A DNA stretch of 61,968 bases, filler included, from Candidatus Desantisbacteria bacterium CG1_02_49_89 (GCA_001871075.1; 6 parts of 6 records of this genome joined end to end with filler, not necessarily neighbours in it), one strand, 5' to 3'; counted from the first letter of the whole stretch, positions 1 through 61,968 are shown. Numbers and translations are program-made. The notes: generated by a model not told the origin, from the letters alone.

Positions 1-1628
1 GAGTCCAGGCCTGACGAGGTCTCAGGGGTGCTGTCGCTTTCCTTTTTCCATTCATTCCCTGCGTGTGCAAACTCTTTCTTTTCCTCGTTAAGCCTTGCTT
101 CCTCGTTCTTCTTTGCCTCAAGCCTTTCCTTCAGGGACCCAAGCAGGACCTTATTCTCGTTTATGCTGCTGAGGAGCTCATCCCTTTTCTTTGAAAGTTT
201 TCCGGCATCGTCCAGGATGGCGCTTGGGGAGATCCCTTCTTTGTTCTTGCCGGTTTCGCTGAACCTTTTTCCCTGGATGAAACAGCCTTCGCCGTCCCTT
301 TCGCCCTTCCAGGTGCAGACCGTGCAGCACATGCACAGCGAATCTTTTTCCCGTTTCTGGGCTTCTTTCAGGCCTGCCTCAACCGAATTGAGCTGCGCCT
401 CGTCTATACTGATGTCCGTTTTGCATTTCTCCGTCTCTGTCTCTATGCTTTTTATCTCGGTTATTATTCTGTGTAGATCCGTGTCAATGATCTTTATTTT
501 ATTTTCTATCCTTTCCAGCTCCTCTATTATCTCCCCCTCCCTTTCGGAAAGGTTTTTCTTGCGCTCTTCCAGGACGATCACGCGGGAACCCGCCTTTTCC
601 CTGGAAGAAATGGATTCGTAATGCATTTCCCTGTGAAGCCTCAGGTCCTCTTCTCTTTTCGCGAGTTCTGAGCGCAGTTTTTCAAGGCCTGCCTCAGCGA
701 CCGAGAATTCTTTCTGGAATTCCTGTTCTTTTTCCCTTGCCGCGTCAAGGTCGCCCTTGATGGACGCCCGGTTGTCATTTATGCCGCGCAGCTTGTGGAG
801 CAGTAGCTTTATTTCCAGGTCCTTCAGCTCCGCCTTGTGCTTTTTGTAGCGCTCTGCCTTGCTGACCTGGCGCCTTATCGCGTTTATTGACCGCTTCACT
901 TCTGAAATGATGTCGGTGACGCGGAAAACGTTCTTCTGGGTCTCCTCCAGCCTTCTCATCGCCTCTATTTTGCGGATGCGGTACTTCATTATGCCCGCGG
1001 CCTCCTCGAACAGGAACCTGCGGTCCTCAGGCTTGCTGGTAAGCACCATGTTCACCTTGTTCTTTTCTATCAGGGAATAGGCGTTTGAGCCAAGGCCTGT
1101 GTCCATAAATACATCCGAGATATCTTTCAGGCGCACCGACTGCTTGTTTATGTAATATTCGCTTTCTCCCGACCTGTAGTAGCGCCTTGACACCGTGATC
1201 TCGGGAAGAGTTTTCCAGTCAATGGAGGCGTCGGTCACAACCACTTTTTTCCCCTCACTATTTTCCATCTCCATGGAGGTGGGGACAGCAAAGCCGTTCC
1301 CGACCCTTTTTTCCTCACCTGGCGCCTGTGGCTGCCGCAGGTCTTTCGCTTTTATTTCCTCATATTCGGGATTATCGACCGTAAGAGAAACCTCGGTGTA
1401 ACCTTTGGGTTTGCGCGACTTGCTGCCGTTGAATATAAAATCCTCAAGCCCGCGCACCCTCAGAGTTTTTGTGCTCTGCTCCCCGAGTACCCATTGTATC
1501 GCGTCCGCAACGTTCGACTTGCCGCAGCCGTTGGGACCTACTATCGCGGTAACGCCGGTTTCAAACTTAAGCGTGGTGTTGTCCGCGAACGACTTGAACC
1601 CATTCATCTGTAACTTTTTTAAATACAT
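1..1628 (-). CDS. smc: Chromosome segregation protein SMC (3' part outside window)
   Basis: Not in ORF track; hand translation from ATG at 1628 gives MYLKKLQMNGFKSFAD...IVGPNGCGKSNVADAIQWVLGEQS (Walker A), RRYYRSGESEYYINK, FEEAAGIMKYR, then coiled coil; GGAGG RBS upstream. Confidence 0.96.
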   Translation of the reverse strand, partial: MYLKKLQMNGFKSFADNTTLKFETGVTAIVGPNGCGKSNVADAIQWVLGEQSTKTLRVRGLEDFIFNGSKSRKPKGYTEVSLTVDNPEYEEIKAKDLRQPQAPGEEKRVGNGFAVPTSMEMENSEGKKVVVTDASIDWKTLPEITVSRRYYRSGESEYYINKQSVRLKDISDVFMDTGLGSNAYSLIEKNKVNMVLTSKPEDRRFLFEEAAGIMKYRIRKIEAMRRLEETQKNVFRVTDIISEVKRSINAIRRQVSKAERYKKHKAELKDLEIKLLLHKLRGINDNRASIKGDLDAAREKEQEFQKEFSVAEAGLEKLRSELAKREEDLRLHREMHYESISSREKAGSRVIVLEERKKNLSEREGEIIEELERIENKIKIIDTDLHRIITEIKSIETETEKCKTDISIDEAQLNSVEAGLKEAQKREKDSLCMCCTVCTWKGERDGEGCFIQGKRFSETGKNKEGISPSAILDDAGKLSKKRDELLSSINENKVLLGSLKERLEAKKNEEARLNEEKKEFAHAGNEWKKESDSTPETSSGLD

Positions 1629-1831
1629 CCTTCCTCCTCTCCCTTAAAATATGATTACAGTGATTATCAACTAATGATTACGGTGATTATATTCAGTGTC
1701 AAGAGTCAAGTGTCAAGAGTCAAGTAGAAAATTAATCTTGTGGAAATCGTGTGTAATCGTGTGGTTTATTCCGTGCCTCTGTGGTTTATATTTAACTTTT
1801 GCAATTTGAAATTTGAAATTTAACTTGTATT

Positions 1832-3112
1832 TTAGTATTTCAAAGCCTTAACGCCTATATCCCTGCGAAACTGCATCCCGTCGAAACTGATGTCCTTAAC
1901 GGTCTCATATGCCTTTGACCGCGCGTCTGTTATGTCCCTGCCAATCGCCGTGACACCCAGGACCCTGCCCCCGGCGGTCACTACTTTTCCGTCCTTAAGA
2001 GCAGTGCCTGCGTGGAAAATAACAACATCCTTCCTTTTCGCGGCTGCGTCAAGCCCTTTTATCTCTTTTTCCTTCTCGTACGCGTTCGGGTACCCGCCTG
2101 ACGCTGCAACAACGCAGACACAGGTTCCTTTTTTCCATTTAAGCTTTATTTTATTCAGCTGGTTATTCGCGCAGGCGAGAAGGACCTGTGCCAGATCTGT
2201 GTCTAATAATGGCAGTATCGCCTGCGTCTCAGGGTCCCCGAACCTGACGTTGAACTCAAGCACGTAAGGAACGCCCCCTGACACCATTATCCCCGCGTAA
2301 AGTATCCCGTTAAAACTTATTCCTTCTTTTTTGAACCCCCGCATCATCCTTCCGAAAACTTCCTCGCGTATTTTCCTGTCCAGGTCCAGCTCTTCTGTCA
2401 GGAGCGGAACCGGGGAATAAGCTCCCATGCCTCCTGTGTTTGGCCCCTTGTCATCGTCAAAAATACGTTTGTGGTCCTGGCTTGAGATGAGCGGTACGCA
2501 CGTGTCCCTGTCCACAAGCGCGAGCATCGAAATTTCTTCTCCGGGAAGGCACTCCTCTATTACGACCCTGGCCCCCGCGTCCCCGAATATCTTTTCATCC
2601 AGGATCCTGCGCACGGAATCTATGGCTTCGTCCTCGGTTTTGCACACGATAGCGCCTTTTCCGGCTGCAAGCCCGTCCGCCTTAACCACTATAGGCGCTC
2701 CCTTCTTCTTTATGTAGTCCGAAGCCGGCTTTGATTCCTTAAAAATTTCGAAGGGGGCTGTAGGAACCCCGTATTCCTCCATCATTATCTTGGCAAACAC
2801 CTTGCTTCCTTCAAGCCTGCTGGGTTCCTTGCCCGGCCCGAATATCGCAAGGCCTTCTTTCCTGAAAAAATCCGCCATCCCTTTTACAAGCGGCGCTTCG
2901 GGCCCGACAACAGTCAGGCCTATTTTTTCCTTTCTTACAAAATCCGCGATCGCCTTGAAATCGTCAAGCGGCAGGCCGAAGGGGCGATCCGCGATCCGCG
3001 ATATGCCCGCGTTGCCGGGGATGCAATAGACCTTTTCAACGCTTTTGCCCTGGGCTATCTTCCAGACAAGCGCGTGCTCCCTTCCCCCGCTTCCGATCAC
3101 TAATACTTTCAT
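1832..3112 (-). CDS. purD: Phosphoribosylamine--glycine ligase
   Basis: MKVLVIGSGGREHAL, KADGLAAGKG, GPNTGGMGAYSP, EFNVRFGDPETQ. Confidence 0.98.
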   Translation of the reverse strand: MKVLVIGSGGREHALVWKIAQGKSVEKVYCIPGNAGISRIADRPFGLPLDDFKAIADFVRKEKIGLTVVGPEAPLVKGMADFFRKEGLAIFGPGKEPSRLEGSKVFAKIMMEEYGVPTAPFEIFKESKPASDYIKKKGAPIVVKADGLAAGKGAIVCKTEDEAIDSVRRILDEKIFGDAGARVVIEECLPGEEISMLALVDRDTCVPLISSQDHKRIFDDDKGPNTGGMGAYSPVPLLTEELDLDRKIREEVFGRMMRGFKKEGISFNGILYAGIMVSGGVPYVLEFNVRFGDPETQAILPLLDTDLAQVLLACANNQLNKIKLKWKKGTCVCVVAASGGYPNAYEKEKEIKGLDAAAKRKDVVIFHAGTALKDGKVVTAGGRVLGVTAIGRDITDARSKAYETVKDISFDGMQFRRDIGVKALKY

Positions 3113-3127
3113 TCAAACTCCCAAGAT

Positions 3128-3255
3128 TTCCACGAAGACACGAAATCCCACGAAAAATTCTTTTATCTCAGATTTATAAAGAGAAAACCAACGAATTTAA
3201 GTGTAAAAATCTATCTTCTTTCGTGCCTTCGTGATACTTTCGTGCTTTCGTGGAA
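3128..3255. repeat. Non-coding element with inverted short-tandem-repeat arms (CACGAA-type left, TTCGTG-type right)
   Basis: ccacgaagacacgaaatcccacgaaa ... tttcgtgccttcgtgatactttcgtgctttcgtgg around an AT-rich core. Confidence 0.8.
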
Positions 3256-3256
3256 A

Positions 3257-3931
3257 TTATTTTTCTATTTTTGCCTTTTTGCCTTTGATTTTCAGCTTCC
3301 CGGACGCGAAAAGCTTCAGCGCCTGGGGATATGCGATGTGTTCGTATTTAAGCACGCGCTTCGCAAGCGTATCCGGTGTGTCGCCCTTGCGCACCCGCAC
3401 TTTCTTCTGCAGTATTATCGGGCCTGTGTCACAGCCTTCGTCAACGAAATGGACCGTGCACCCCGATTCTTTTACCCCGCTCTTCAGCACCGCCTCGTGC
3501 ACGTGATGGCCGTACATTCCTTCTCCGCCGAACCTGGGCAGGAGCGCGGGATGGATGTTCAGCACGCGGTTTTTGAAGTTCCTTACGAAGTACGGGTGGA
3601 GTATCAGCATAAATCCTGCCAGGCACACCGCGTCTATATTCCTTTTTTTGAGTTCTTTAACCAATGCTTTCGCATATTCAAGCCTGTTCTTGTATTTTTT
3701 ATCAGTGAGGATCAGTGTCTCAATCCCGGCTTTTCCCGCCCTTTCCAGCGCGTACGCCTCCGGGTTATTGCTTATTACTAAAGATATTTTATAATTTTGC
3801 AATTTGCCCCAAAGGGACTCGTTCGAGCATTTTGCAATTTGCAATTTGACTTTGGGTCTCTGGTTGTCTATCAGCGCCTGTAAATTCGACCCACCTCCCG
3901 AAACCAAGACTGCAACCCTGGTCACCTTCAT
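3257..3931 (-). CDS. purN: Phosphoribosylglycinamide formyltransferase with short N-terminal insertion
   Basis: SGGGSNLQALID, LNIHPALLP, GCTVHFVDEGCDTGPII. Confidence 0.97.
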   Translation of the reverse strand: MKVTRVAVLVSGGGSNLQALIDNQRPKVKLQIAKCSNESLWGKLQNYKISLVISNNPEAYALERAGKAGIETLILTDKKYKNRLEYAKALVKELKKRNIDAVCLAGFMLILHPYFVRNFKNRVLNIHPALLPRFGGEGMYGHHVHEAVLKSGVKESGCTVHFVDEGCDTGPIILQKKVRVRKGDTPDTLAKRVLKYEHIAYPQALKLFASGKLKIKGKKAKIEK

Positions 3932-3952
3932 TTCTTTCCTTTTATTTTTGTT

Positions 3953-4211
3953 TACACGTTACACGGTTAGTTATATGGTACTCTGCCTTTCCCCTTACAC
4001 GTGACACGTTACACGTTACACGGTTAGTTATATGGTACTCTGCCTTTCCCCTTACACGTGACACGTTACACGTTACACGTTACACGGTTATTATTATGGT
4101 ACTCTGCCTTTCCCCTTACACGTGACACGTGACACGTTACACGGTTAGTTATATGGTACTCTGCCTTTCCCCTTACACGTGACACGTTACACGTTACACG
4201 TTACACGGTTA
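3953..4211. repeat. Tandem repeat of alternating 57/64-bp units built on ACACGTT heptamers
   Basis: Core ggttagttatatggtactctgcctttccccttacacgtg starts at 3965, 4022, 4086, 4143, partial at 4207. Confidence 0.95.
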
Positions 4212-5210
4212 TTATGCCAGCTCTACCGCCTGCTTCCCCTTCACCACGTCCCCGATCAGGTACGCCCTGACTGACCTTCCCGCGGCTCTCAGGACTGCCT
4301 TCGCCTGGGATCTCGGCACTACCAAAACCATCCCTATGCCCATGTTGAACGTGCGGAACATTTCTTTGTCGGGAAGGCCGCTTCTTTTCTGCACTTCTTT
4401 AAAGATCCCGGGCACAGGCCAGGTCCCCTTCTTTATTCTTATACCTGTGCCTTTGGGCAGGATCCTGGGCGGGTTCTCAAACAGGCCCCCGCCTGTTATG
4501 TGCGCGATGCCTTTTATCTTATATTTGGATATAAGCCTCATTATTATATCAGTGTAAATCCGTGTCGGTTCAAGCAGTTCTTCTTTGAATTTCTTCCATT
4601 CGCTCTTTTTGAAAAGCCTGCGCGTAAGCGAGAACCCGTTTGAGTGCAGGCCGCTGGACGCAAGCCCTATTACTTTATCGCCCGGCTTAATGTTCCTTCC
4701 GTCGATCATCTTTTCCCTTTCAACCACGCCCACAGCGAACCCCGCCATATCGTATTCGCCCTTCTGGTAGAAATCAGGCATTTCCGCGGTTTCTCCCCCG
4801 ATAAGCGCGCACCGCGAGATCCTGCAGCCCTTTACGATCCCCCTCATCGCTTCTTTCGCGTCCTTCAGGCTCAACTTCCCTGTGGCGAAATAATCCAGGA
4901 AGAAAAGCGGCTTCGCGCCGCAGCATATCAGGTCATTCACTGACATCGCGACAAGGTCAATGCCCACGGTATCGTGTTTCTTCAGTTCAAATGCGATCTT
5001 CAGCTTTGTGCCCACCCCGTCAGTGCAGGAAACAAGCACCGGTTCCTTGTAACCCGCAGGAAGGGCGAACGCGGCGTTGAACCCCCCGATGCCGGCAAGC
5101 ACTCCCTTTGCGCCGAAGGTGGTCTTTGCCGCGCCTGTTATGTAATCAACAAGCCTGTCCCCCGCATCTATGTCCACCCCGCTATCCCTGTAGGTTATCC
5201 GCCTGGCCAT
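4212..5210 (-). CDS. purM: Phosphoribosylformylglycinamidine cyclo-ligase (AIR synthetase)
   Basis: TYRDSGVDIDAG, TDGVGTKL, GGETAEMP, SSGLHSNGFS, RTFNMGIG; ATG 5210 preferred over 5237 (RBS). Confidence 0.98.
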   Translation of the reverse strand: MARRITYRDSGVDIDAGDRLVDYITGAAKTTFGAKGVLAGIGGFNAAFALPAGYKEPVLVSCTDGVGTKLKIAFELKKHDTVGIDLVAMSVNDLICCGAKPLFFLDYFATGKLSLKDAKEAMRGIVKGCRISRCALIGGETAEMPDFYQKGEYDMAGFAVGVVEREKMIDGRNIKPGDKVIGLASSGLHSNGFSLTRRLFKKSEWKKFKEELLEPTRIYTDIIMRLISKYKIKGIAHITGGGLFENPPRILPKGTGIRIKKGTWPVPGIFKEVQKRSGLPDKEMFRTFNMGIGMVLVVPRSQAKAVLRAAGRSVRAYLIGDVVKGKQAVELA

Positions 5211-5348
5211 CCCTGTCTCCTTCTCCTCTCGTGACATCGTAACATCGTGACATCGTGAGTCGTTGAAAACAGATTAAGATTGAGATTAAGATTAAGGTTT
5301 TAAAACTGACAAAACCGACTAAACTATTATTTTAATTTTGACTTTTGC

Positions 5349-5410
5349 ATTTTGTTGAGCTGGTAGCGAAATCCCCCCTGCTTGCCCATTCAGGGCAAGG
5401 GGGGACATTT
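5349..5410. repeat. Dispersed palindromic repeat (second, expanded copy at about 36616-36726)
   Basis: ttttgttgagctggtagcga...atcccccctgYttgcccattcagggcaaggggggacatt shared by both sites. Confidence 0.85.
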
Positions 5411-5466
5411 TGACTTTTGCAATATTCTGTCTTTCCCTTACACGTAACACGTAACACGTTACACGG

Positions 5467-5877
5467 TTATACCCAGACCACTTCAACTTCCTTCTCCACG
5501 CTCTTGAAGTCCCTGTCCCCCGTGACGATCTTCGCGCCCTTGGCTTTCGCGACCGCCACCACAAGGGCATCCCCCAGGCTCAGGGGGAACTGCACCCTGA
5601 TCTCTCCCGCCGCCATCAGGAGCTGCTCGTCTAAGCCCACGGATTCAATGGGAAGGTTCCTCACCAGCACCATTGTTTTCAACGCCTTATCCCTTCCTTC
5701 CTCTTTTAATACAATATGATATATTTCAGCCAGGTCCATTGATGTAAGGAATATAACCGCGTCGCGCTTCTGCGCCTTCTTGAGCATTTCCTCAATGAGC
5801 GCGGAACCGTTTTCGTTGTTCAGGTAGGCAAGCATCGCGCAGGTATCCAGGACGTATTTATCTTTCGGCGAATCCAT
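5467..5877 (-). CDS. vapC: PIN-domain (VapC-family) toxin
   Basis: YVLDTCAMLAYL, LAEIYH, LSLGDALVVAVA, IVTGDRDF acidic PIN motifs; 136 aa. Confidence 0.9.
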   Translation of the reverse strand: MDSPKDKYVLDTCAMLAYLNNENGSALIEEMLKKAQKRDAVIFLTSMDLAEIYHIVLKEEGRDKALKTMVLVRNLPIESVGLDEQLLMAAGEIRVQFPLSLGDALVVAVAKAKGAKIVTGDRDFKSVEKEVEVVWV

Positions 5878-5905
5878 CCTGCTTAATTTTCCTCCGCGTA
5901 TAATT

Positions 5906-5989
5906 TGTCATTGCGAGGAGTGTACCGACGAAGCAATCTCTGTTTTAACAACTAGATTGCCACACTCACTTCGTTCGTTCGCAATGACA
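5906..5989. repeat. GTCATTGCG...CGCAATGAC palindromic element between antitoxin and toxin
   Basis: tgtcattgcgag...gcaatct...agattgc...cgcaatgaca; related cores at about 26165, 56501, 61735. Confidence 0.85.
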
Positions 5990-6012
5990 TTATCGGGTTT
6001 TTTACGTTTGTA

Positions 6013-6255
6013 TCAGTACTCTTCTTTATACTTCTTCAATTCCTGCTTCAGCTCTGACATCACTTCTTTGGACGAACGCCTGAACTTCAAGAATCCCCTT
6101 GCTGACTGTATCGGGTCTTTGGCAAGCGGGACCAGCACGATGGCGTTGTCAACCTCAAGGATTTCCAGACTGTCGTGCGGCCCTATGTTATATTTCTTTC
6201 TTAAATTAGCAGGTATTACGATCTGACCTTTTGAAGAGACGTTTGCTATTGACAT
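6013..6255 (-). CDS. AbrB/MazE/SpoVT-family antitoxin
   Basis: MSIANVSSKGQIVIPANLRKKYNI; directly upstream of PIN toxin; GGAGG RBS. Confidence 0.9.
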   Translation of the reverse strand: MSIANVSSKGQIVIPANLRKKYNIGPHDSLEILEVDNAIVLVPLAKDPIQSARGFLKFRRSSKEVMSELKQELKKYKEEY

Positions 6256-6290
6256 CCTACTTTCCTCCAAAAAGTACTACATAGCCTACT

Positions 6291-6318
6291 ATTATAGCAC
6301 TTTTTCCTTAAAAGTCAA
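6291..6318 (-). promoter_or_regulatory. Sigma70 promoter for the AbrB-VapC pair
   Basis: TTGACT-N16-TATAAT on minus strand. Confidence 0.65.
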
Positions 6319-6383
6319 TAAAAAAGTTAATTTAGCACTATTTTTAAGAAAAGGTAGTACTTATATAAAATAATTAAAAGAGC

Positions 6384-6412
6384 TTGACTTTCTGCGTTTT
6401 GTGTGGTATAAT
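6384..6412 (+). promoter_or_regulatory. Sigma70 promoter for the ATPase gene
   Basis: TTGACT-N17-TATAAT with TG extension. Confidence 0.7.
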
Positions 6413-6484
6413 TATAATGTCGGTTATAAACCGACATTTTTATACTAAATTTGTCGGTTAATATCCGACACAAAAGGAGACAAT

Positions 6485-7672
6485 ATGGATCAGCAAACAA
6501 TATACCCCAGAAGGCTTGAAACCAGACTGCTTGAGGAAATGGGCTCGCAGAAAATAGTGGTGCTGACCGGGATGAGGCAGACAGGCAAAACAACCCTCAT
6601 GCGAAAGATCTTCAATTCGGTTAAAAGTGATAACAAGGTCTTCCTTGATCTGGAAAATCCTCTGAATCAGAAGGTTTTTGAAGAGGAGAATTTTGACAAT
6701 ATCCTGCGGAATTTAAAAGCAGTCAATATTGACCCGGCAGGCAAATGCTGCATCTTTCTTGACGAAATACAGTTGATGCCGGAGATCTCAAAAGCCGTCA
6801 AATACCTCTTTGACCGTTACAAGATCAAATTCTTTCTGACTGGTTCAAGCAGCTTCTACCTGAAAAACCTTTTCTCTGAATCTCTGTCAGGAAGAAAAGC
6901 GGTTTACGAACTCTTCCCTCTTGATTTTGAAGAATTTCTTATTTTTAAGGAATCGGCAAGGGAGCCTTGCGGCAGTTTATCGGAAGCGGCGGCAAAGAAG
7001 AATAAAATATCATATGGGCTCAAAGGAGGGCTTTTCAAGGAATATCTTGAATTCGGGGGTTTCCCCGGAGTCGTGTCTGAAAAACCGGGTAAAACGAAAA
7101 CGCTGGGGGACATCTTTACTTCTTATTTCGAAAAAGACGTAAAGTCTCTGGCGGATTTCAGGGAAATCAATAAATTGAGGGATATTGTCCTGCTGCTGGC
7201 AAACAGGGTGGGTTCAAAAATCGATATTACCAAAATTTCAAGCGAAATCGGTATTTCCCGGGAAACGGTTTACTCGTACCTGAACTTTCTTGAAAAAACC
7301 TATTTTATATTCCTGGTCCCGCCCTTTTCGGGAAGCCTGAACGGGGAAGTAAGGGGGGCGAAGAAAGTCTACTTTTGCGACATAGGCCTGCTGAATTACT
7401 TAGGCAAAATAAGCGAAGGCGCTGTCTTTGAAAACGCGGTATTCAATAACCTGAGGAAATACGGAAAAATAAATTATTACCAGAAACATAAGGGCCCTGA
7501 GATTGACTTTATTCTGGAAGAAAAAATCGCCCTGGAGATCAAGATGCACGGAGACACGTCAGATATAGTGAAACTGTCAAGGCATGCCGTAAACCTTAAA
7601 ATAAAAGAACATTATTTGGTCACTGGGAATTTCTTTGACCATCCCCGGGCAATACCCGCGCAGGACCTGTAA
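6485..7672 (+). CDS. AAA_14 ATPase with DUF4143 domain
   Basis: GMRQTGKTT Walker A, IFLDEIQ Walker B, LTGSSS, GGFP, KKVYFCDIGL, EIDFI...ALEIK nuclease-like tail. Confidence 0.9.
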   Translation: MDQQTIYPRRLETRLLEEMGSQKIVVLTGMRQTGKTTLMRKIFNSVKSDNKVFLDLENPLNQKVFEEENFDNILRNLKAVNIDPAGKCCIFLDEIQLMPEISKAVKYLFDRYKIKFFLTGSSSFYLKNLFSESLSGRKAVYELFPLDFEEFLIFKESAREPCGSLSEAAAKKNKISYGLKGGLFKEYLEFGGFPGVVSEKPGKTKTLGDIFTSYFEKDVKSLADFREINKLRDIVLLLANRVGSKIDITKISSEIGISRETVYSYLNFLEKTYFIFLVPPFSGSLNGEVRGAKKVYFCDIGLLNYLGKISEGAVFENAVFNNLRKYGKINYYQKHKGPEIDFILEEKIALEIKMHGDTSDIVKLSRHAVNLKIKEHYLVTGNFFDHPRAIPAQDL

Positions 7673-7692
7673 AACAGGGAAGATCTAACAAT

Positions 7693-7723
7693 AAAAAAAC
7701 CCGCTGGCTCTGGCGGGTTTTTC
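7693..7723. terminator. Bidirectional intrinsic terminator
   Basis: aaaaaaacccgc-tggctctg-gcgggttttt between convergent genes. Confidence 0.75.
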
Positions 7724-7771
7724 TTCTGAAATAACTTACAGCATAAAAAACTTCAAAGGACTTGTTTCATT

Positions 7772-7879
7772 TCACTGTTTATTCACTTTGTCCAGAATAT
7801 TGCTTAGCTCATCCATTGTATAAGGTTTTGGCAGGGCATGGCAAAAACCGTATTCGCCCGGATTGACTATCGCGGGATC
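7772..7879 (-). CDS. C-terminal fragment of a receiver-domain protein (likely hybrid histidine kinase), cut by gap
   Basis: Hand translation DPAIVNPGEYGFCHALPKPYTMDELSNILDKVNKQ*; KP motif of receiver domains. Confidence 0.6.
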   Translation of the reverse strand, partial: DPAIVNPGEYGFCHALPKPYTMDELSNILDKVNKQ

Positions 7880-7980
7880 GNNNNNNNNNNNNNNNNNNNN
7901 NNNNNNNNNNNNNNNNNNNNNNNNTTAATTAATTAANNNNNNNNNNNNNNNNNNNNNNNNNNNNNNNNNNNNNNNNNNNN

Positions 7981-8146
7981 TAATTTTGTTCGTCTTGGGC
8001 CCAAAATAACGCATAACCGACGCCTGTGAAACAAAAACCGATATCGCGCCCGCTATGAAAAAAGCAGGGATAAGGCAGGTAAGCACGTGCGCAGAAAGAT
8101 ATTCAAGTATTGCCTGGAATCCCGCAGATAAAAGTTTTGCCAGCAT
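7981..8146 (-). CDS. Permease (ArsP/DUF318-like), N-terminal part, cut by gap
   Basis: LEYLSAHVLTCLIPAFFIAGAISVFVSQ; follows ArsR gene. Confidence 0.8.
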
Positions 8147-8186
8147 AAATCCTCCTTAATCCGTCTATTATATAAATGAGGAAATA

Positions 8187-8537
8187 TTACTTATGGGGCT
8201 TTGCTTTACTTAGTTTAACCGCTTTCTTCAATCTTTTACTGTCTTCAATAATTATGTCTTCGTCACGCAGCCACTTTTTAATAAGTGCGTTTATTTCCTG
8301 GTGATACTCGTTGAATTTCTGTCTGCTTGTGGAATAGTGGACCCACAGGCCGTCGCGCCTGTCAGAGATCAAACCGGCGTTCTTTAAAATGCCCAGATTC
8401 CTGGAGGCGCGGGTCTGGGATATATTCATTGCCTGCATTATCTCGCAGACGCATAGCTCCCTTTGCTGCAGAAGTTTTATCATTCTCAGCCTTGTTGAGT
8501 CTGACAGCGCCTTGAATATTTTCACAAGCTCCCTCAT
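8187..8537 (-). CDS. arsR: ArsR/SmtB-family metalloregulator
   Basis: FKALSDSTRLRMI, ELCVCEI metal site, SQTRASRNL, RRDGLWVHYS. Confidence 0.9.
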   Translation of the reverse strand: MRELVKIFKALSDSTRLRMIKLLQQRELCVCEIMQAMNISQTRASRNLGILKNAGLISDRRDGLWVHYSTSRQKFNEYHQEINALIKKWLRDEDIIIEDSKRLKKAVKLSKAKPHK

Positions 8538-8557
8538 TTTTTTTCTCCGGTGTTCTT

Positions 8558-8606
8558 ATATTTGGATATGCGCATATAGTATAACACAGAAATCCGGTTT
8601 TGTCAA
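8558..8606 (-). promoter_or_regulatory. arsR promoter with possible ArsR operator
   Basis: TTGACA-N17-TATACT (8606-8578) followed by palindromic ATATGCGCATAT. Confidence 0.6.
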
Positions 8607-8647
8607 GCGTTTTATAATTTTCTAAGTTCCGCAACCCCGCGTATAAG

Positions 8648-8675
8648 TTGACAAAAAGGCAAAACCGAGTATAAT
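8648..8675 (+). promoter_or_regulatory. Sigma70 promoter
   Basis: TTGACA-N16-TATAAT. Confidence 0.7.
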
Positions 8676-8712
8676 ATAATAGGCGATTTGTCTGTTTTTC
8701 AGGAGTAACAAT

Positions 8713-9039
8713 ATGGACAATATTTCGTTTGAAGAATTCAAAAAGATGGACCTCAGGTGCGCCAGGATACTGGAGGTGCAGGACCATCCCAATGCCGACA
8801 AGCTCTACGTGATCAAGATCGACCTGGGCGCCGAGACAAGGCAGCTTGTGGCAGGCATAAAGCCCTGGTATAACAAAGAAGAGCTTGTAGGCCGGGATAT
8901 CGTGGTGATAACAAACCTTGAGCCGCGCGTTATACGGGGGATGGAAAGCAAGGGCATGCTGCTTGCGGCGCAGGACGAAGCAGGCGTGTGCATTCTTGTT
9001 CCTGAAAAGCCGGCAAAGCCGGGCAGCGCAGTTTCTTAA
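8713..9039 (+). CDS. Stand-alone tRNA-binding OB-fold protein (MetG C-terminal/Trbp111/CsaA-like)
   Basis: ISFEEFKKMDLR, HPNADKL, RQLVAGI, NLEPRVIRGMESKGMLLAA. Confidence 0.9.
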   Translation: MDNISFEEFKKMDLRCARILEVQDHPNADKLYVIKIDLGAETRQLVAGIKPWYNKEELVGRDIVVITNLEPRVIRGMESKGMLLAAQDEAGVCILVPEKPAKPGSAVS

Positions 9040-9043
9040 TACA

Positions 9044-9243
9044 ATTATGAATTATGAATGATGGAATTCGAAAACATTCTGTAAAACCACACGAGAATGT
9101 TGCCCGAAGGGCAAAGTTATGAGTCAGGGCTGAAGCCCTGAGTTATCCGCCCCGATGTCCATCGGGGCGAGACCTCGCCCCGAAGGGGCGGGCAATATAT
9201 TCCTTGTAGTTGATTCATAACTCATAAATCATAACTCATAATT
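9044..9243. repeat. Composite dispersed element, copy 1 (TTATGAA/TTCATAA arms with nested hairpins)
   Basis: Shares gagaatgttgcccgaagggcaaagttatga.tcagggct.aagccctgagtta and both arms with 59181-59348. Confidence 0.9.
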
Positions 9244-9259
9244 ATCATTTGGAGGAGTA

Positions 9260-9787
9260 ATGATCTCGAGCGATGAGGCGGAACTGAACGCGATAAGGCA
9301 GGTTGCGAACCTTATGTGCGCCGCCGCAAGGACCGCTCCGAAGGGCAGGGGTATTGACAACCTTGTCACCGCCATCGTTGAAGGCGAGGAAAAGAATGCC
9401 ATCGCGCGGAAAATGCTTGAGCTTGCCAGGGAAAAGGATGTCCAGAGTTTTGCGAGGGACGCGGCCGGCGTCAGGTTCGCACCGGTCCTGGTGCTCATAG
9501 GAACAAGGGCAAAACCTATGGGCCTGAAGATCTGCGGGCTGTGCGGGTTCAAGGACTGCGCGGAGCTTGAGGGAAAAGGCGGCATCTGTGTGTTCAATGC
9601 TTCTGACCTGGGTGTTGCGATCGGATCAGCGGTCTCAGTGGCTGCGCTGCACCACGTAGACAACAGGGTAATGTATACTGCCGGGATCGCGGCAATGGAA
9701 ATGGAACTACTCGGTAAGGACGTGAAGATCCTATTTACCATCCCGCTTACCGCTACCGGCAAGAACCCTTTCTTTGATAGAAAATAA
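9260..9787 (+). CDS. DUF2148-like ferredoxin-domain protein
   Basis: MCAAARTAPKGRG, CGLCGFKDC, DLGVAIGSA, VDNRVMYTAG. Confidence 0.85.
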   Translation: MISSDEAELNAIRQVANLMCAAARTAPKGRGIDNLVTAIVEGEEKNAIARKMLELAREKDVQSFARDAAGVRFAPVLVLIGTRAKPMGLKICGLCGFKDCAELEGKGGICVFNASDLGVAIGSAVSVAALHHVDNRVMYTAGIAAMEMELLGKDVKILFTIPLTATGKNPFFDRK

Positions 9788-10020
9788 CTACAGGGACACA
9801 CAGAAATATTTTGCCACTGAAATCACTAAGCCCTCTGAGTTTTAACCTTGAAACCTTGAAACCACGGAACCTCGGAACAAATATATTGAGACGCAGATTT
9901 TCACAGGTTTTACCATTGAGATCACTAAATGCACTGAGTATTACATTAAATCCAAAATGCGCAGAGGCCGCATAAAAGGAGGGAAAGAACAGACCTCAGA
10001 ACAGAAAAAAGGAGAGGAAA

Positions 10021-10314
10021 GTGAAGAAACTATACGTTGGTAATTTTGGTTATGATACCACCGAAGAGCAGTTAAAGGAGCTGTTTGCAGCGGCAGGAAC
10101 TGTTGTGAGCGCGACCATCATCAAGGATAAGCACAGTGAAAGGTCGAAAGGTTTTGGGTTTGTTGAGATGTCAACTGACGAAGAAGCGGCTAAAGCGATC
10201 GCCGATCTTAACGGGAAAGATCTGGGAGGCCGTGCTATTTCTGTTGCTGAAGCGCGTCCTATGCGTGAGCGCAGTGGCGGCGGTGGCGGTGGCGGAGGCC
10301 GGGACAGATTTTAA
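10021..10314 (+). CDS. RRM-domain RNA-binding protein
   Basis: KLYVGN (RNP2), KGFGFVEM (RNP1), Gly-rich tail; GTG start. Confidence 0.95.
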   Translation: MKKLYVGNFGYDTTEEQLKELFAAAGTVVSATIIKDKHSERSKGFGFVEMSTDEEAAKAIADLNGKDLGGRAISVAEARPMRERSGGGGGGGGRDRF

Positions 10315-10335
10315 CGGATCGGATTGTAAAAAACA

Positions 10336-12195
10336 ATGAAACATAAGTGGAAGATCCCTTTCTGGATAGGCGTCGGATCGCTGGCGTGGTTCATCCTGCG
10401 TGTCGGGCCGAGGCCCGCCCGCATAATGTATCCCTGCCAGCGCGCCGCGCTTGTCCAGATGTCATGGGCTTTCCCGGCGGCTTTTATTTCAGCGCTTGCG
10501 GGCATGTGGAGCGCCGCGCTGAATTTTTTCAGAAGCAGTCGTTTCAAAAGGTTCGCAAGGGTTGCGGCGGTCTGCGCGGCTGTTGCGGCCGGGCTTCTTG
10601 TTTTTTCCGGTTCCCGGAGATTCTGGGTTAACAGCGCGCCTGTTGGCCTGAAGATGGACAGGAGCTCCGCGCGCATACTGCCGTTCGCAGTTCCGGAAAA
10701 AGGGGTATCGCTTGTCAGCTTCAGGCACGACCCTACCGCATATTACGGCAGGAAACCGCCCTACGACGAGAATTCCAATCCGGCATACGGCATTGTTTGC
10801 AGGGCTGTCGCGGACCTGGGCCTGGGCAGCACTTCCAGCCCGCTGGAAGGATTCGTAACAAGCGCGGACACGGTGCTTATAAAACCGAACCTGCTCGGGG
10901 ATAAAACCGGCATGTATACCCATCCGTCAGTGGTGCGCCCCCTTATTGATATGTGCGTGAGGGCGGGCGCGAAAGTAATATGGGTGGGGGACGGCGGCCC
11001 GGGATATGTGGGCACAGAAGCCATCATGAGAGAGGTCGGGTACACCGACATGGTGGAAGCGCTGAAAAGCGAGTACCCCGGGGTCCGGATACGGACCGTT
11101 AACCTGCATGACCTGAGGCAATGGCATTGGGTAAACCTTGGCAGGCAGAGCATGTTCTGCAAAAGCGGTTACCGGGACGCTGACCTTGCGGATGCCATGG
11201 GTTTTTCCCTTGTGAATTCCCCCTACTACGCGAAAAAGGACCCGCAGGGCGTGAATCCCGGAGGGAAGGTGATGGGATGGTACGCGATAAGCGATTACGT
11301 GCTTGGCGCGACCGTAATAATCAACGCGGCAAAAATGAAATGCCACGATTATATGATAAACTCACTCACTATAAAAAATAACGTGGGCGTAACTCTCGGG
11401 AGCACTGTCAGCGAAGTGGAGGTCTCAACCTGGAGGATCGCTCACTTGAAGACAAGGCCTGATTTCGAGCAGGTCCAGTTCGAAACAAACTTCGGCAACG
11501 ACATATTCTGGAGGGCTATTTCCGACGTAAACAGGATAGTACTGTATGCCGACAGCTCCGGGGTCCTTAAGGTTAAAAAACAGCGCAAATACCTTGCTTT
11601 TGTGGACGCGGTAGAGGCAAGCGAAGTAAACCAGTACGGGCTGGGCATGGGCGGGGGGACAATATACAGGGGCCAGGCTGTATTCGCCGGGACAGACCCG
11701 GTTGCTGTTGACGCGGTGGCTTCCAGGTTCATGGGTTTTGACTGCCTGAAAGTACCCGTTCTGGCAAAAGCGCCGCTTGCCCCGCCTGACAGCGGCGGGA
11801 AATACGATCTCGGGACCAATGACCCGGCCGGGATCAGGATAACAGGCAGCATAATGGGCCCGGATTTCTCGCGCGTATTTGAGCACAGCACCAACTGGCA
11901 CGAATATACTGAAAGGGAAAGGCTGGACATAATAGATTTCGATCCCCCGGATGTCAGTTCTGTCGGGTCAAGCCCCCCGGGACCCGGAGGGCGCGTCAGG
12001 ATCACCGCCCTTATAACCGGCGGCACCGCAGCTTACCTTTATTATGAAGTTCTGGGTAAGGGATACGTGAAGAAAATGCAGAGGCAGGGAGCAGAATATA
12101 CGGCATTCATTCCGGACATCGAGTGCGATTATTCCGTCCAGGCACAGGACAATCATTTCAACACAAGGATCACCCCGTTCTACAGCCGCAGGTAA
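10336..12195 (+). CDS. DUF362-domain membrane-anchored protein
   Basis: VLIKPNL, THPSVV, INAAKMKCH...TIKNNVG, DPVAVDAVA; N-terminal WFILRVGPRPARIMYPCQRAA and hydrophobic segments. Confidence 0.75.
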   Translation: MKHKWKIPFWIGVGSLAWFILRVGPRPARIMYPCQRAALVQMSWAFPAAFISALAGMWSAALNFFRSSRFKRFARVAAVCAAVAAGLLVFSGSRRFWVNSAPVGLKMDRSSARILPFAVPEKGVSLVSFRHDPTAYYGRKPPYDENSNPAYGIVCRAVADLGLGSTSSPLEGFVTSADTVLIKPNLLGDKTGMYTHPSVVRPLIDMCVRAGAKVIWVGDGGPGYVGTEAIMREVGYTDMVEALKSEYPGVRIRTVNLHDLRQWHWVNLGRQSMFCKSGYRDADLADAMGFSLVNSPYYAKKDPQGVNPGGKVMGWYAISDYVLGATVIINAAKMKCHDYMINSLTIKNNVGVTLGSTVSEVEVSTWRIAHLKTRPDFEQVQFETNFGNDIFWRAISDVNRIVLYADSSGVLKVKKQRKYLAFVDAVEASEVNQYGLGMGGGTIYRGQAVFAGTDPVAVDAVASRFMGFDCLKVPVLAKAPLAPPDSGGKYDLGTNDPAGIRITGSIMGPDFSRVFEHSTNWHEYTERERLDIIDFDPPDVSSVGSSPPGPGGRVRITALITGGTAAYLYYEVLGKGYVKKMQRQGAEYTAFIPDIECDYSVQAQDNHFNTRITPFYSRR

Positions 12196-12211
12196 ACCCG
12201 CCTTAAGAATT

Positions 12212-12308
12212 ACCACGGAGGCACAGAGACACAGAGAAATATTTGGCTTTTTCAAATGACAAAAGACTACCTTTGCAGCCACGAATTTGCACGGATTTCC
12301 ACGAATTA
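12212..12308. repeat. Dispersed STR-type element, copy 1 (copy 2 at about 57975-58080)
   Basis: accac.gaggcac.gagacacagagaaatatt...caaatgac...gact.cctttg...ccacg shared. Confidence 0.8.
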
Positions 12309-12400
12309 AACCGGCGAAACCGGCATAACTATCCAAACTTATTTTTCAATTTGTTCCGAATGAATCCCTTTGGGGCATTTTGATTTTTGACTTATTTTCT

Positions 12401-12430
12401 TTAAACCTTTTAAGGCAATAATATGTCTAA
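12401..12430 (+). promoter_or_regulatory. Putative ECF-sigma autoregulatory promoter
   Basis: TTAAAC-N17-TGTCTAA, like the AAC.../GTC promoters of SigW/RpoE-type ECFs, directly upstream of the sigma gene. Confidence 0.5.
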
Positions 12431-12498
12431 ATTATAGAGAGGAAGATCTCGAATTCATCAGAAGGTTCAGGGATGGAGAAGGGCCTGCCTTTGATGCG

Positions 12499-12972
12499 TT
12501 GGTGCGCAAATACCAGAAAAAGGTTTACTATTTTGCCTTCCGCCTTGCCCGCAACCACCAGGATGCAGACGACCTTGCCCAGGAAACCTTCATAAGGACC
12601 TATAATTCCCTTGGCGCTTTTAAGGGAGGTTCCGCCTTTTTCACGTGGCTGTACAGAATAACAATAAATCTTTATATAAATTCATACAGGAAAAAAATAA
12701 GGCAGAACCAGATCCTTGCCGGAGAAACCGAGTTCACCTACCAGGGCCTGGACGCCCTCTCAATGGTGCAGGACAAGGAACTTGGGAAAAAAATAGGCGC
12801 CGCGGCAGCAAAACTGCCGCCGCGCCAGCAGGTTGCCTTTAACCTGAGATACATAGAGGAGCTGACGTTTGAGGAAGTAGCCGAATCAATGGGTTGCTCG
12901 GTCGGGGCGGCGAAGGCAAGCTGTTTCCAGGCAGTCCGCAAAATGCGCGGATATTTAAAATCAGAAAGATAG
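12499..12972 (+). CDS. ECF RNA polymerase sigma factor (true start uncertain; similarity extends to about 12439)
   Basis: DADDLAQETFI, FFTWLYRITIN, LPPRQQVAFNLRYIEELTFEEVAESMG. Confidence 0.9.
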   Translation: MVRKYQKKVYYFAFRLARNHQDADDLAQETFIRTYNSLGAFKGGSAFFTWLYRITINLYINSYRKKIRQNQILAGETEFTYQGLDALSMVQDKELGKKIGAAAAKLPPRQQVAFNLRYIEELTFEEVAESMGCSVGAAKASCFQAVRKMRGYLKSER

Positions 12973-13325
12973 CCACGGAAGCCCCTTGCTGCTCCGATAA
13001 ATACCGGAGCAATACGCAGGGACCTTCGGGTCAGAGCTGAGTCGATGACCCTACGGCACGGAAGGACGGAGGCACGGAGATACAGTCCGCCCGTCTTTCA
13101 GCGGGCGAGACCTCGCCCCGATAGACATCGGGGCGGGAGACTACCTTATAAATTTTTGGTTTCTCTTACAGAACCTATGTCGGTAAACTTGATACTTGAC
13201 ACTTGTTGCCCCTGCGGTCACCACTCCGGCGACCTGCCGTAGGGGCATGGCAACCCGCCGTTGAGGCGGGACTCTTGATACTGAAAATAATCACCGTAAT
13301 CTCTTTAAGAAATCACTGTAATCAA
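12973..13325. repeat. Stack of palindromic and STR elements between sigma and anti-sigma genes
   Basis: cgcagggaccttcgggtca...tgaccctacggca (also about 25820), gggcgagacctcgccccgat...atcggggcggg, cccgccgttgaggcggga, aatcaccgtaatc. Confidence 0.85.
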
Positions 13326-13336
13326 ACAGGAAAAAG

Positions 13337-13945
13337 ATGAAGTGCAAAGAGGCTAACGAACTACTGGAAAGGTACCTTGAGGGGGATCTGGATGAAAAGT
13401 CCGGGTCTTGCGTTGAAGCGCACCTTCGGGAATGCGGCAACTGCGCGGCAGACCTGGCATTCGCAAGGCAGATCCTTGAAGCCGCGAAGGCGCAGCCTGT
13501 GCCGGCGCCCCCGGATGATTACTGGGCCGGGTTTATAACGGGGTTGCATCGCAGGATCAGCGGCAAGATGACTGCCGGAATTTATTCAGGCATTAACACG
13601 GCGCGTGTCCTGAGAATTGCTCTGCCTGTTTTCGCCGCGGGCCTCCTGCTTATTTTTCTGCTGGCGCCACGCAGCACGCGTTTTGCGCCGGTGGCCCCCA
13701 CCGCGCCGCAGGCCCCTGATCAGCCAGCCACAGGGACAAAAATAAACGCGGCGGCGCTGGAATGCCTTGAGCCGGCCCTCAAAGCCACGCAGGCGATAGA
13801 AGACGCTTACTGCGATGCCGTTATGCTGGAAGAGGCAGTTGAGCAAAAGACATCAGGGGATTTCGTGATGTTTTTGGAGGAACTGACAGAAGAGGAGAGA
13901 ACCGCTCTTAAGGAAAAAATAAGCAATTCGATGCAGCAGCTTTAA
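13337..13945 (+). CDS. Zinc-binding (zf-HC2) membrane anti-sigma factor
   Basis: MKCKEA...HLRECGNC (HxxxCxxC); one TM helix. Confidence 0.88.
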   Translation: MKCKEANELLERYLEGDLDEKSGSCVEAHLRECGNCAADLAFARQILEAAKAQPVPAPPDDYWAGFITGLHRRISGKMTAGIYSGINTARVLRIALPVFAAGLLLIFLLAPRSTRFAPVAPTAPQAPDQPATGTKINAAALECLEPALKATQAIEDAYCDAVMLEEAVEQKTSGDFVMFLEELTEEERTALKEKISNSMQQL

Positions 13946-13963
13946 AACAGGAGGTACGGTTCA

Positions 13964-14560
13964 ATGAATAGGCGTTTTACATCAAAACCAATATATTTAT
14001 TCCTGATTATTTTTCTTTTTGCCGCTGCCCTGAATGCCGCGGCTCAGGTCGGGCCTCCCTGGCCCGAAAAAGACAAAAAGCCGGAGCAAAAAGGAAATCC
14101 GGCTCCGCCAGCCGAAGAGCAGGGATACAAAAAGGAAGAGCTCAGGGAGATGCTTGAGACTTTGCGGGTATGGAAGATGACCAAGGCGCTGGAGCTCACC
14201 GAGGAACAGTCGCTGAAGATATTTCCCAGGATGAACGAAATAGAGAAGGCAAGGGAAGCCGCGGGTAAGGTAAGGGCGCAGGCAGCGGAAGAACTCAAGA
14301 AGATGGTAAATTCCCCCGCGGGTCCGGACCGGGAAAAAATAAGCGAAAAACTCGCCGGGATAGAGAAGGCCGAATCAGAGCTCAGGTCAAAAGAGGAAAA
14401 GTTCCGCGAGGAGATAAAATCTCTGCTTTCACCGGTGCAGCAGGCAAAGCTCGTTATTTTCCTAAAGGATTTTGAGGAAGACGTGAAGCGCATGGTGGCT
14501 GAAGTAAGGGGAATGAGGAAGGAAGCGGCGGAAAAGAAAATGCAGCAGAAGCGCAAATAA
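13964..14560 (+). CDS. Periplasmic Spy/CpxP-like helical protein
   Basis: Signal peptide; LELTEEQ and LLSPVQQ (LTxxQ-like) motifs. Confidence 0.7.
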   Translation: MNRRFTSKPIYLFLIIFLFAAALNAAAQVGPPWPEKDKKPEQKGNPAPPAEEQGYKKEELREMLETLRVWKMTKALELTEEQSLKIFPRMNEIEKAREAAGKVRAQAAEELKKMVNSPAGPDREKISEKLAGIEKAESELRSKEEKFREEIKSLLSPVQQAKLVIFLKDFEEDVKRMVAEVRGMRKEAAEKKMQQKRK

Positions 14561-14609
14561 TCAGACACAGATAGGCACTGATTTTCCACAGATAAAAACG
14601 GGGGAAGAC

Positions 14610-14972
14610 ATGAAAAGAATAATTTTCACACCATTGCTGATATTCCTTATAATGACGACATCAGGTTTTTTAATGACCGGGGCGCAGGAGCAGGCCGCGG
14701 AGGATTTCAGCCCGGACATTGAAAGCGAACAGGATGCAGAGTTCCTGGAGAGCCTTGACCTGCTGGGAGACGCGGAGCTGCTGGAAATGCTCATCTCAGA
14801 CCCCGGGTTCATGGAAGTTTTTGAGGAATTCAGCGAGGACATAGGCATAGGCGAGGAAGAAGTTCCTTTTGACCTCCTCGGGGAAGCTGGCGCGTTCTCG
14901 AAAGCGCAGGAGCTGGGAGGGGACAAAAAGGCTGTTGAAGAAATGGAGAGAGAGCAGGGAGGTGGCAGGTGA
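14610..14972 (+). CDS. Small acidic exported hypothetical protein
   Basis: Signal-like N-terminus, RBS, stop overlaps next start (GTGA); EFLESLDLL...LLEML. Confidence 0.65.
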   Translation: MKRIIFTPLLIFLIMTTSGFLMTGAQEQAAEDFSPDIESEQDAEFLESLDLLGDAELLEMLISDPGFMEVFEEFSEDIGIGEEEVPFDLLGEAGAFSKAQELGGDKKAVEEMEREQGGGR

Positions 14973-16363
14973 GAAACACAGCGAGGATCCTATCGGCCGG
15001 CATCGCCTGCTTTTTATTCTTGGCCGCCCTGCAGCCCGCGCTTGGCAGTGAAAGGCTGACAAAGCTTATTTATATCGAGGGGATCGTTGAGGTGCAGAAA
15101 CCCGGCGCCAGGTTTGCGAAGGCTGAGCTGGACATGCAGCTGGGCAAAGGCGATGTGCTGCGGACCGGCAGCGGTTCGATAGCGGAGCTTGAGCTGGATG
15201 ACGGCAGCTTCGTGAAGATCGGAGAAGAAAGCACGATCGGCATACTTGCGCTTGAAGAAGTGGGGCCGGGGAAAGACAGGGTATCCCTGTTCAAGCTTAT
15301 ACTGGGGGAGATAAAGGCGACTATACAGAAAGCGCTGGGCAGGCAGGCGAGTTTTGAGGTTCAGACCGCGGCTTGCATAGCCGGAGTGCGCGGGACGGAT
15401 TTCACGGTGACCGCGGAGGGCGATGAGGCAGCTGACGTGGAAGTCCTTGAAGGCAGCGTAGCAGTGGAAGGGCTGGGGGAAAAAGGCGAGCGCGGCGCGC
15501 TGTCCGAAGTGAAGGCGGGGCAGAGCACGCGGGTTGAAAAGGGAAAGCCCCCGATGGCCGTACAGAAGATTGAAGCGTACCGCAGGGCAAGGTGGGAGCT
15601 TTTCGCGAAAAAGAAAAAAATATTCAACTCCGCGAAGGAGCTTGAAAAGGCAAAAATAGCTGCCGATTTCCTCAGGGTAAAATACGCGCAGGCTGAAGGC
15701 GAAAGCCGAAAGGCCCTGCTGAAACAGGCGGAAGGCCTGAAGAAAGCGGTGGTTAAAACCGCGCTTGAAATGGAAAAGGCAAACAAAGATTTCATCAAAG
15801 ACAAAGAAAAGCTTGACAGGGAGACCGCGAAGGCCGTTGCTGACTGGAAAAGACTGCCGCCCGAGAAACGGGCCAAGGCAAGGATGAATTACGAGATATG
15901 GAAGAGCACCGCCCCGCAGCCCGCCTTTGCGCGCAGGGACAGGATGAAGGAGATCCTTGAAAACTGGAAGGACACGCCTCCACAGGTGAAAGCCGTGATC
16001 ATCCGCGCGCACAAGGCGTGGAACAGCCTTAAGCCCGAACTGAAAAAGGCAATAATCCTGAAAGTGAGGCAGTTCAGCCAGCTTCCGCCCTGGGTCAAGA
16101 AAAAGATCGTTGACAACTGCCGCAGGTGGAAAGGCCTTCAGCCCGAGGTAAAAAAGAGGATGGTGGAGAACTACGGGAAATGGAAAAAACTTCCCCCTGA
16201 AAAGAGGGAGGATATAAAGGACAGGATCGAGGATTTCAAGAACCTTCCTCCGGAAAAGAAGCTCCGGATATTAAAATTGCACAAGATGTGGCAGAAGGTT
16301 CCGCCCAAGATGCGCATGGAATGGATGAAGAAGCATGCTGGCAAACCCCCAAAAAGAAGTTGA
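14969..16363 (+). CDS. Exported FecR-domain protein with coiled coil and DUF3106-like WxxLPPE repeats
   Basis: GDVLRTGSGSIAELELDDGS, FEVQTAACIAGVRGTDF, VEVLEGSV; repeats WKRLPPEKR, WKDTPPQ, WNSLKPE, FSQLPP, WKGLQPE, WKKLPPE, FKNLPPE, WQKVPP. Confidence 0.8.
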   Translation: MRNTARILSAGIACFLFLAALQPALGSERLTKLIYIEGIVEVQKPGARFAKAELDMQLGKGDVLRTGSGSIAELELDDGSFVKIGEESTIGILALEEVGPGKDRVSLFKLILGEIKATIQKALGRQASFEVQTAACIAGVRGTDFTVTAEGDEAADVEVLEGSVAVEGLGEKGERGALSEVKAGQSTRVEKGKPPMAVQKIEAYRRARWELFAKKKKIFNSAKELEKAKIAADFLRVKYAQAEGESRKALLKQAEGLKKAVVKTALEMEKANKDFIKDKEKLDRETAKAVADWKRLPPEKRAKARMNYEIWKSTAPQPAFARRDRMKEILENWKDTPPQVKAVIIRAHKAWNSLKPELKKAIILKVRQFSQLPPWVKKKIVDNCRRWKGLQPEVKKRMVENYGKWKKLPPEKREDIKDRIEDFKNLPPEKKLRILKLHKMWQKVPPKMRMEWMKKHAGKPPKRS

Positions 16364-16571
16364 AAGTTAAAGGTTGAAGGTTGAAAGTTGAAAGATTTCC
16401 ACGAAATCACGAAAGTACCACGAAGACACGAAAAATTCCTTGGACCTCGGAACCTTTAATCCTCGGGACCAGTTTTAAACTGGATACTGGACACTGGTTA
16501 CTGGATACTATTTCGGCGATGCACGACCCGCAAGGGCGATGCACGAGGAACGAGAAAGAGGAGGTGGGAGA

Positions 16572-17054
16572 ATGAAAAAAGTAACGGTACTGATTTTAGG
16601 AGCGTTGATGTTTGCGGGCAGCATGGCGATCGCGGCTGACGCGGAGAAAAAGATCGACTATTTTGAGGAGTGGGCGAAGGATAATCCAGCGCTTGCGGAA
16701 GAGCTGGTCATAATCTACAAGGACCATCCCGGATGGCGCGGAGCGATGTGGGGCGACGAAGTAAAGATGAAATGGGTGCTGGATAACGCGGAAAAGCACC
16801 CTATGGCTGCTTTTGTCCTGATGGAGTATGCTGACAACCATCCGGAGTTGACAAAGTGGTGCTGGGAACATCCCGTGTGGGCGAAACACGCGCTCATTTA
16901 CGCGGCGGCGCATAAAAGGGCGGTCTTTTTTGCCGCAAAGCATCCAGGGATGGCAAAATGGGTAAAGAACCATCCGGCCAAGGCAGGCTGGATAAAGAAC
17001 CATCCTGTCGCGGCGAAGAAAGTAATAAAGCAAAAGGTCAAAGGAAAAAGATAA
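16572..17054 (+). CDS. Exported hypothetical protein with periodic xxxHP repeats
   Basis: ATG 16572 after GAGGTGGGAG; signal peptide; YKDHP, AEKHP, ADNHP, CWEHP, AAKHP, VKNHP, IKNHP. Confidence 0.75.
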   Translation: MKKVTVLILGALMFAGSMAIAADAEKKIDYFEEWAKDNPALAEELVIIYKDHPGWRGAMWGDEVKMKWVLDNAEKHPMAAFVLMEYADNHPELTKWCWEHPVWAKHALIYAAAHKRAVFFAAKHPGMAKWVKNHPAKAGWIKNHPVAAKKVIKQKVKGKR

Positions 17055-17060
17055 TGAAAA

Positions 17061-17094
17061 AAGGGGCGGCTCAGGTAAACGGGCCGCCCTTTTT
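17061..17094 (+). terminator. Intrinsic terminator closing the ECF cluster
   Basis: gggcggctc-aggtaaac-gggccgccc followed by T tract. Confidence 0.8.
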
Positions 17095-17111
17095 GTTTTC
17101 CGGCGCGCTCC

Positions 17112-17140
17112 TTGACATTCCATTCAATCTGTGATATAAT
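17112..17140 (+). promoter_or_regulatory. Consensus sigma70 promoter
   Basis: TTGACA-N17-TATAAT with TG extension. Confidence 0.8.
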
Positions 17141-17252
17141 ACAAATGAACTAATGTCCGCCCATCTTTCAGCGAGCGAGACCTCGCCCAATTTGTAAAAT
17201 TGGGCGGGAGCAATGGAGCAATAGAACAATAGATTATAACCGGGGGAGGAAA

Positions 17253-17813
17253 ATGAAAATGTGCTGCTGGGGATGCGGAGGAGCTTTCTGGGGTGTTGTT
17301 CTGGTGATCCTGGGCGTTTTATTCATACTGAGCGCGGTTTTCCATTTCCAGGTGCCTGTATTCAGGATCTTCTTTGCCATACTTTTCATATGGATGGGGA
17401 TCAGCGTTCTTTCCGGCGGCTGGAGGCACGTAGGAATGGGGTGGCGCGGAGACCGCGGATGGCGCAGCGAAACCGAGGTAAGGGCCGGCGAAAACGTGCA
17501 GAAGGAATACAGCGTCATATTCGGCAAGGGGAACATTGATTTGACAGGCGTCACGGTGAAGGAAGGCACGGTCCAGACAGAGATAAACACCGTGTTCGGC
17601 TCGACTGTCATAAAAATGAATCCCGGTATACCGGCAAAAGTCATCTTGAATTCCGCTTTTTCGTCCGCAAGGATGCCGGACGGCAACGTTACCACGTTCG
17701 GGGAATATACTTATAAGACCCCGAGCTTCAAAGAAGGCGAGAACGCGCTTATTATTAAGGCGGACGTGGTGTTCGGCTCTCTTGAAGTCATAGGCGCCGA
17801 CCTTAAGTTGTAG
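17253..17813 (+). CDS. LiaF-like membrane protein (cell-envelope stress, DUF2154-like)
   Basis: Two N-terminal TM helices (FWGVVLVILGVLFIL); beta domain with VIFGKGNIDLT, NTVFGS, DVVFGSLEV. Confidence 0.65.
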   Translation: MKMCCWGCGGAFWGVVLVILGVLFILSAVFHFQVPVFRIFFAILFIWMGISVLSGGWRHVGMGWRGDRGWRSETEVRAGENVQKEYSVIFGKGNIDLTGVTVKEGTVQTEINTVFGSTVIKMNPGIPAKVILNSAFSSARMPDGNVTTFGEYTYKTPSFKEGENALIIKADVVFGSLEVIGADLKL

Positions 17814-17889
17814 CGCAGTTAAAAGTTGAAAGTTGAACGTTGAAAGTTAAAAAATCCGTGCAAATCAGTGGCAATCTGTGTCTAATTTT

Positions 17890-18714
17890 ATGAAGAAGAT
17901 TATTATTTTGATTTTTTTGGTTTTGCTTGTGTCCACGGCGGCGAGTGCGGAGGTGCAGGTTTCGGACAACCTGACATACGGCTTCGGCGGATACGTTGGC
18001 AACTACACCGATGTTATTGCCGGGCTTCCTTTGGACTTCAACCTGCAGGGCAGTTTTTTGGTTTCCTCGTCGTCCGGAGTCAGGTCGCTCGCGTTCACCG
18101 CAGGCGGCGGCAAGGATTTTTTCTACCAGATGATGTCCCTGAACGCGCTTTATACGGGAAACCGCTCCGGCACCTATCTGTTTGACGGTCTTGATGCCGC
18201 GTTTTCAGTCCGCCCGTTCATGATACTGACCACTTTCGCGGACATCCAGCTGGAAATCGGTTATGCATACACAAACCATACGTTAACAACCATACCCAAA
18301 AGCACTTCCTCCCAGTCGCTGAGGCTCGGTATGGGCCTGGGGATCCTGCAGACCATAAACTTTGCTGTTTCCTATTCTTATTACCGCTATCCGGATATAC
18401 CCGAGAACCTGCTTGCGCAGATCTCCCAGTATGCGTACTGGAGCCCTGCGCTTGCGGGCGTTGTGTCGGTCGTATCCGGTTTCCCGGCTGAATCAGTTGA
18501 TGCAGGGTACTCGCAGCTTTTCTTTGAGGCCTTGAATTCCTACGTGAATTACAGTTTCTTAAGATACGTGACAAACGACGTGATGAGCTCGCTTACGGCA
18601 GGCGCGGATTACTATGTCCTTGAAAACCTCAGCCTGGGCGGTTCCTACAGCGTTTCCTTCTCTCAGGGTTCGGCTTCGCAGTATATCTCCGTTTCTACCG
18701 CCATTAATTTTTAA
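17890..18714 (+). CDS. Putative outer-membrane beta-barrel protein
   Basis: Signal peptide MKKIIILIFLVLLVSTAASA; amphipathic aromatic strands; terminal Phe. Confidence 0.65.
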   Translation: MKKIIILIFLVLLVSTAASAEVQVSDNLTYGFGGYVGNYTDVIAGLPLDFNLQGSFLVSSSSGVRSLAFTAGGGKDFFYQMMSLNALYTGNRSGTYLFDGLDAAFSVRPFMILTTFADIQLEIGYAYTNHTLTTIPKSTSSQSLRLGMGLGILQTINFAVSYSYYRYPDIPENLLAQISQYAYWSPALAGVVSVVSGFPAESVDAGYSQLFFEALNSYVNYSFLRYVTNDVMSSLTAGADYYVLENLSLGGSYSVSFSQGSASQYISVSTAINF

Positions 18715-18839
18715 AATTAGTTTATAGAGTTTACAAAGTCTATAAGTTTATATAGTTTAAAATCCGTGGAAATCCGTGGCTTATTTACTTGACCCCTGCT
18801 GGGGTCTTCGTCTCTGAGTTTGAATGTGGGGTTTTTTCC

Positions 18840-18867
18840 TTGACAAATCTAAAAATATTTATATAAT
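18840..18867 (+). promoter_or_regulatory. Sigma70 promoter for the protease gene
   Basis: TTGACA-N16-TATAAT. Confidence 0.7.
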
Positions 18868-18942
18868 GTAGTATACCATATACAAAATCCGCACATAGCA
18901 TATGGCACATCGCTTATCGCTAATCGTCTGAAAGGAAAACGA

Positions 18943-20379
18943 ATGCTTAGGCATAGGAAATTTCTGCCAATTCTTTTCTTGATTTTTTGTTTTTCCATTA
19001 CACGTTACACGTTACACGTTACACGAATCTGCTCCGCAGCCGACGCCAACGTGCTCAGCGACCTGCAGGACTCGTTCGCGCGCATAGCTGAATCCGCAAA
19101 ACCTGCCGTAGTGAACATTTCCTCAACCAGGATCGAAAGAACGCAGCTGTATTCCTACAGGAGCCCTTTCGGGGAAGAAGACCCTTTTGACGAATTTTTC
19201 AGGCATTTCTTCGGTCCGGAATACGGAACAAGGAAGCAGCAGAGCATCGGCTCCGGGGTCATAATTGACAAAAGAGGTTATGTGCTCACCAACTACCACG
19301 TTGTTGAAAGGGCAAGCGACATACAGGTCGCGCTGGGGGACGGAAGGAACAAGAAGTCGTATCCCGGCAAGATAGTCGGAAAGGATTCCCGCACAGACCT
19401 CGCTGTTATCAAGATAGAGCCAAAAAAGAACGAAGATTTCCCCACGGTGCCGCTGGGAGATTCGGACAAAATAAGGATCGGTGACTGGGCGGTCGCGCTG
19501 GGAAGCCCTTTCGGCCTGGAGCACACGCTTACGGTCGGGGTCATAAGCGCGAAACGCCAGAATGTTACGATCCAGAACAACACGTATGAGGACCTGATAC
19601 AGACCGACGCTTCCATAAATCCGGGAAACAGCGGCGGACCGCTCCTCAACCTTAAGGGCAAGGTCATCGGGATAAACACCGCGATCGTTTCCCCGAGCGG
19701 CGGCTTTGTGGGTGTCGGGTTCGCGATACCGATAAACAAGGCAAAGGAAATACTGGAAGACCTTATAGAAAAAGGAAAAGTGACCAGGGGCTACCTGGGG
19801 GTCAAAACCCAGGATATTACGGACGAACTTGTAAGATCCTTCGGGCTTCCGGGCATTGAAGGAGCGCTTGTAAGCGAGGTGATCCAGGGAGAAGCCGCGG
19901 AAAAAGCGGGCGTGAAGCGCGGGGATGTCATTGTGCAGGCCGGAGACAAACCGATCCAGAATTCAAACGACCTGAGATCCGCCATAGGAAGGACGCAGCC
20001 CGGGAAGAAAATAACTCTTAAAATAATCCGCAGCAAGAAAGAGATCGCGGTAGAAGCAGCGCTGGGAAAAGCGCCGGAAGAGGAAGGCGAGGCTGCTGCC
20101 AGGGAAGAGGCAAAGGAAGAGCGTATCGGCATAACCGTGAAGAACTCAAAAGTCCAATTGGATCCCTTGGGGAAAAGCGTGGTAGTGTCAAAGGTCGAGC
20201 CTGGCAGTTCCGCCCAGGACGCGGGCATCGCTGAAGGCGACATCATAAAGGAAGTCAATAATAAAGAAATAAAAGATGTTTCGGATTTTGAAAGCGGGAT
20301 GAAGGACGCAAAAGACACGGTACTCCTGCTCATCAAGCGCGGGACTTCGATGCTGTACGTGGCGGTCGAATTGAAATAA
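18943..20379 (+). CDS. Do/DegP/DegQ-family periplasmic serine protease with two PDZ domains
   Basis: LTNYHVV, TDLAVIK, IQTDASINPGNSGGPL catalytic triad; two PDZ domains. Confidence 0.95.
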   Translation: MLRHRKFLPILFLIFCFSITRYTLHVTRICSAADANVLSDLQDSFARIAESAKPAVVNISSTRIERTQLYSYRSPFGEEDPFDEFFRHFFGPEYGTRKQQSIGSGVIIDKRGYVLTNYHVVERASDIQVALGDGRNKKSYPGKIVGKDSRTDLAVIKIEPKKNEDFPTVPLGDSDKIRIGDWAVALGSPFGLEHTLTVGVISAKRQNVTIQNNTYEDLIQTDASINPGNSGGPLLNLKGKVIGINTAIVSPSGGFVGVGFAIPINKAKEILEDLIEKGKVTRGYLGVKTQDITDELVRSFGLPGIEGALVSEVIQGEAAEKAGVKRGDVIVQAGDKPIQNSNDLRSAIGRTQPGKKITLKIIRSKKEIAVEAALGKAPEEEGEAAAREEAKEERIGITVKNSKVQLDPLGKSVVVSKVEPGSSAQDAGIAEGDIIKEVNNKEIKDVSDFESGMKDAKDTVLLLIKRGTSMLYVAVELK

Positions 20380-20489
20380 CCGTCGTAAGTCGTACGTCGA
20401 TCGTTGAATTAGAAAATTTTTTTACGTACGACCCGCTAGGGAGACGTATGACGTACGACTGATAAATAAAATCATAAAAGGATGTGGAC

Positions 20490-21656
20490 ATGAAAATAGT
20501 CAGAATAGTTATTCTGTCGGGGATCGCGGTCGTTCTTGCTGTTTCCGGCGCCTTTTGCGCGGACGAGATAATAACTGCCGCTGTGCTGGACCTGGACGCC
20601 AAGGAAGGGGTGTCTGCGGGAGTGGTATCCACTGTTACGGACTACCTGCGCACCCAGCTTGTCAAGACAAACAAATTCAACATCGTGACCAGGGAGAACA
20701 TGGAGTCTATACTTAAGGAACAGCAGTTCCAGCTTTCCGGCTGCACGTCCCAGGAATGCATCGTGCAGATGGGCCAGCTTCTCGGAGTGCGGAATATGTT
20801 CACAGGCTCGATCGGGAAAGTGGGAAGCACCTACATTATAAACCTGAAGCTGATCAACGTCCAGTCGGGAAAGATAGATAAGGCGGACGCTGAAGAGGCA
20901 TATTCCGAGGACCAGTTACTGCTGGCGACCCGCAATCTTGCGAGCAAGATGGCGGGCCTTCAGACAACTCCGATCGCCTCGCCACAGGCCGCAGCCGCCC
21001 CAGCCCCCGCCTACTCATATGCACAGCAGCCAGCCGCCGCCGCGCCTGTCTATACGCCGTATGTGCCTACGTCAATACTTGAGAAATCCGGGATAGGGAC
21101 ATACTGGTCCATGTGGGAAGTGATGGGAGAATACCCCGGTTATTTCAGCATGCATAATTTGATAGGTTACGGGGTCCCTATGGTCAGCCTGACTGGTTCC
21201 AACTGGGTTCCCGCGATAAGCCTGAAATTCTTCAACAGCGGCACGGGCAGTAACGATGTAAGGTTTGATTTTGCATTTAAGACTGTTACGGGCGGGGGCT
21301 GGGGAACCGATATGCACAGCCTTACTTTGAATATTATCCCCGCGAGTTTTCATCTGGTACCCGACATGAAATCCCCGGTCCAGCCTTATATTGACGTAAG
21401 TATTGATATGTGGCTGGGATGGGGTGAGGTGACCGGCTGGCTTTACGACTATTTTGACATTGCCGAAGGGATACATGCCAAGTTCGGGGTGGAGTTCTTC
21501 GCAGGCCCAGTGGGGATGTTTTTTGAAGGCGGTGTAGGAGTCCAGATCATGGAATTAACGAGCTGGGAAGATGCCTGGGGTGATTCTCAGGAACTCTACA
21601 ATTTCTTTGAATACATGTATTTCCCGATCAATTTCGGCGCCCGCGTCTATTTCTGA
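20490..21656 (+). CDS. Exported CsgG/HfaB-like protein with Pro/Ala linker and C-terminal beta-barrel-like domain
   Basis: IVTRENMESILKEQQFQLSGCTSQECIVQMGQLLGV, GSIGKVG; ends NFGARVYF. Confidence 0.7.
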   Translation: MKIVRIVILSGIAVVLAVSGAFCADEIITAAVLDLDAKEGVSAGVVSTVTDYLRTQLVKTNKFNIVTRENMESILKEQQFQLSGCTSQECIVQMGQLLGVRNMFTGSIGKVGSTYIINLKLINVQSGKIDKADAEEAYSEDQLLLATRNLASKMAGLQTTPIASPQAAAAPAPAYSYAQQPAAAAPVYTPYVPTSILEKSGIGTYWSMWEVMGEYPGYFSMHNLIGYGVPMVSLTGSNWVPAISLKFFNSGTGSNDVRFDFAFKTVTGGGWGTDMHSLTLNIIPASFHLVPDMKSPVQPYIDVSIDMWLGWGEVTGWLYDYFDIAEGIHAKFGVEFFAGPVGMFFEGGVGVQIMELTSWEDAWGDSQELYNFFEYMYFPINFGARVYF

Positions 21657-21769
21657 TAATCTGATTACACAGATTTTAAAAGCGATTACACAGATTTTGT
21701 ATACATAGTTCTATAAATAAATTTCTTTTTATTTTTAATCGGTGTAATCATTTGTGAGTGGAGGAACAA

Positions 21770-22903
21770 ATGAAAAAGTACCTGTTAACGCCGGGGCCGA
21801 CGCCGGTCCCGCCTGAAGCCGCTTCAAAAGAAGGGCTGCCAATTATCCACCACCGCACCTCAGCTTTCGGAAAAATATTCGAGGAGGTGTCGGAAGGCCT
21901 TAAATACGTTTTCCAGATGAAAAACAACGTTCTTATTTTCGCGTCATCCGGCACAGGGGTGATGGAATCAGCTATTACCAACCTGCTTTCCCCGGGAGAC
22001 AAGCTTATAGTAAGCGAAACAGGCAAATTCGGCGAACGCTGGTGGAAGATCGCGAAAGCCTACGGGCTTGATGCTGTTGTCGTAAAGGAAGAGGCGGGAG
22101 CGCCCGCGGATATAGGAAAAATAAAAAAGGCGCTTGCGGAAAACCCGCAGGCGAAGGCCGTTTATACAACCCTCACAGAGACTTCAACAGGCGTGGTAAA
22201 CGATATAAAGTCGCTTGGTGAGATCGTTTCAAAGACCGGGGCGGCACTGGTAGTGGATGCCATAAGCGGGCTCGGGGCGCAGGAACTGCGCTCGGACGAC
22301 TGGAAAGTTGACGTGGTCGTGACCGGTTCGCAGAAAGGGCTGATGATACCGCCCGGCCTCGGGTTTGCCAGCGTGAGCGAAAAAGCATGGAAACTTGTTG
22401 AGCAGGCGAAATTGCCGAAATTTTATTTCAGCTGGCAGGCCGCGAAAAAATCGATCGCGACCAAAGAAACTCCGTATACCCCGGCAATAAGCCTGATCGT
22501 AGCGCTTGCCGAAAGCCTGAAGATCATCAGGGCGGAAGGCGTGGAAAATATCTGGAAAAGGCACCAGCAGCTTGCGGATGCGACAAGGGCCGGAGTTGCG
22601 GCGATCGGCCTGAAGCTCTTCAGTTCCGCTCCCTGCAACGCGGTGACAGCAGTGCACGTGCCGCAGGGGATAGCGGGAAGCGCAATTTATAAAAAGATGA
22701 GGGATGAATTCGGCGTGAACATCGCCGCGGGCCAGGGCGAGGACCTGAAAGACAAGATAATCCGCATCGCGCACCTGGGTTACATGGAAAGGTTCGACAT
22801 AATAATCGCGCTTTCAGCCCTTGAAATGGCGCTTACCCAGCTCGGGTATAAGCTTGAGCCGGGAGCGGCTGTGGCCGCCGCGGAGAAAATTTTTTTAGGG
22901 TAG
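21770..22903 (+). CDS. Class V PLP aminotransferase (alanine-glyoxylate/serine-pyruvate family)
   Basis: LLTPGPTPVP, SSGTGVMES, ETSTGV, VDAISGLG, GSQKGLMIPPGL. Confidence 0.93.
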   Translation: MKKYLLTPGPTPVPPEAASKEGLPIIHHRTSAFGKIFEEVSEGLKYVFQMKNNVLIFASSGTGVMESAITNLLSPGDKLIVSETGKFGERWWKIAKAYGLDAVVVKEEAGAPADIGKIKKALAENPQAKAVYTTLTETSTGVVNDIKSLGEIVSKTGAALVVDAISGLGAQELRSDDWKVDVVVTGSQKGLMIPPGLGFASVSEKAWKLVEQAKLPKFYFSWQAAKKSIATKETPYTPAISLIVALAESLKIIRAEGVENIWKRHQQLADATRAGVAAIGLKLFSSAPCNAVTAVHVPQGIAGSAIYKKMRDEFGVNIAAGQGEDLKDKIIRIAHLGYMERFDIIIALSALEMALTQLGYKLEPGAAVAAAEKIFLG

Positions 22904-22922
22904 CCGCAGGCTTCAGCCTGCG
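22900..22922 (+). repeat. REP-like palindrome overlapping the stop codon
   Basis: GTAG followed by cgcaggct-tc-agcctgcg. Confidence 0.6.
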
Positions 22923-23138
22923 TTACTATCGCGATCGTATTTATACAACCAACTCTGGGGAATTTATGCGTTCAGCTTATTATTTCCTCTCCCCTTGCGG
23001 GAGAGGATTGAAGGTGAGGGGAAACAAGGGCGCTGATCTGCCGATAAGGCAGTGCGGCGCCTTCTTATTTATGAAAAGCCCTGAACTATTCCCCCGATGC
23101 AAGATCGGGGTCAAGTTCAGGGTAAAAAGGATAAACCA

Positions 23139-24218
23139 ATGGTTAAATTCAAAAAGACTTTGCTTGACAAGGTTGCGTTCGAGGCGGCATCGGTTTTTGA
23201 CGTCAATAACGACGGGAAGCCGGACATTGTGTGCGGCGGGAACTGGTACGAGGCGCCAGGCTGGAAGAAGCATAAGATATGCGACGTAATGCCCTCGGGC
23301 GAATACTTCGACGATTTCTCGGATATCCCCATGGACGTCAACGGCGACGGGTTCCTTGACATCGTGACAGGCGGGTGGTTCGGCCAGGCCATGTACTGGA
23401 GGGAAAACCCGAAGGGCAAGCCCGTGGAGTGGGCTGTCCGCGAGATAGACAAGTGCGGGAACATTGAAACAACAAGGCCCTTTGACATAGATAAAGACGG
23501 AACGCAGGAAATTATCCCGAATACTCCGGGCGCTCCGCAGATCGTATACAAGCTTATTGTTGAAAAGAACGGGAAGGGCTCGGGCAGGTTCGAGAAGTTC
23601 ACGCTCATGGACAGGCCAAGCGGCCACGGGCTGGGGTTTGGGGACATAAACGGGGACGGCAGGCCGGATATAGTTCTTTCCGGGGGATGGCTTGAAAACC
23701 CACCGGAAGGCCTTAGGGGGAAATGGACGTTCCACGAGGAATTCAACCTGGGTTCAGCAAGCGTCCCGGTATTGGTATATGACGTGAACGGGGACGGCCT
23801 TGCTGACCTGATAGTGGGCCAGGCGCACGGCATAGGGCTTTACTGGTACGAGCAGAGGATGTACCAGAACGGGAAAAAGCGCTGCTGGATCATGCACGAG
23901 ATAGACACGACCCTTTCACAGTTTCACGACATGCAGATGGCCGACATAGATAATGACGGAAAGCCTGAGCTTATAACCGGCACAAGGTACCGCGCTCACT
24001 GCGGCAACGATCCCGGCGAGGATACCGACATAGTTGGGTTATATTACTTCAAGATCAGCAAAGGCAGGTTTGAAAAGAACGTGATAGACTACGGCAAGGT
24101 GCCGGGCGCAAGCGGCACAGGCATTTATTTCGCTGTTGCCGACATAAACGGGGACGGCAGGCCTGACATCATCGCGCCGGGCAAAGAAGGGCTTTTCCTT
24201 TTTGAAAACCTTGGTTAA
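23139..24218 (+). CDS. FG-GAP/VCBS-repeat beta-propeller protein
   Basis: Seven DxxxDGxxD-type repeats (DVNNDGKPD, DVNGDGFLD, DINGDGRPD...); ATG 23139 after AAGGA. Confidence 0.88.
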   Translation: MVKFKKTLLDKVAFEAASVFDVNNDGKPDIVCGGNWYEAPGWKKHKICDVMPSGEYFDDFSDIPMDVNGDGFLDIVTGGWFGQAMYWRENPKGKPVEWAVREIDKCGNIETTRPFDIDKDGTQEIIPNTPGAPQIVYKLIVEKNGKGSGRFEKFTLMDRPSGHGLGFGDINGDGRPDIVLSGGWLENPPEGLRGKWTFHEEFNLGSASVPVLVYDVNGDGLADLIVGQAHGIGLYWYEQRMYQNGKKRCWIMHEIDTTLSQFHDMQMADIDNDGKPELITGTRYRAHCGNDPGEDTDIVGLYYFKISKGRFEKNVIDYGKVPGASGTGIYFAVADINGDGRPDIIAPGKEGLFLFENLG

Positions 24219-24220
24219 AG

Positions 24221-24340
24221 ATGATTACGGTGATTTTACAAGATGATTACAGTGATTATTGAAATATTCTGGTATTAACAAATACTGATTTTGGCTGTTT
24301 TTAAATAATCACTGAAATCTTAGTTGAAATCACTGTAATC
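24221..24340. repeat. Element with inverted GATTACRGTGATT/AATCACYGTAATC arms
   Basis: Same arm family at about 1652, 13290, 45400-45630; related at 21660-21750. Confidence 0.85.
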
Positions 24341-24352
24341 AGAGGAGAAGAA

Positions 24353-25771
24353 ATGGCTCGTATTGCTATGATCGGGGCGGGAAGCATAGTTTTCTGCAAG
24401 ACCCTTATGATGGACATAATGGCGACAGAAGGCCTGGAAGGCAGCACTTTCGCGCTTATGAACCGCACAAAGCCAAAGCTTGACCAGATGGAAAAGTTCG
24501 CGAACCGCGTTGTAAAGGAAAACAAGCTGCCCGCAAAGATCGAGGCGGCCCTTGACAGGCGCGAGGCGCTCAAGGGAGCTGATTATGTGATCAACATGAT
24601 CCAGGTGGGCGGGGTTGACGCGTTCGGCATGGATTACGAGATACCCATGAAATACGGGGTGGACCAGTGCATAGGGGACACGATGGGGCCCGGCGGCATA
24701 TTCAGGACGCTCAGGACTGTTCCGGTTGTGAACAGCATAGCCCGGGACATGGAAGAACTCTGCCCTAACGCGTTCCTCCTTAACTATACAAACCCGATGG
24801 CTATGGTATGCTGGGGGCTGGGGGAAGCGACAAAAGTAAGGTTCGTGGGCCTGTGCCACGGCGTGCAGACAACCCTGGACCTTATCGCCCGGTACTGCGG
24901 GGTTAATGACAAAAAAGACATAGATTACCTCTGCGCGGGCATAAACCATATGGACTGGTTCCTGAAACTCGAGAAGGACGGCAAAGATCTTTATCCTATC
25001 CTGAAAAAAAATATCGAAAAGCCGGAGTACTACATAAATGAAAAGGTGCGCTGCGAGGTAATGAGGCACCTTGGTTATTTTATGACCGAGAGCACGGGCC
25101 ACCTTTCAGAGTACCTTCCGTGGTTCCGCAAGAACAAGAAGGCGCTGGACCTGTACTGCGACCAGCCCAGCTTCGGCGGGGAAACAGGGGCGTATTACAA
25201 ATGGTGCAAGAGGATAGCGGAAAAATTCAAAGAGATCGATTACCTTGAAGAAGAGTCGCCGAAACTGAAAAAGAGAAGCAGCGAATACTGCTCCTATATA
25301 ATCGAGGCGATGGAGACGAACAAGGTGTTCAAATTCATGGGCAATGTAAGGAACGAGAACCTGATAACGAACCTTCCCAACGGCTCATGCGTGGAAGTGC
25401 CTGTTTTCGCTGACAGGTCCGGTTTTTACGCAACCCGCGTGGGAGACCTGCCGCCCCAGTGCGCTGCGGCGAACATGCTCAATATTATTCCGCAGGGCCT
25501 TGCGGTGAAGGCGGCGCTTACAGGGGATTTTGAGCTTGCAATAGCCGCCGTGCAGACCGACCCGCTTACCTCAGCGGTCCTGACAATGAAGGAAGCAAGG
25601 GATATGGCTGTTGAAATGTACAAGGCGGAGAAACAATACCTGCCGCAGTTTGACGAGAAGGACGTGCGCAGGGTCTCCGAGATAAAGATCCCGAAGGGTA
25701 CGAAAGGCGTGGACGTGCCGCTTGACCCGGCGCTTGCGATAGTGCACAGGTTCGGCGAGCTGGCAAAGTAA
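24353..25771 (+). CDS. melA: Glycoside hydrolase family 4, alpha-galactosidase-like
   Basis: IAMIGAGS, DQCIGDTMGPGGIFR, NYTNPM, VGLCHGVQ, AGINHM, TESTGHLSEYLPWF. Confidence 0.85.
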   Translation: MARIAMIGAGSIVFCKTLMMDIMATEGLEGSTFALMNRTKPKLDQMEKFANRVVKENKLPAKIEAALDRREALKGADYVINMIQVGGVDAFGMDYEIPMKYGVDQCIGDTMGPGGIFRTLRTVPVVNSIARDMEELCPNAFLLNYTNPMAMVCWGLGEATKVRFVGLCHGVQTTLDLIARYCGVNDKKDIDYLCAGINHMDWFLKLEKDGKDLYPILKKNIEKPEYYINEKVRCEVMRHLGYFMTESTGHLSEYLPWFRKNKKALDLYCDQPSFGGETGAYYKWCKRIAEKFKEIDYLEEESPKLKKRSSEYCSYIIEAMETNKVFKFMGNVRNENLITNLPNGSCVEVPVFADRSGFYATRVGDLPPQCAAANMLNIIPQGLAVKAALTGDFELAIAAVQTDPLTSAVLTMKEARDMAVEMYKAEKQYLPQFDEKDVRRVSEIKIPKGTKGVDVPLDPALAIVHRFGELAK

Positions 25772-26120
25772 CTTTAACCACGGATTTCTTCCTGCAGTCC
25801 GATGTAACATCGGACTCAACGCAGGGACCTTCGGGTCAGAACCAAGTTAATGACCCTACGGCAGAGATCAGCACAGATTATTCTACATTAGGTTTTTAGT
25901 ATCCAGTATATTTAACTTTTAACTTTCAACGTTCAACTTTAAACCGTGAAGCCTTCTTTGGGATTTTGGCTGAACACACGGCAAGCGATTGCATAGTAAG
26001 CGCGCTTACCGGAAGTTAAAATTATGGAAAAATATATAAATACTTGACAATTATGCATATTTATATATTATATATATCATATACAATAAACAGGTCAGAC
26101 ATCTAGCATCCAGCATCTAG

Positions 26121-26278
26121 TGTGGTGTCACATAAATCCCTTGACATTTGATTCTGCTTTGAGTTGTCATTGCGAGCGACCAAAGGGAGCGTGGCAATCT
26201 CGATTTTTAGGTCGAGATTGCTTCGTCGTTAACACTCCTCGCAAAGCCCAAATGTAAAGATCTGTTAGAGACACCACA
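26121..26278. mobile_element. MITE-like element flanked by CTAG, copy 1
   Basis: CTAG-TGTGGTGTC...GACACCACA-CTAG; matches 56457-56618 apart from a 4-bp deletion. Confidence 0.88.
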
Positions 26279-26436
26279 CTAGCATCAAGATCTTTAAACG
26301 ATAAGCGATTAGCGATATGCGATAAGCGAGATTATANNNNNNNNNNNNNNNNNNNNNNNNNNNNNNNNNNNNNNNNNNNNTTAATTAATTAANNNNNNNN
26401 NNNNNNNNNNNNNNNNNNNNNNNNNNNNNNNNNNNN

Positions 26437-28218
26437 CTCGATCTTATCCAGTTCGGTTTTGTCTATCACGGGGACGTGCGTGAAATCAAAACGCAGGTAT
26501 TCAGCAGTAACCAGTGAACCCCTCTGCTCAACGTGCATACCCAGGACCTGGCGCAGCGCCGCCTGCAGCAGGTGGGTCCCGGTATGGTGCCTTGCTATAA
26601 GGCTTCGCCTGAATGCATCGACTTGGGCCGTAACGCAGTCCTCCCTGCTTATTTTCCCCTCCAGCACTTTTATCCTGTGTAATCCGGGTTTCTGCGTGTC
26701 GATCACGTCCGCTTTTGACGAACCGCCGCTCAAACTGCCCGTGTCCCCTATCTGGCCGCCGGATTCTCCGTAGAACGGGGTCTCAACAAGCACCGCTATG
26801 CACTCTTCGCCGCTACTAACCGCGTCGATTTCTTTTTCATCCCTGAAAAGGGCTTTTATTTTTGTATCCGATCTCATGGTATCGTATCCTACGAATTTCG
26901 AAAACGAGTCTCCTGCTGTGCCTGTAACAGTAAATTCCTTTTTCTCGCGGCTTTCGCGGCTTCTTGAACGCTGCCTGCCCATTTCCTGCGCGTATCCTTC
27001 TTCGTCAACGCGCATTTCGTTCTCCGAGGCTATCTCCTTTACAAAATCCAGCGGCATTCCGTATGTATCGTAAAGCCTGAACGCGTCGCTGCCCGGGATC
27101 TCCGGGGATCCTTTTTTCTTCAGGTCTTCTATTATTTCCTGTAAGATCCTTATCCCGTGGTTAAGGGTTGCGTCGAAACTCTTTTCTTCGTCAAGCAACA
27201 CCCTGGACGCGTATTCCCTTTTTTCAAGCAGTTCCGGATATGCGTCTTTCATTATCTCCACGACCGCAGGCACAAGACGGTAAAGAAAAGGACCGCTATC
27301 CCATTTTTTGCCGTACCTGATCGCCCGCCTCAGGATCCTGCGCAGCACATATCCCCTTCCTTCATTGGAAGGGTATATGCCTTCGCTGATGAGAAAGGCC
27401 GCCGCCCTCACGTGGTCTGAAACAACCCTCAGGGCAGTGGTATGGATCTCGGGGGCCAGGTTGTATCTTTCCGCGAGATATCCGATCACCGGCTTAAAAA
27501 GATCAGTTTCAAAAGCGCTGTCCGCTCCCTGTACCAGAGCGGTAAGCCTTTCAAGCCCCATCCCCGTGTCTATGTTCTTCTGTTTCAGCGGCACAAGGCT
27601 TCCGTCCTTCTGCCTGTCAAACTGGGTAAAAACAAGGTTCCACAGCTCTATAAACCTGTCGCAGGTGCAGGTTATATCGCATTCCTTCCTTCCGCAGCCC
27701 TTGCCGGCCCCCCTGTCCACTATGATCTCGGAACACGGGCCGCAGGGCCCTGTTTCACCCATGGTCCAGAAATTTTCTTTGAATTGCACGATGCGTTCTT
27801 CCCGTATTCCCAGCTTCTTCCAGGCATCGGAAGCCTCTGTGTCACCGGTGTATATGGTGACCCACAGCTCATCCCCGGGGATATTCATCTTTTCAGTCAC
27901 AAATTCCCAGCCCCAGGCGCATGCCTCCTTCTTGAAATAATCACCGAAAGAAAAATTCCCCAGCATTTCAAAAAAGGTATGGTGCCTGTTTGTTTTTCCC
28001 ACCATTTCAAGGTCATTCGTGCGCAGGCATTTCTGTACGGTAGTAGCCCTTGTTATGCCTTCGTCCCTTTTGAAAAAATACTGCTTAAGCGGAGCCATCC
28101 CGGCATTTATAAAAAGCAGCGTGGGGTCATCTGCCACAAGGGAAGCGCTGGGCAGGACCTTATGGTTTTCCCCTTCAAAAAATCTCAGGAATTCTTTTCT
28201 TATTTCGCTGCTATTCAT
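26437..28218 (-). CDS. alaS: Alanine--tRNA ligase (3' part lost in gap)
   Basis: DPTLLFINAGM, RHHTFFEMLGNFSFGDYFK, IDTGMGLER, HHTGTHLL. Confidence 0.98.
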
Positions 28219-28714
28219 TTGTTATCCTGGCCCTGTTAAGCGTGCCGGTAATGACGTCAAACGAGAAACCGCGCCGCAGCAGAAAGCGGTAAACTTTTTC
28301 TCTTTCTGCCTTTCGCCCGAATTTTCTCCTGACGGCTTCACGCGCAAATTCCGTTTCAGGCTTTGCCTCGAACATTTTCCCGACGACCTGCTTTATTAAT
28401 TTTTTCTCTATCCCTTTCCTGGCAAGCTCAAATTCCAAAAGCCTGGGCCCGCACGGCCTGGAATCCAGCCGGGCCTCTGAATATCTGAAGGCAAATTTCT
28501 CGTCGTTTATCAGGTTCCTTTCTTTGAAATATCTTATGGCTTCTGCGGCTGATGGCCGCGTGTATCCTTTCCTGGCCAGTTTCGCCTGAAGCTGCTTCTC
28601 CGTGTAATCCTTTCTTCCAAGAAGCCTTAAAACATATTCTTTGACATCCGCTAAAACATCCTGCCTGCTTCTCACTACTCCCGCCTCAACGGCGGGTCGC
28701 CGAAGTGGCGACAC
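28211..28714 (-). CDS. recX: Regulatory protein RecX (start uncertain)
   Basis: [34 protein letters not shown]; between recA and alaS. Confidence 0.88.
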
Positions 28715-29732
28715 TCTTCACTGTCTTTAAGACTGCGAGCTTTTCGCGCACCTTCGCCTCTATCTCTTTGGTGACCTGCTGGTTTTCTTTCAGGAAAGAC
28801 CGTGCGCCCTCAGCTCCCTGGCCGACCTTCTGCCCTCCGAAAGTATACCAGGTGCCGCTCTTTTCCACTATACCCTGTTCCACTGCAACGTCGAGGATAG
28901 AACCCTCTCTTGAAATACCTTCCCCGTAGATAATGTCGAACTCGGCTTTCCTGAAAGGCGGGGCAACCTTATTTTTCTTGATCGTGACCCGGACCCTGTT
29001 CCCGATCTCCACATCGCCCTGTTTTATCGCCTCGACTCTCCTTATGTCCATCCTGACAGAAGCGTAGAATTTCAGGGCCCTTCCTCCCGGCGTCACCTCG
29101 GGGTTACCGAACATTATCCCGACTTTTTCCCTGAGCTGGTTTATAAAAACTACGCAGGTCTTGGATTTGCTTATGGCTGCAGTGAGTTTTCTGAGGGCCT
29201 GGGACATAAGCCTTGCCTGAAGCGCCATCTGCTGGTCCCCCATTTCTCCCTCTATCTCTGCCTGCGGGACAAGCGCCGCAACCGAATCAATGACTATTAC
29301 GTCAACAGCCCCGCTCCTCACAAGTGTCTCCACTATTTCAAGCGCCTGCTCCCCTGAGTCCGGCTGCGAAACAAGAAGGTTCTTTATGTCAACCCCCAGC
29401 TTTGAGGCATACGACGGGTCCATTGCGTGCTCCACGTCCACGAATGCGGCAGTGCCGCCGGTTTTCTGGGATTCCGCGATAATATGAGACGCAAGCGTTG
29501 TTTTGCCTGACGCGTCGGGACCGAATATTTCGATAACCCTGCCGCGCGGAACTCCCCCTATCCCGAGAGCCAGATCAAGAGAAAGAGCGCCGGTGGAAAT
29601 CGCTTCAATGGGCACAACCTTGGCTTCCCCCAGCTTCATTACAGCTCCCTTGCCGAATTGCTTCTCAATCTGCGAAATCGCAAGCTCAAGAACTTTTTCC
29701 TTTTCACTTTTCTTTTCTTTATCCTCTGCCAC
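28686..29732 (-). CDS. recA: Recombinase A
   Basis: [42 protein letters not shown] 29732 after GGGGGAG RBS. Confidence 0.98.
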
Positions 29733-29964
29733 TTTCTCCCCCTTTTCCCCGGGATTTATGAATAATATTTTCAACATCCACTTCCGTAAGTGATGAAAAG
29801 CTTTTTTCTTTCGCAAGATTTTCCGCGTAAGAATAAATATCAACCTCTGATGAAAAAGGAATAAGGATTAACTCAACAATTTTGCCGGATTCTTTGGCAG
29901 TATCCTTCGGTAAAATTAAGCGACCATCCTGCGGAATCTTGCTGATAAATCTTTTGACTTCCAT
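29719..29964 (-). CDS. Small AbrB-like orphan antitoxin-like protein
   Basis: [11 protein letters not shown] swapped-hairpin-like start; GGAGGAG RBS; stop overlaps recA start. Confidence 0.55.
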
Positions 29965-29976
29965 TGAACTCCTCCC

Positions 29977-30540
29977 TTATAGTAAAATATTTTCCAGAAC
30001 AGTATAAACCGGACCTTCGGGTTTCAAATCGCTGCGAATTACATAAACATTCTCAACAATCATGTTACCCAACTGCACAGCGTTCTTAGTTTTCATCAAC
30101 TCCTGAAGTCTCTCCATATTCTTGAAACCCTTTGCCCTTCCTATTGTCAGGTGAGGAGCATATTCCCTGTCTTCCTGCGCAAAATTAAATCTCTTTAAAG
30201 AATTTTCGATCTTGCCCTGTAATCTGATTACATCTTCACTTCCGGCATTAACTCCAGCCCATATAATCCTTGGCTTGCCTTTTTCCGGGAACGAGCCAAG
30301 TTTTGCAATTTCGATTGAGAAAGAACCGAAACCTGCGAGTCCGCTCTTTAATTCACCTGCAATTTCTGGAATCTGTTGAGCAGGCGTAGAACCAAGAAAT
30401 TTCAGCGTGAGATGGATATTATCCGGTCTGGCCCATTTCATATCTGCATTCGCTTTTTTTAATTCTTCCTGTATTCCCTTCAGATTTTCTTTTATTTCCT
30501 GCGATAATTCAACAGCTATGAAAGTCCTCACTTTTTCCAT
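29977..30540 (-). CDS. thpR: RNA 2',3'-cyclic phosphodiesterase (2H family)
   Basis: RTFIAV, HLTLKFLG and PHLTIGR motifs. Confidence 0.93.
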   Translation of the reverse strand: MEKVRTFIAVELSQEIKENLKGIQEELKKANADMKWARPDNIHLTLKFLGSTPAQQIPEIAGELKSGLAGFGSFSIEIAKLGSFPEKGKPRIIWAGVNAGSEDVIRLQGKIENSLKRFNFAQEDREYAPHLTIGRAKGFKNMERLQELMKTKNAVQLGNMIVENVYVIRSDLKPEGPVYTVLENILL

Positions 30541-30546
30541 TGGATT

Positions 30547-30759
30547 TTATTTGACAGCCACAAACTCAGAAAAAGATTTTGATTTAGGAATAGATAGATT
30601 ATCTTCGGTTAGCCCCTTTATGTGCATTTCAATTGCTTTATACATATTTCTTTCCGTTTCTTCACGGGTTTTACCTGTTGCTACACAACCAGGCAAATCA
30701 GGTGAATATGCGGAATAATTCCCATTTGCCTTTTCAATAATTATAAGAAACCGGTGCAT
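30547..30759 (-). CDS. hicB: HicB-family antitoxin (short form)
   Basis: YSAYSPDLPGCVATGKTREE. Confidence 0.9.
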   Translation of the reverse strand: MHRFLIIIEKANGNYSAYSPDLPGCVATGKTREETERNMYKAIEMHIKGLTEDNLSIPKSKSFSEFVAVK

Positions 30760-30761
30760 AG

Positions 30762-30959
30762 TTATTCCACCTCCTTCAATTTTGCCTGCTTTAAAATGCT
30801 GTTTAATGTTCCTCTGCTTAAATCATGACCGGAGTGCCCCGCAATAGTCACCCTCCCGGATTTTGCAGGATGTTTGTATTGCCTATGGCTACCTTTTGTG
30901 TCAACTAAATACCAGCCATTCTTTACAATCATTTTAATTGCATCACGTATTTTCATCAT
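30762..30959 (-). CDS. hicA: HicA-family toxin
   Basis: GWYLVDTKGSHRQYKHP...GTLNSILKQA. Confidence 0.92.
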   Translation of the reverse strand: MMKIRDAIKMIVKNGWYLVDTKGSHRQYKHPAKSGRVTIAGHSGHDLSRGTLNSILKQAKLKEVE

Positions 30960-30988
30960 TATTAAGTTGCTTTAAGAGGTCTCTGCCA

Positions 30989-32290
30989 CTACTTTTTCAT
31001 CCTTTTTTTAATTTCTGCTTCATAACCGCTTTCCAAAGGGATATAGTATTTTTTTCCTTTTCCCAGATACTCCTGTTTTATCTCGCCGGATTTGAGCTTT
31101 TTCGCCGTTTCGGGGTCATGCGGGTACTGGTAGCCGCCCCTGCCAAGCTCCTGCGCGCCTTTGTAGCCGGCAACCTTAAGGTGGTCGGGAACCCCGGCAG
31201 TTTCCTCTTTCTCTACGTCTTCCAGGGCACTGTTGATTGCGGCGTACGATGCGTTACTTTTGGGGGCTGTCGCTATATAAACCGCTGCCTGGGCCAGCGG
31301 TATCTTCGCCTCAGGCATCCCTATGAAGAGCACGGACTGCAGAGCGGCGGCAGCTAACACCAGCGCCTGCGGGTCAGCGTTACCCACATCTTCGCTGGCG
31401 CATATGACTATCCTTCTTGCTATGAACCGGGGATCTTCTCCCGCATAGAGCATTTTTGCCAGCCAGTAAAGAGCCGCGTCCGGGTCACTGCCCCTCATGC
31501 TTTTGATGAAAGCCGAAATTGTGTCATAATGGGCGTCGCCGTCTCGGTCATAGGCAACTTTTTTCTGTATGGATTCCCTTATCGTTTCAGCGTCAATGAC
31601 CACTTTGCCGTTCAGGGGTTTTGTCGTGATGACTGCCAGGTCCAGCGCGTTCAACGCCTGCCTTGCGTCCCCGTCAGCCGCGGAAATCAGGTAGTCCATT
31701 GCGTCTGCGGATATCTCGGTATTATATCTGCCCAGGCCTTTCTCTTTGTCATAAAGCGTTCTTTCCAGGATGGCCCGCATTTCTTCGTGTGACAGAACCT
31801 TGAACTCAAAGATCCGTGAACGGGAGATCAGCGCCTGGCTGACAGTGAAATACGGGTTTTCCACCGTCGTGCCTATAAGCACAACGGTGCCGTTCTCAAC
31901 ATCGGGAAGAAGAGCGTCCTGCTGGAGCTTGTTAAAACGGTGTATCTCGTCGATAAAAAGCATGGTGCGCCGGCCCATACCGCGCCGCTTTCTTGCCTCC
32001 AGGACCGCTTCCCTTATCTCAGCCACACCCGAGGTCACCGCGTTGATGCTTATGAAATATGCTCCCGTTTTTTTCGCGATGATGCGGGCTAGCGCCGTCT
32101 TGCCTGTTCCGGGAGGGCCGAAAAAGATCAAAGAACCGAGCCTGTCGGATTCAATGGCGCGCCTTAGCAGTTTACCGCTTCCTATTATGTGCTCCTGCCC
32201 GGCAAAATCCTCAAGCACGTCCGGCCTCATCCTGCTGGCCAGTGGCTCCTCGAATCCTGTTTTTTCAAACAACTCTTTCTCTTCTTCCAT
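30989..32290 (-). CDS. rarA: Replication-associated recombination protein A (MgsA)
   Basis: PLASRMRP, GPPGTGKT, FIDEIHRFNK, HYDTISAFIKSMRGSDPDAA. Confidence 0.96.
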   Translation of the reverse strand: MEEEKELFEKTGFEEPLASRMRPDVLEDFAGQEHIIGSGKLLRRAIESDRLGSLIFFGPPGTGKTALARIIAKKTGAYFISINAVTSGVAEIREAVLEARKRRGMGRRTMLFIDEIHRFNKLQQDALLPDVENGTVVLIGTTVENPYFTVSQALISRSRIFEFKVLSHEEMRAILERTLYDKEKGLGRYNTEISADAMDYLISAADGDARQALNALDLAVITTKPLNGKVVIDAETIRESIQKKVAYDRDGDAHYDTISAFIKSMRGSDPDAALYWLAKMLYAGEDPRFIARRIVICASEDVGNADPQALVLAAAALQSVLFIGMPEAKIPLAQAAVYIATAPKSNASYAAINSALEDVEKEETAGVPDHLKVAGYKGAQELGRGGYQYPHDPETAKKLKSGEIKQEYLGKGKKYYIPLESGYEAEIKKRMKK

Positions 32291-32351
32291 CAAAACCAAT
32301 CCGTGTTTAACCGAAAAATTTTAAATTTGCTGATATATTGTATTATACAGG

Positions 32352-32495
32352 CCCCGCCCCGACCGTGTGTAACATGTTTCAACCTTTTAAGTTAAAGTGG
32401 GTACGCTAAATCCGGCCGTGAGGCAAGATCTAAGCTTGTTCCCGTTTTAAAAGGCGTTGGGTTAAAATCATGCCGCATCACGAGAAGGGGCAGGA
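32352..32495 (-). ncRNA. ssrS: 6S RNA
   Basis: Directly downstream of zapA (usual locus); closing stem TCCTGCCCC/GGGGCGGGG; internal GGGAAC, CGTACCCAC, GGTTGAA 6S-like elements. Confidence 0.75.
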
Positions 32496-32497
32496 TA

Positions 32498-32803
32498 TTA
32501 TTTCAGTTCCTTCTCAATCTTTTCAATGAGTTCAAATGCCTTCTTGGCAACCGCGCTGCTTTCGTCGCCGTCTATCTCCCTCTTTTTCGTCGAGCTGGAT
32601 TTGTAAAGCTCATCCACTATGTGCAGAGAGGCAAGTATCGCTATCTTGTAAGGCGATATTATACCTGTTGCCTGCTGCATATCTTTCATTTTCTTGTCTA
32701 TGTAAGCGGCAAGCTTCTGCATGTATGCTACGTCGTCCTCGCTTTTGAGAAGGTAGCTGGTCCCGAATATTTCGACCCTTACTTTATTTTCTCTGTTAGG
32801 CAT
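32498..32803 (-). CDS. zapA: Cell division protein ZapA
   Basis: VRVEIFGTSYLL, LAAYIDKKM, KIAILASLHIVDEL; pheT-zapB-zapA-6S order. Confidence 0.9.
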   Translation of the reverse strand: MPNRENKVRVEIFGTSYLLKSEDDVAYMQKLAAYIDKKMKDMQQATGIISPYKIAILASLHIVDELYKSSSTKKREIDGDESSAVAKKAFELIEKIEKELK

Positions 32804-32809
32804 TTTAGT

Positions 32810-33091
32810 CTACTTTTCTTCCTTCTCGATCTCATCGATGCTTTTAAGCATTTCCTCTATCCTGGACGCGATCGCTTCCCCGTCTCCGGCAGTCTTGCGC
32901 GTCTCTTCCTTCTCCTGTTTAAGCTTGGCGTTTTCTTTTAGAATATCGTTGAGCACCTGCTCCTGTTCGTTGAGCTTGGTCTGCAGAACCGAATTCCTGG
33001 ACGCCAGCATCTCATTTTCTTTCTTGAGCTTGCTGACAAGCTCCAGGATCTTCTGGACCTTTTCCTCCAGTTCCTGTATCCGCTCCATCAT
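32810..33091 (-). CDS. ZapB-like coiled-coil protein
   Basis: LEEKVQKILELVSKLKKEN; upstream of zapA. Confidence 0.75.
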   Translation of the reverse strand: MMERIQELEEKVQKILELVSKLKKENEMLASRNSVLQTKLNEQEQVLNDILKENAKLKQEKEETRKTAGDGEAIASRIEEMLKSIDEIEKEEK

Positions 33092-33137
33092 ATTAGGCTC
33101 CCTTTTTCAATTGAAGATGGTAGATTTTAAATTGCAT

Positions 33138-35207
33138 TTATTCCCTGAGCTTTATCCCTTTGCGCGAGAGTGCCTCCACAATCCTGAAATGCAGGCTGTT
33201 CACTTCTTCATCTGTCAGCGTTTTTCCTCTCGACTGATATATCAGCGTGAAAGCCAGGCTTTTGTATCCCTGCGGTATCTGGCCGCCCTGATAAAAATCA
33301 AAAAGTTCTATATCGGAAAGAAGCTCCCCTCCTTCGCTTCTTATTATACCTGCCGCTTCTCCGGCGCTTATCCCGAAGGGAACAAGCAGCGCCGCGTCCC
33401 TTCTTACAGCCGGGAATTTTGAGATCGGATCATAGCGCATGCCGGGCTTCCTGCGGTCTTTCAGAACTCCCAGGTCCATCTCAAAAAAGCATACTTCCCC
33501 GGCAAGCTTGTAATGGTCCGTTATCCCGCCTGAAAGCTTTCCTATAATGCCCGCCTTTTCTTTACCGGCAAATACCGACAGTGTATAATCAGCGAAAGGG
33601 CAATCATGACCTTCGGCGGCCATGAAAGAATAATCGGCTGCGCCCAGATTGCGCAGCAGGTATTCCGCAGCTCCTTTCAGATCAAAAAAATCGAACTTCC
33701 TTTCCTTGTCCTGCCAGAATTTATGGTTTTTCCCGTACGCGGCAGCGGAGATCATAGTCCTTTCCTCGGGTAATTTTCCGCCGGAGTCTTCAAAGACCCT
33801 TCCTATCTCGAAAATTTTCAGTGATTCCGCGTCTCTGTTCGCGTTGAAAGCAAGATTTTCGGCCAGCCAGGGCACAAGGGATGGCCTTAACAGAGGCATT
33901 TCCTCATCCAGGGGATTTGAAATCCTGACGATTTTTTTGCTTTTTGATATTTCTTCCGCGAATATACCGCTCTTCATCAGGCCGTAATTCATACACTCGG
34001 AATAACCTATGGCTGCCATCGCCTCGCGGGCGCTTTCCTGCATGGCAAGCGTTCCGCTGCTTACCGAACCATACCTGCGGTCGCTTTCTATACCGGGAAG
34101 CAATACCGGGATTGACGGCTTGATCCTGTCATAACCGTAGTGCCTGGCTATCTCCTCTATGACGTCGATCTCCCCGGTCACGTCAGCCTGCCTCCATGAC
34201 GGAACCCCAACCCTGACAAATGATTCGTGCTTTGTGGTGCAGAAACCCAGTTTCCGCAGGATCCTCGATATTTCTTTCACCGGGATCCTGTTGCCAAGTA
34301 TCTGTTCTACTCTCGCTAACCTGACTTTTATCTTTAGGGCCTTCTGTTTAAACGGATACTCATCCAAAACCCCTTTCAATATTTTCCCGCCTGCTACCTG
34401 CTGGACAAGCTGGCAAATCCTGTCAACCGACCTCCTGGCCTCTTCTATATCGGAATTTCTTTCAAACCTGTATGAAGCTGCTGTGTCCATTCCCATTTTC
34501 AGAGAGGTTTTTCTTATACTTGAAGAATTGAAACATGCGCTCTCTATGACCACGTCTTTTGTCGAGGGATTAACCTCGGTATTCGCACCGCCCATTATTC
34601 CGGCAAGGGCGACAGCGCGCTGGGTATCAGCTATCACAAGCATGTCGTTTTCCAGTTTTCTTTCAACACCGTCAAGCGTAACCAGGCTCTCGCCCTGCCC
34701 TGCTGTCCTTACGATAATATGCCTGCCCTTCAGGAGTGAATGGTCAAAAGCATGGGTGGGCTGTCCTGTTTCGAGGAGAACATAGTTTGTAACGTCAACG
34801 ACATTGTTTATTGACCTTACCCCCATCGATTCAAGTCTCCGGCTCATCCACGCAGGAGAAGGTCCGATCTTTACGTCTTTTATGACCCTGGCCGTATACC
34901 TGGCGCAAAGCTGCGGGTTCCTGATCTCAACCTTAAGGTAATCGCCTGCTTTTTCTGCACCTTCGGCAATGGCAGGACTATGTTCCACAAATCCCAGGTT
35001 ATAGGCGCAGGAAATCTCCCTTGCAAAACCTATAACCGAAAGGCAATCCCCGCGGTTGGGCGTGATCTCAATCTCGAATATGGAATCTCCGCCAGATTCC
35101 TGGACAGATATCACCTCGAAACCGAACGAAGTAAGTTTCTCCGCGAGTTCCTTCGGAGTAATTTCAAAATCCACGAATTCTTTTAACCAAGCATAAGATA
35201 TTTTCAT
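33138..35207 (-). CDS. pheT: Phenylalanine--tRNA ligase beta subunit (short form lacking the OB-fold)
   Basis: MKISYAWLKEF, ITPNRGDCLS, INNVVDVTNY, DVIEEIARHYGY, FPAVRRD. Confidence 0.97.
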   Translation of the reverse strand: MKISYAWLKEFVDFEITPKELAEKLTSFGFEVISVQESGGDSIFEIEITPNRGDCLSVIGFAREISCAYNLGFVEHSPAIAEGAEKAGDYLKVEIRNPQLCARYTARVIKDVKIGPSPAWMSRRLESMGVRSINNVVDVTNYVLLETGQPTHAFDHSLLKGRHIIVRTAGQGESLVTLDGVERKLENDMLVIADTQRAVALAGIMGGANTEVNPSTKDVVIESACFNSSSIRKTSLKMGMDTAASYRFERNSDIEEARRSVDRICQLVQQVAGGKILKGVLDEYPFKQKALKIKVRLARVEQILGNRIPVKEISRILRKLGFCTTKHESFVRVGVPSWRQADVTGEIDVIEEIARHYGYDRIKPSIPVLLPGIESDRRYGSVSSGTLAMQESAREAMAAIGYSECMNYGLMKSGIFAEEISKSKKIVRISNPLDEEMPLLRPSLVPWLAENLAFNANRDAESLKIFEIGRVFEDSGGKLPEERTMISAAAYGKNHKFWQDKERKFDFFDLKGAAEYLLRNLGAADYSFMAAEGHDCPFADYTLSVFAGKEKAGIIGKLSGGITDHYKLAGEVCFFEMDLGVLKDRRKPGMRYDPISKFPAVRRDAALLVPFGISAGEAAGIIRSEGGELLSDIELFDFYQGGQIPQGYKSLAFTLIYQSRGKTLTDEEVNSLHFRIVEALSRKGIKLRE

Positions 35208-36238
35208 TTAAACTGCCTTAAAAAACGGATATCATTCTCGCAGAATAAGCGTATATCTTCAACGCCATACTTAAGCATGGCAAGCCTTTCCAGGCCTACC
35301 CCAAATGCGAAACCTGTATATTTTTCACTGTCATATTTCACATAATTGAAAACATTCGGATGGACCATGCCGCAGCCCAGTATCTCAAGATAACCGTTCC
35401 CGCATATCCTGCAGCCTTTGCCTCCGCAGGCACTGCAGCTTATGGCTGCTTCCGCGCTTGGCTCAGTAAAAGGGAAGAAACTCGGGGTAAACCTTACTTT
35501 TCTTCCGCTGCCGAATAACCGCGTAAGGAAAAACGAAAGGACTCCTTTCAGATGGGAAAAATTTATGCCTTTGTCCACCAGCAAACCCTCAACCTGGTTG
35601 AAAACGGGGGAATGCGAGGCATCAGAAGCATCCCTTCTGTAGCACTTACCCACGGCCACTATCCTTACCGGCGGCCTTACTTTCTCCATAACCCTTACCT
35701 GGATCGGTGAAGTGTGGGTCCTGAGCAGAACATCATTTTTTATGAAAAAAGTGTCCCTTACATTCCTTGCCGGATGGTTTTTGGGATGGTTTAGCGCATC
35801 GAAATTGTAGTATTCGGTCTCTACCTCCCTGCCGTCCACAACATCGAAACCCAGTTTAGAAAAAATCCCCAGAACTTCTTTCTGAATAAGCGAAACGGGA
35901 TGGAGCCCTCCCGCCCTGACAATCCTGCCGGGAAGCGTGGCGTCGATCCCCTTATATGCATCCGAAGATGCATCCTCAGGCCTTGTAAAGAACTCCGGTT
36001 TCCGCGAACTCCAGGTTTCGAGCAGGCTGTTTTTAAGCGCGTTGACGAGAATCCCGAAAGCGGGCCTGTCTTCTGCGGGAACGCTCCCGATGCCAGCCAT
36101 GACCTCGGAAAGCAGGCCCTTCTTCCCGAGATATTTTATCCTGCATGCCTCGAGCTGCGAACTGCTTGAAGCTGAAGAGAACTCATCACGGGCTTCTTTT
36201 ACTATAGCTTCGATCTTTTTCTTTATTTCCTCAAACAT
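35204..36238 (-). CDS. pheS: Phenylalanine--tRNA ligase alpha subunit
   Basis: NFDALN, LLRTHTSPIQ, FPFTEPS, GFAFGVGLERLAM. Confidence 0.98.
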   Translation of the reverse strand: MFEEIKKKIEAIVKEARDEFSSASSSSQLEACRIKYLGKKGLLSEVMAGIGSVPAEDRPAFGILVNALKNSLLETWSSRKPEFFTRPEDASSDAYKGIDATLPGRIVRAGGLHPVSLIQKEVLGIFSKLGFDVVDGREVETEYYNFDALNHPKNHPARNVRDTFFIKNDVLLRTHTSPIQVRVMEKVRPPVRIVAVGKCYRRDASDASHSPVFNQVEGLLVDKGINFSHLKGVLSFFLTRLFGSGRKVRFTPSFFPFTEPSAEAAISCSACGGKGCRICGNGYLEILGCGMVHPNVFNYVKYDSEKYTGFAFGVGLERLAMLKYGVEDIRLFCENDIRFLRQFK

Positions 36239-36581
36239 TTCCCTTCACCAGCCCGGCCAGATATTTTATAGCGCCTTCATCGCTTGCTGCCATTTCGCCA
36301 AGCATCCTTCTGTCCAGGATCACGCCCAGTTTCCTGAGCCCTTGTGTCATTTCAGCGTATGTAAGGCCTGCCTGCCTTGCCGCGGCATTGATCCGCATGA
36401 TCCATAAAGTCCTGAAATCCCTTTTTCTCGTCCTGCGGTCCCTGTACGCGTAGGCAAGCGCTTTTTTAAAAGCGTCTGACGCTGTGCGGTACAGTTTGCT
36501 TTTACCTCCGTAAAATCCCTTTACATACTGGAATAATTTCTGTTTTCTCCTTTTTTTAACAGTACCTCTCTTAATTCTCAT
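36231..36581 (-). CDS. rplT: 50S ribosomal protein L20
   Basis: YAYRDRRTRKRDFRTLWIMRINAAAR. Confidence 0.98.
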   Translation of the reverse strand: MRIKRGTVKKRRKQKLFQYVKGFYGGKSKLYRTASDAFKKALAYAYRDRRTRKRDFRTLWIMRINAAARQAGLTYAEMTQGLRKLGVILDRRMLGEMAASDEGAIKYLAGLVKGNV

Positions 36582-36740
36582 CTGTCTTGCTCCTTTCTGC
36601 CATTTTTCATTTTACATTTTGTTGAGCTGGTAGCGATTGAACTGGTAATGAAATCCCCGCGTCTAACCCATAAAGGGTTGTGGGGGAATCCCCCCTGTTT
36701 GCCCATTCAGGGCAAGGGGGGACATTCAGCATAATAGTTT

Positions 36741-36938
36741 TTACATATTGGGTATCAGCCTTTTGATGTCCTGCTGGTTTGATTTATCCACGACGCAGCT
36801 TCCCCTCATACCCCTCTTTCTCTTCGATGTTTTCTTGGTGAGCAGGTGCCTGCGGTAAGCCATGTATCTTATGACTTTGCCTTTCCCGGAAATCTTGAAC
36901 CTCTTTGCCGCGCTTTTCTTTGTTTTTATTTTTGGCAT
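36741..36938 (-). CDS. rpmI: 50S ribosomal protein L35
   Basis: MPKIKTKKSAAKRFKISGKGK...RHLLTKK. Confidence 0.97.
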   Translation of the reverse strand: MPKIKTKKSAAKRFKISGKGKVIRYMAYRRHLLTKKTSKRKRGMRGSCVVDKSNQQDIKRLIPNM

Positions 36939-36997
36939 TATATCTCCAATTTTTCATTGCTCACTCTTCGCTTGCTGTTCGCTCACTGTTCAATAAT

Positions 36998-37040
36998 ACA
37001 AAAATACCGGCATCGGGAGGGATCCTCCCTGGTTGCTGGA
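36998..37040 (-). terminator. Hairpin with T-rich tail between infC and rpmI (terminator or attenuator)
   Basis: ccagcaaccagggagg-atc-cctcccgatgccgg followed by tatttttg. Confidence 0.45.
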
Positions 37041-37065
37041 TCATCGGACCGGGTCTTGCCGCGGT

Positions 37066-37581
37066 CTATTTCTTTACAGGAGCGATAATCGCAATTTTAT
37101 ACATACCTTCCTGCCTGGGTGCCTGCTCGAACACGAAAAGTCCGCTGAGTTCCGTATTCAGCCTTTCCAGCAGTTTGTTGCCCCGCTCCTTGTATGCGAT
37201 CTCCCTGCCGCGGAACACGATGCTGAGTTTTACCTTGTCGCCTTCCTCGAGAAATCTTTTGATGTTCGCAAGTTTTATCATGAAATCATGCTCGCCTATC
37301 TGCGGCCTGACGCGCACCTCTTTTATATGCGTTACTTTCTGCTTCTTTTTTTGGAGCCTTTCTTTCTTTTCCAGTTCATACTTGAACTTGCCAAGTTCCT
37401 CAATCTTGCATACAGGAGGAATGGCAGACTCAGACACCATTATCAGGTCCAGACCTTTCTCGCGGGCTATCCTGAGAGCGTCAGACGCAGACAGGACCCC
37501 GAGTTGCTGCCCGGTTTCATCTATAACCCTCATTTCCTTCGCCCGTATCTCCTCGTTTATCCTTACTCTTCTGGTGAAAAT
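37066..37581 (-). CDS. infC: Translation initiation factor IF-3, ATT start
   Basis: Frame extends from the tracked ATG (37533) to ATT at 37581 after GGGGGTG, adding IFTRRVRINEEIRAKE. Confidence 0.95.
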   Translation of the reverse strand: MFTRRVRINEEIRAKEMRVIDETGQQLGVLSASDALRIAREKGLDLIMVSESAIPPVCKIEELGKFKYELEKKERLQKKKQKVTHIKEVRVRPQIGEHDFMIKLANIKRFLEEGDKVKLSIVFRGREIAYKERGNKLLERLNTELSGLFVFEQAPRQEGMYKIAIIAPVKK

Positions 37582-37789
37582 ATTATCACCCCCTTTAATA
37601 ATCTATTTTCTATTTTCTATTCTCTATTGTTCAATTGCTCTGATTTTTCGCTTCGCGAAAAAATACCGAAACACCATAAAATACTGAAAATAGAACAATG
37701 GAAAATAGACCGCAATCTCGCAATTTCATTTCTCTATTCTCTATTGTTCAATTGCTCTATTGCTCTGATTTTTCGCTTCGCGAAAAATC

Positions 37790-37862
37790 TGGGCCCACCC
37801 GGATTTGAACCAGGGACCTACTGATTATGAGTCAGCCGCTCTCACCGCTGAGCTATGGGCCC
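37790..37862 (-). tRNA. tRNA with CAT anticodon, most likely tRNA-Ile2; CCA not encoded
   Basis: GGGCCCATAGCTCAGCGGTGAGAGCGGCTGACTCATAATCAGTAGGTCCCTGGTTCAAATCCGGGTGGGCCCA cloverleaf; acceptor stem and position after rpoD favour Ile2. Confidence 0.92.
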
Positions 37863-37926
37863 GCTTTTAGTTAAAAGTTGAAATCAGATTTTACTTTTAG
37901 CTTTGAGCTTTCAGCTTTTAGCTAAA

Positions 37927-39723
37927 CTACGGGGCAAGGTAATCTTTTAAAATCCTGCTTCTTGCCGGATGCTTCAGTTTCCTCAGGGCTTTGGATTCTA
38001 TCTGCCTTATCCTTTCCCGCGTTACGTTGAATATGCGCCCGACCTCTTCAAGCGTATGCCTGTACCCATCCTTGCCAAGGCCGAAACGCAGTTTCAAGAT
38101 TTCTTTCTCTTTAAAGCTCAAGGTATCCAGAACGGAAAGCAGTTTTTCGCGGCACATGGACGAGATAACCATGTTGGACGGCGCTTCCACGTTCTTGTTC
38201 TCAATAAAATCAGCAAGGTGGGCGTCATCCCTTTCCCTGATGGGAGTCTCGAGCGAGATCGGCTCCTGGACGATCCTCAGCACCCTCCTGACCTTGCGCA
38301 GCGGCAGGTGAACCTCTTTAGAAATTTCCTCGGGTGAAGGCTTCCTTCTCAGGCTCTGGACCAGGTTCCTCGAAGCGTGTATTATCCGGTTTATCTGTTC
38401 TATCATGTGCACGGGCACCCTTATGGTCCTGGACTGGTCCGCAAGAGCGCGCGTTATTGTCTGCCTGATCCACCATGTTGCATAGGTGCTGAACCTTCCC
38501 TTCTTGTAACTGTATCTGTCAACTGCCTTAATAAGACCGATATTCCCTTCCTGTATAAGATCCAGGAACGAAAGACCGCGGTTCATGTAATTCTTGGCGA
38601 TGCTGACGACAAGCCTGAGGTTGGCGGTGATCAACCTGTCCCTGCAGTCATTTATCGTCTTTTCTTCTTTTGAAATAAGCCTGCTGGTCTTTTTAAGCTC
38701 CTCTGTCTTCATCTTGGCTTTTCTTTCCATGCCGGAAATTTTACGTTCCAGCGATCTGATCCTGGAAACCAGCAATTTTTTTCTCTTCTTTATTTCGGGC
38801 TTCCTGCTCTCTTTCGGCCCAAAGGCGTTCAGCCTGCTCATAAGGCTGTGCCTTTCGGAATTCATTTTATCGATTTTCCCGCAGAGGTCAGTAAAAATCC
38901 CCGAGACCCTGGTAATAAACTCGCTGGATATGTTCGCACCGAGTATCCAGGAACTTATCTTCGGCATATCTTTCTTTTTCCTGTTCATTTCCCTTGCCAC
39001 GGCTGACATATCTTCTTTTACTTTTTTTTCATCTTCAAGAAATGCGCGGCCGTCGTTCTGTATCAGTTCCGATATTTCCAATTCATCATTATTAATGCTG
39101 TTAAAAAAAATCTTCAGTTCTACAAAACCGACCTCGCTAAGCAGCGTAAGCTCCTTGATTTTCCTTTTGCTCTCCTCCGTGTCTTTTGCTATTCCTTCTT
39201 CTTCTTCGGGATTCAACAGGGATGTCTGGCCCATCCTGCCCAGATACATCTTGATCGCGTCCAGCGGTTCGGTGAATTCCTCTTTTTGCGCGGCTTCCTT
39301 TGCCGGCTCGGTTGTTTCTCCGGGGATCTCGGGCTCCGCGGGCTCCGCGGCCTGGGCATCCTTGGCCGCATCGACAATTTTAATGTTCTTATCTTTCAAC
39401 ACAACAAAGATGTTGTCTATATCCTCCGGATCAACTATGTCGGAGGGAAGTATTTCGTTTATTTCCTCGTAAGACAACTGGCCTTTCTGCTTGCCCTTGG
39501 CAAGCAGCTGTTTCAAGCCGGACGCTATAAGGTTTTTGCCCTGCGCGTGAGTCGCCCTGCTGCTTCCTTTTTCGATCCTGGCTTTTATTGCTTTAGGCTT
39601 TGGCCGGGGCGCCAACTTTTTCTTCTTCATGATCCCGTGTTTTTGCCTGTGTGTGGTTTTTCTGTCAGGTTTCCGGCTTACGCTCTTTTTCACGTGTTTC
39701 ATTCTTTTTTTTCCGATAGGCAT
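37927..39723 (-). CDS. rpoD: Primary sigma factor sigma70
   Basis: Region 1.1 [49 protein letters not shown]...[10 protein letters not shown]. Confidence 0.97.
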
Positions 39724-41535
39724 TTAATTAAATCTCCCCGAATTAACGGCACGGTGGTCCTTTTCCAGTTCCTGGTACTGCAGAAGAAGCACCTGCAGTT
39801 TTTCCGCGCTCTTTTCCTTTTCTGCCTGCCTTATTTCTTTTTCTATCGTCTTTTTCCTTTTAATGAACTTTCCTTCCCTGATCTTCCTCACGCAGTCTCC
39901 CAGCATCCTTTCCCTGTCAGACTGCTTCCCGGACCCCTCATCCTCAAATATACCCAGCTCGTCCTGCAGGGAGAGCATTGAGGCTATTCCCGCAAGCTTC
40001 TCGTCACCAAGACAATCCATCAGCACCTTGAAATCCACACGCCCGCTTTCTTCGAATATCCTGAATATATTATCCACTATCTTCTTGTATCCGGGATTCT
40101 CGAAATCCTCCAGCTCCAGATTTTTCCTGATCACTGGAATAAACGAGCTGTCGCCCAGCATCAGCCTGACTATCATTGACTCTGCCTTTGCCATATCGCT
40201 TAATCCGGTTGTTTCCGTAACCGATTTTTTTGTAAAATCGCGCTCCGAGAATGCCTGCAGGATCCGGTCGTATTCAGCGTAAACATATTTTTCCAGAAGT
40301 TCGAGTTCTTCAGCCAGCTTCTTGAGATAAATGCTCTTTTTCACCTCGTTCTTCAGCTTTCCTATTACCGGAAGCAGTTCCGCGACTATCTTCTGCTTGC
40401 CTTCATTGGTATTCCTGTCGAGTTTCGAAAAAACCCTTCTGAAATGATAATCCATAAGCGGCAGGGCACCTTCAGCGAGTTTTGCGAATGCGTCCTTCCC
40501 GTATTCCCTGATATAACTGTCAGGGTCGCCCGAGGGAAGCACGAGTATCCTTGGCTCAACATCCCTTTCGACCAGAAGGTCCAGGCCTCTCATGGTAGCC
40601 GCTTCCCCGGCAGTATCGGCATCATAGCATATTATCGGCCTTTCAGCATATCTCCTTAAGAGAGAGATCTGGCTGTCGGTCAGGGCGGTACCCAGGGATG
40701 CAACCGCATTTTCTACGCCGTTCTGATAGAGCATGAGAAAATCCATATAGCCCTCGACTATGATCGCCTCGCCTGTCCTGCGGATCCCCTCTTTGGTAAC
40801 ATTCATCCCGTAAAGTACCCTGCCCTTGCTGAATACCTGTGTTTCGGCTGTGTTAAGGTATTTCGGCTCTCCTTCCTCCAGGATCCTTCCGCCAAATCCC
40901 AGAACCTTCTGCCTGAGGTCGAATATAGGGAACATCAGGCGCCTGCGGAAATAGTCCTGCGGATGGCCCTGGTATTCTCCCGATGCAGCCAGGCCCGCCT
41001 CCCTCAACTGGCTTATGTGCGTTCCGCTCCCGGTGAGCTCTTTGACCAGATAACCGCCTCCCGGCGCATATCCTATTTTGAATTTTTCAATTATTTCTTT
41101 TGCAAGACCCCGCTTATCAAGGTAGCTCCTGACTTTCCTGTTCTCTTCCCGCAAAAGGCATGTATGGTAGATCTCTGCCGCTTTTTCGTTTATCTCGAAA
41201 AGCGTTTCCTTCTTTTTGGCGCTTTCGGTCTCATATTCAGAAGTGACAATGGCAACATTCAGTTTTTGGCCAAGCGATCTGACGGCTTCCGGGAACGGCA
41301 TGTTCTCCATTTTCATTACAAGATTTATTACATTCCCCCCTGCGCCGCACCCGAAACAGTGGAAGATCTGCTTGTCAGGGCTTATGACGAATGATGGTGT
41401 TTTTTCCTGATGGAAAGGACAAAGCGCTTTAAAATTCCTGCCTGCCTTTGTCAGCTTGAAATATCCCGAGGCTACCTCGACAATATCAGCCCCTTCTCTT
41501 ATCTTCTCAATAACGCTTTCAGGTATCTGGGCCAT
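39724..41535 (-). CDS. dnaG: DNA primase
   Basis: CPFHQEKTPSF zinc finger, KYLNTAET, IIVEGYMD, YDADTAG TOPRIM. Confidence 0.98.
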   Translation of the reverse strand: MAQIPESVIEKIREGADIVEVASGYFKLTKAGRNFKALCPFHQEKTPSFVISPDKQIFHCFGCGAGGNVINLVMKMENMPFPEAVRSLGQKLNVAIVTSEYETESAKKKETLFEINEKAAEIYHTCLLREENRKVRSYLDKRGLAKEIIEKFKIGYAPGGGYLVKELTGSGTHISQLREAGLAASGEYQGHPQDYFRRRLMFPIFDLRQKVLGFGGRILEEGEPKYLNTAETQVFSKGRVLYGMNVTKEGIRRTGEAIIVEGYMDFLMLYQNGVENAVASLGTALTDSQISLLRRYAERPIICYDADTAGEAATMRGLDLLVERDVEPRILVLPSGDPDSYIREYGKDAFAKLAEGALPLMDYHFRRVFSKLDRNTNEGKQKIVAELLPVIGKLKNEVKKSIYLKKLAEELELLEKYVYAEYDRILQAFSERDFTKKSVTETTGLSDMAKAESMIVRLMLGDSSFIPVIRKNLELEDFENPGYKKIVDNIFRIFEESGRVDFKVLMDCLGDEKLAGIASMLSLQDELGIFEDEGSGKQSDRERMLGDCVRKIREGKFIKRKKTIEKEIRQAEKEKSAEKLQVLLLQYQELEKDHRAVNSGRFN

Positions 41536-41540
41536 AACTT

Positions 41541-42248
41541 TTAGTTTGCTGGTTTGCTGGTTTTCCGGTTCCCTGGTTTATAGCAAGCTAACCGGCTAAC
41601 TGGCCAACCAGCGGATTTTTTCAGAAGCTTATCGATATGTTTTTTTATCATTGCGAACGTGCGTTCAGCGGGAGAAACAACCTTGACGATCTTTATCCTG
41701 CCGGGTTCCCTGCGCGCAAGGCTCAGGTAGCCGTTCCTGACCTTTCTGTGGAAAGAGATCCTCTCCTCTTCTATCCTGTCCCTGATATTTTTGCTTTTTG
41801 CCCTCAGCAGCCCCGATTTTATATCGGGGCCAAGATCAAGGCATATCGTAAGGTCAGGCCTGATGCCTGCGGTTACGCTGCGGTTAAGTACGTCTATCAA
41901 GCTTGCGCTGATCCCCCTGCCAAAACCCTGGTAGGCAACAGTGGCATCCGTAAACCTGTCGGTTACCACAGCCCTGCCTTTTTTATTGAGCGCGGGGATC
42001 ACTACCTGCCTTATATGCTGCGCCCTGTCCGCCATATAAAGAAAAAGCTCGGTATATGCATCGATCTCTTTATTTGAAGGATCAAGTAGTATTTTTCGTA
42101 TGCTTCTGCCGATCCTTGTACCGCCGGGCTCAAAGGTCAGAAGAACGCTGTATCCGCGGGCCTGAAGGTAATCCCTGATCAATCCTGTTTGCGTTGTTTT
42201 GCCCGTTCCTTCCCCGCCCTCTATGCTAATAAATATTCCACGCTTCAT
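41541..42248 (-). CDS. tmk: Thymidylate kinase
   Basis: FISIEGGEGTGKTTQ, EPGGT, DRFTDATVAYQGFGRG. Confidence 0.96.
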   Translation of the reverse strand: MKRGIFISIEGGEGTGKTTQTGLIRDYLQARGYSVLLTFEPGGTRIGRSIRKILLDPSNKEIDAYTELFLYMADRAQHIRQVVIPALNKKGRAVVTDRFTDATVAYQGFGRGISASLIDVLNRSVTAGIRPDLTICLDLGPDIKSGLLRAKSKNIRDRIEEERISFHRKVRNGYLSLARREPGRIKIVKVVSPAERTFAMIKKHIDKLLKKSAGWPVSRLACYKPGNRKTSKPAN

Positions 42249-42305
42249 AAAATAGTCCATAACAAAGTTGCAAGTGACCAGATGAAATATGTCCCAAAGG
42301 GATCC

Positions 42306-43274
42306 CTAGCATCTTGCCCCTTGTATTTTAGTCAGTATTTTCGACCACCATCTTTTATTATCCGCGTACCATTTCACTGTTTTTGCCAGGCCTTCCCTGA
42401 AACTTGTCCTGGGCGCCCACCCAAGCTTCCTGACCTTTTCCGAGTCTATAGAATATCTGCGGTCATGGCCAGGCCTATCCTTGACAAAATTTATCAGCTC
42501 TTCACCCCTGCCAAGTTCTTTCAGTATCATCCTGCAGGTATCTATGTTCTTTTTTTCGTTCCCGCCGCCGATATTGTAAATTTCTCCGGGAACGCCTTTT
42601 TGCATTACGGCATCGATCGCCTCACAGTTATCTGCCACGTAAATCCAGTCCCTTACGTTCTTGCCATCGCCGTAAACAGGGATCTTTTTATCCTGCATGG
42701 CATTCAGAATAACAGTGGGCATGAATTTTTCCGGGTGCTGGAACGGGCCGAAATTATTTGAGCTGCGTGTAATAATAACGGGAAAGCCGTATGTTATACA
42801 ATATGACCGGCACAGCATGTCAGAGCTCGCTTTGCTCGCTGAATAAGGGCTGTTAGGCGCAAGTGGGCTTTCTTCCGTGAATGAACCCTTTTCTGTGGAG
42901 CCGTAAACCTCGTCTGTGCTTATCTGGATGAATTTTTTTACCCCTCGTTTCTTTGCTTCCTCGAGAAGAGTGTATGTTCCCAGCACGTCTGTTTTTACAA
43001 AAACCCCCGCATCCGTGATAGACCTGTCTACGTGGGTCTCGGCTGCGAAATTTATCACAGTTCCGCAGCCTGCCATAGCTTCTGCAACGGCTTTCCTATC
43101 GCAGATATCCCCTTTAATAAATATTATATTGTGTATTATATCTGACAAATTATCAAGATTGCCCGCATATGTCAAATTATCTAATATTAATATTTTATTA
43201 GAGTATTTGCTTAATATATAATGGACGAAGTTGCTACCGATGAACCCGGCTCCGCCTGTTACCAGAATTTTCAT
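42306..43274 (-). CDS. rfbB: dTDP-glucose 4,6-dehydratase
   Basis: TGGAGFIGSNF, AAETHVDRSI, STDEVYG, PYSASKA, DRPGHDRRY. Confidence 0.96.
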   Translation of the reverse strand: MKILVTGGAGFIGSNFVHYILSKYSNKILILDNLTYAGNLDNLSDIIHNIIFIKGDICDRKAVAEAMAGCGTVINFAAETHVDRSITDAGVFVKTDVLGTYTLLEEAKKRGVKKFIQISTDEVYGSTEKGSFTEESPLAPNSPYSASKASSDMLCRSYCITYGFPVIITRSSNNFGPFQHPEKFMPTVILNAMQDKKIPVYGDGKNVRDWIYVADNCEAIDAVMQKGVPGEIYNIGGGNEKKNIDTCRMILKELGRGEELINFVKDRPGHDRRYSIDSEKVRKLGWAPRTSFREGLAKTVKWYADNKRWWSKILTKIQGARC

Positions 43275-43421
43275 TCATCCCTCTTGCATAGTGAAGCTTG
43301 TTTTTTCCCGCTGCTACCGCCTTTTTAGTATAATTGTATATATTATATGCATTTTAGGCAAAAAGTCAAGGATTTTTTCCTGTTTTTTCTGTTATGTGCG
43401 TGTCCCTAATAAGCGCGTATG

Positions 43422-43703
43422 TCAGAATTGCTTCAATATGCGTTCAAGATACTTTCTCAAAATAACACGCAAAATAATCAATGAATCCTTATTAAGTTGT
43501 CTATAAATTGTTCTATAAACACCGCTTCTGAGACGCCAAAAAGCACCGTTTTTACCGCGGATTTTTTTGCCTTTTGGTGGCCTTGGGAAAGGTTCTTTTT
43601 GAAGATTTTTGATGTCAAAGATGATATTCCCATAATCTTTAGGTTTTTCTATCTTAATTTCATCCAGTTCGTCCTGCGCTGTTTTAGTCAAAAATATCTT
43701 CAT
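43422..43703 (-). CDS. RelE/ParE-family toxin
   Basis: IFLTKTAQDEL...PRPPKGKKI...WRLRSGVYRTIY. Confidence 0.85.
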   Translation of the reverse strand: MKIFLTKTAQDELDEIKIEKPKDYGNIIFDIKNLQKEPFPRPPKGKKIRGKNGAFWRLRSGVYRTIYRQLNKDSLIILRVILRKYLERILKQF

Positions 43704-43955
43704 TTAAACCCTTTCACCTTTTAGATAATTTTCAACTGAGATAATTTTGCCGGCTGATATATCTTTTTCTGCTTCTTTTAAGAGCTTATTAATGTGTGGG
43801 CTATTTGCAATAATAAAATCTTCCACACCCATGTCGCTGGAAAACGGTATAATGCCAAAGCAAGGTTTGCCTCTTCTGGTTATTATCATTGGCTTTTTTT
43901 GCAACGCAATTTTGGGAAAATTCAGTCTTATATCCCTGACCGTTACGGTTTCCAT
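43704..43955 (-). CDS. Phd/YefM-family antitoxin
   Basis: TVTVRDIRLNF...PMIITRRGKP; abuts the toxin gene. Confidence 0.82.
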   Translation of the reverse strand: METVTVRDIRLNFPKIALQKKPMIITRRGKPCFGIIPFSSDMGVEDFIIANSPHINKLLKEAEKDISAGKIISVENYLKGERV

Positions 43956-43974
43956 ATTTTATACCTCCCTTTTA

Positions 43975-44024
43975 TGTTTCACCGATGTTTCACATATTAT
44001 AACACAAAAAAATGATTATGTCAA
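43975..44024 (-). promoter_or_regulatory. TA promoter with possible direct-repeat operator
   Basis: TTGACA-N17-TATAAT (44024-43996) followed by GTGAAACA twice. Confidence 0.7.
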
Positions 44025-44058
44025 GAAAAAATGCATTAGAATGTAAAAATCGACAAAT

Positions 44059-44085
44059 AAAAAAAGGTCCTCGTTTTGAGGACCC
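44059..44085 (-). terminator. Intrinsic terminator after the PorV-like fragment
   Basis: ggtcctc-aaaac-gaggacc then T7 on minus strand. Confidence 0.75.
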
Positions 44086-44172
44086 GATTTCTCCGGGCAT
44101 TCACTCGGCTGCGTTAGAATTTCGCAATGAGCGAAATTCGGCCCGCCACCACGAATTTGGCGGATCTTCATC

Positions 44173-44580
44173 TTAGAACTTGGCAATAATCGATATTCGA
44201 TGTGAGTAACCTAAATCCCCGTAAGGAACGAGGGCATAATCTATGTCCAAAATACCGATCTTGAAGCCAACGCCGCAGGTTAGGCCGGCAAGCGCTCCCA
44301 GGGTGTTGTTTATCGCGCTGTTATACTTGTATCCTGCCCTTATGGCAAGCACGGGATGGACCCAGTATTCTATACCTGCTCCCACAGCCCAGATGGAATC
44401 AAGGATAGAGTAATTCAGGTCAACAGCAAGAGTAAGTTTGCTGTCAGTAGATTTATTGGCAATACCTGCTTTTAGGTTCATAGGCAGAGGGCTTGCCTCT
44501 AAAATAAACGGGGCTTCGTAGCCTATATTCTGCAGGGCAAGGCCCATAACCAAGCCTTCCTTGTTCAGTTTATACTGATA
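44173..44580 (-). pseudogene. 5'-truncated PorV/PorQ-family outer-membrane protein
   Basis: YQYKLNKEGLVMGLALQNIG...LPMNLKAG...AIRAGY...DYALVPYGDLGYSHRISIIAKF* parallels the C-half of 60694-61638; upstream is AT-rich with an in-frame stop. Confidence 0.7.
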
Positions 44581-44860
44581 GAATGAAGGGGATTTTGGGT
44601 TAAATGATATGAAAGATGCGTAGATGAAAAGTTATAAGTTGATGTGAAGGAGATGGGTGGCGTATGGTTTAGTAAGTTGTCTTATTGGGCTACAATAAAA
44701 AACCCGTTCTGTTTTTTAGAACGGGTCTATAAATACCGCCTGAATGAANNNNNNNNNNNNNNNNNNNNNNNNNNNNNNNNNNNNNNNNNNNNTTAATTAA
44801 TTAANNNNNNNNNNNNNNNNNNNNNNNNNNNNNNNNNNNNNNNNNNNNGTGGTTTTTTCC

Positions 44861-45196
44861 TGTGCGGAAATAATCAAAAGGTCACATTGGGAACAATCAA
44901 AGTGTCACATAGCCGGGGGAAAATTATTTAGGCTGGCTGGTTTAAAAATCAGGTAATAATCACCCTCTCCTTTATCCTCTCCCCTCGAGGGAGAGGGGTA
45001 GGGTGAGGGGGGTGGGTACTCTCGAAGGCAGAACCTGGAAAGTAGGACGATTTCCAGAACAGGAAGTAACCGTGGGTCTTATCCCCAACAGAAAGATTAT
45101 TGTTTTAAAGGATGAGCAGAAAATTGGAGAGTTCCATCTTTAATTAATGTTCGGTTTTAAGGTTCCCAAATGTCCGCTTTTGAATGTTGCGGAACA
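44861..45196 (+). mobile_element. Internally deleted IS remnant with TGT...ACA ends (IS481/ISNCY-like)
   Basis: Imperfect TIRs TGTGCGGAAATAATCAAAAGGTCACATTGGGAAC vs TGTTCCGCAACATTCAAAAGCGGACATTTGGGAAC; residual tail EGRTWKVGRFPEQEVTVGLIPNRKIIVLKDEQKIGEFHL*. Confidence 0.6.
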
Positions 45197-45212
45197 AATT
45201 CTTAAAATTCCC

Positions 45213-45241
45213 TTGACATTTATGTTGAAATATGTTATAAT
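45213..45241 (+). promoter_or_regulatory. Consensus sigma70 promoter (distal)
   Basis: TTGACA-N17-TATAAT with TG extension. Confidence 0.8.
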
Positions 45242-45260
45242 AAAAGTATAAAATTAGTTT

Positions 45261-45395
45261 AGTAAAATGCGGATCCCGGGAAACCGGTGATTGCGCGAAA
45301 ACTGATTCTAAAGCCGATAAGGTAATGAATCCAGGGCAAAAGAAAGCCTTATAAACCCGCTCTGGATACTCTGTTCCGGAACGGGTTATTTTTTT
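45261..45395 (+). ncRNA. Candidate riboswitch or sRNA with intrinsic terminator
   Basis: CCGG-GAAA-CCGG hairpin; second stem with CTAAA.../AATG receptor-like loop; terminator 45354-45395; alternative pairing ATCCAGGG/CTCTGGAT. Confidence 0.55.
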
Positions 45396-45656
45396 GAAGA
45401 AGATTACGGTGATTATAAAAGCGATTACGGTGATTATTTAAATGACGAATTACGGCGATTTTTAAAGAGATTACCCCCTGCTGTCCCGATTTCATATCGG
45501 GACAAAACGCGGGGATCCTTTAGGGACAGTGATTATTTAAACGACGAATTTCAGTGATTAATAAAGAAAACAGGTAAAAATTGTTTAGGCAGAAATCACT
45601 GTAATCATCAGTTAATAATCACCGTAATCAAAAACATTAAAATATTAAGGATTTAC

Positions 45657-45684
45657 TTGACAAATACCTAAAATTTTATATAAT
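45657..45684 (+). promoter_or_regulatory. Sigma70 promoter (proximal) for the giant surface protein
   Basis: TTGACA-N16-TATAAT. Confidence 0.7.
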
Positions 45685-45765
45685 ATATTAGATATGTTAT
45701 ATTTGAATTACCCCGCGGCAAGCCGCGGGGGGTTAAATCATATTTTTGCTAAACAATAGGGCAAT

Positions 45766-48700
45766 ATGAAAACAGGGTTTAGTAAGGGCATTTTGGGCTT
45801 AAAAATATACTATTTTGCGCTTTCAGCCGGACTGGTTATTTTGCTGTCTGCTTCCACGGGATTCGGGCAGTCCTCTGATATATCCCACGTTGTGGTCACG
45901 CCATCAGCGCCTGCCAATGGAGTCAATACTGCTGTTGCTGTCGCGACAATTTATGATGCAAGCGGCGGGCTGATGAGCGGCCAGTCAGTCCAGTTATCCA
46001 CTACAAGAGGCGCAACCCTGGATACCATTACACCCAGCGGAACGCAGTTGACCGATGGAAACGGCCAGTGCACTTTTACCATCAAATCGTCCAGTTTCGG
46101 GCCTGATACCGACGTATACGCAAAAATTGGCGGCACCAATATTCTACACAACCTCGTTAAGAATCCTTCTTTTGAAGCAGGCACATATGCTATCGGCGGT
46201 TCTCCGGCAAACTGGACGAAAGTCGTTGTAACTGCAACCGATACTCCCGCATTTACCTGGGACAATACTGACAGGAAATTCGGGTCAAAATCCGTTACAA
46301 TCCAGGCAACTGCTTCTCAGGAAGGATACTGGAAGAGCGGCACAATATCTGTCTCGGCAAATACCACATACCGTGTTTCTTTATGGCTGAAAAGCACAAA
46401 TGCTTCACTTGGCCCCGCAACATTAGTAATAAACGACTACGCTGAGGCATGGTCCCTTCCAAAAAACACTTCCTGGAGCTATTGGCCGTCATCCCCGTTC
46501 ACTTTCACCACACAATCAGAGTCCTTGTATATCCAGCTCAGACTGGGGTATGCGGACGGGCAGAAAGTATTTTTTGACGATATCAAGCTTGAAAGACTGC
46601 CCAACCTGAGTTTTTATCCCACCTATCTCAAGATAATTACGTCTCCCCAGGCAATTTCAAAAGATGCCCCTTCGAATCCCATAAAGGTAGTGGCGCAGGA
46701 TGCCGGGGGCAGCAGCGATCCTCTCTTTGCCGAACCGGTGACGCTCAGCACTTCCTCAGCGTCAGGCCAATTCTCCGCAACCAACACACCATGGAATCCT
46801 GTGACACAAATATCCCCTTTAAATGGGGTAGGGACATTCTATTACAAGGATTCCGCGATAGCGGTCCATACTATTACAGTCACGCGTTCCGGGATGACCT
46901 CTGATTCACAAAACATCGAGGTAAAACAAGGCCCGATAAAATTACGTCTGGACATCCCGATATCAGTAACTGCAGGCTCCCCGCAGTTTATAACAATCAT
47001 AGCCGAAGATACCGATGGTTTCCCGCAATCGTATTTTGGCAGCGTTGTAGTGTCGTCCAGTTCTTCGCACGGTTTCTTCTACGTTAGCAATTGGAGCAGG
47101 ACCAACACTATTACCTTTGCTAATGAAACTCAAAAACAGGTACAATACAGGGATGACAGGGTTGGCAATCCCACCATCTATGCGGCTTGCACAGATCTGA
47201 TCGACGCCTTCCATGCAGACACCGTAACGGAAGCCGCGGTTTCCGCAAACGTTTCTTTCATAGAGTTAAACCGCACTTCTGTTACAGCAAACGGAAATGA
47301 TTATTGTTCCGTGGCAGTAAGGGTGCTGGACGACTACGGCAATCCCGTATCAGGGAAGAATCCTTCTTTAGCCGCGACGCTTGGAACGATAAGCAATCCC
47401 CCTGCTTCAGACGCAAACGGCTGGTGCACAGGCTCAATATCAAGCATGAATTACGGAAAAGCAGAAACAGTCACAGCAACGGTTGATGCAAAAACAATCG
47501 TTCAGAACCTTGTTTACAACCCGTCGCTCGAATACGGCACATCCTATGACCCGGCATCAAATCCGCCAGGGTGGTCGAAATTTTCTGAAGGAGATTCACC
47601 CAATTTCTTCTGGGAAAGGAAAGATTCTGATTGCGGCAAGTATGCCAATACCGGAGGGAAATCCATCTCGATCTACGCACCCCCGGCCACTTCTTCCTAC
47701 GGTTACTGGATGAGTAACGCAGTGCCGGTTGAGGCAGGAACAAGGTATAAGATTGCCTTTTATTACAGGGCTTCAGTTACCGGCGTCTATTTAATCAGGG
47801 TAGAACTCGGAACTCAGGCAAACAATATCTCTGCGTCAACTCTCAACTGGGAATCAGCGAACTGGACATTCCTGGCGTCTGCATCAAGCATAAACATAAA
47901 ACTGAAATTAAGGTCCGGCTACGATGGAAACACAGTATGGTTTGATGATATAGTGCTCCAGCGTGTGCCAAGGTTCCTGTTTACCGCATCAAAACTCGTA
48001 ATAACGTCTTCCGCGAAATCCACAAAGGCGGGAATCCCGACAGACACTATCACCGTCGCTGCAAGAGACGCAAACGGGAACACGGATACAAACTTTAATG
48101 GCGCGATAACTCTCCAGACGACTTCCGGACAGGGCTCATTCTCCGCAAGCAGGGACAACTGGGTATCCATAGGCTCCATAAACCTTTCCGGAGGCATCGG
48201 TTCCTTCTTCTATAAAGACGAAACACCTGACTCGCCCGTAATCATGGTGTCCTGCGCCGGTCTGCAGTCAGACACCCAGATGGAAAATATCAGGACCGCT
48301 GCCGTGAAACTCAAGTTCACGACACTGGCTGCGCCCACGAGAGCGGGCTCCGCAACGCCTATCATAACTATCCAGGCGCAGACAAACGCAGGTAACCCTG
48401 ACCCCAATTTTAACGACAGCGTAACGTTAACAACCACAAGCAACAGCGGCCAGTTCTCAACAGACCAGGTTACGTGGTCTAGTTATGGAGCAAACACTTA
48501 TGTCCTTTTGGCATCCGGGACAAAGAACATCTATTACAAAGATATGAATTTCGGCAGTCCCGTAATAGGGGCAAGCCACTGGGACCTCACAACCGACACG
48601 CAGACGCACACTGTACTGGTCTCAAGGTTCGTCATCACGACCGCGGCGCAGACAGTGAAGGCAGGCACCTCAACCTACGCCATAATGGCGGAGGCGAGGG

Positions 48701-51098
48701 ACGAGAACGGCAACAAGGACGCTTCTTTCAGCAATATAACCGCGAACCTTGGAACCACATCATCGGGTTACGCCTTCTCGGAAAGCATCGTTCCTTGGAT
48801 CGGCGTCAGCACGGTTAAATTCACAATGGGCCAGGCGACCTTCTATTACAAGGATGAGGAGACCGGGACCCCGGTCATAAGTATCTCAAGGACCGATACC
48901 GGCATAATCTCCGGGACGCAGACAGAGACTATAATCTTCGGCGCGATAAAGCTTAAGATAACTACAGCCCCGGTCACGGAAAGGGCGGGGTGGCACATCG
49001 GCATGACCGTCCAGGCGCAGTCCAATAAGGGCGCGCTTGACGCAAGCATAACAGGACCCGTAAACCTTTACTCAACCTCCCTGAACAATGAATTCTCAGC
49101 CAACACAGATCCCTGGTCGCCGATAGGTTCAATAGACCTTTCCTCGGGAGAAGCAAACTTCTTCTATAAAGACCACGATATAGGTTCCCCCATAATAACT
49201 GTAGCTAAAGCAGGACTGCTGCCTGACACTCAGACCGAAACGATAATACCGGGCGCGATCTCCTTCAACATTTACACGCCGGCAAGAGAATTCAGGGCTG
49301 GATTAGTGTCCGACTACATATCTGTTGAGGCGCTGACAGACGCAAGCCAGGTTGACACAACATTCAACGGGACAGCGGCTCTTGCCACCTCTTCAAACAG
49401 CGGCACTTTCTCGGCAAGCAGCACCCAGTGGTCGGCAGTGAATGAGATAACCTTCTCCCAGGGAATAGCGGTGTTTTATTACAAGGACCGGCTCATAGGG
49501 ACCCCGACAGTCACTGTAAGCAGGCACGGGTACAATCCAAGCAGTCAGGTCCAGAACGTGATATACGGCGCCATAAAACTAAAGATAACCACGCCTTCGC
49601 GGACCGAAAGGATGGGTTATCCAACGGATTATATACAGGTCGCGGTACTCACGGATGATAACGACACGGACGTCAGCGTGTCCGGGCCTGTTGACCTGGC
49701 AAGCACTTCGGGAAACAGCGCCTCGTTCTCTCTGGACCGCGGCAACTGGTCTGACGTAACCCAGATCAGCCTGGCTTCCGGCATCGCGGCGTTCTACTAC
49801 AAGGACACCAGGTTCGGCAATCCGGTGATAACGGTATCGAAATCCGGCTATTCTACGGACACACAATCGCAGAGCATCATTTTCGGGGCGATAAAATTCG
49901 CGGTCACGAGCCAGGGGAAGACGGTCAGAGCCGGTCTTTCCACGTCATTGATAACCGCTGAAGCGCAGATAAACACAGGCGGCAGGGACACGATGTTCAA
50001 CTCAACCGCCATCCTTCTCAGTTCCTCCTCAAATTATTCCTTCTCAGTCAGCTCCACGCAGTGGCAGAACACCTCCGTGATCACCTTTAAATCAGGGCTC
50101 GCGTATTTTTATTACAGGGACGAAATAACCGGGTCGCCGCTCATATCGGTTTCCAGGGATGGTTACTATTCCGGCACCCAGGAAGAAACAATAACATACG
50201 GCGCGATAAAGCTTGTTTTCACGTCCGGGGAAAGGACAGCCAAGGCAGGCCTGCCTACCGACGTTATAACCGTGGAGGCGCAGACGAACATGGGCGCGCT
50301 GGACGGTTCGGTAGGGGGCAGCGTTGTTCTTTCGACAAGCTCAAATACCGGCTTTTTCTCCCTTAACCTGAGCCCGTGGTCAGACACGGCAACAGTAACG
50401 CTGTCAGCAGGCCAGGGATCGTTCTATTACAAGGACCACAGGACAGGCAGGCCCCTGATAACGGCCAGCAGGGCATACGCGGACCTTCTTTCAGCGACCC
50501 AGAACGAGACCATCATCTACGGCGCGATAAAAATGAAAATAATGACTCCTCAAAGGACTGTCCGCGCAGGGGACGCGTCTGACTCCGTGCTGGTCCAGGC
50601 GCTGACAGACACCAACGCTGTGGACACCGGCTACAACGGCGCGGTCACTTTCAACGGAGGAACGGATTTCGGACATCCTTTCTGGTTCTCCGCAGATGCC
50701 GCTGATACTGCCGTCTGGACCGCTCCGTATTACGGGAGCTTCAGTTCTGGCGAGACATTTGTTTTCTTCAAGGATAAGGACATTGAAACAGGGACGATAA
50801 TCGTTACGAGCACGGATTTTGCGCAGGACTCCCAGCTTATTGCGGTCACCGCATCACGCCTCCAGATAACAACTTTGGAATGGACTGTGAACTCCGGCTA
50901 CCCCACAGATATGATAACCGTGGAAGTGCAGGACGAGGACAGCAATCCCGATTCCACGTACGGCGGGACCGTCACGCTGTCATCCTCGTCCGGCTCGGGA
51001 TATTTCTCCGTTGACAGGCTCTCCTGGAAGAACACCACCGTCCTGACGCTTTCCGGCGGCAGCGCTTCGTTCTATTACAAGGACAACCAGACTGGTGT
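45766..51098 (+). CDS. Giant secreted repetitive surface protein (invasin-like Ig, CBM-like and about 12 FYYKD repeats), cut by gap
   Basis: Signal peptide; TDGNGQCTF and SDANGWCTG Big_1-like; NLVKNPSFE...FFDDIKL and NLVYNPSLE...WFDDIVL CBM4/9-like; about 105-aa Ser/Thr-rich repeats. Confidence 0.88.
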
Positions 51099-51198
51099 NN
51101 NNNNNNNNNNNNNNNNNNNNNNNNNNNNNNNNNNNNNNNNNNTTAATTAATTAANNNNNNNNNNNNNNNNNNNNNNNNNNNNNNNNNNNNNNNNNNNN

Positions 51199-52194
51199 CT
51201 GCTGGGCCACGGGGCCGGCGGAAAATTGATGCATAATCTGATAAAAGAGATGTTCGTAAAGGCGTTCGGGAATCCCGCCCTGAACAGGCTTGATGACGGC
51301 GCCGTTATCAGAATGTCTTCAGGGGAAAGGATCGCCTGCTCAACGGATTCATACGTGGTGGACCCGGTTTTTTTCAGGGGCGGGGACATAGGCAGGCTGT
51401 CTGTGTGCGGGACGGTGAACGACCTTTCGATGTGCGGGGCAAGACCGCTTTTCATCACGCTTGCCCTGATAATAGAGGAGGGGTTCCCGGTTTCTGACCT
51501 TGAAAGGATATCGCTGTCAGCGGCAAAGACCGCGGCTGAAGCAGGTGTTAAGGTAGTGACAGGGGACCTCAAAGTTGTGCCCAAAGGGAAGGTAGACAAG
51601 ATCTTCACCAACACAAGCGGCATCGGGACAGTAAAAAAAGGAGTGGATGTTTCCGGCTCAAACGCAGGGCCGGGAGATTCGGTCATATTAAGCGGGTTCA
51701 TGGGTGACCACGAGATAGCGGTGCTGAGCGGCAGGGCGGGTTTTGATCTCAGCGTGAAAATAAAAAGCGACTGCCAGCCTTTGAACAAGATCGTCCAGAA
51801 GATCCTCTGCCTGCCGGAAGCAGTGCGCTGCCTCAGGGACCCGACGCGCGGGGGCCTGGCAACAACCCTGAACGAGATATGCGTTTCGTCAAATGCCGGG
51901 ATGGAGATCGACGAGGCATTAGTGCCTGTCAGGAGCGCGGTCCGTTCGGCATGCGGCATGCTGGGGTTCGACCCGTTTTACCTGGCAAACGAAGGCAAGT
52001 TCGCGGCAATCGTGAAAGAAAAATACGCGGGAAGGATCCTGAGGATCATAAGGGCTGAAAAAGAAGGCAGGGATGCGGCTGTCATAGGCAGAGTGGTGAA
52101 CACGCACAGGGGAGAGGTTATTCTCAGGACGCGTTCAGGCGGAAGAAGGATCCTGGGAATGCTTGCGGGCGAGCAGCTGCCAAGGATATGCTAA
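51199..52194 (+). CDS. hypE: Hydrogenase maturation protein HypE (start lost in gap)
   Basis: LLGHGAGGKLM, STDSYVVDP, CGTVNDL, LRDPTRGG, ANEGK, terminal PRIC. Confidence 0.97.
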   Translation: MLGHGAGGKLMHNLIKEMFVKAFGNPALNRLDDGAVIRMSSGERIACSTDSYVVDPVFFRGGDIGRLSVCGTVNDLSMCGARPLFITLALIIEEGFPVSDLERISLSAAKTAAEAGVKVVTGDLKVVPKGKVDKIFTNTSGIGTVKKGVDVSGSNAGPGDSVILSGFMGDHEIAVLSGRAGFDLSVKIKSDCQPLNKIVQKILCLPEAVRCLRDPTRGGLATTLNEICVSSNAGMEIDEALVPVRSAVRSACGMLGFDPFYLANEGKFAAIVKEKYAGRILRIIRAEKEGRDAAVIGRVVNTHRGEVILRTRSGGRRILGMLAGEQLPRIC

Positions 52195-52357
52195 ATACAA
52201 TCGTTAACCACGAATTAACCCCTGCGGGTTTCTGCGAAACCATAACGCTGGGGCCTACGAACCAGAGCTGGGTCGATGGCTCTCCGGCACGGATTAACAC
52301 GGATTTTAGACTATATAAACTGTGTAAACTTTGTAAACTGTGTAAACTAATACTACT

Positions 52358-53974
52358 ATGGAAAATGGACTGAAACAAAAACTATTGAAACTCAAAGTGC
52401 TAAGCAACATGCACCGTTTCTTTGAAAGTAAGGGCGCCAGGCTTTTCCTTGTCGGCGGGTATATAAGGGATGCCCTGCTCGGAAGGGACACAAAAGACCT
52501 GGATTTTACCTTCAAGGGCGATGTCATAACCCTGGCAAGGCAGTACGCGAAAAAAATAAAAGGCGCGTTTGTCCTGTTAGACGAAAAGAACGCCACGGCA
52601 AGGGTTATATATAAGGAAACGGGGCTAAAGCCCCTAGTCCAGGGGAAGGGAACGGGGCTCCCTCCTAACAAAAATGGCAGCTTGCCCGCCAATCTTGCTG
52701 GGCGGGGGTCTTCGAAAAGCCCTCCGAAGAGTCCGCATCCCCGATGTAACATCGGGGCATCGGACCTAGTCCATAAAAAAGATAAGAATACAGAGTGGTG
52801 GTTTGATTTCACGGGAATGGCCGGCCGAGGCATAGCCGAGGACCTTTCACGCAGGGATTTTACTTTTAACGCAATGGCGGTAAACTTGCAGGAATTTTTT
52901 AAAACCGGAAAGATGGAAATAATAGATCCGTTTAACGGGATGAAGGATTTGCAAAAATGCATTGTAAGGATGGTTAATGAAAAATCTTTCAGGGATGACC
53001 CGCTGCGGCTCCTGCGCGCTTTCAGGTTCTCCGCTGCCTTAGATTTTTGCATAGACGGGAAAACCGCGCGGGCAATTGCGTCATATGCCCGCTTGATACG
53101 GAATGCAAGCGGTGAGAGGATAAGGGAAGAAATATTCGCGATCTTTAAAACCGGAGATTCCTGCCGATCCATTAAAGACATGGACAGGGCAGGCCTTCTG
53201 GGCTGGATATTCCCGGGAATTTCCAAAATAAAGAATGAAAAAGGTTTATGGAAACATTCGGTTAGAACGCTTTGGTGCCTGGAGCAGATCCTCGGGAATA
53301 AAATTGCCTCAGGTATACAGCCAGGGCAAAAGAAAGGATCTGTATCTCATTTCAATGAAACAGTATGCGATCCGAGAACAAGGATAGAGCTTTTAAAGTT
53401 CGCGTGTCTTTTCCATGACGCGGGCAAGCCGCGCACGAAGAAGATAAAAGGGGACAGGTTCAGTTTTTACGGGCACGAGCATACGGGCGCAAAGATCATG
53501 GAAAAGCTCTGCCTGCGCCTGCGCCTGAGCAACAGGGAAACCAGGATACTTGAAAATATCGTCCGTTTCCATATGCGGGCGCATTACCTCGCGAACCTTA
53601 AAGAAGTGAGCGAGCGCGCTGTTTCAAAGCTGATACGGGACTGCGGGGATGAGCTCATAGAACTGCTTTTTTTCACGCTTGCTGATTTCCTGGCAACCCC
53701 GCGCGAGCTTAAGAAGCTGGACGCGCGCAAATACAGGAAAACGATCAGGAGGATCTTTAAGCGTTATGATTCGGCGAAAAAAATAAGTAACCTTCCCAGG
53801 CTGGTGAACGGGTATGACCTGATGAAGGAATTCTCTCTCCAGCAGGGGCCGTTAGTAGGGAAGTTGTTGAACGAAGTGGAGCTGGCAAGGTCTGAAAATA
53901 AAATAAAGACCCGCCAGGAAGCTCTTGGGCTTGCAGAGTTATTGTTAAAGGGAAAATTATGCCGGATGAAATAA
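52358..53974 (+). CDS. cca: Class II CCA tRNA nucleotidyltransferase with HD domain and about 50-aa insertion
   Basis: VGGYIRDALLG..DLDF, EDLSRRDFTFNAMA, DDPLRLLRAFRF, ERIREE, LFHDAGKP. Confidence 0.85.
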   Translation: MENGLKQKLLKLKVLSNMHRFFESKGARLFLVGGYIRDALLGRDTKDLDFTFKGDVITLARQYAKKIKGAFVLLDEKNATARVIYKETGLKPLVQGKGTGLPPNKNGSLPANLAGRGSSKSPPKSPHPRCNIGASDLVHKKDKNTEWWFDFTGMAGRGIAEDLSRRDFTFNAMAVNLQEFFKTGKMEIIDPFNGMKDLQKCIVRMVNEKSFRDDPLRLLRAFRFSAALDFCIDGKTARAIASYARLIRNASGERIREEIFAIFKTGDSCRSIKDMDRAGLLGWIFPGISKIKNEKGLWKHSVRTLWCLEQILGNKIASGIQPGQKKGSVSHFNETVCDPRTRIELLKFACLFHDAGKPRTKKIKGDRFSFYGHEHTGAKIMEKLCLRLRLSNRETRILENIVRFHMRAHYLANLKEVSERAVSKLIRDCGDELIELLFFTLADFLATPRELKKLDARKYRKTIRRIFKRYDSAKKISNLPRLVNGYDLMKEFSLQQGPLVGKLLNEVELARSENKIKTRQEALGLAELLLKGKLCRMK

Positions 53975-55221
53975 TAATTCCGTCGAAAGACAGAGATGTC
54001 CTGCGCCGGCTGGCAGAGGAAACGGCGGAAATAGCCGCATTGCCGGCGCATAAGGAAAAAGCCGGGTTATGGACCAGGCTTAATGACCTGCGATCCGCGC
54101 GCCCGATGGTGCTGATCTCCCAGGTCTGCTGGAATGAAATGAACTTAGATAACGAACTTACTCTGCAGACCAGCCATCCGTGGGCAAGGGGCCAGGAATT
54201 CGGATTCCGCGCTTCTCTTTATAAATGGAGGCACATGCCTGATGATATGTTTTTCGGCGATTCTTTCTGGTCTCCCCTGGCTATACGCAGCACGGGCTTC
54301 GGCATAGACGAAGACGTGGACATAGTTAAAACAGATGAGACCAGCGATGTTGTATCGCGGCATTTCAATGTCCAGATACGCAATCCGGAAGATATAGAAA
54401 AGATCTTAATGCCCGTAGTAACCCATAATGAGAAAGCAACAGAAGCCGAGTACCAAACCATGAGCGAACTATATAAAGGTATTATGCCGGTAAAAAAGGT
54501 CGGGCGCACGCATATATGGTTCGCGCCCTGGGACAACCTGATCCGCTGGTACGGCATCAAGGAAGCCATGATGGATATGATCGATCGGCCGGAAATGGTG
54601 AACAGCGCTGTATCCCGAGTGGTTGACGGGTATATGGCAGAACTTGACCAGCTGGAAAAACTGAACCTTCTTTCACTGGAAACCACGGGAGTCGGGTCAG
54701 GGGGTTACGGGAACACAAGCGATCTGCCCGGAGCCGGCTGCGATCCGGGCTACGCGCGCCCGCATGACCTGTGGGGTTGTTCGAACGCGCAGATCTTTTC
54801 TGAAGTGTCCCCGGATATGCACTGGGAATTCGCGATAAGGCACGATATGCGCTGGCTGGAACGCTGGGGGTTGAATTATTACGGATGCTGCGAGCCGCTC
54901 GATAGGAAAATACACATCCTGCGCCGCATTCCCAATCTCCGCAAGATCTCTATATCGCCGTGGGCTGACATAGACCGGGCTGTTGAAAATATCGGCAGTG
55001 ATTTTGTGGTCAGCTATAAGCCTAATCCTGCGATCCTGGCCGAGGAAAGCTGGCACCCGGAAAGAGCCCGGGCAGCGCTGCGTAAAGTGCTGGAAAGAAC
55101 AGGCAAAAAATGCCACGTAGAAATTATCCTGAAAGATATTTCCACCGTGCGCTATAAACCGCAGAGACTGTGGGAATGGTCCCGCATAGCCATGGAAACA
55201 GCAGAAGAATTCAGCAGATAA
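53959..55221 (+). CDS. Uroporphyrinogen-decarboxylase/MtaA-fold-like hypothetical protein
   Basis: AQIFSEVSPDMHWEF, YYGCCEPLD, IPNLRKISISPWAD, SYKPNPAIL. Confidence 0.65.
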   Translation: MPDEIIIPSKDRDVLRRLAEETAEIAALPAHKEKAGLWTRLNDLRSARPMVLISQVCWNEMNLDNELTLQTSHPWARGQEFGFRASLYKWRHMPDDMFFGDSFWSPLAIRSTGFGIDEDVDIVKTDETSDVVSRHFNVQIRNPEDIEKILMPVVTHNEKATEAEYQTMSELYKGIMPVKKVGRTHIWFAPWDNLIRWYGIKEAMMDMIDRPEMVNSAVSRVVDGYMAELDQLEKLNLLSLETTGVGSGGYGNTSDLPGAGCDPGYARPHDLWGCSNAQIFSEVSPDMHWEFAIRHDMRWLERWGLNYYGCCEPLDRKIHILRRIPNLRKISISPWADIDRAVENIGSDFVVSYKPNPAILAEESWHPERARAALRKVLERTGKKCHVEIILKDISTVRYKPQRLWEWSRIAMETAEEFSR

Positions 55222-55356
55222 AAAAGTTTTTACGCTTTCTTTATAAAGTATAAACCCCGGAACAACCCGCAGGAAAAGCACCTCTGAGTTTTTTTTCAAA
55301 AAAAAAACCTAAAAATCATGGTTTAACAAAAAAATGGGGTCAAACCCACTTTTTTC

Positions 55357-55430
55357 TTGACAAATCCCATTTTTTGTATATAATGGTAGATTGAAGTGGT
55401 AGAAAGTGGTGTAAAAGGGAGGGAAGTGGA
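55357..55430 (+). promoter_or_regulatory. mraZ promoter with MraZ-binding repeats
   Basis: TTGACA-N16-TATAAT then GTGG-like units at 10-bp period (GTGGTAGAAA GTGGTGTAAA AGGGAGGGAA GTGGA). Confidence 0.8.
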
Positions 55431-55877
55431 GTGTTCTCCGGCGAATATTCTCATGCTATTGATAAGAAAGGCAGGCTGATAATACCCTCCAGGTTCAGGG
55501 AGATCCTGACTGAAAGGTATGAGGAAAAGTTCATAATGACCAAGGGACTTGATACCTGCCTTTTGCTTTATCCGGCTGACGAGTGGAATGAACTTGAGAA
55601 AAAAATGAAGGAAGTTTCCACTGTCACCAACCCAAGCGCGCGCGCTTTTAAAAGGTTTATGATCGCGGGCGCGATAGAATGCACTGTTGATAAGCAGGGC
55701 AGGATAATGATCCCTTCAAACCTGCGCGTGTACGCCCAGATAACAAGGGATGTTGTGATAACCGGAAATCTGGAAAAGGTGGAGATCTGGGCAAAAGAGA
55801 GATGGCAGGAATACTGGAAAGCCTCCAAGCCGATCGAGGAGCTTGCCAGGGAGATAGGGGAGGATGTAAAACTATAA
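55431..55877 (+). CDS. mraZ: Division/cell-wall cluster repressor MraZ
   Basis: MFSGEYSHAIDKKGRLIIPSRFR, DKQGRIMIP, VEIW. Confidence 0.97.
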   Translation: MFSGEYSHAIDKKGRLIIPSRFREILTERYEEKFIMTKGLDTCLLLYPADEWNELEKKMKEVSTVTNPSARAFKRFMIAGAIECTVDKQGRIMIPSNLRVYAQITRDVVITGNLEKVEIWAKERWQEYWKASKPIEELAREIGEDVKL

Positions 55878-56094
55878 ACGTGTCAACGTATCAACGTGTC
55901 AGAGTGTCAGAGTAGGTTCTAACTAAAAAGTCCCGCCTCATCGGCGGGTCGCCATGCCTCGCCGGCAGGTCGCCGAAGTGGTGACCGAAGTGGCGACAAA
56001 GCTCAAAGGTCAAAGGTTAAAGCTTAGAATAAAATTCCTTCATTGTAAATTGTAAATTGCAAATTTTAAATTGTAAAAAACGGAATACATACTA

Positions 56095-56383
56095 ACTCAA
56101 ATACATATCCGCCGCGAATTACTCTTCAAGGGTCCGCATTCACCTTTTCACGCTTGGGCGGATTCATCGATACCTTTACCGCGGACCCGTCCCGCTCTTT
56201 TCAGATACAGTGTCAACGTGTCAGCGTATCAACGTGTCAAAGTAACCGGCTAAACAGGCCAAACCGGCATAACTGATACTATACTCCGCCTTAGTTACGA
56301 CTTTCTGGGCCCGCTTGCCCCCTTAAGCAAAGACTGGCGGACTACACTTGCCCTTCTGCGGGCCCTTGCTCTACATAACTACA
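56095..56383. repeat. Two diverged copies (about 177-bp period) of a structured motif
   Basis: TCCGCC...GGGYCCGC-N43-GCGGRCCC with GGCGGA inside the loop, followed by GCTCT...TACAG, in both copies. Confidence 0.65.
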
Positions 56384-56456
56384 GATCATAGATGCTGCCG
56401 CCCATGGCTTTTGCCTGGGCGAGCCTCGCCCTGAGGTTTCAGGGCGGGGATCCTAG

Positions 56457-56684
56457 TGTGGTGTCACATAAATCCCTTGACATTTGATTCTGCTTTGAGT
56501 TGTCATTGCGAGCGACCAAAGGGAGCGTGGCAATCTCGATTTTTAGGTCGAGATTGCTTCGTCGTTAACACTCCTCGCAATGACAGCCCAAATGTAAAGA
56601 TCTGTTAGAGACACCACACTAGTGTGGTGTTACATAAATCCCTTGACATTTGATTCTGCTTTGAGTTGTCATTGCGAGCGACCA
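56457..56684. mobile_element. CTAG-flanked MITE-like element, copy 2 (56457-56618) and tandem copy 3 (from 56623, cut by gap)
   Basis: Same sequence as 26121-26278; the tandem copies share one CTAG. Confidence 0.88.
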
Positions 56685-56785
56685 NNNNNNNNNNNNNNNN
56701 NNNNNNNNNNNNNNNNNNNNNNNNNNNNTTAATTAATTAANNNNNNNNNNNNNNNNNNNNNNNNNNNNNNNNNNNNNNNNNNNNC

Positions 56786-57943
56786 AGGCGGGACGACGCG
56801 TCTTCAGACCTGGGCCCGTTCCACTACCAGATCAAGGAAATAAAGATGTCTTTCGCCCTGAGGGATCACCAGTCGATGCAGGCGGCGCTCTACAACAGGA
56901 TGCTTGGGAAACTTCAGGGCTACACCCCTTTTCAGATGTCCTTAGTCCTCAGGAAAAAAGAAGAGGTCGTGCATTACGAGGATTACTCGAAGCGCCTGGA
57001 TGAGCTGATCTCGTACTGGAGGGATATTAGGGACGGAAAGTCAAAGCCCGAACCTTACGGGCCGGACAAGGTGAACCCGCCGTGGCGCGTTTACGCGAAC
57101 AGGACCCTTGACGAAAACATGGACCTGACCCTGCTTCCCGATGTCGGCGGGGCAACAAGAGAAAAAATAAGGTCGGAACTGGGCGCGAACCGCATAGACG
57201 GCCTGTACAAGTTCTCCCTTGACGAGCTGAAGCAGAAATTCGAGGAGAAGCTGGGCACCTCGCTGTATTACCACGCGCAGGCATACAGGGCGGGAAAACC
57301 GATAACGCCTCCGGGAACAGAAGTCGGATTCCCACGCAAGGCCCGCCACCTCTACCTTGACTTTGAAACGTCCGGCGAGATCTTCAGTAATGACGCTGAC
57401 GCGGATGCTGACCTTGACCCCCAGGATAAAAAACACTGCTACCTGATAGGCCTGTGGGACGCAGAACAGGATAATTTCGTTTATTTCCTCGCGAAGGGCG
57501 CGGAAAAAGAAACGGATATTTTCCGCTCTTTCATTGATTACGTGGGGGACCCAAAAGACGTCTGTATTTTTCACTGGAGTGACTATGAGGTAAGGGTCAT
57601 GGATGAGGTCGCGCAGCGCTGCCCGGACCTTTCAAAGGGATTAGGCGCGATCAGGCAGTCCTGCATAGACCTGAAAGAAGTGATAAAACACCAGATCTAC
57701 ATGCCGGTTCCAAACTACTCGATCAAGCAGGTCGCCCCTTTCCTTGGGTTCAAGTGGAGGCAGGAGGAAGTGGACGCGCTTGAATCAATGGTGCTTTACT
57801 GGGACTACTTAAACGGCGATGAAGGGGCTATCCGGAAAACCATTGACTACAACGAGGACGACTGCCGCGCGATGTACTACACAGACTCAAGCCTGTGCCG
57901 GATGTTCGGCCTGCCGTTCCCCGGCAGATCAGCTGAAAGCTGA
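56786..57943 (+). CDS. TM0106-like RecB-family nuclease with RNase H-like domain (start lost in gap)
   Basis: Frame open from contig edge (RRDDASSDLGPFHYQIKEIK); LYLDFET, FHWSDYE, YSIKQVAPFLGFKWR, DYNEDDCRA. Confidence 0.85.
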   Translation, partial: RRDDASSDLGPFHYQIKEIKMSFALRDHQSMQAALYNRMLGKLQGYTPFQMSLVLRKKEEVVHYEDYSKRLDELISYWRDIRDGKSKPEPYGPDKVNPPWRVYANRTLDENMDLTLLPDVGGATREKIRSELGANRIDGLYKFSLDELKQKFEEKLGTSLYYHAQAYRAGKPITPPGTEVGFPRKARHLYLDFETSGEIFSNDADADADLDPQDKKHCYLIGLWDAEQDNFVYFLAKGAEKETDIFRSFIDYVGDPKDVCIFHWSDYEVRVMDEVAQRCPDLSKGLGAIRQSCIDLKEVIKHQIYMPVPNYSIKQVAPFLGFKWRQEEVDALESMVLYWDYLNGDEGAIRKTIDYNEDDCRAMYYTDSSLCRMFGLPFPGRSAES

Positions 57944-58156
57944 AAGCTCAAAGCTGAAAGTAAAAGAAAGGATCACCACTGAGGCACGGAGACACAGAGA
58001 AATATTCGACTTTTGCAAATGACTATTGACAAAACGACTGCCTTTGTAACCACGGATTAACACAGATTTACACGGATTTTAAACTATGTAAACTCTGTAA
58101 ACTATATAAACTTTGCAAACTACTGTGGACCGTCGACTGTGGACAGTGGACTGTTT

Positions 58157-59164
58157 TTATATTTGCGCAAAGGCGTCCTTGACCATCTGCCACACAAGCT
58201 TGTGATCGCCCCCGAAATCCAGAACGTGCGCCCCCGGCTCCGCTTTGTAAGACCAGACCGCTATCATATCAGCGCCCATTTTCGCTGCCTCAAGGATCGT
58301 CCTTTTTACCTCCGGTTCTTTCCCCGGCTTTATCCAGACTGCCTGCACCCAAAGCTGGCAGGGCTTTTTGTATTTCCCGCACAGTTCAACCGCCTCCCTT
58401 GTGTTATCCGTGAAATAGTTCCAGCCCCCTCCGTGTATCCAGTACGGGTCAGTCGCGAATACATCCATTTCAGGGATCTGTATGAACGGCTCCCAGTCCA
58501 GGATCCCGTACCATCCCCTGTTCGAATTTGTTCCCCTTGACCAGGGCATCATGCAAAGTATAGATGTCTTGCCGCCTGCTTCCTTGCCGAATTTAAGAAG
58601 CCTTGTCAGGAACTCAAGCAAAGAATCCTGCCTGAATTTCTGCACCTCATCCGTAAGCTCCTTCGGCATCGGTTTGCCGAAGGCGGATTTGAATTTCTCC
58701 TGGCAGTTTTTGCAGAAGCACGCCCATGCTTTCGGGTACGTATCGCAGGGAGAAAACGCGGGTTCGTCCCAGAAAATGCCGTCCGGCCTGAATTCCTCTA
58801 TCACCTGTTTGGCTATATCCTTAAACCATGTTTCGAAACCGGCGTCGTTCGGACAGGCTTTTTCCGTGCGCCTGCCATCCGTGAAAACCTGGGTCTTATC
58901 CGGGTTATACATTGGATAAACAGCGCTTGGTATGGGTGAGGCGAATATGCCGAACCCGTGGAAATCCAGGTACACCTTTATTCCCCTTTCGCGCGCCTCT
59001 TTCACGGCGGCCTTTCTCGCGGTGCGGTAATACCACCAGTCCATCTCGTTGACGGTCAGGGTTATGGATGTGCAGCCCGCGGCCTTTATCTCATCCATGT
59101 CTCCGGGGATATGGTCCGGGTCGATCACTCCCAGGTACGCCACGTTCTTATCGGTCACCATCAT
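58157..59164 (-). CDS. Glycoside-hydrolase-like TIM-barrel protein with Cys cluster
   Basis: ACPND, DGIFWDEP, CFCKNCQEKF, FATDPYW; family not assignable. Confidence 0.6.
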   Translation of the reverse strand: MMVTDKNVAYLGVIDPDHIPGDMDEIKAAGCTSITLTVNEMDWWYYRTARKAAVKEARERGIKVYLDFHGFGIFASPIPSAVYPMYNPDKTQVFTDGRRTEKACPNDAGFETWFKDIAKQVIEEFRPDGIFWDEPAFSPCDTYPKAWACFCKNCQEKFKSAFGKPMPKELTDEVQKFRQDSLLEFLTRLLKFGKEAGGKTSILCMMPWSRGTNSNRGWYGILDWEPFIQIPEMDVFATDPYWIHGGGWNYFTDNTREAVELCGKYKKPCQLWVQAVWIKPGKEPEVKRTILEAAKMGADMIAVWSYKAEPGAHVLDFGGDHKLVWQMVKDAFAQI

Positions 59165-59180
59165 TGCTCCTTTGAAAATA

Positions 59181-59348
59181 AATTATGAGTTATGGAATTC
59201 GAAAGCATTCAGTAAAACTATCGAGAATGTTGCCCGAAGGGCAAAGTTATGAATCAGGGCTAAAGCCCTGAGTTACCCCGAAGGGGTCCCTTTGGGACAA
59301 TTAAATCCTTGTTTTTGATTCATAACTAATAACTCATAATTCATAATT
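59181..59348. repeat. Composite dispersed element, copy 2
   Basis: Matches 9044-9243. Confidence 0.9.
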
Positions 59349-59352
59349 CTAT

Positions 59353-60495
59353 TTATTCTTCAAGTGTGCGTATAAGGCCACGCAGCTTATCTGCCTCTTC
59401 CCTTGCTTTTTCTTCGGGCTGCAAAGTGTAAAAAAGGACCATTCTGGGAATGATCCTTTCCGCAACAGGGCAAAGCCCGTCAGGATATTCAATTTTATCC
59501 CTGTGATCCCCGCAAAGGAACGCGTGGGCAAGCCTTTCTTTTATGACGGGATGTTTATACGCGGGCATCCGGGTATATCCAATATTCAACGACCAGAACC
59601 CGGCTTCTTTCGCGGCTTCTCTGAACCTGTCAAGGCTTATTCCAAATTCTTCGCCCTCAAATGTCGCAGCCCAGTAATGATATGTGGAAACCGCGCCGGA
59701 AGCGATCTGGGGTCTCAGCCATTTGCAGCCCCTGACTGCTTCATCATAATATTTCGCGTTCTTTTTTAAGCCTTCTATAAGGTCAGGCAGTCTTTCCAGC
59801 TGGGCGATTCCTACAGCGGAAGTCAGCTCGTTCATCCTGAAATTGTAGTGCAGGCCGTGACCGATCGAGTGAAAAGTCGGAGCGCCTGCGTTCAGGTCCA
59901 GCTGCTTTGCGAATTCTTCGCTGTTCGTTGTTGCGATCCCGCCGTCGCCCAGGGACATCTGCTTGCTCGCCTGGAAACTGAAAGAACCGATATCGCCCCA
60001 GGCTCCGGCATACCTGTCTTTATAGGAAGCAAGTATTGCATGCGCGCAGTCTTCGATAACAAGAATGCTGTGCCTGTGCGCTATTTCGACAATGTGGTCC
60101 ATCTGCGCTGGAAAACCCCACGGATGTGTTACTATAACCGCCTTTGTCCTTTCAGTTATTGCTTCTTCCAGCTTGCCGGGGTCCATCGCGTAGCTGGCAG
60201 GATCTATGTCCGCGAACTTCGGGATGGCGTTATTGTAAAGCGCTGCCATTGCCCCGAATATGAAAACAGGGTCGCAGATAACCTCGTCCCCGGCGCCCGC
60301 GACCGCGCAGATCACGCTTGAATGCAGAACGCTCATAGCTGAGTTCATCGCCACCGCGTATCTTGTCCCAGTCATTTTCGCGAATTTTTCCTCAAACTCA
60401 GGAGTGAACTTCCCTCCCAGAGCGCCCAGGTTCCCGGACATAAGAACCTGTTCCAGCAATTCCAGTTCCCTTTTTCCATAAATTCTTTCAGGCAT
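59353..60495 (-). CDS. DegT/DnrJ/EryC1/StrS-family PLP aminotransferase
   Basis: VIEDCAHA, FSFQASKQMSLGDGG, NFRMNEL, LCPVAE. Confidence 0.92.
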   Translation of the reverse strand: MPERIYGKRELELLEQVLMSGNLGALGGKFTPEFEEKFAKMTGTRYAVAMNSAMSVLHSSVICAVAGAGDEVICDPVFIFGAMAALYNNAIPKFADIDPASYAMDPGKLEEAITERTKAVIVTHPWGFPAQMDHIVEIAHRHSILVIEDCAHAILASYKDRYAGAWGDIGSFSFQASKQMSLGDGGIATTNSEEFAKQLDLNAGAPTFHSIGHGLHYNFRMNELTSAVGIAQLERLPDLIEGLKKNAKYYDEAVRGCKWLRPQIASGAVSTYHYWAATFEGEEFGISLDRFREAAKEAGFWSLNIGYTRMPAYKHPVIKERLAHAFLCGDHRDKIEYPDGLCPVAERIIPRMVLFYTLQPEEKAREEADKLRGLIRTLEE

Positions 60496-60693
60496 ATTTT
60501 CTCCTAAATTTTCCTGCGCATAAAAAATCCCCCTTTATCCCCCTCCCGATACATTCGTATACGGGATCCCGTATATATGAAACCGGGATTTTTAAAGGGG
60601 GATCGAGAGGGATTTGTGTTTTGCGATGCACGATGCATCCGCCCATTTAAAAATGGGCGAGACCTCGCCCCGATGGCCATCGGGGCGGGCGAG

Positions 60694-61638
60694 TTAGAAC
60701 TTCGCCCCGACTGTTATCCTGATGGGATTGCCCAGCTCGCCTGCCGGCGTATACGAAAAGTCCGCGCAATAATCCTGCCATTTGAAACCGCCGCCGAAAC
60801 AAAACCCCGCGAGCGGATTGATGTCCATCATCGAATCCGTCTTATACCCGGCCCTTACAGCGAACATTTTCTGTATCCATATCTCCATACCGGCGTGAAG
60901 CGCCATTTTGTTGTCAAACGGAACGATCAGGTCAGCTATTACGGAGCCTTCAAGGTTCTCCTGCGCGAGGACCTTGTAGCTTACGCCTGCCTTAAGCGCG
61001 GCCGGAAGCGGCGCCTCGGAAACGAATTTAAGCGGGGTGCCGAGGTTTTGCAGGGCTACTCCCGCGGTAAGGTTGGGCAGTTTCTCGGGATAATATATCG
61101 CGCCTATGTCAAATCCCACCGCGAGCGAACTTCCCTGGGCGTCTGCCGGGTCAAGTGTCTCGTATATGATCTTTACGGTCGCGCCGAGGCTGAGGTTCTT
61201 GAGCTGCCTCGCGTATGCCACGCCGACTGCCAGGTCGCCTGGTGAAAATGCCGCTCCGGAAACTCCGCCATCGGTCATGTAGGTCATGGACCCGTACCCA
61301 AGATATATCACGCTCGCCCCAAGCACGCTTTCCTGGGTCAGCCTTTGCCCGTAGGCGATAAAGCTCTGCGAGGTATCCAGCAGCCACATGTTATAGGTGA
61401 AGCTGGCCTCTATATTTGTGATAGAGTTCAGGCCGGCCGGGTTCCAGTAAATAGAGGTCACGTCGTCCGCCACAGCAGTGAACGCCTCTCCCATTCCCAC
61501 AGCCCTTGCTCCGGCTCCCACCTTAAGGAACGCGGCGCCTGTAGTACCGGGCCCGCCGCAGGATCCGTGTAACGTGTAAAGTGTAAGGTGTAAGGCAACC
61601 AAAGACAAAATTAAAAACCAGATAGTTTTTCTATGCAT
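60694..61638 (-). CDS. PorV/PorQ-family outer-membrane protein
   Basis: AFLKVGAGARAVGMGEAFTAVADDVTSIYWNPAGL; ends RITVGAKF. Confidence 0.88.
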   Translation of the reverse strand: MHRKTIWFLILSLVALHLTLYTLHGSCGGPGTTGAAFLKVGAGARAVGMGEAFTAVADDVTSIYWNPAGLNSITNIEASFTYNMWLLDTSQSFIAYGQRLTQESVLGASVIYLGYGSMTYMTDGGVSGAAFSPGDLAVGVAYARQLKNLSLGATVKIIYETLDPADAQGSSLAVGFDIGAIYYPEKLPNLTAGVALQNLGTPLKFVSEAPLPAALKAGVSYKVLAQENLEGSVIADLIVPFDNKMALHAGMEIWIQKMFAVRAGYKTDSMMDINPLAGFCFGGGFKWQDYCADFSYTPAGELGNPIRITVGAKF

Positions 61639-61701
61639 GTTTTCCTCCCGTTATCAATTATTTCTATTGGGTATATAAATGCAGCTTACAAGCTGACAAG
61701 C

Positions 61702-61845
61702 TTACTAATACAAACGCATAAAATAACCTGATAGTGTCATTGCGAACGAACGAAGTGAGTGTGGCAATCTCGTCGTTAAAACCGAGATTGCTTCGTCGTT
61801 TCACTCCTCGCAACAACAAATTACTTAATGCGTTTGTATTAGTAA
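61702..61845. mobile_element. MITE-like element with 18-bp perfect inverted ends
   Basis: TTACTAATACAAACGCAT...ATGCGTTTGTATTAGTAA enclosing the GTCATTGCG/GAGATTGC core. Confidence 0.7.
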
Positions 61846-61887
61846 ATACGTGACTTGTGAGCTTGTTAACTATTTCCTGCCCGCGCG

Positions 61888-61968
61888 TTATCTTATTAAA
61901 ACAAACTTGCCTGTTGCAGGCTTGTTCCCGGTGGTGTTGGTGACAACGTAGAAGTACACGCCGCTTGC
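61888..61968 (-). CDS. 3' end of a protein with a T9SS type A/FlgD-Ig-like C-terminal tail
   Basis: Hand translation ASGVYFYVVTNTTGNKPATGKFVLIR*. Confidence 0.75.
   Translation of the reverse strand, partial: ASGVYFYVVTNTTGNKPATGKFVLIR

Follow-up and report, generated by a model that had tools for sequence, protein, structure and literature searches.

The cyanobacterial STRR are kindred short tandem repeats of prokaryotes, and the MITEs and small dispersed repeats of Nostoc are very small hairpin-forming mobile repeats. REP, REPIN and BIME elements are described in PMC3116915, which also mentions small dispersed repeats and MITEs, as short extragenic palindromes that occur as inverted doublets, fold into hairpins, are dispersed, build mosaics at gene junctions and are non-autonomous. 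Long simple sequence repeats and intergenic heptamers were treated by Mrazek 2007, as summarised in PMC4679880, and in PMC6344855, where their function is given as unknown. The TAACTGA repeats of Beggiatoaceae, Cyanobacteria and Bacteroidetes, with 169 direct sets and 1 indirect set, lie upstream of start codons (PMC4679880). RNase III excises the 23S IVS of Coxiella burnetii, which has an S23p ORF and, depending on the strain, 2 or 3 GACAGAT heptamers; this IVS is considered selfish and horizontally acquired (PMC4990558).

We analysed a stretch of 61,968 nucleotides (the window), in which six contigs are joined via N44-TTAATTAATTAA-N44 linkers. TRF at period 6-10 gave 64 merged arrays, 45 of them mostly non-coding, in 10,902 non-coding bases. 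In 30 dinucleotide shuffles we observed a mean of 8.1 arrays in total and 1.7 non-coding ones (maxima 13 and 6), so the non-coding arrays show the excess over chance that characterises long simple sequence repeats. The repeats in the window are real: the repeat coordinates named by the first-pass annotation all check out, and the abundance of degenerate short tandem repeats that it had noted at gaps was borne out, with arrays in 23 of the 37 gaps of at least 60 bp. Of 48 non-coding arrays, 18 show period 7 and 5 others period 14. The arrays thus share two traits of intergenic heptamer arrays, the predominance of period 7 and the restriction of periods other than multiples of 3 to non-coding DNA, with exceptions in signal-peptide coding regions.

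The repeats, with units mostly 7 nt in length, take three forms, which are single arrays, arrays flanking small GC hairpin modules, and true hairpin elements, where an array and its reverse complement form the stem that closes a short core. Single arrays are the majority, as about 35 of 44 window arrays have no inverted partner. Each array's inverted match in its own gap was ranked against those in the 36 remaining gaps; it came first or second for just 7 of the 44, and under the stricter score applied to loci of other genomes only 3 of 61 window arrays pass. Inverted arms had been said to occur often, which is overstated. The nine inverted-arm examples listed here all fold so that the arms close the stem (RNA MFE z of -3.3 to -8.0 against 100 shuffles). 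These elements are:

3120..3256: CACGAA / TTCGTG inverted-arm element at the purD-purN junction, with closing-stem arms, z -4.4
9040..9245: TTATGAA / TTCATAA element, copy 1, with small GC hairpins in the core, module B among them, spanning stop codon to next RBS, z -7.4
20380..20462: GTCGTA / TACGAC inverted-arm element between htrA and a CsgG-like gene, z -3.5, not called by TRF
21657..21752: GATTACAC / GTGTAATC element, the weakest of the examples; its left arm has two units and its right arm one, z -3.3
24219..24342: GATTACRGT / ACYGTAATC element from stop codon to RBS, z -7.8, own-gap inverted score 22
37596..37790: in the infC / tRNA-Met gap, TCTATT arrays whose inverted partner is AATAGA; a 58-bp block is present in duplicate, z -6.8
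45398..45632: GATTACRGT / ACYGTAATC element with a module-A-like hairpin as core, z -8.0, its arms matching 24215-24265
59178..59350: second copy of the TTATGAA / TTCATAA element, its junction unrelated to that of copy 1, z -7.0
61680..61870: GCTTACAA arms enclosing a 16-bp perfect inverted repeat that encloses module C, a nested palindrome, z -6.3; further module C copies at 5901-6018, 26165-26244 and 56501-56580

The two TTATGAA copies share near-identical arms and left core in aligned blocks, and one internal module is swapped. Their mean column identity is 79% across the entire alignment including the flanks, which are unrelated and show no clear target-site duplication. Such recurrence is not confined to this pair. 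Repeat units and entire arm-plus-core composites return at multiple loci, and we found 44 dispersed repeat pairs in the window, mostly gap-to-gap. The remaining arrays, modules and mosaics are:

1652..1821: single arrays GATTACRGT, GTCAAGA, AATCGTGTGG and TTTGAAA in the smc-purD gap; 1652-1707 matches 13324-13270 and 24341-24305 in inverted orientation
3952..4215: higher-order repeat from the purM stop codon onward, with about 4 copies of a 57-64-bp unit that combines a TTACACG/TGACACG heptamer run with a 29-nt spacer
5229..5465: mosaic of five arrays (TCGTGACA, AGATTA, AAAACCGAC, ATTTTGA, ACACGTA) and module D, which has a 15-nt direct repeat on both flanks and another copy at 36687-36726
5901..6018: module C copy with flanking inverted repeat, between PIN toxin and AbrB/MazE-type antitoxin genes; 89% identity to 61703-61823 over 121 bp, inverted
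12205..12307: CACGGA/CACAGA and CCACGAATTT composite; second copy at 57968-58078 with 77% identity over 111 bp
12973..13336: mosaic gap with module A and its CACGGA flanks, module B, an ACTTGAT array around module E (a hairpin), and AATCACYGTAATC units
16357..16509: AAGTTGA array over a FecR-like stop codon, then CACGAA units and an ACTGGAT array
17817..17852: AGTTGAA array, 4 nt past a LiaF-like stop; inverted copy at 25917-25944
18716..18779: array composed of AGTTTATA and AAATCCGTGG, at the stop codon of hyp278; copies in reverse complement at 52288-52351 and 58061-58122 (87.5% and 82% identity)
25772..26336: gap with module A, arrays of AACTTTC and of GCGATAA, the latter reaching the contig end, and a MITE (26105-26285, terminal repeat CTAGTGTGGTGTC) embedded in a run of CATCYAG heptamers; possible CTAG on the MITE flanks
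36601..36730: CATTTTN array and module D in the rplT-rpmI gap
37889..37923: AGCTRAA array, 4 nt past the rpoD stop; inverted copy at 57917-57965 over a RecB-like stop
52195..52351: module A copy with CACGRATT flanking units, followed by a TAAACTGTG array whose end lies 10 nt ahead of the cca start
55877..56684: long gap after mraZ with two ACGTGTCA arrays, further arrays of CAAAGGT and of ATTGTAA, copies of modules E and B, and a tandem of 1.4 MITE copies truncated by the contig end
57931..58151: convergent gap with an AGCTGAA array over a RecB-like stop, the CACGGA/CACAGA composite, and TAAACTNTG and GTGGACA arrays

Module A is present three times in the window, each time flanked by CACGGA units, and more than two copies of the CTAGTGTGGTGTC element occur, 98% identical. 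Since units and composites recur at several loci, there are several families and not the single system first proposed. Besides many unit families, the window has a classical MITE and several hairpin modules that are unrelated to each other.

The window elements are located between protein-coding genes. Sixteen of the 45 arrays lie no more than 15 bp from the end of a gene, at a stop in 14 cases and at a start in 2, in agreement with the description of arms starting at stop codons, and some run over the stop codon and C-terminal codons. The flanked genes have no common functional theme, and array-flanked genes are for the most part ordinary ones whose arrays on the two sides are unrelated. Two arrays lie in frame in coding regions, as seen in translation:

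18998..19025, + strand: TTACACG x4, in frame, in the HtrA signal-peptide coding region
61567..61595, - strand: TTACAC-type array, in frame, in a PorV-family signal-peptide coding region; it matches 18976-19029 in inverted orientation

The hairpin-element model does not predict these in-frame signal-peptide arrays (n=2). The scan of about 75 window ORFs revealed no transposase, as noted before, and likewise no RAYT (IS200-like Y1 transposase) and no TIGR02436 / PF05635 (S23p) or GxxExxY gene. The window contains no rRNA, its sole Rfam match being a tRNA.

An association of similar arms with TIGR02436 and TIGR04256 genes had been suggested, and it was found in other genomes only. Our comparison set comprised 79 long loci (1.16 Mb) from 79 independent assemblies of phyla other than the window's; the loci were seeded by one heptamer, and the sample is therefore biased. 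Among their 885 arrays, 450 have period 7. A partner within 300 bp was inverted for 122 of 800 arrays and direct for 63. Inverted partners cluster at short range: of the 222 inverted hits, 93 were no further than 50 bp away, a density of about 170-200 per 100 bp where the background has about 3. At spacings of 0.4-3 kb inverted pairs were not commoner than direct ones. Only five genes of the two families, four PF05635/TIGR02436 and one PF13366/TIGR04256, turned up among 230 stand-alone small ORFs, and a local HMM search of 3897 ORFs returned the same five and no others. The PF05635 ORFs lie between arrays in L012 (two), L037 and L041. All five genes are tightly flanked by inverted arrays and co-directional with their neighbours. 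At a score of at least 15, inverted flanks were found for 4 of the 5, while the remaining array-flanked ORFs had them in 6 of 88 cases (Fisher p 3e-4). The arm duplexes of the five cargo-bearing elements have z of -3.8 to -9.3, and in whole-element folds (L041, L037, L077) 26-40 pairs span the ORF.

Empty and filled states of orthologous junctions, for which the first-pass annotation had proposed to look, were seen in the Verrucomicrobiae, a group outside the window's own phylum. Three syntenic loci show presence, absence and replacement at one junction (J2): it is empty in L064, with about 12 nt, while L053 has an AACATTC/GTTGAAT hairpin and L069 a CTCCAAG/CTTGGAG hairpin. The AACATTC hairpin was found at further junctions in L069 and L011, thus in three species at differing junctions, and its arms are more conserved than its core. 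In this group, homologous hairpins also stand at junctions that are not orthologous. The idea of a mobile or repeat-generating element in the window itself holds in part: one arm-plus-core composite stands at two unrelated junctions, but most arrays are single and need no mobile element.

We consider the hairpin elements, with a probability of roughly 55%, to be ORF-less members of a widespread, dispersing, 23S-IVS-like class of junction hairpins. Several observations speak against this reading: most window arrays are unpaired, the window yielded neither a cargo gene nor a transposase nor a clear target-site duplication, the cargo and turnover findings come from other phyla and a heptamer-seeded sample, inverted pairs do not exceed direct ones at 0.4-3 kb, array-flanked genes are mostly ordinary ones, and two arrays are in frame in signal peptides. 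The earlier description of the window elements as derivatives of cargo-bearing copies is unsupported, and the ORF-less hairpins may be the basic form of the class. Lying inside co-directional gene strings, the elements are presumably co-transcribed with the operon. Their arms would pair into a long stem, whose loop in other genomes holds an S23p/four-helix-bundle or GxxExxY PD-(D/E)XK gene. The arrays probably grow, shrink and homogenise via slipped-strand mispairing, and because a stem of tandem units would still pair after slippage, each family could drift to its own unit. Once transcribed, the stems are putative substrates of double-strand RNases (RNase III-type) or putative stabilisers of mRNA ends between cistrons. 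The abutment on stop codons and RBSs probably reflects native spacers of just a few nucleotides; a spacer as short as the roughly 12 nt of the empty junction explains the abutment as well as the suggested targeting of operon junctions does. A broader version is more tentative, and we would not give it even odds: a cross-phylum class of IVS-like hairpins with family-specific heptamer stems, which colonise operon junctions, leave them and replace each other there, and serve as vehicles or landing pads for S23p and GxxExxY nuclease genes. If true, the class together with arm slippage would explain much of the long-unexplained intergenic heptamer excess of prokaryotes, and the window would be its ORF-less state at high density.

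The closest competitor is purely local microsatellite growth, in which slippage in a slippage-prone genome yields 6-10-nt arrays wherever they are tolerated (gene junctions, 3' ends, cleaved signal peptides) and nothing moves; inverted arms would come from local expansion of a pre-existing hairpin stem or from template switching. It accounts for the predominance of single arrays, the arrays over stop and C-terminal codons or in frame in signal peptides, and the very high unit diversity (215 canonical heptamers among 448 period-7 arrays). The intergenic heptamer excess of prokaryotes is already documented and ascribed to slippage in PMC4679880 and PMC6344855, and the heptamer copy number of the Coxiella IVS varies between strains (PMC4990558). 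However, arm-plus-core composites recur whole at unrelated junctions, the AACATTC hairpin keeps its arms across species and junctions, at one orthologous junction a species without any element contrasts with two whose hairpins differ from each other, and inverted arms are tightly associated with two specific gene families. We regard purely local growth as rather unlikely.

Selection for a cis-regulatory function is less likely still. Here the elements would be kept for their function and not as selfish DNA, either as multivalent sites for RNA- or DNA-binding proteins or as intercistronic structures that set mRNA stability, processing or translation. The placement from stop codon to RBS within co-directional strings and the stability of the predicted stems are consistent with this, as are the hairpin enclosing the start codon in pilin-like genes of the Verrucomicrobiae, the gene for an RRM-type RNA-binding regulator in the window (10021-10314), and the translational role that PMC4679880 proposes for TAACTGA repeats adjoining start codons. 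Against it, the units vary by junction and among sister species at one junction, which fits poorly with a single sequence-specific binder; the flanked genes share no functional theme, a terminator-like call lies near only 1 of the 9 hairpin regions, and no T run follows any of the nine hairpins. That an assembler created or misplaced the repeats in a fragmented draft, or that they arose in binning, is scarcely credible. The window does consist of six short contigs, and two contig ends fall within repeats, at 26336 (array) and 56684 (MITE), but real dispersed repeats themselves make contigs break. Moreover, the arrays are 20-90 bp, below read length, and lie between intact genes, and the like architecture occurs in all 79 comparison assemblies, among them a complete chromosome as well as contigs of 0.5-2 Mb.

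Set beside the described systems, the junction hairpins overlap with several. They are dispersed non-autonomous hairpin palindromes clustered in junction mosaics, like the REP, REPIN and BIME elements of PMC3116915. In contrast, REPIN families as described share a conserved 16-20-mer and a RAYT transposase, whereas the window arms are tandem heptamers of many unrelated sequences; with no single conserved palindromic 16-20-mer and no RAYT in the window, we rejected this identity. The TAACTGA repeats, as portrayed in PMC4679880, are likewise heptamer arrays by gene boundaries in distant phyla with no evident transfer mechanism, but they have one unit, while the window has many, mostly placed at stop codons and some inverted. 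The window has no TAACTGA array, and its one match with 2 mismatches is at chance level, so this system was rejected as well. As in MITEs, dispersed copies, terminal inverted repeats and the lack of an ORF were found for the TTATGAA, CTAGTGTGGTGTC and AACATTC elements; a cognate transposase was absent, as no transposase family occurs among the window ORFs scanned. Modules A and D, flanked by arrays, and the MITE within its heptamer run also resemble them, but tandem-repeat arms differ from classical terminal inverted repeats.

With long simple sequence repeats and STRR, so far as the cited summaries describe them, the arrays share tandem units of 5-11 nt, a dominant period of 7, intergenic location, sporadic phylogenetic spread and presumed slippage. 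Unlike those repeats, described as isolated direct repeats, a subset in the window forms stem-closing inverted arms, composites are dispersed whole, and the architecture encloses specific genes in other genomes. A true 23S IVS would be inserted in a 23S helix, and we rejected that assignment for the window elements, which lie outside rRNA, have arms made largely of tandem units and hold no ORF, including the optional S23p / PF05635 ORF of the loop. Nevertheless, all nine have the terminal inverted repeats and long closing stem of an IVS, and four of the five cargo-bearing elements of other genomes carry the S23p (PF05635) ORF in the loop. As in the Coxiella IVS of PMC4990558, with its strain-variable copy number, tandem heptamers stand beside the ORF, and among rRNA insertions, too, ORF-less and ORF-bearing forms coexist.

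Tandem Repeats Finder gave 88 rows on the window (61,968 bases, G+C 48.8%), which were merged into 64 arrays of tandemly repeated short units (period 6-10). Forty-five of these are mostly non-coding and lie in 10.9 kb, whereas 30 dinucleotide shuffles gave 8.1 arrays in all and 1.7 non-coding ones. Arrays are present in 23 of the 37 gaps of at least 60 bp. Period 7 is the most frequent (18 of 48 non-coding arrays), and five more have a period of 14. Every repeat named as an example in the first-pass annotation was recovered where it had been placed; TAACTGA arrays are absent from the window.

The same annotation described the repeats as often forming a pair of inverted arms around a short core. 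In the predicted folds of all nine inverted-arm elements the arms make up the closing stem (z -3.3 to -8.0), but such pairing concerns a minority: when the 37 gaps were ranked by inverted match, an array's own gap came first or second for only 7 of 44 arrays. Its remark that arms begin at stop codons agrees with our counts: 16 of the 45 arrays lie within 15 bp of a gene boundary (a stop codon in 14 cases, a start in 2), and many, viewed in gene sense, start 0-5 nt past the stop codon. We rejected a 'three-frame stop wall' as the role of the stop-abutting arrays, since stops in all frames occur in 4/14 of them in sense and 3/14 in antisense, which leaves no sense bias. Intrinsic terminators were rejected as well. 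Between 8000 and 26300, 36 terminator-like sites were predicted compared with 24.8 in shuffles, and none overlapped an inverted-arm element except a small CCGTGG hairpin at 18764.

Some arrays reach into coding sequence:

3268-3286, array encoding the lysine-rich C-terminal tail of PurN
16357-16363, array encoding the stop and last codons of a FecR-like gene
18998-19025, in-frame TTACACG-type array in the HtrA signal-peptide c-region (…FCFS-ITRYTLHVTR-ICSAAD…)
57931-57943, array encoding the stop and last codons of a RecB-like gene
61567-61595, in-frame TTACACG-type array in the signal-peptide c-region of a PorV-family protein (…SLVA-LHLTLYTLHG-SCGG…)

Since arrays encode the ends of the FecR-like, RecB-like and PurN genes, the repeats remodelled gene 3' ends, and the two in-frame arrays indicate that they enter cleaved leader sequences too.

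The elements had been taken for a single family. Our comparison argues against this: they are not one family, and both units and whole composites recur at several window loci. Elements 9040-9245 and 59178-59350 have arms and core in common, while the internal module is swapped and the flanks are unrelated. The AGTTTATA + AAATCCGTGG composite occurs three times, in both orientations. Module A, a hairpin module of about 85 nt, is present in three copies, each between CACGGA-type units, and modules B, C, D and E are each recurrent in the window. We also found a MITE (a small ORF-less repeat), about 170 bp long and ending in terminal inverted repeats of 13 bp (CTAGTGTGGTGTC), whose copies are 98% identical:

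26105-26285, MITE within a CATCYAG heptamer run
56440-56684, MITE, tandemly doubled

Because this MITE sits in a heptamer run and module D is flanked by direct ATTTTGACTTTTGCA copies, the gaps are mosaics in which arrays and small hairpin modules are combined.

These gaps lie among ordinary chromosomal genes (smc, purD/N/M, htrA, alaS, recX, recA, pheST, rplT, rpmI, infC, rpoD, dnaG, tmk, mraZ and PorV-family). Six draft-genome contigs are joined into the pseudomolecule by five linkers of the form N44-TTAATTAATTAA-N44:

7881-7980, linker
26337-26436, linker
44749-44848, linker
51099-51198, linker
56685-56784, linker

The joins truncate alaS, the gene of a 1777-aa Ig-like protein, ArsP and PorV fragments and hypE, and two contig ends fall within repeats. 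Two matches (100% and 89%) apart, PheS relatives are at most 66% identical; the lineage is sparsely sampled. The closest named relatives of the CsgG-like protein, at partial coverage, are from Desantisbacteria, Raymondbacteria and Fibrobacterota. At the Rfam gathering threshold a tRNA-Met was the sole match in the window. Three perfect 12/12 sigma-70 consensus promoters (TTGACA-N16/17-TATAAT) are located at 8648-8675, 17112-17140 and 18840-18867. The gaps holding them also contain arrays, which there belong to the upstream gene's 3' UTR and are not operon-internal.

As the first-pass annotation had noted, no transposase was matched among about 75 window ORFs scanned, nor were the TIGR02436, TIGR04256, GIY-YIG or DUF559 families. 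Three type II toxin-antitoxin pairs are wedged among housekeeping genes:

5467-6270, PIN/AbrB
30547-30959, HicAB
43422-43955, ParE/Phd

It had been proposed that full elements might enclose such genes. By eye, we saw inverted arms around none of the three pairs, although the PIN pair has a weakly similar AAAACCGAC / GTCGGTT on its two sides, and we rejected them as window cargo. The PIN toxin (5467-5877) and AbrB/MazE-type antitoxin (6013-6270) genes are 135 bp apart, split by a module C copy with a flanking inverted repeat (5901-6018).

Contigs of other genomes were scanned with three copies of TKACACG, the commonest unit of the window, which biases the sample toward this seed. At least 118 stretches with three or more TKACACG units were found in many phyla; the matches listed include Myxococcales, Anaerolineales, Omnitrophota, Verrucomicrobiota, Bacteroidota, Nitrospirae, Patescibacteria, Acidobacteriota and others. 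Runs were also seen among these matches in a complete Sorangium chromosome and in Streptomyces. None of the 117 loci listed matched the window, and 38 of them (L080-L117) carry flanks of 300 bp only. The 79 long loci listed mostly have 4-19 arrays per 10 kb, compared with 10.3 in the window, and the 448 period-7 arrays of the loci among the matches listed represent 215 canonical heptamers. A strict search for inverted partners (at least two exact copies of the seeded unit) returned 5/117 listed loci; as partners are often degenerate, this criterion proved too strict, and a local-alignment screen was used instead. In the listed loci this screen found an inverted partner within 300 bp for 122/800 arrays and a direct partner for 63, and 93/222 of its inverted hits lie within 50 bp of the array. 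We rejected cargo at a spacing of 0.4-3 kb as a general pattern in these loci, since inverted pairs do not outnumber direct ones, and most such pairs flank ordinary genes (GspH-like, MobB, holA, ATP synthase a, LpxH).

Next to this general screen, we looked for cargo genes in the loci among the matches listed, by a census of 230 stand-alone ORFs (95-150 aa long) and by searching 3897 ORFs with local HMMs. The listed loci hold exactly four PF05635/TIGR02436 (S23p four-helix-bundle) genes (two in L012, one each in L037 and L041) and one PF13366/TIGR04256 (GxxExxY) gene (L077). Inverted tandem arrays stand on both sides of all five, so the link between these families and such arms given in the first-pass annotation is borne out, though outside the window. 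At a score of at least 15, inverted arms flank 4/5 cargo genes vs 6/88 other array-flanked ORFs in the listed loci (p 3e-4). Their arm duplexes have z of -3.8 to -9.3, and when three cargo elements were folded in full, 26-40 pairs spanned the ORF. All five genes are co-directional with their neighbours, one within an atp operon. At 8700-10040 of L012, two four-helix-bundle genes that have diverged to 74% aa identity stand in tandem, separated and flanked by GTCACGTTC-type arrays of up to ~220 bp, the longest seen among the listed loci.

Orthologous junctions were compared for empty and filled sites, as had been suggested, and both states were found in Verrucomicrobiae. Three syntenic loci (75-86% identity) differ at one junction, where L064 has a spacer of ~12 nt, L053 an AACATTC/GTTGAAT hairpin and L069 a CTCCAAG/CTTGGAG hairpin. 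L069 and L011 have the AACATTC hairpin too, at other junctions, and conservation is higher in its arms than in its core. At another Verrucomicrobiae junction, CGTGACA arms are common to L064 and L069, and L053 has GCGTTGAA arms. The L011/L026 pair gave more junction differences. In the same group, pilin-like genes carry a CGTGACA hairpin with one arm apparently within the sequence that codes for the prepilin leader peptide and its partner in the 5' UTR, so that the stem would enclose the start codon:

L064 9960-10120, pilin-like CGTGACA hairpin
L069 9920-10065, pilin-like CGTGACA hairpin
L053 3150-3300, pilin-like CGTGACA hairpin

We interpret the window as showing a class of junction elements in an ORF-less state and at high density, and ORF-less IVS-like hairpins are our best explanation (probability about 0.55; IVS, 23S rRNA intervening sequence). 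By analogy, RNA might be processed at the stems. The single arrays and the two in-frame signal-peptide arrays fit slippage better than insertion, and plain slippage, on top of the hairpin elements, would make and resize arrays. If many heptamer repeats are stems or remnants of dispersing IVS-like hairpins that can carry S23p or GxxExxY genes, the repeats would gain an origin, and these two large, uncharacterised families a genomic context outside rRNA. The IVS-like hairpins would then form a fast-evolving structured RNA layer at operon junctions of many uncultured phyla, which could affect mRNA processing. In practice, the elements break short-read assemblies, and gene ends are extended or remodelled by repeats via C-terminal tails and signal peptides.

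In prokaryotic intergenic regions, the most frequent kind of periodic DNA is the heptamer tandem repeat. Elhai (2008) reportedly described small dispersed repeats in Nostoc, Mazel (1990) STRR, and Ralph and McClelland (1993) a Leptospira IVS. Intergenic heptamer arrays are known without explanation (PMC4679880, PMC6344855), and a 2018 survey of 7006 genomes gives 'no clear clue' to their function (PMC6344855). The Coxiella 23S IVS is stem-bounded and contains an S23p ORF; RNase III cuts it, and the number of its GACAGAT heptamers, 2 or 3, varies with the strain (PMC4990558). PF05635 ORFs are also contained in rRNA insertions of CPR (PMC11270868). In a search of papers from non-subscription journals, we came across no account of tandem-repeat arms that flank PF05635 or GxxExxY genes outside rRNA. 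Among the papers found, the Coxiella IVS, which lies in rRNA, comes closest to arms around cargo genes with its heptamer run, and the closest non-coding analogue are REPINs (PMC3116915). The junction elements are IVS-like in architecture and MITE- or REPIN-like in behaviour.
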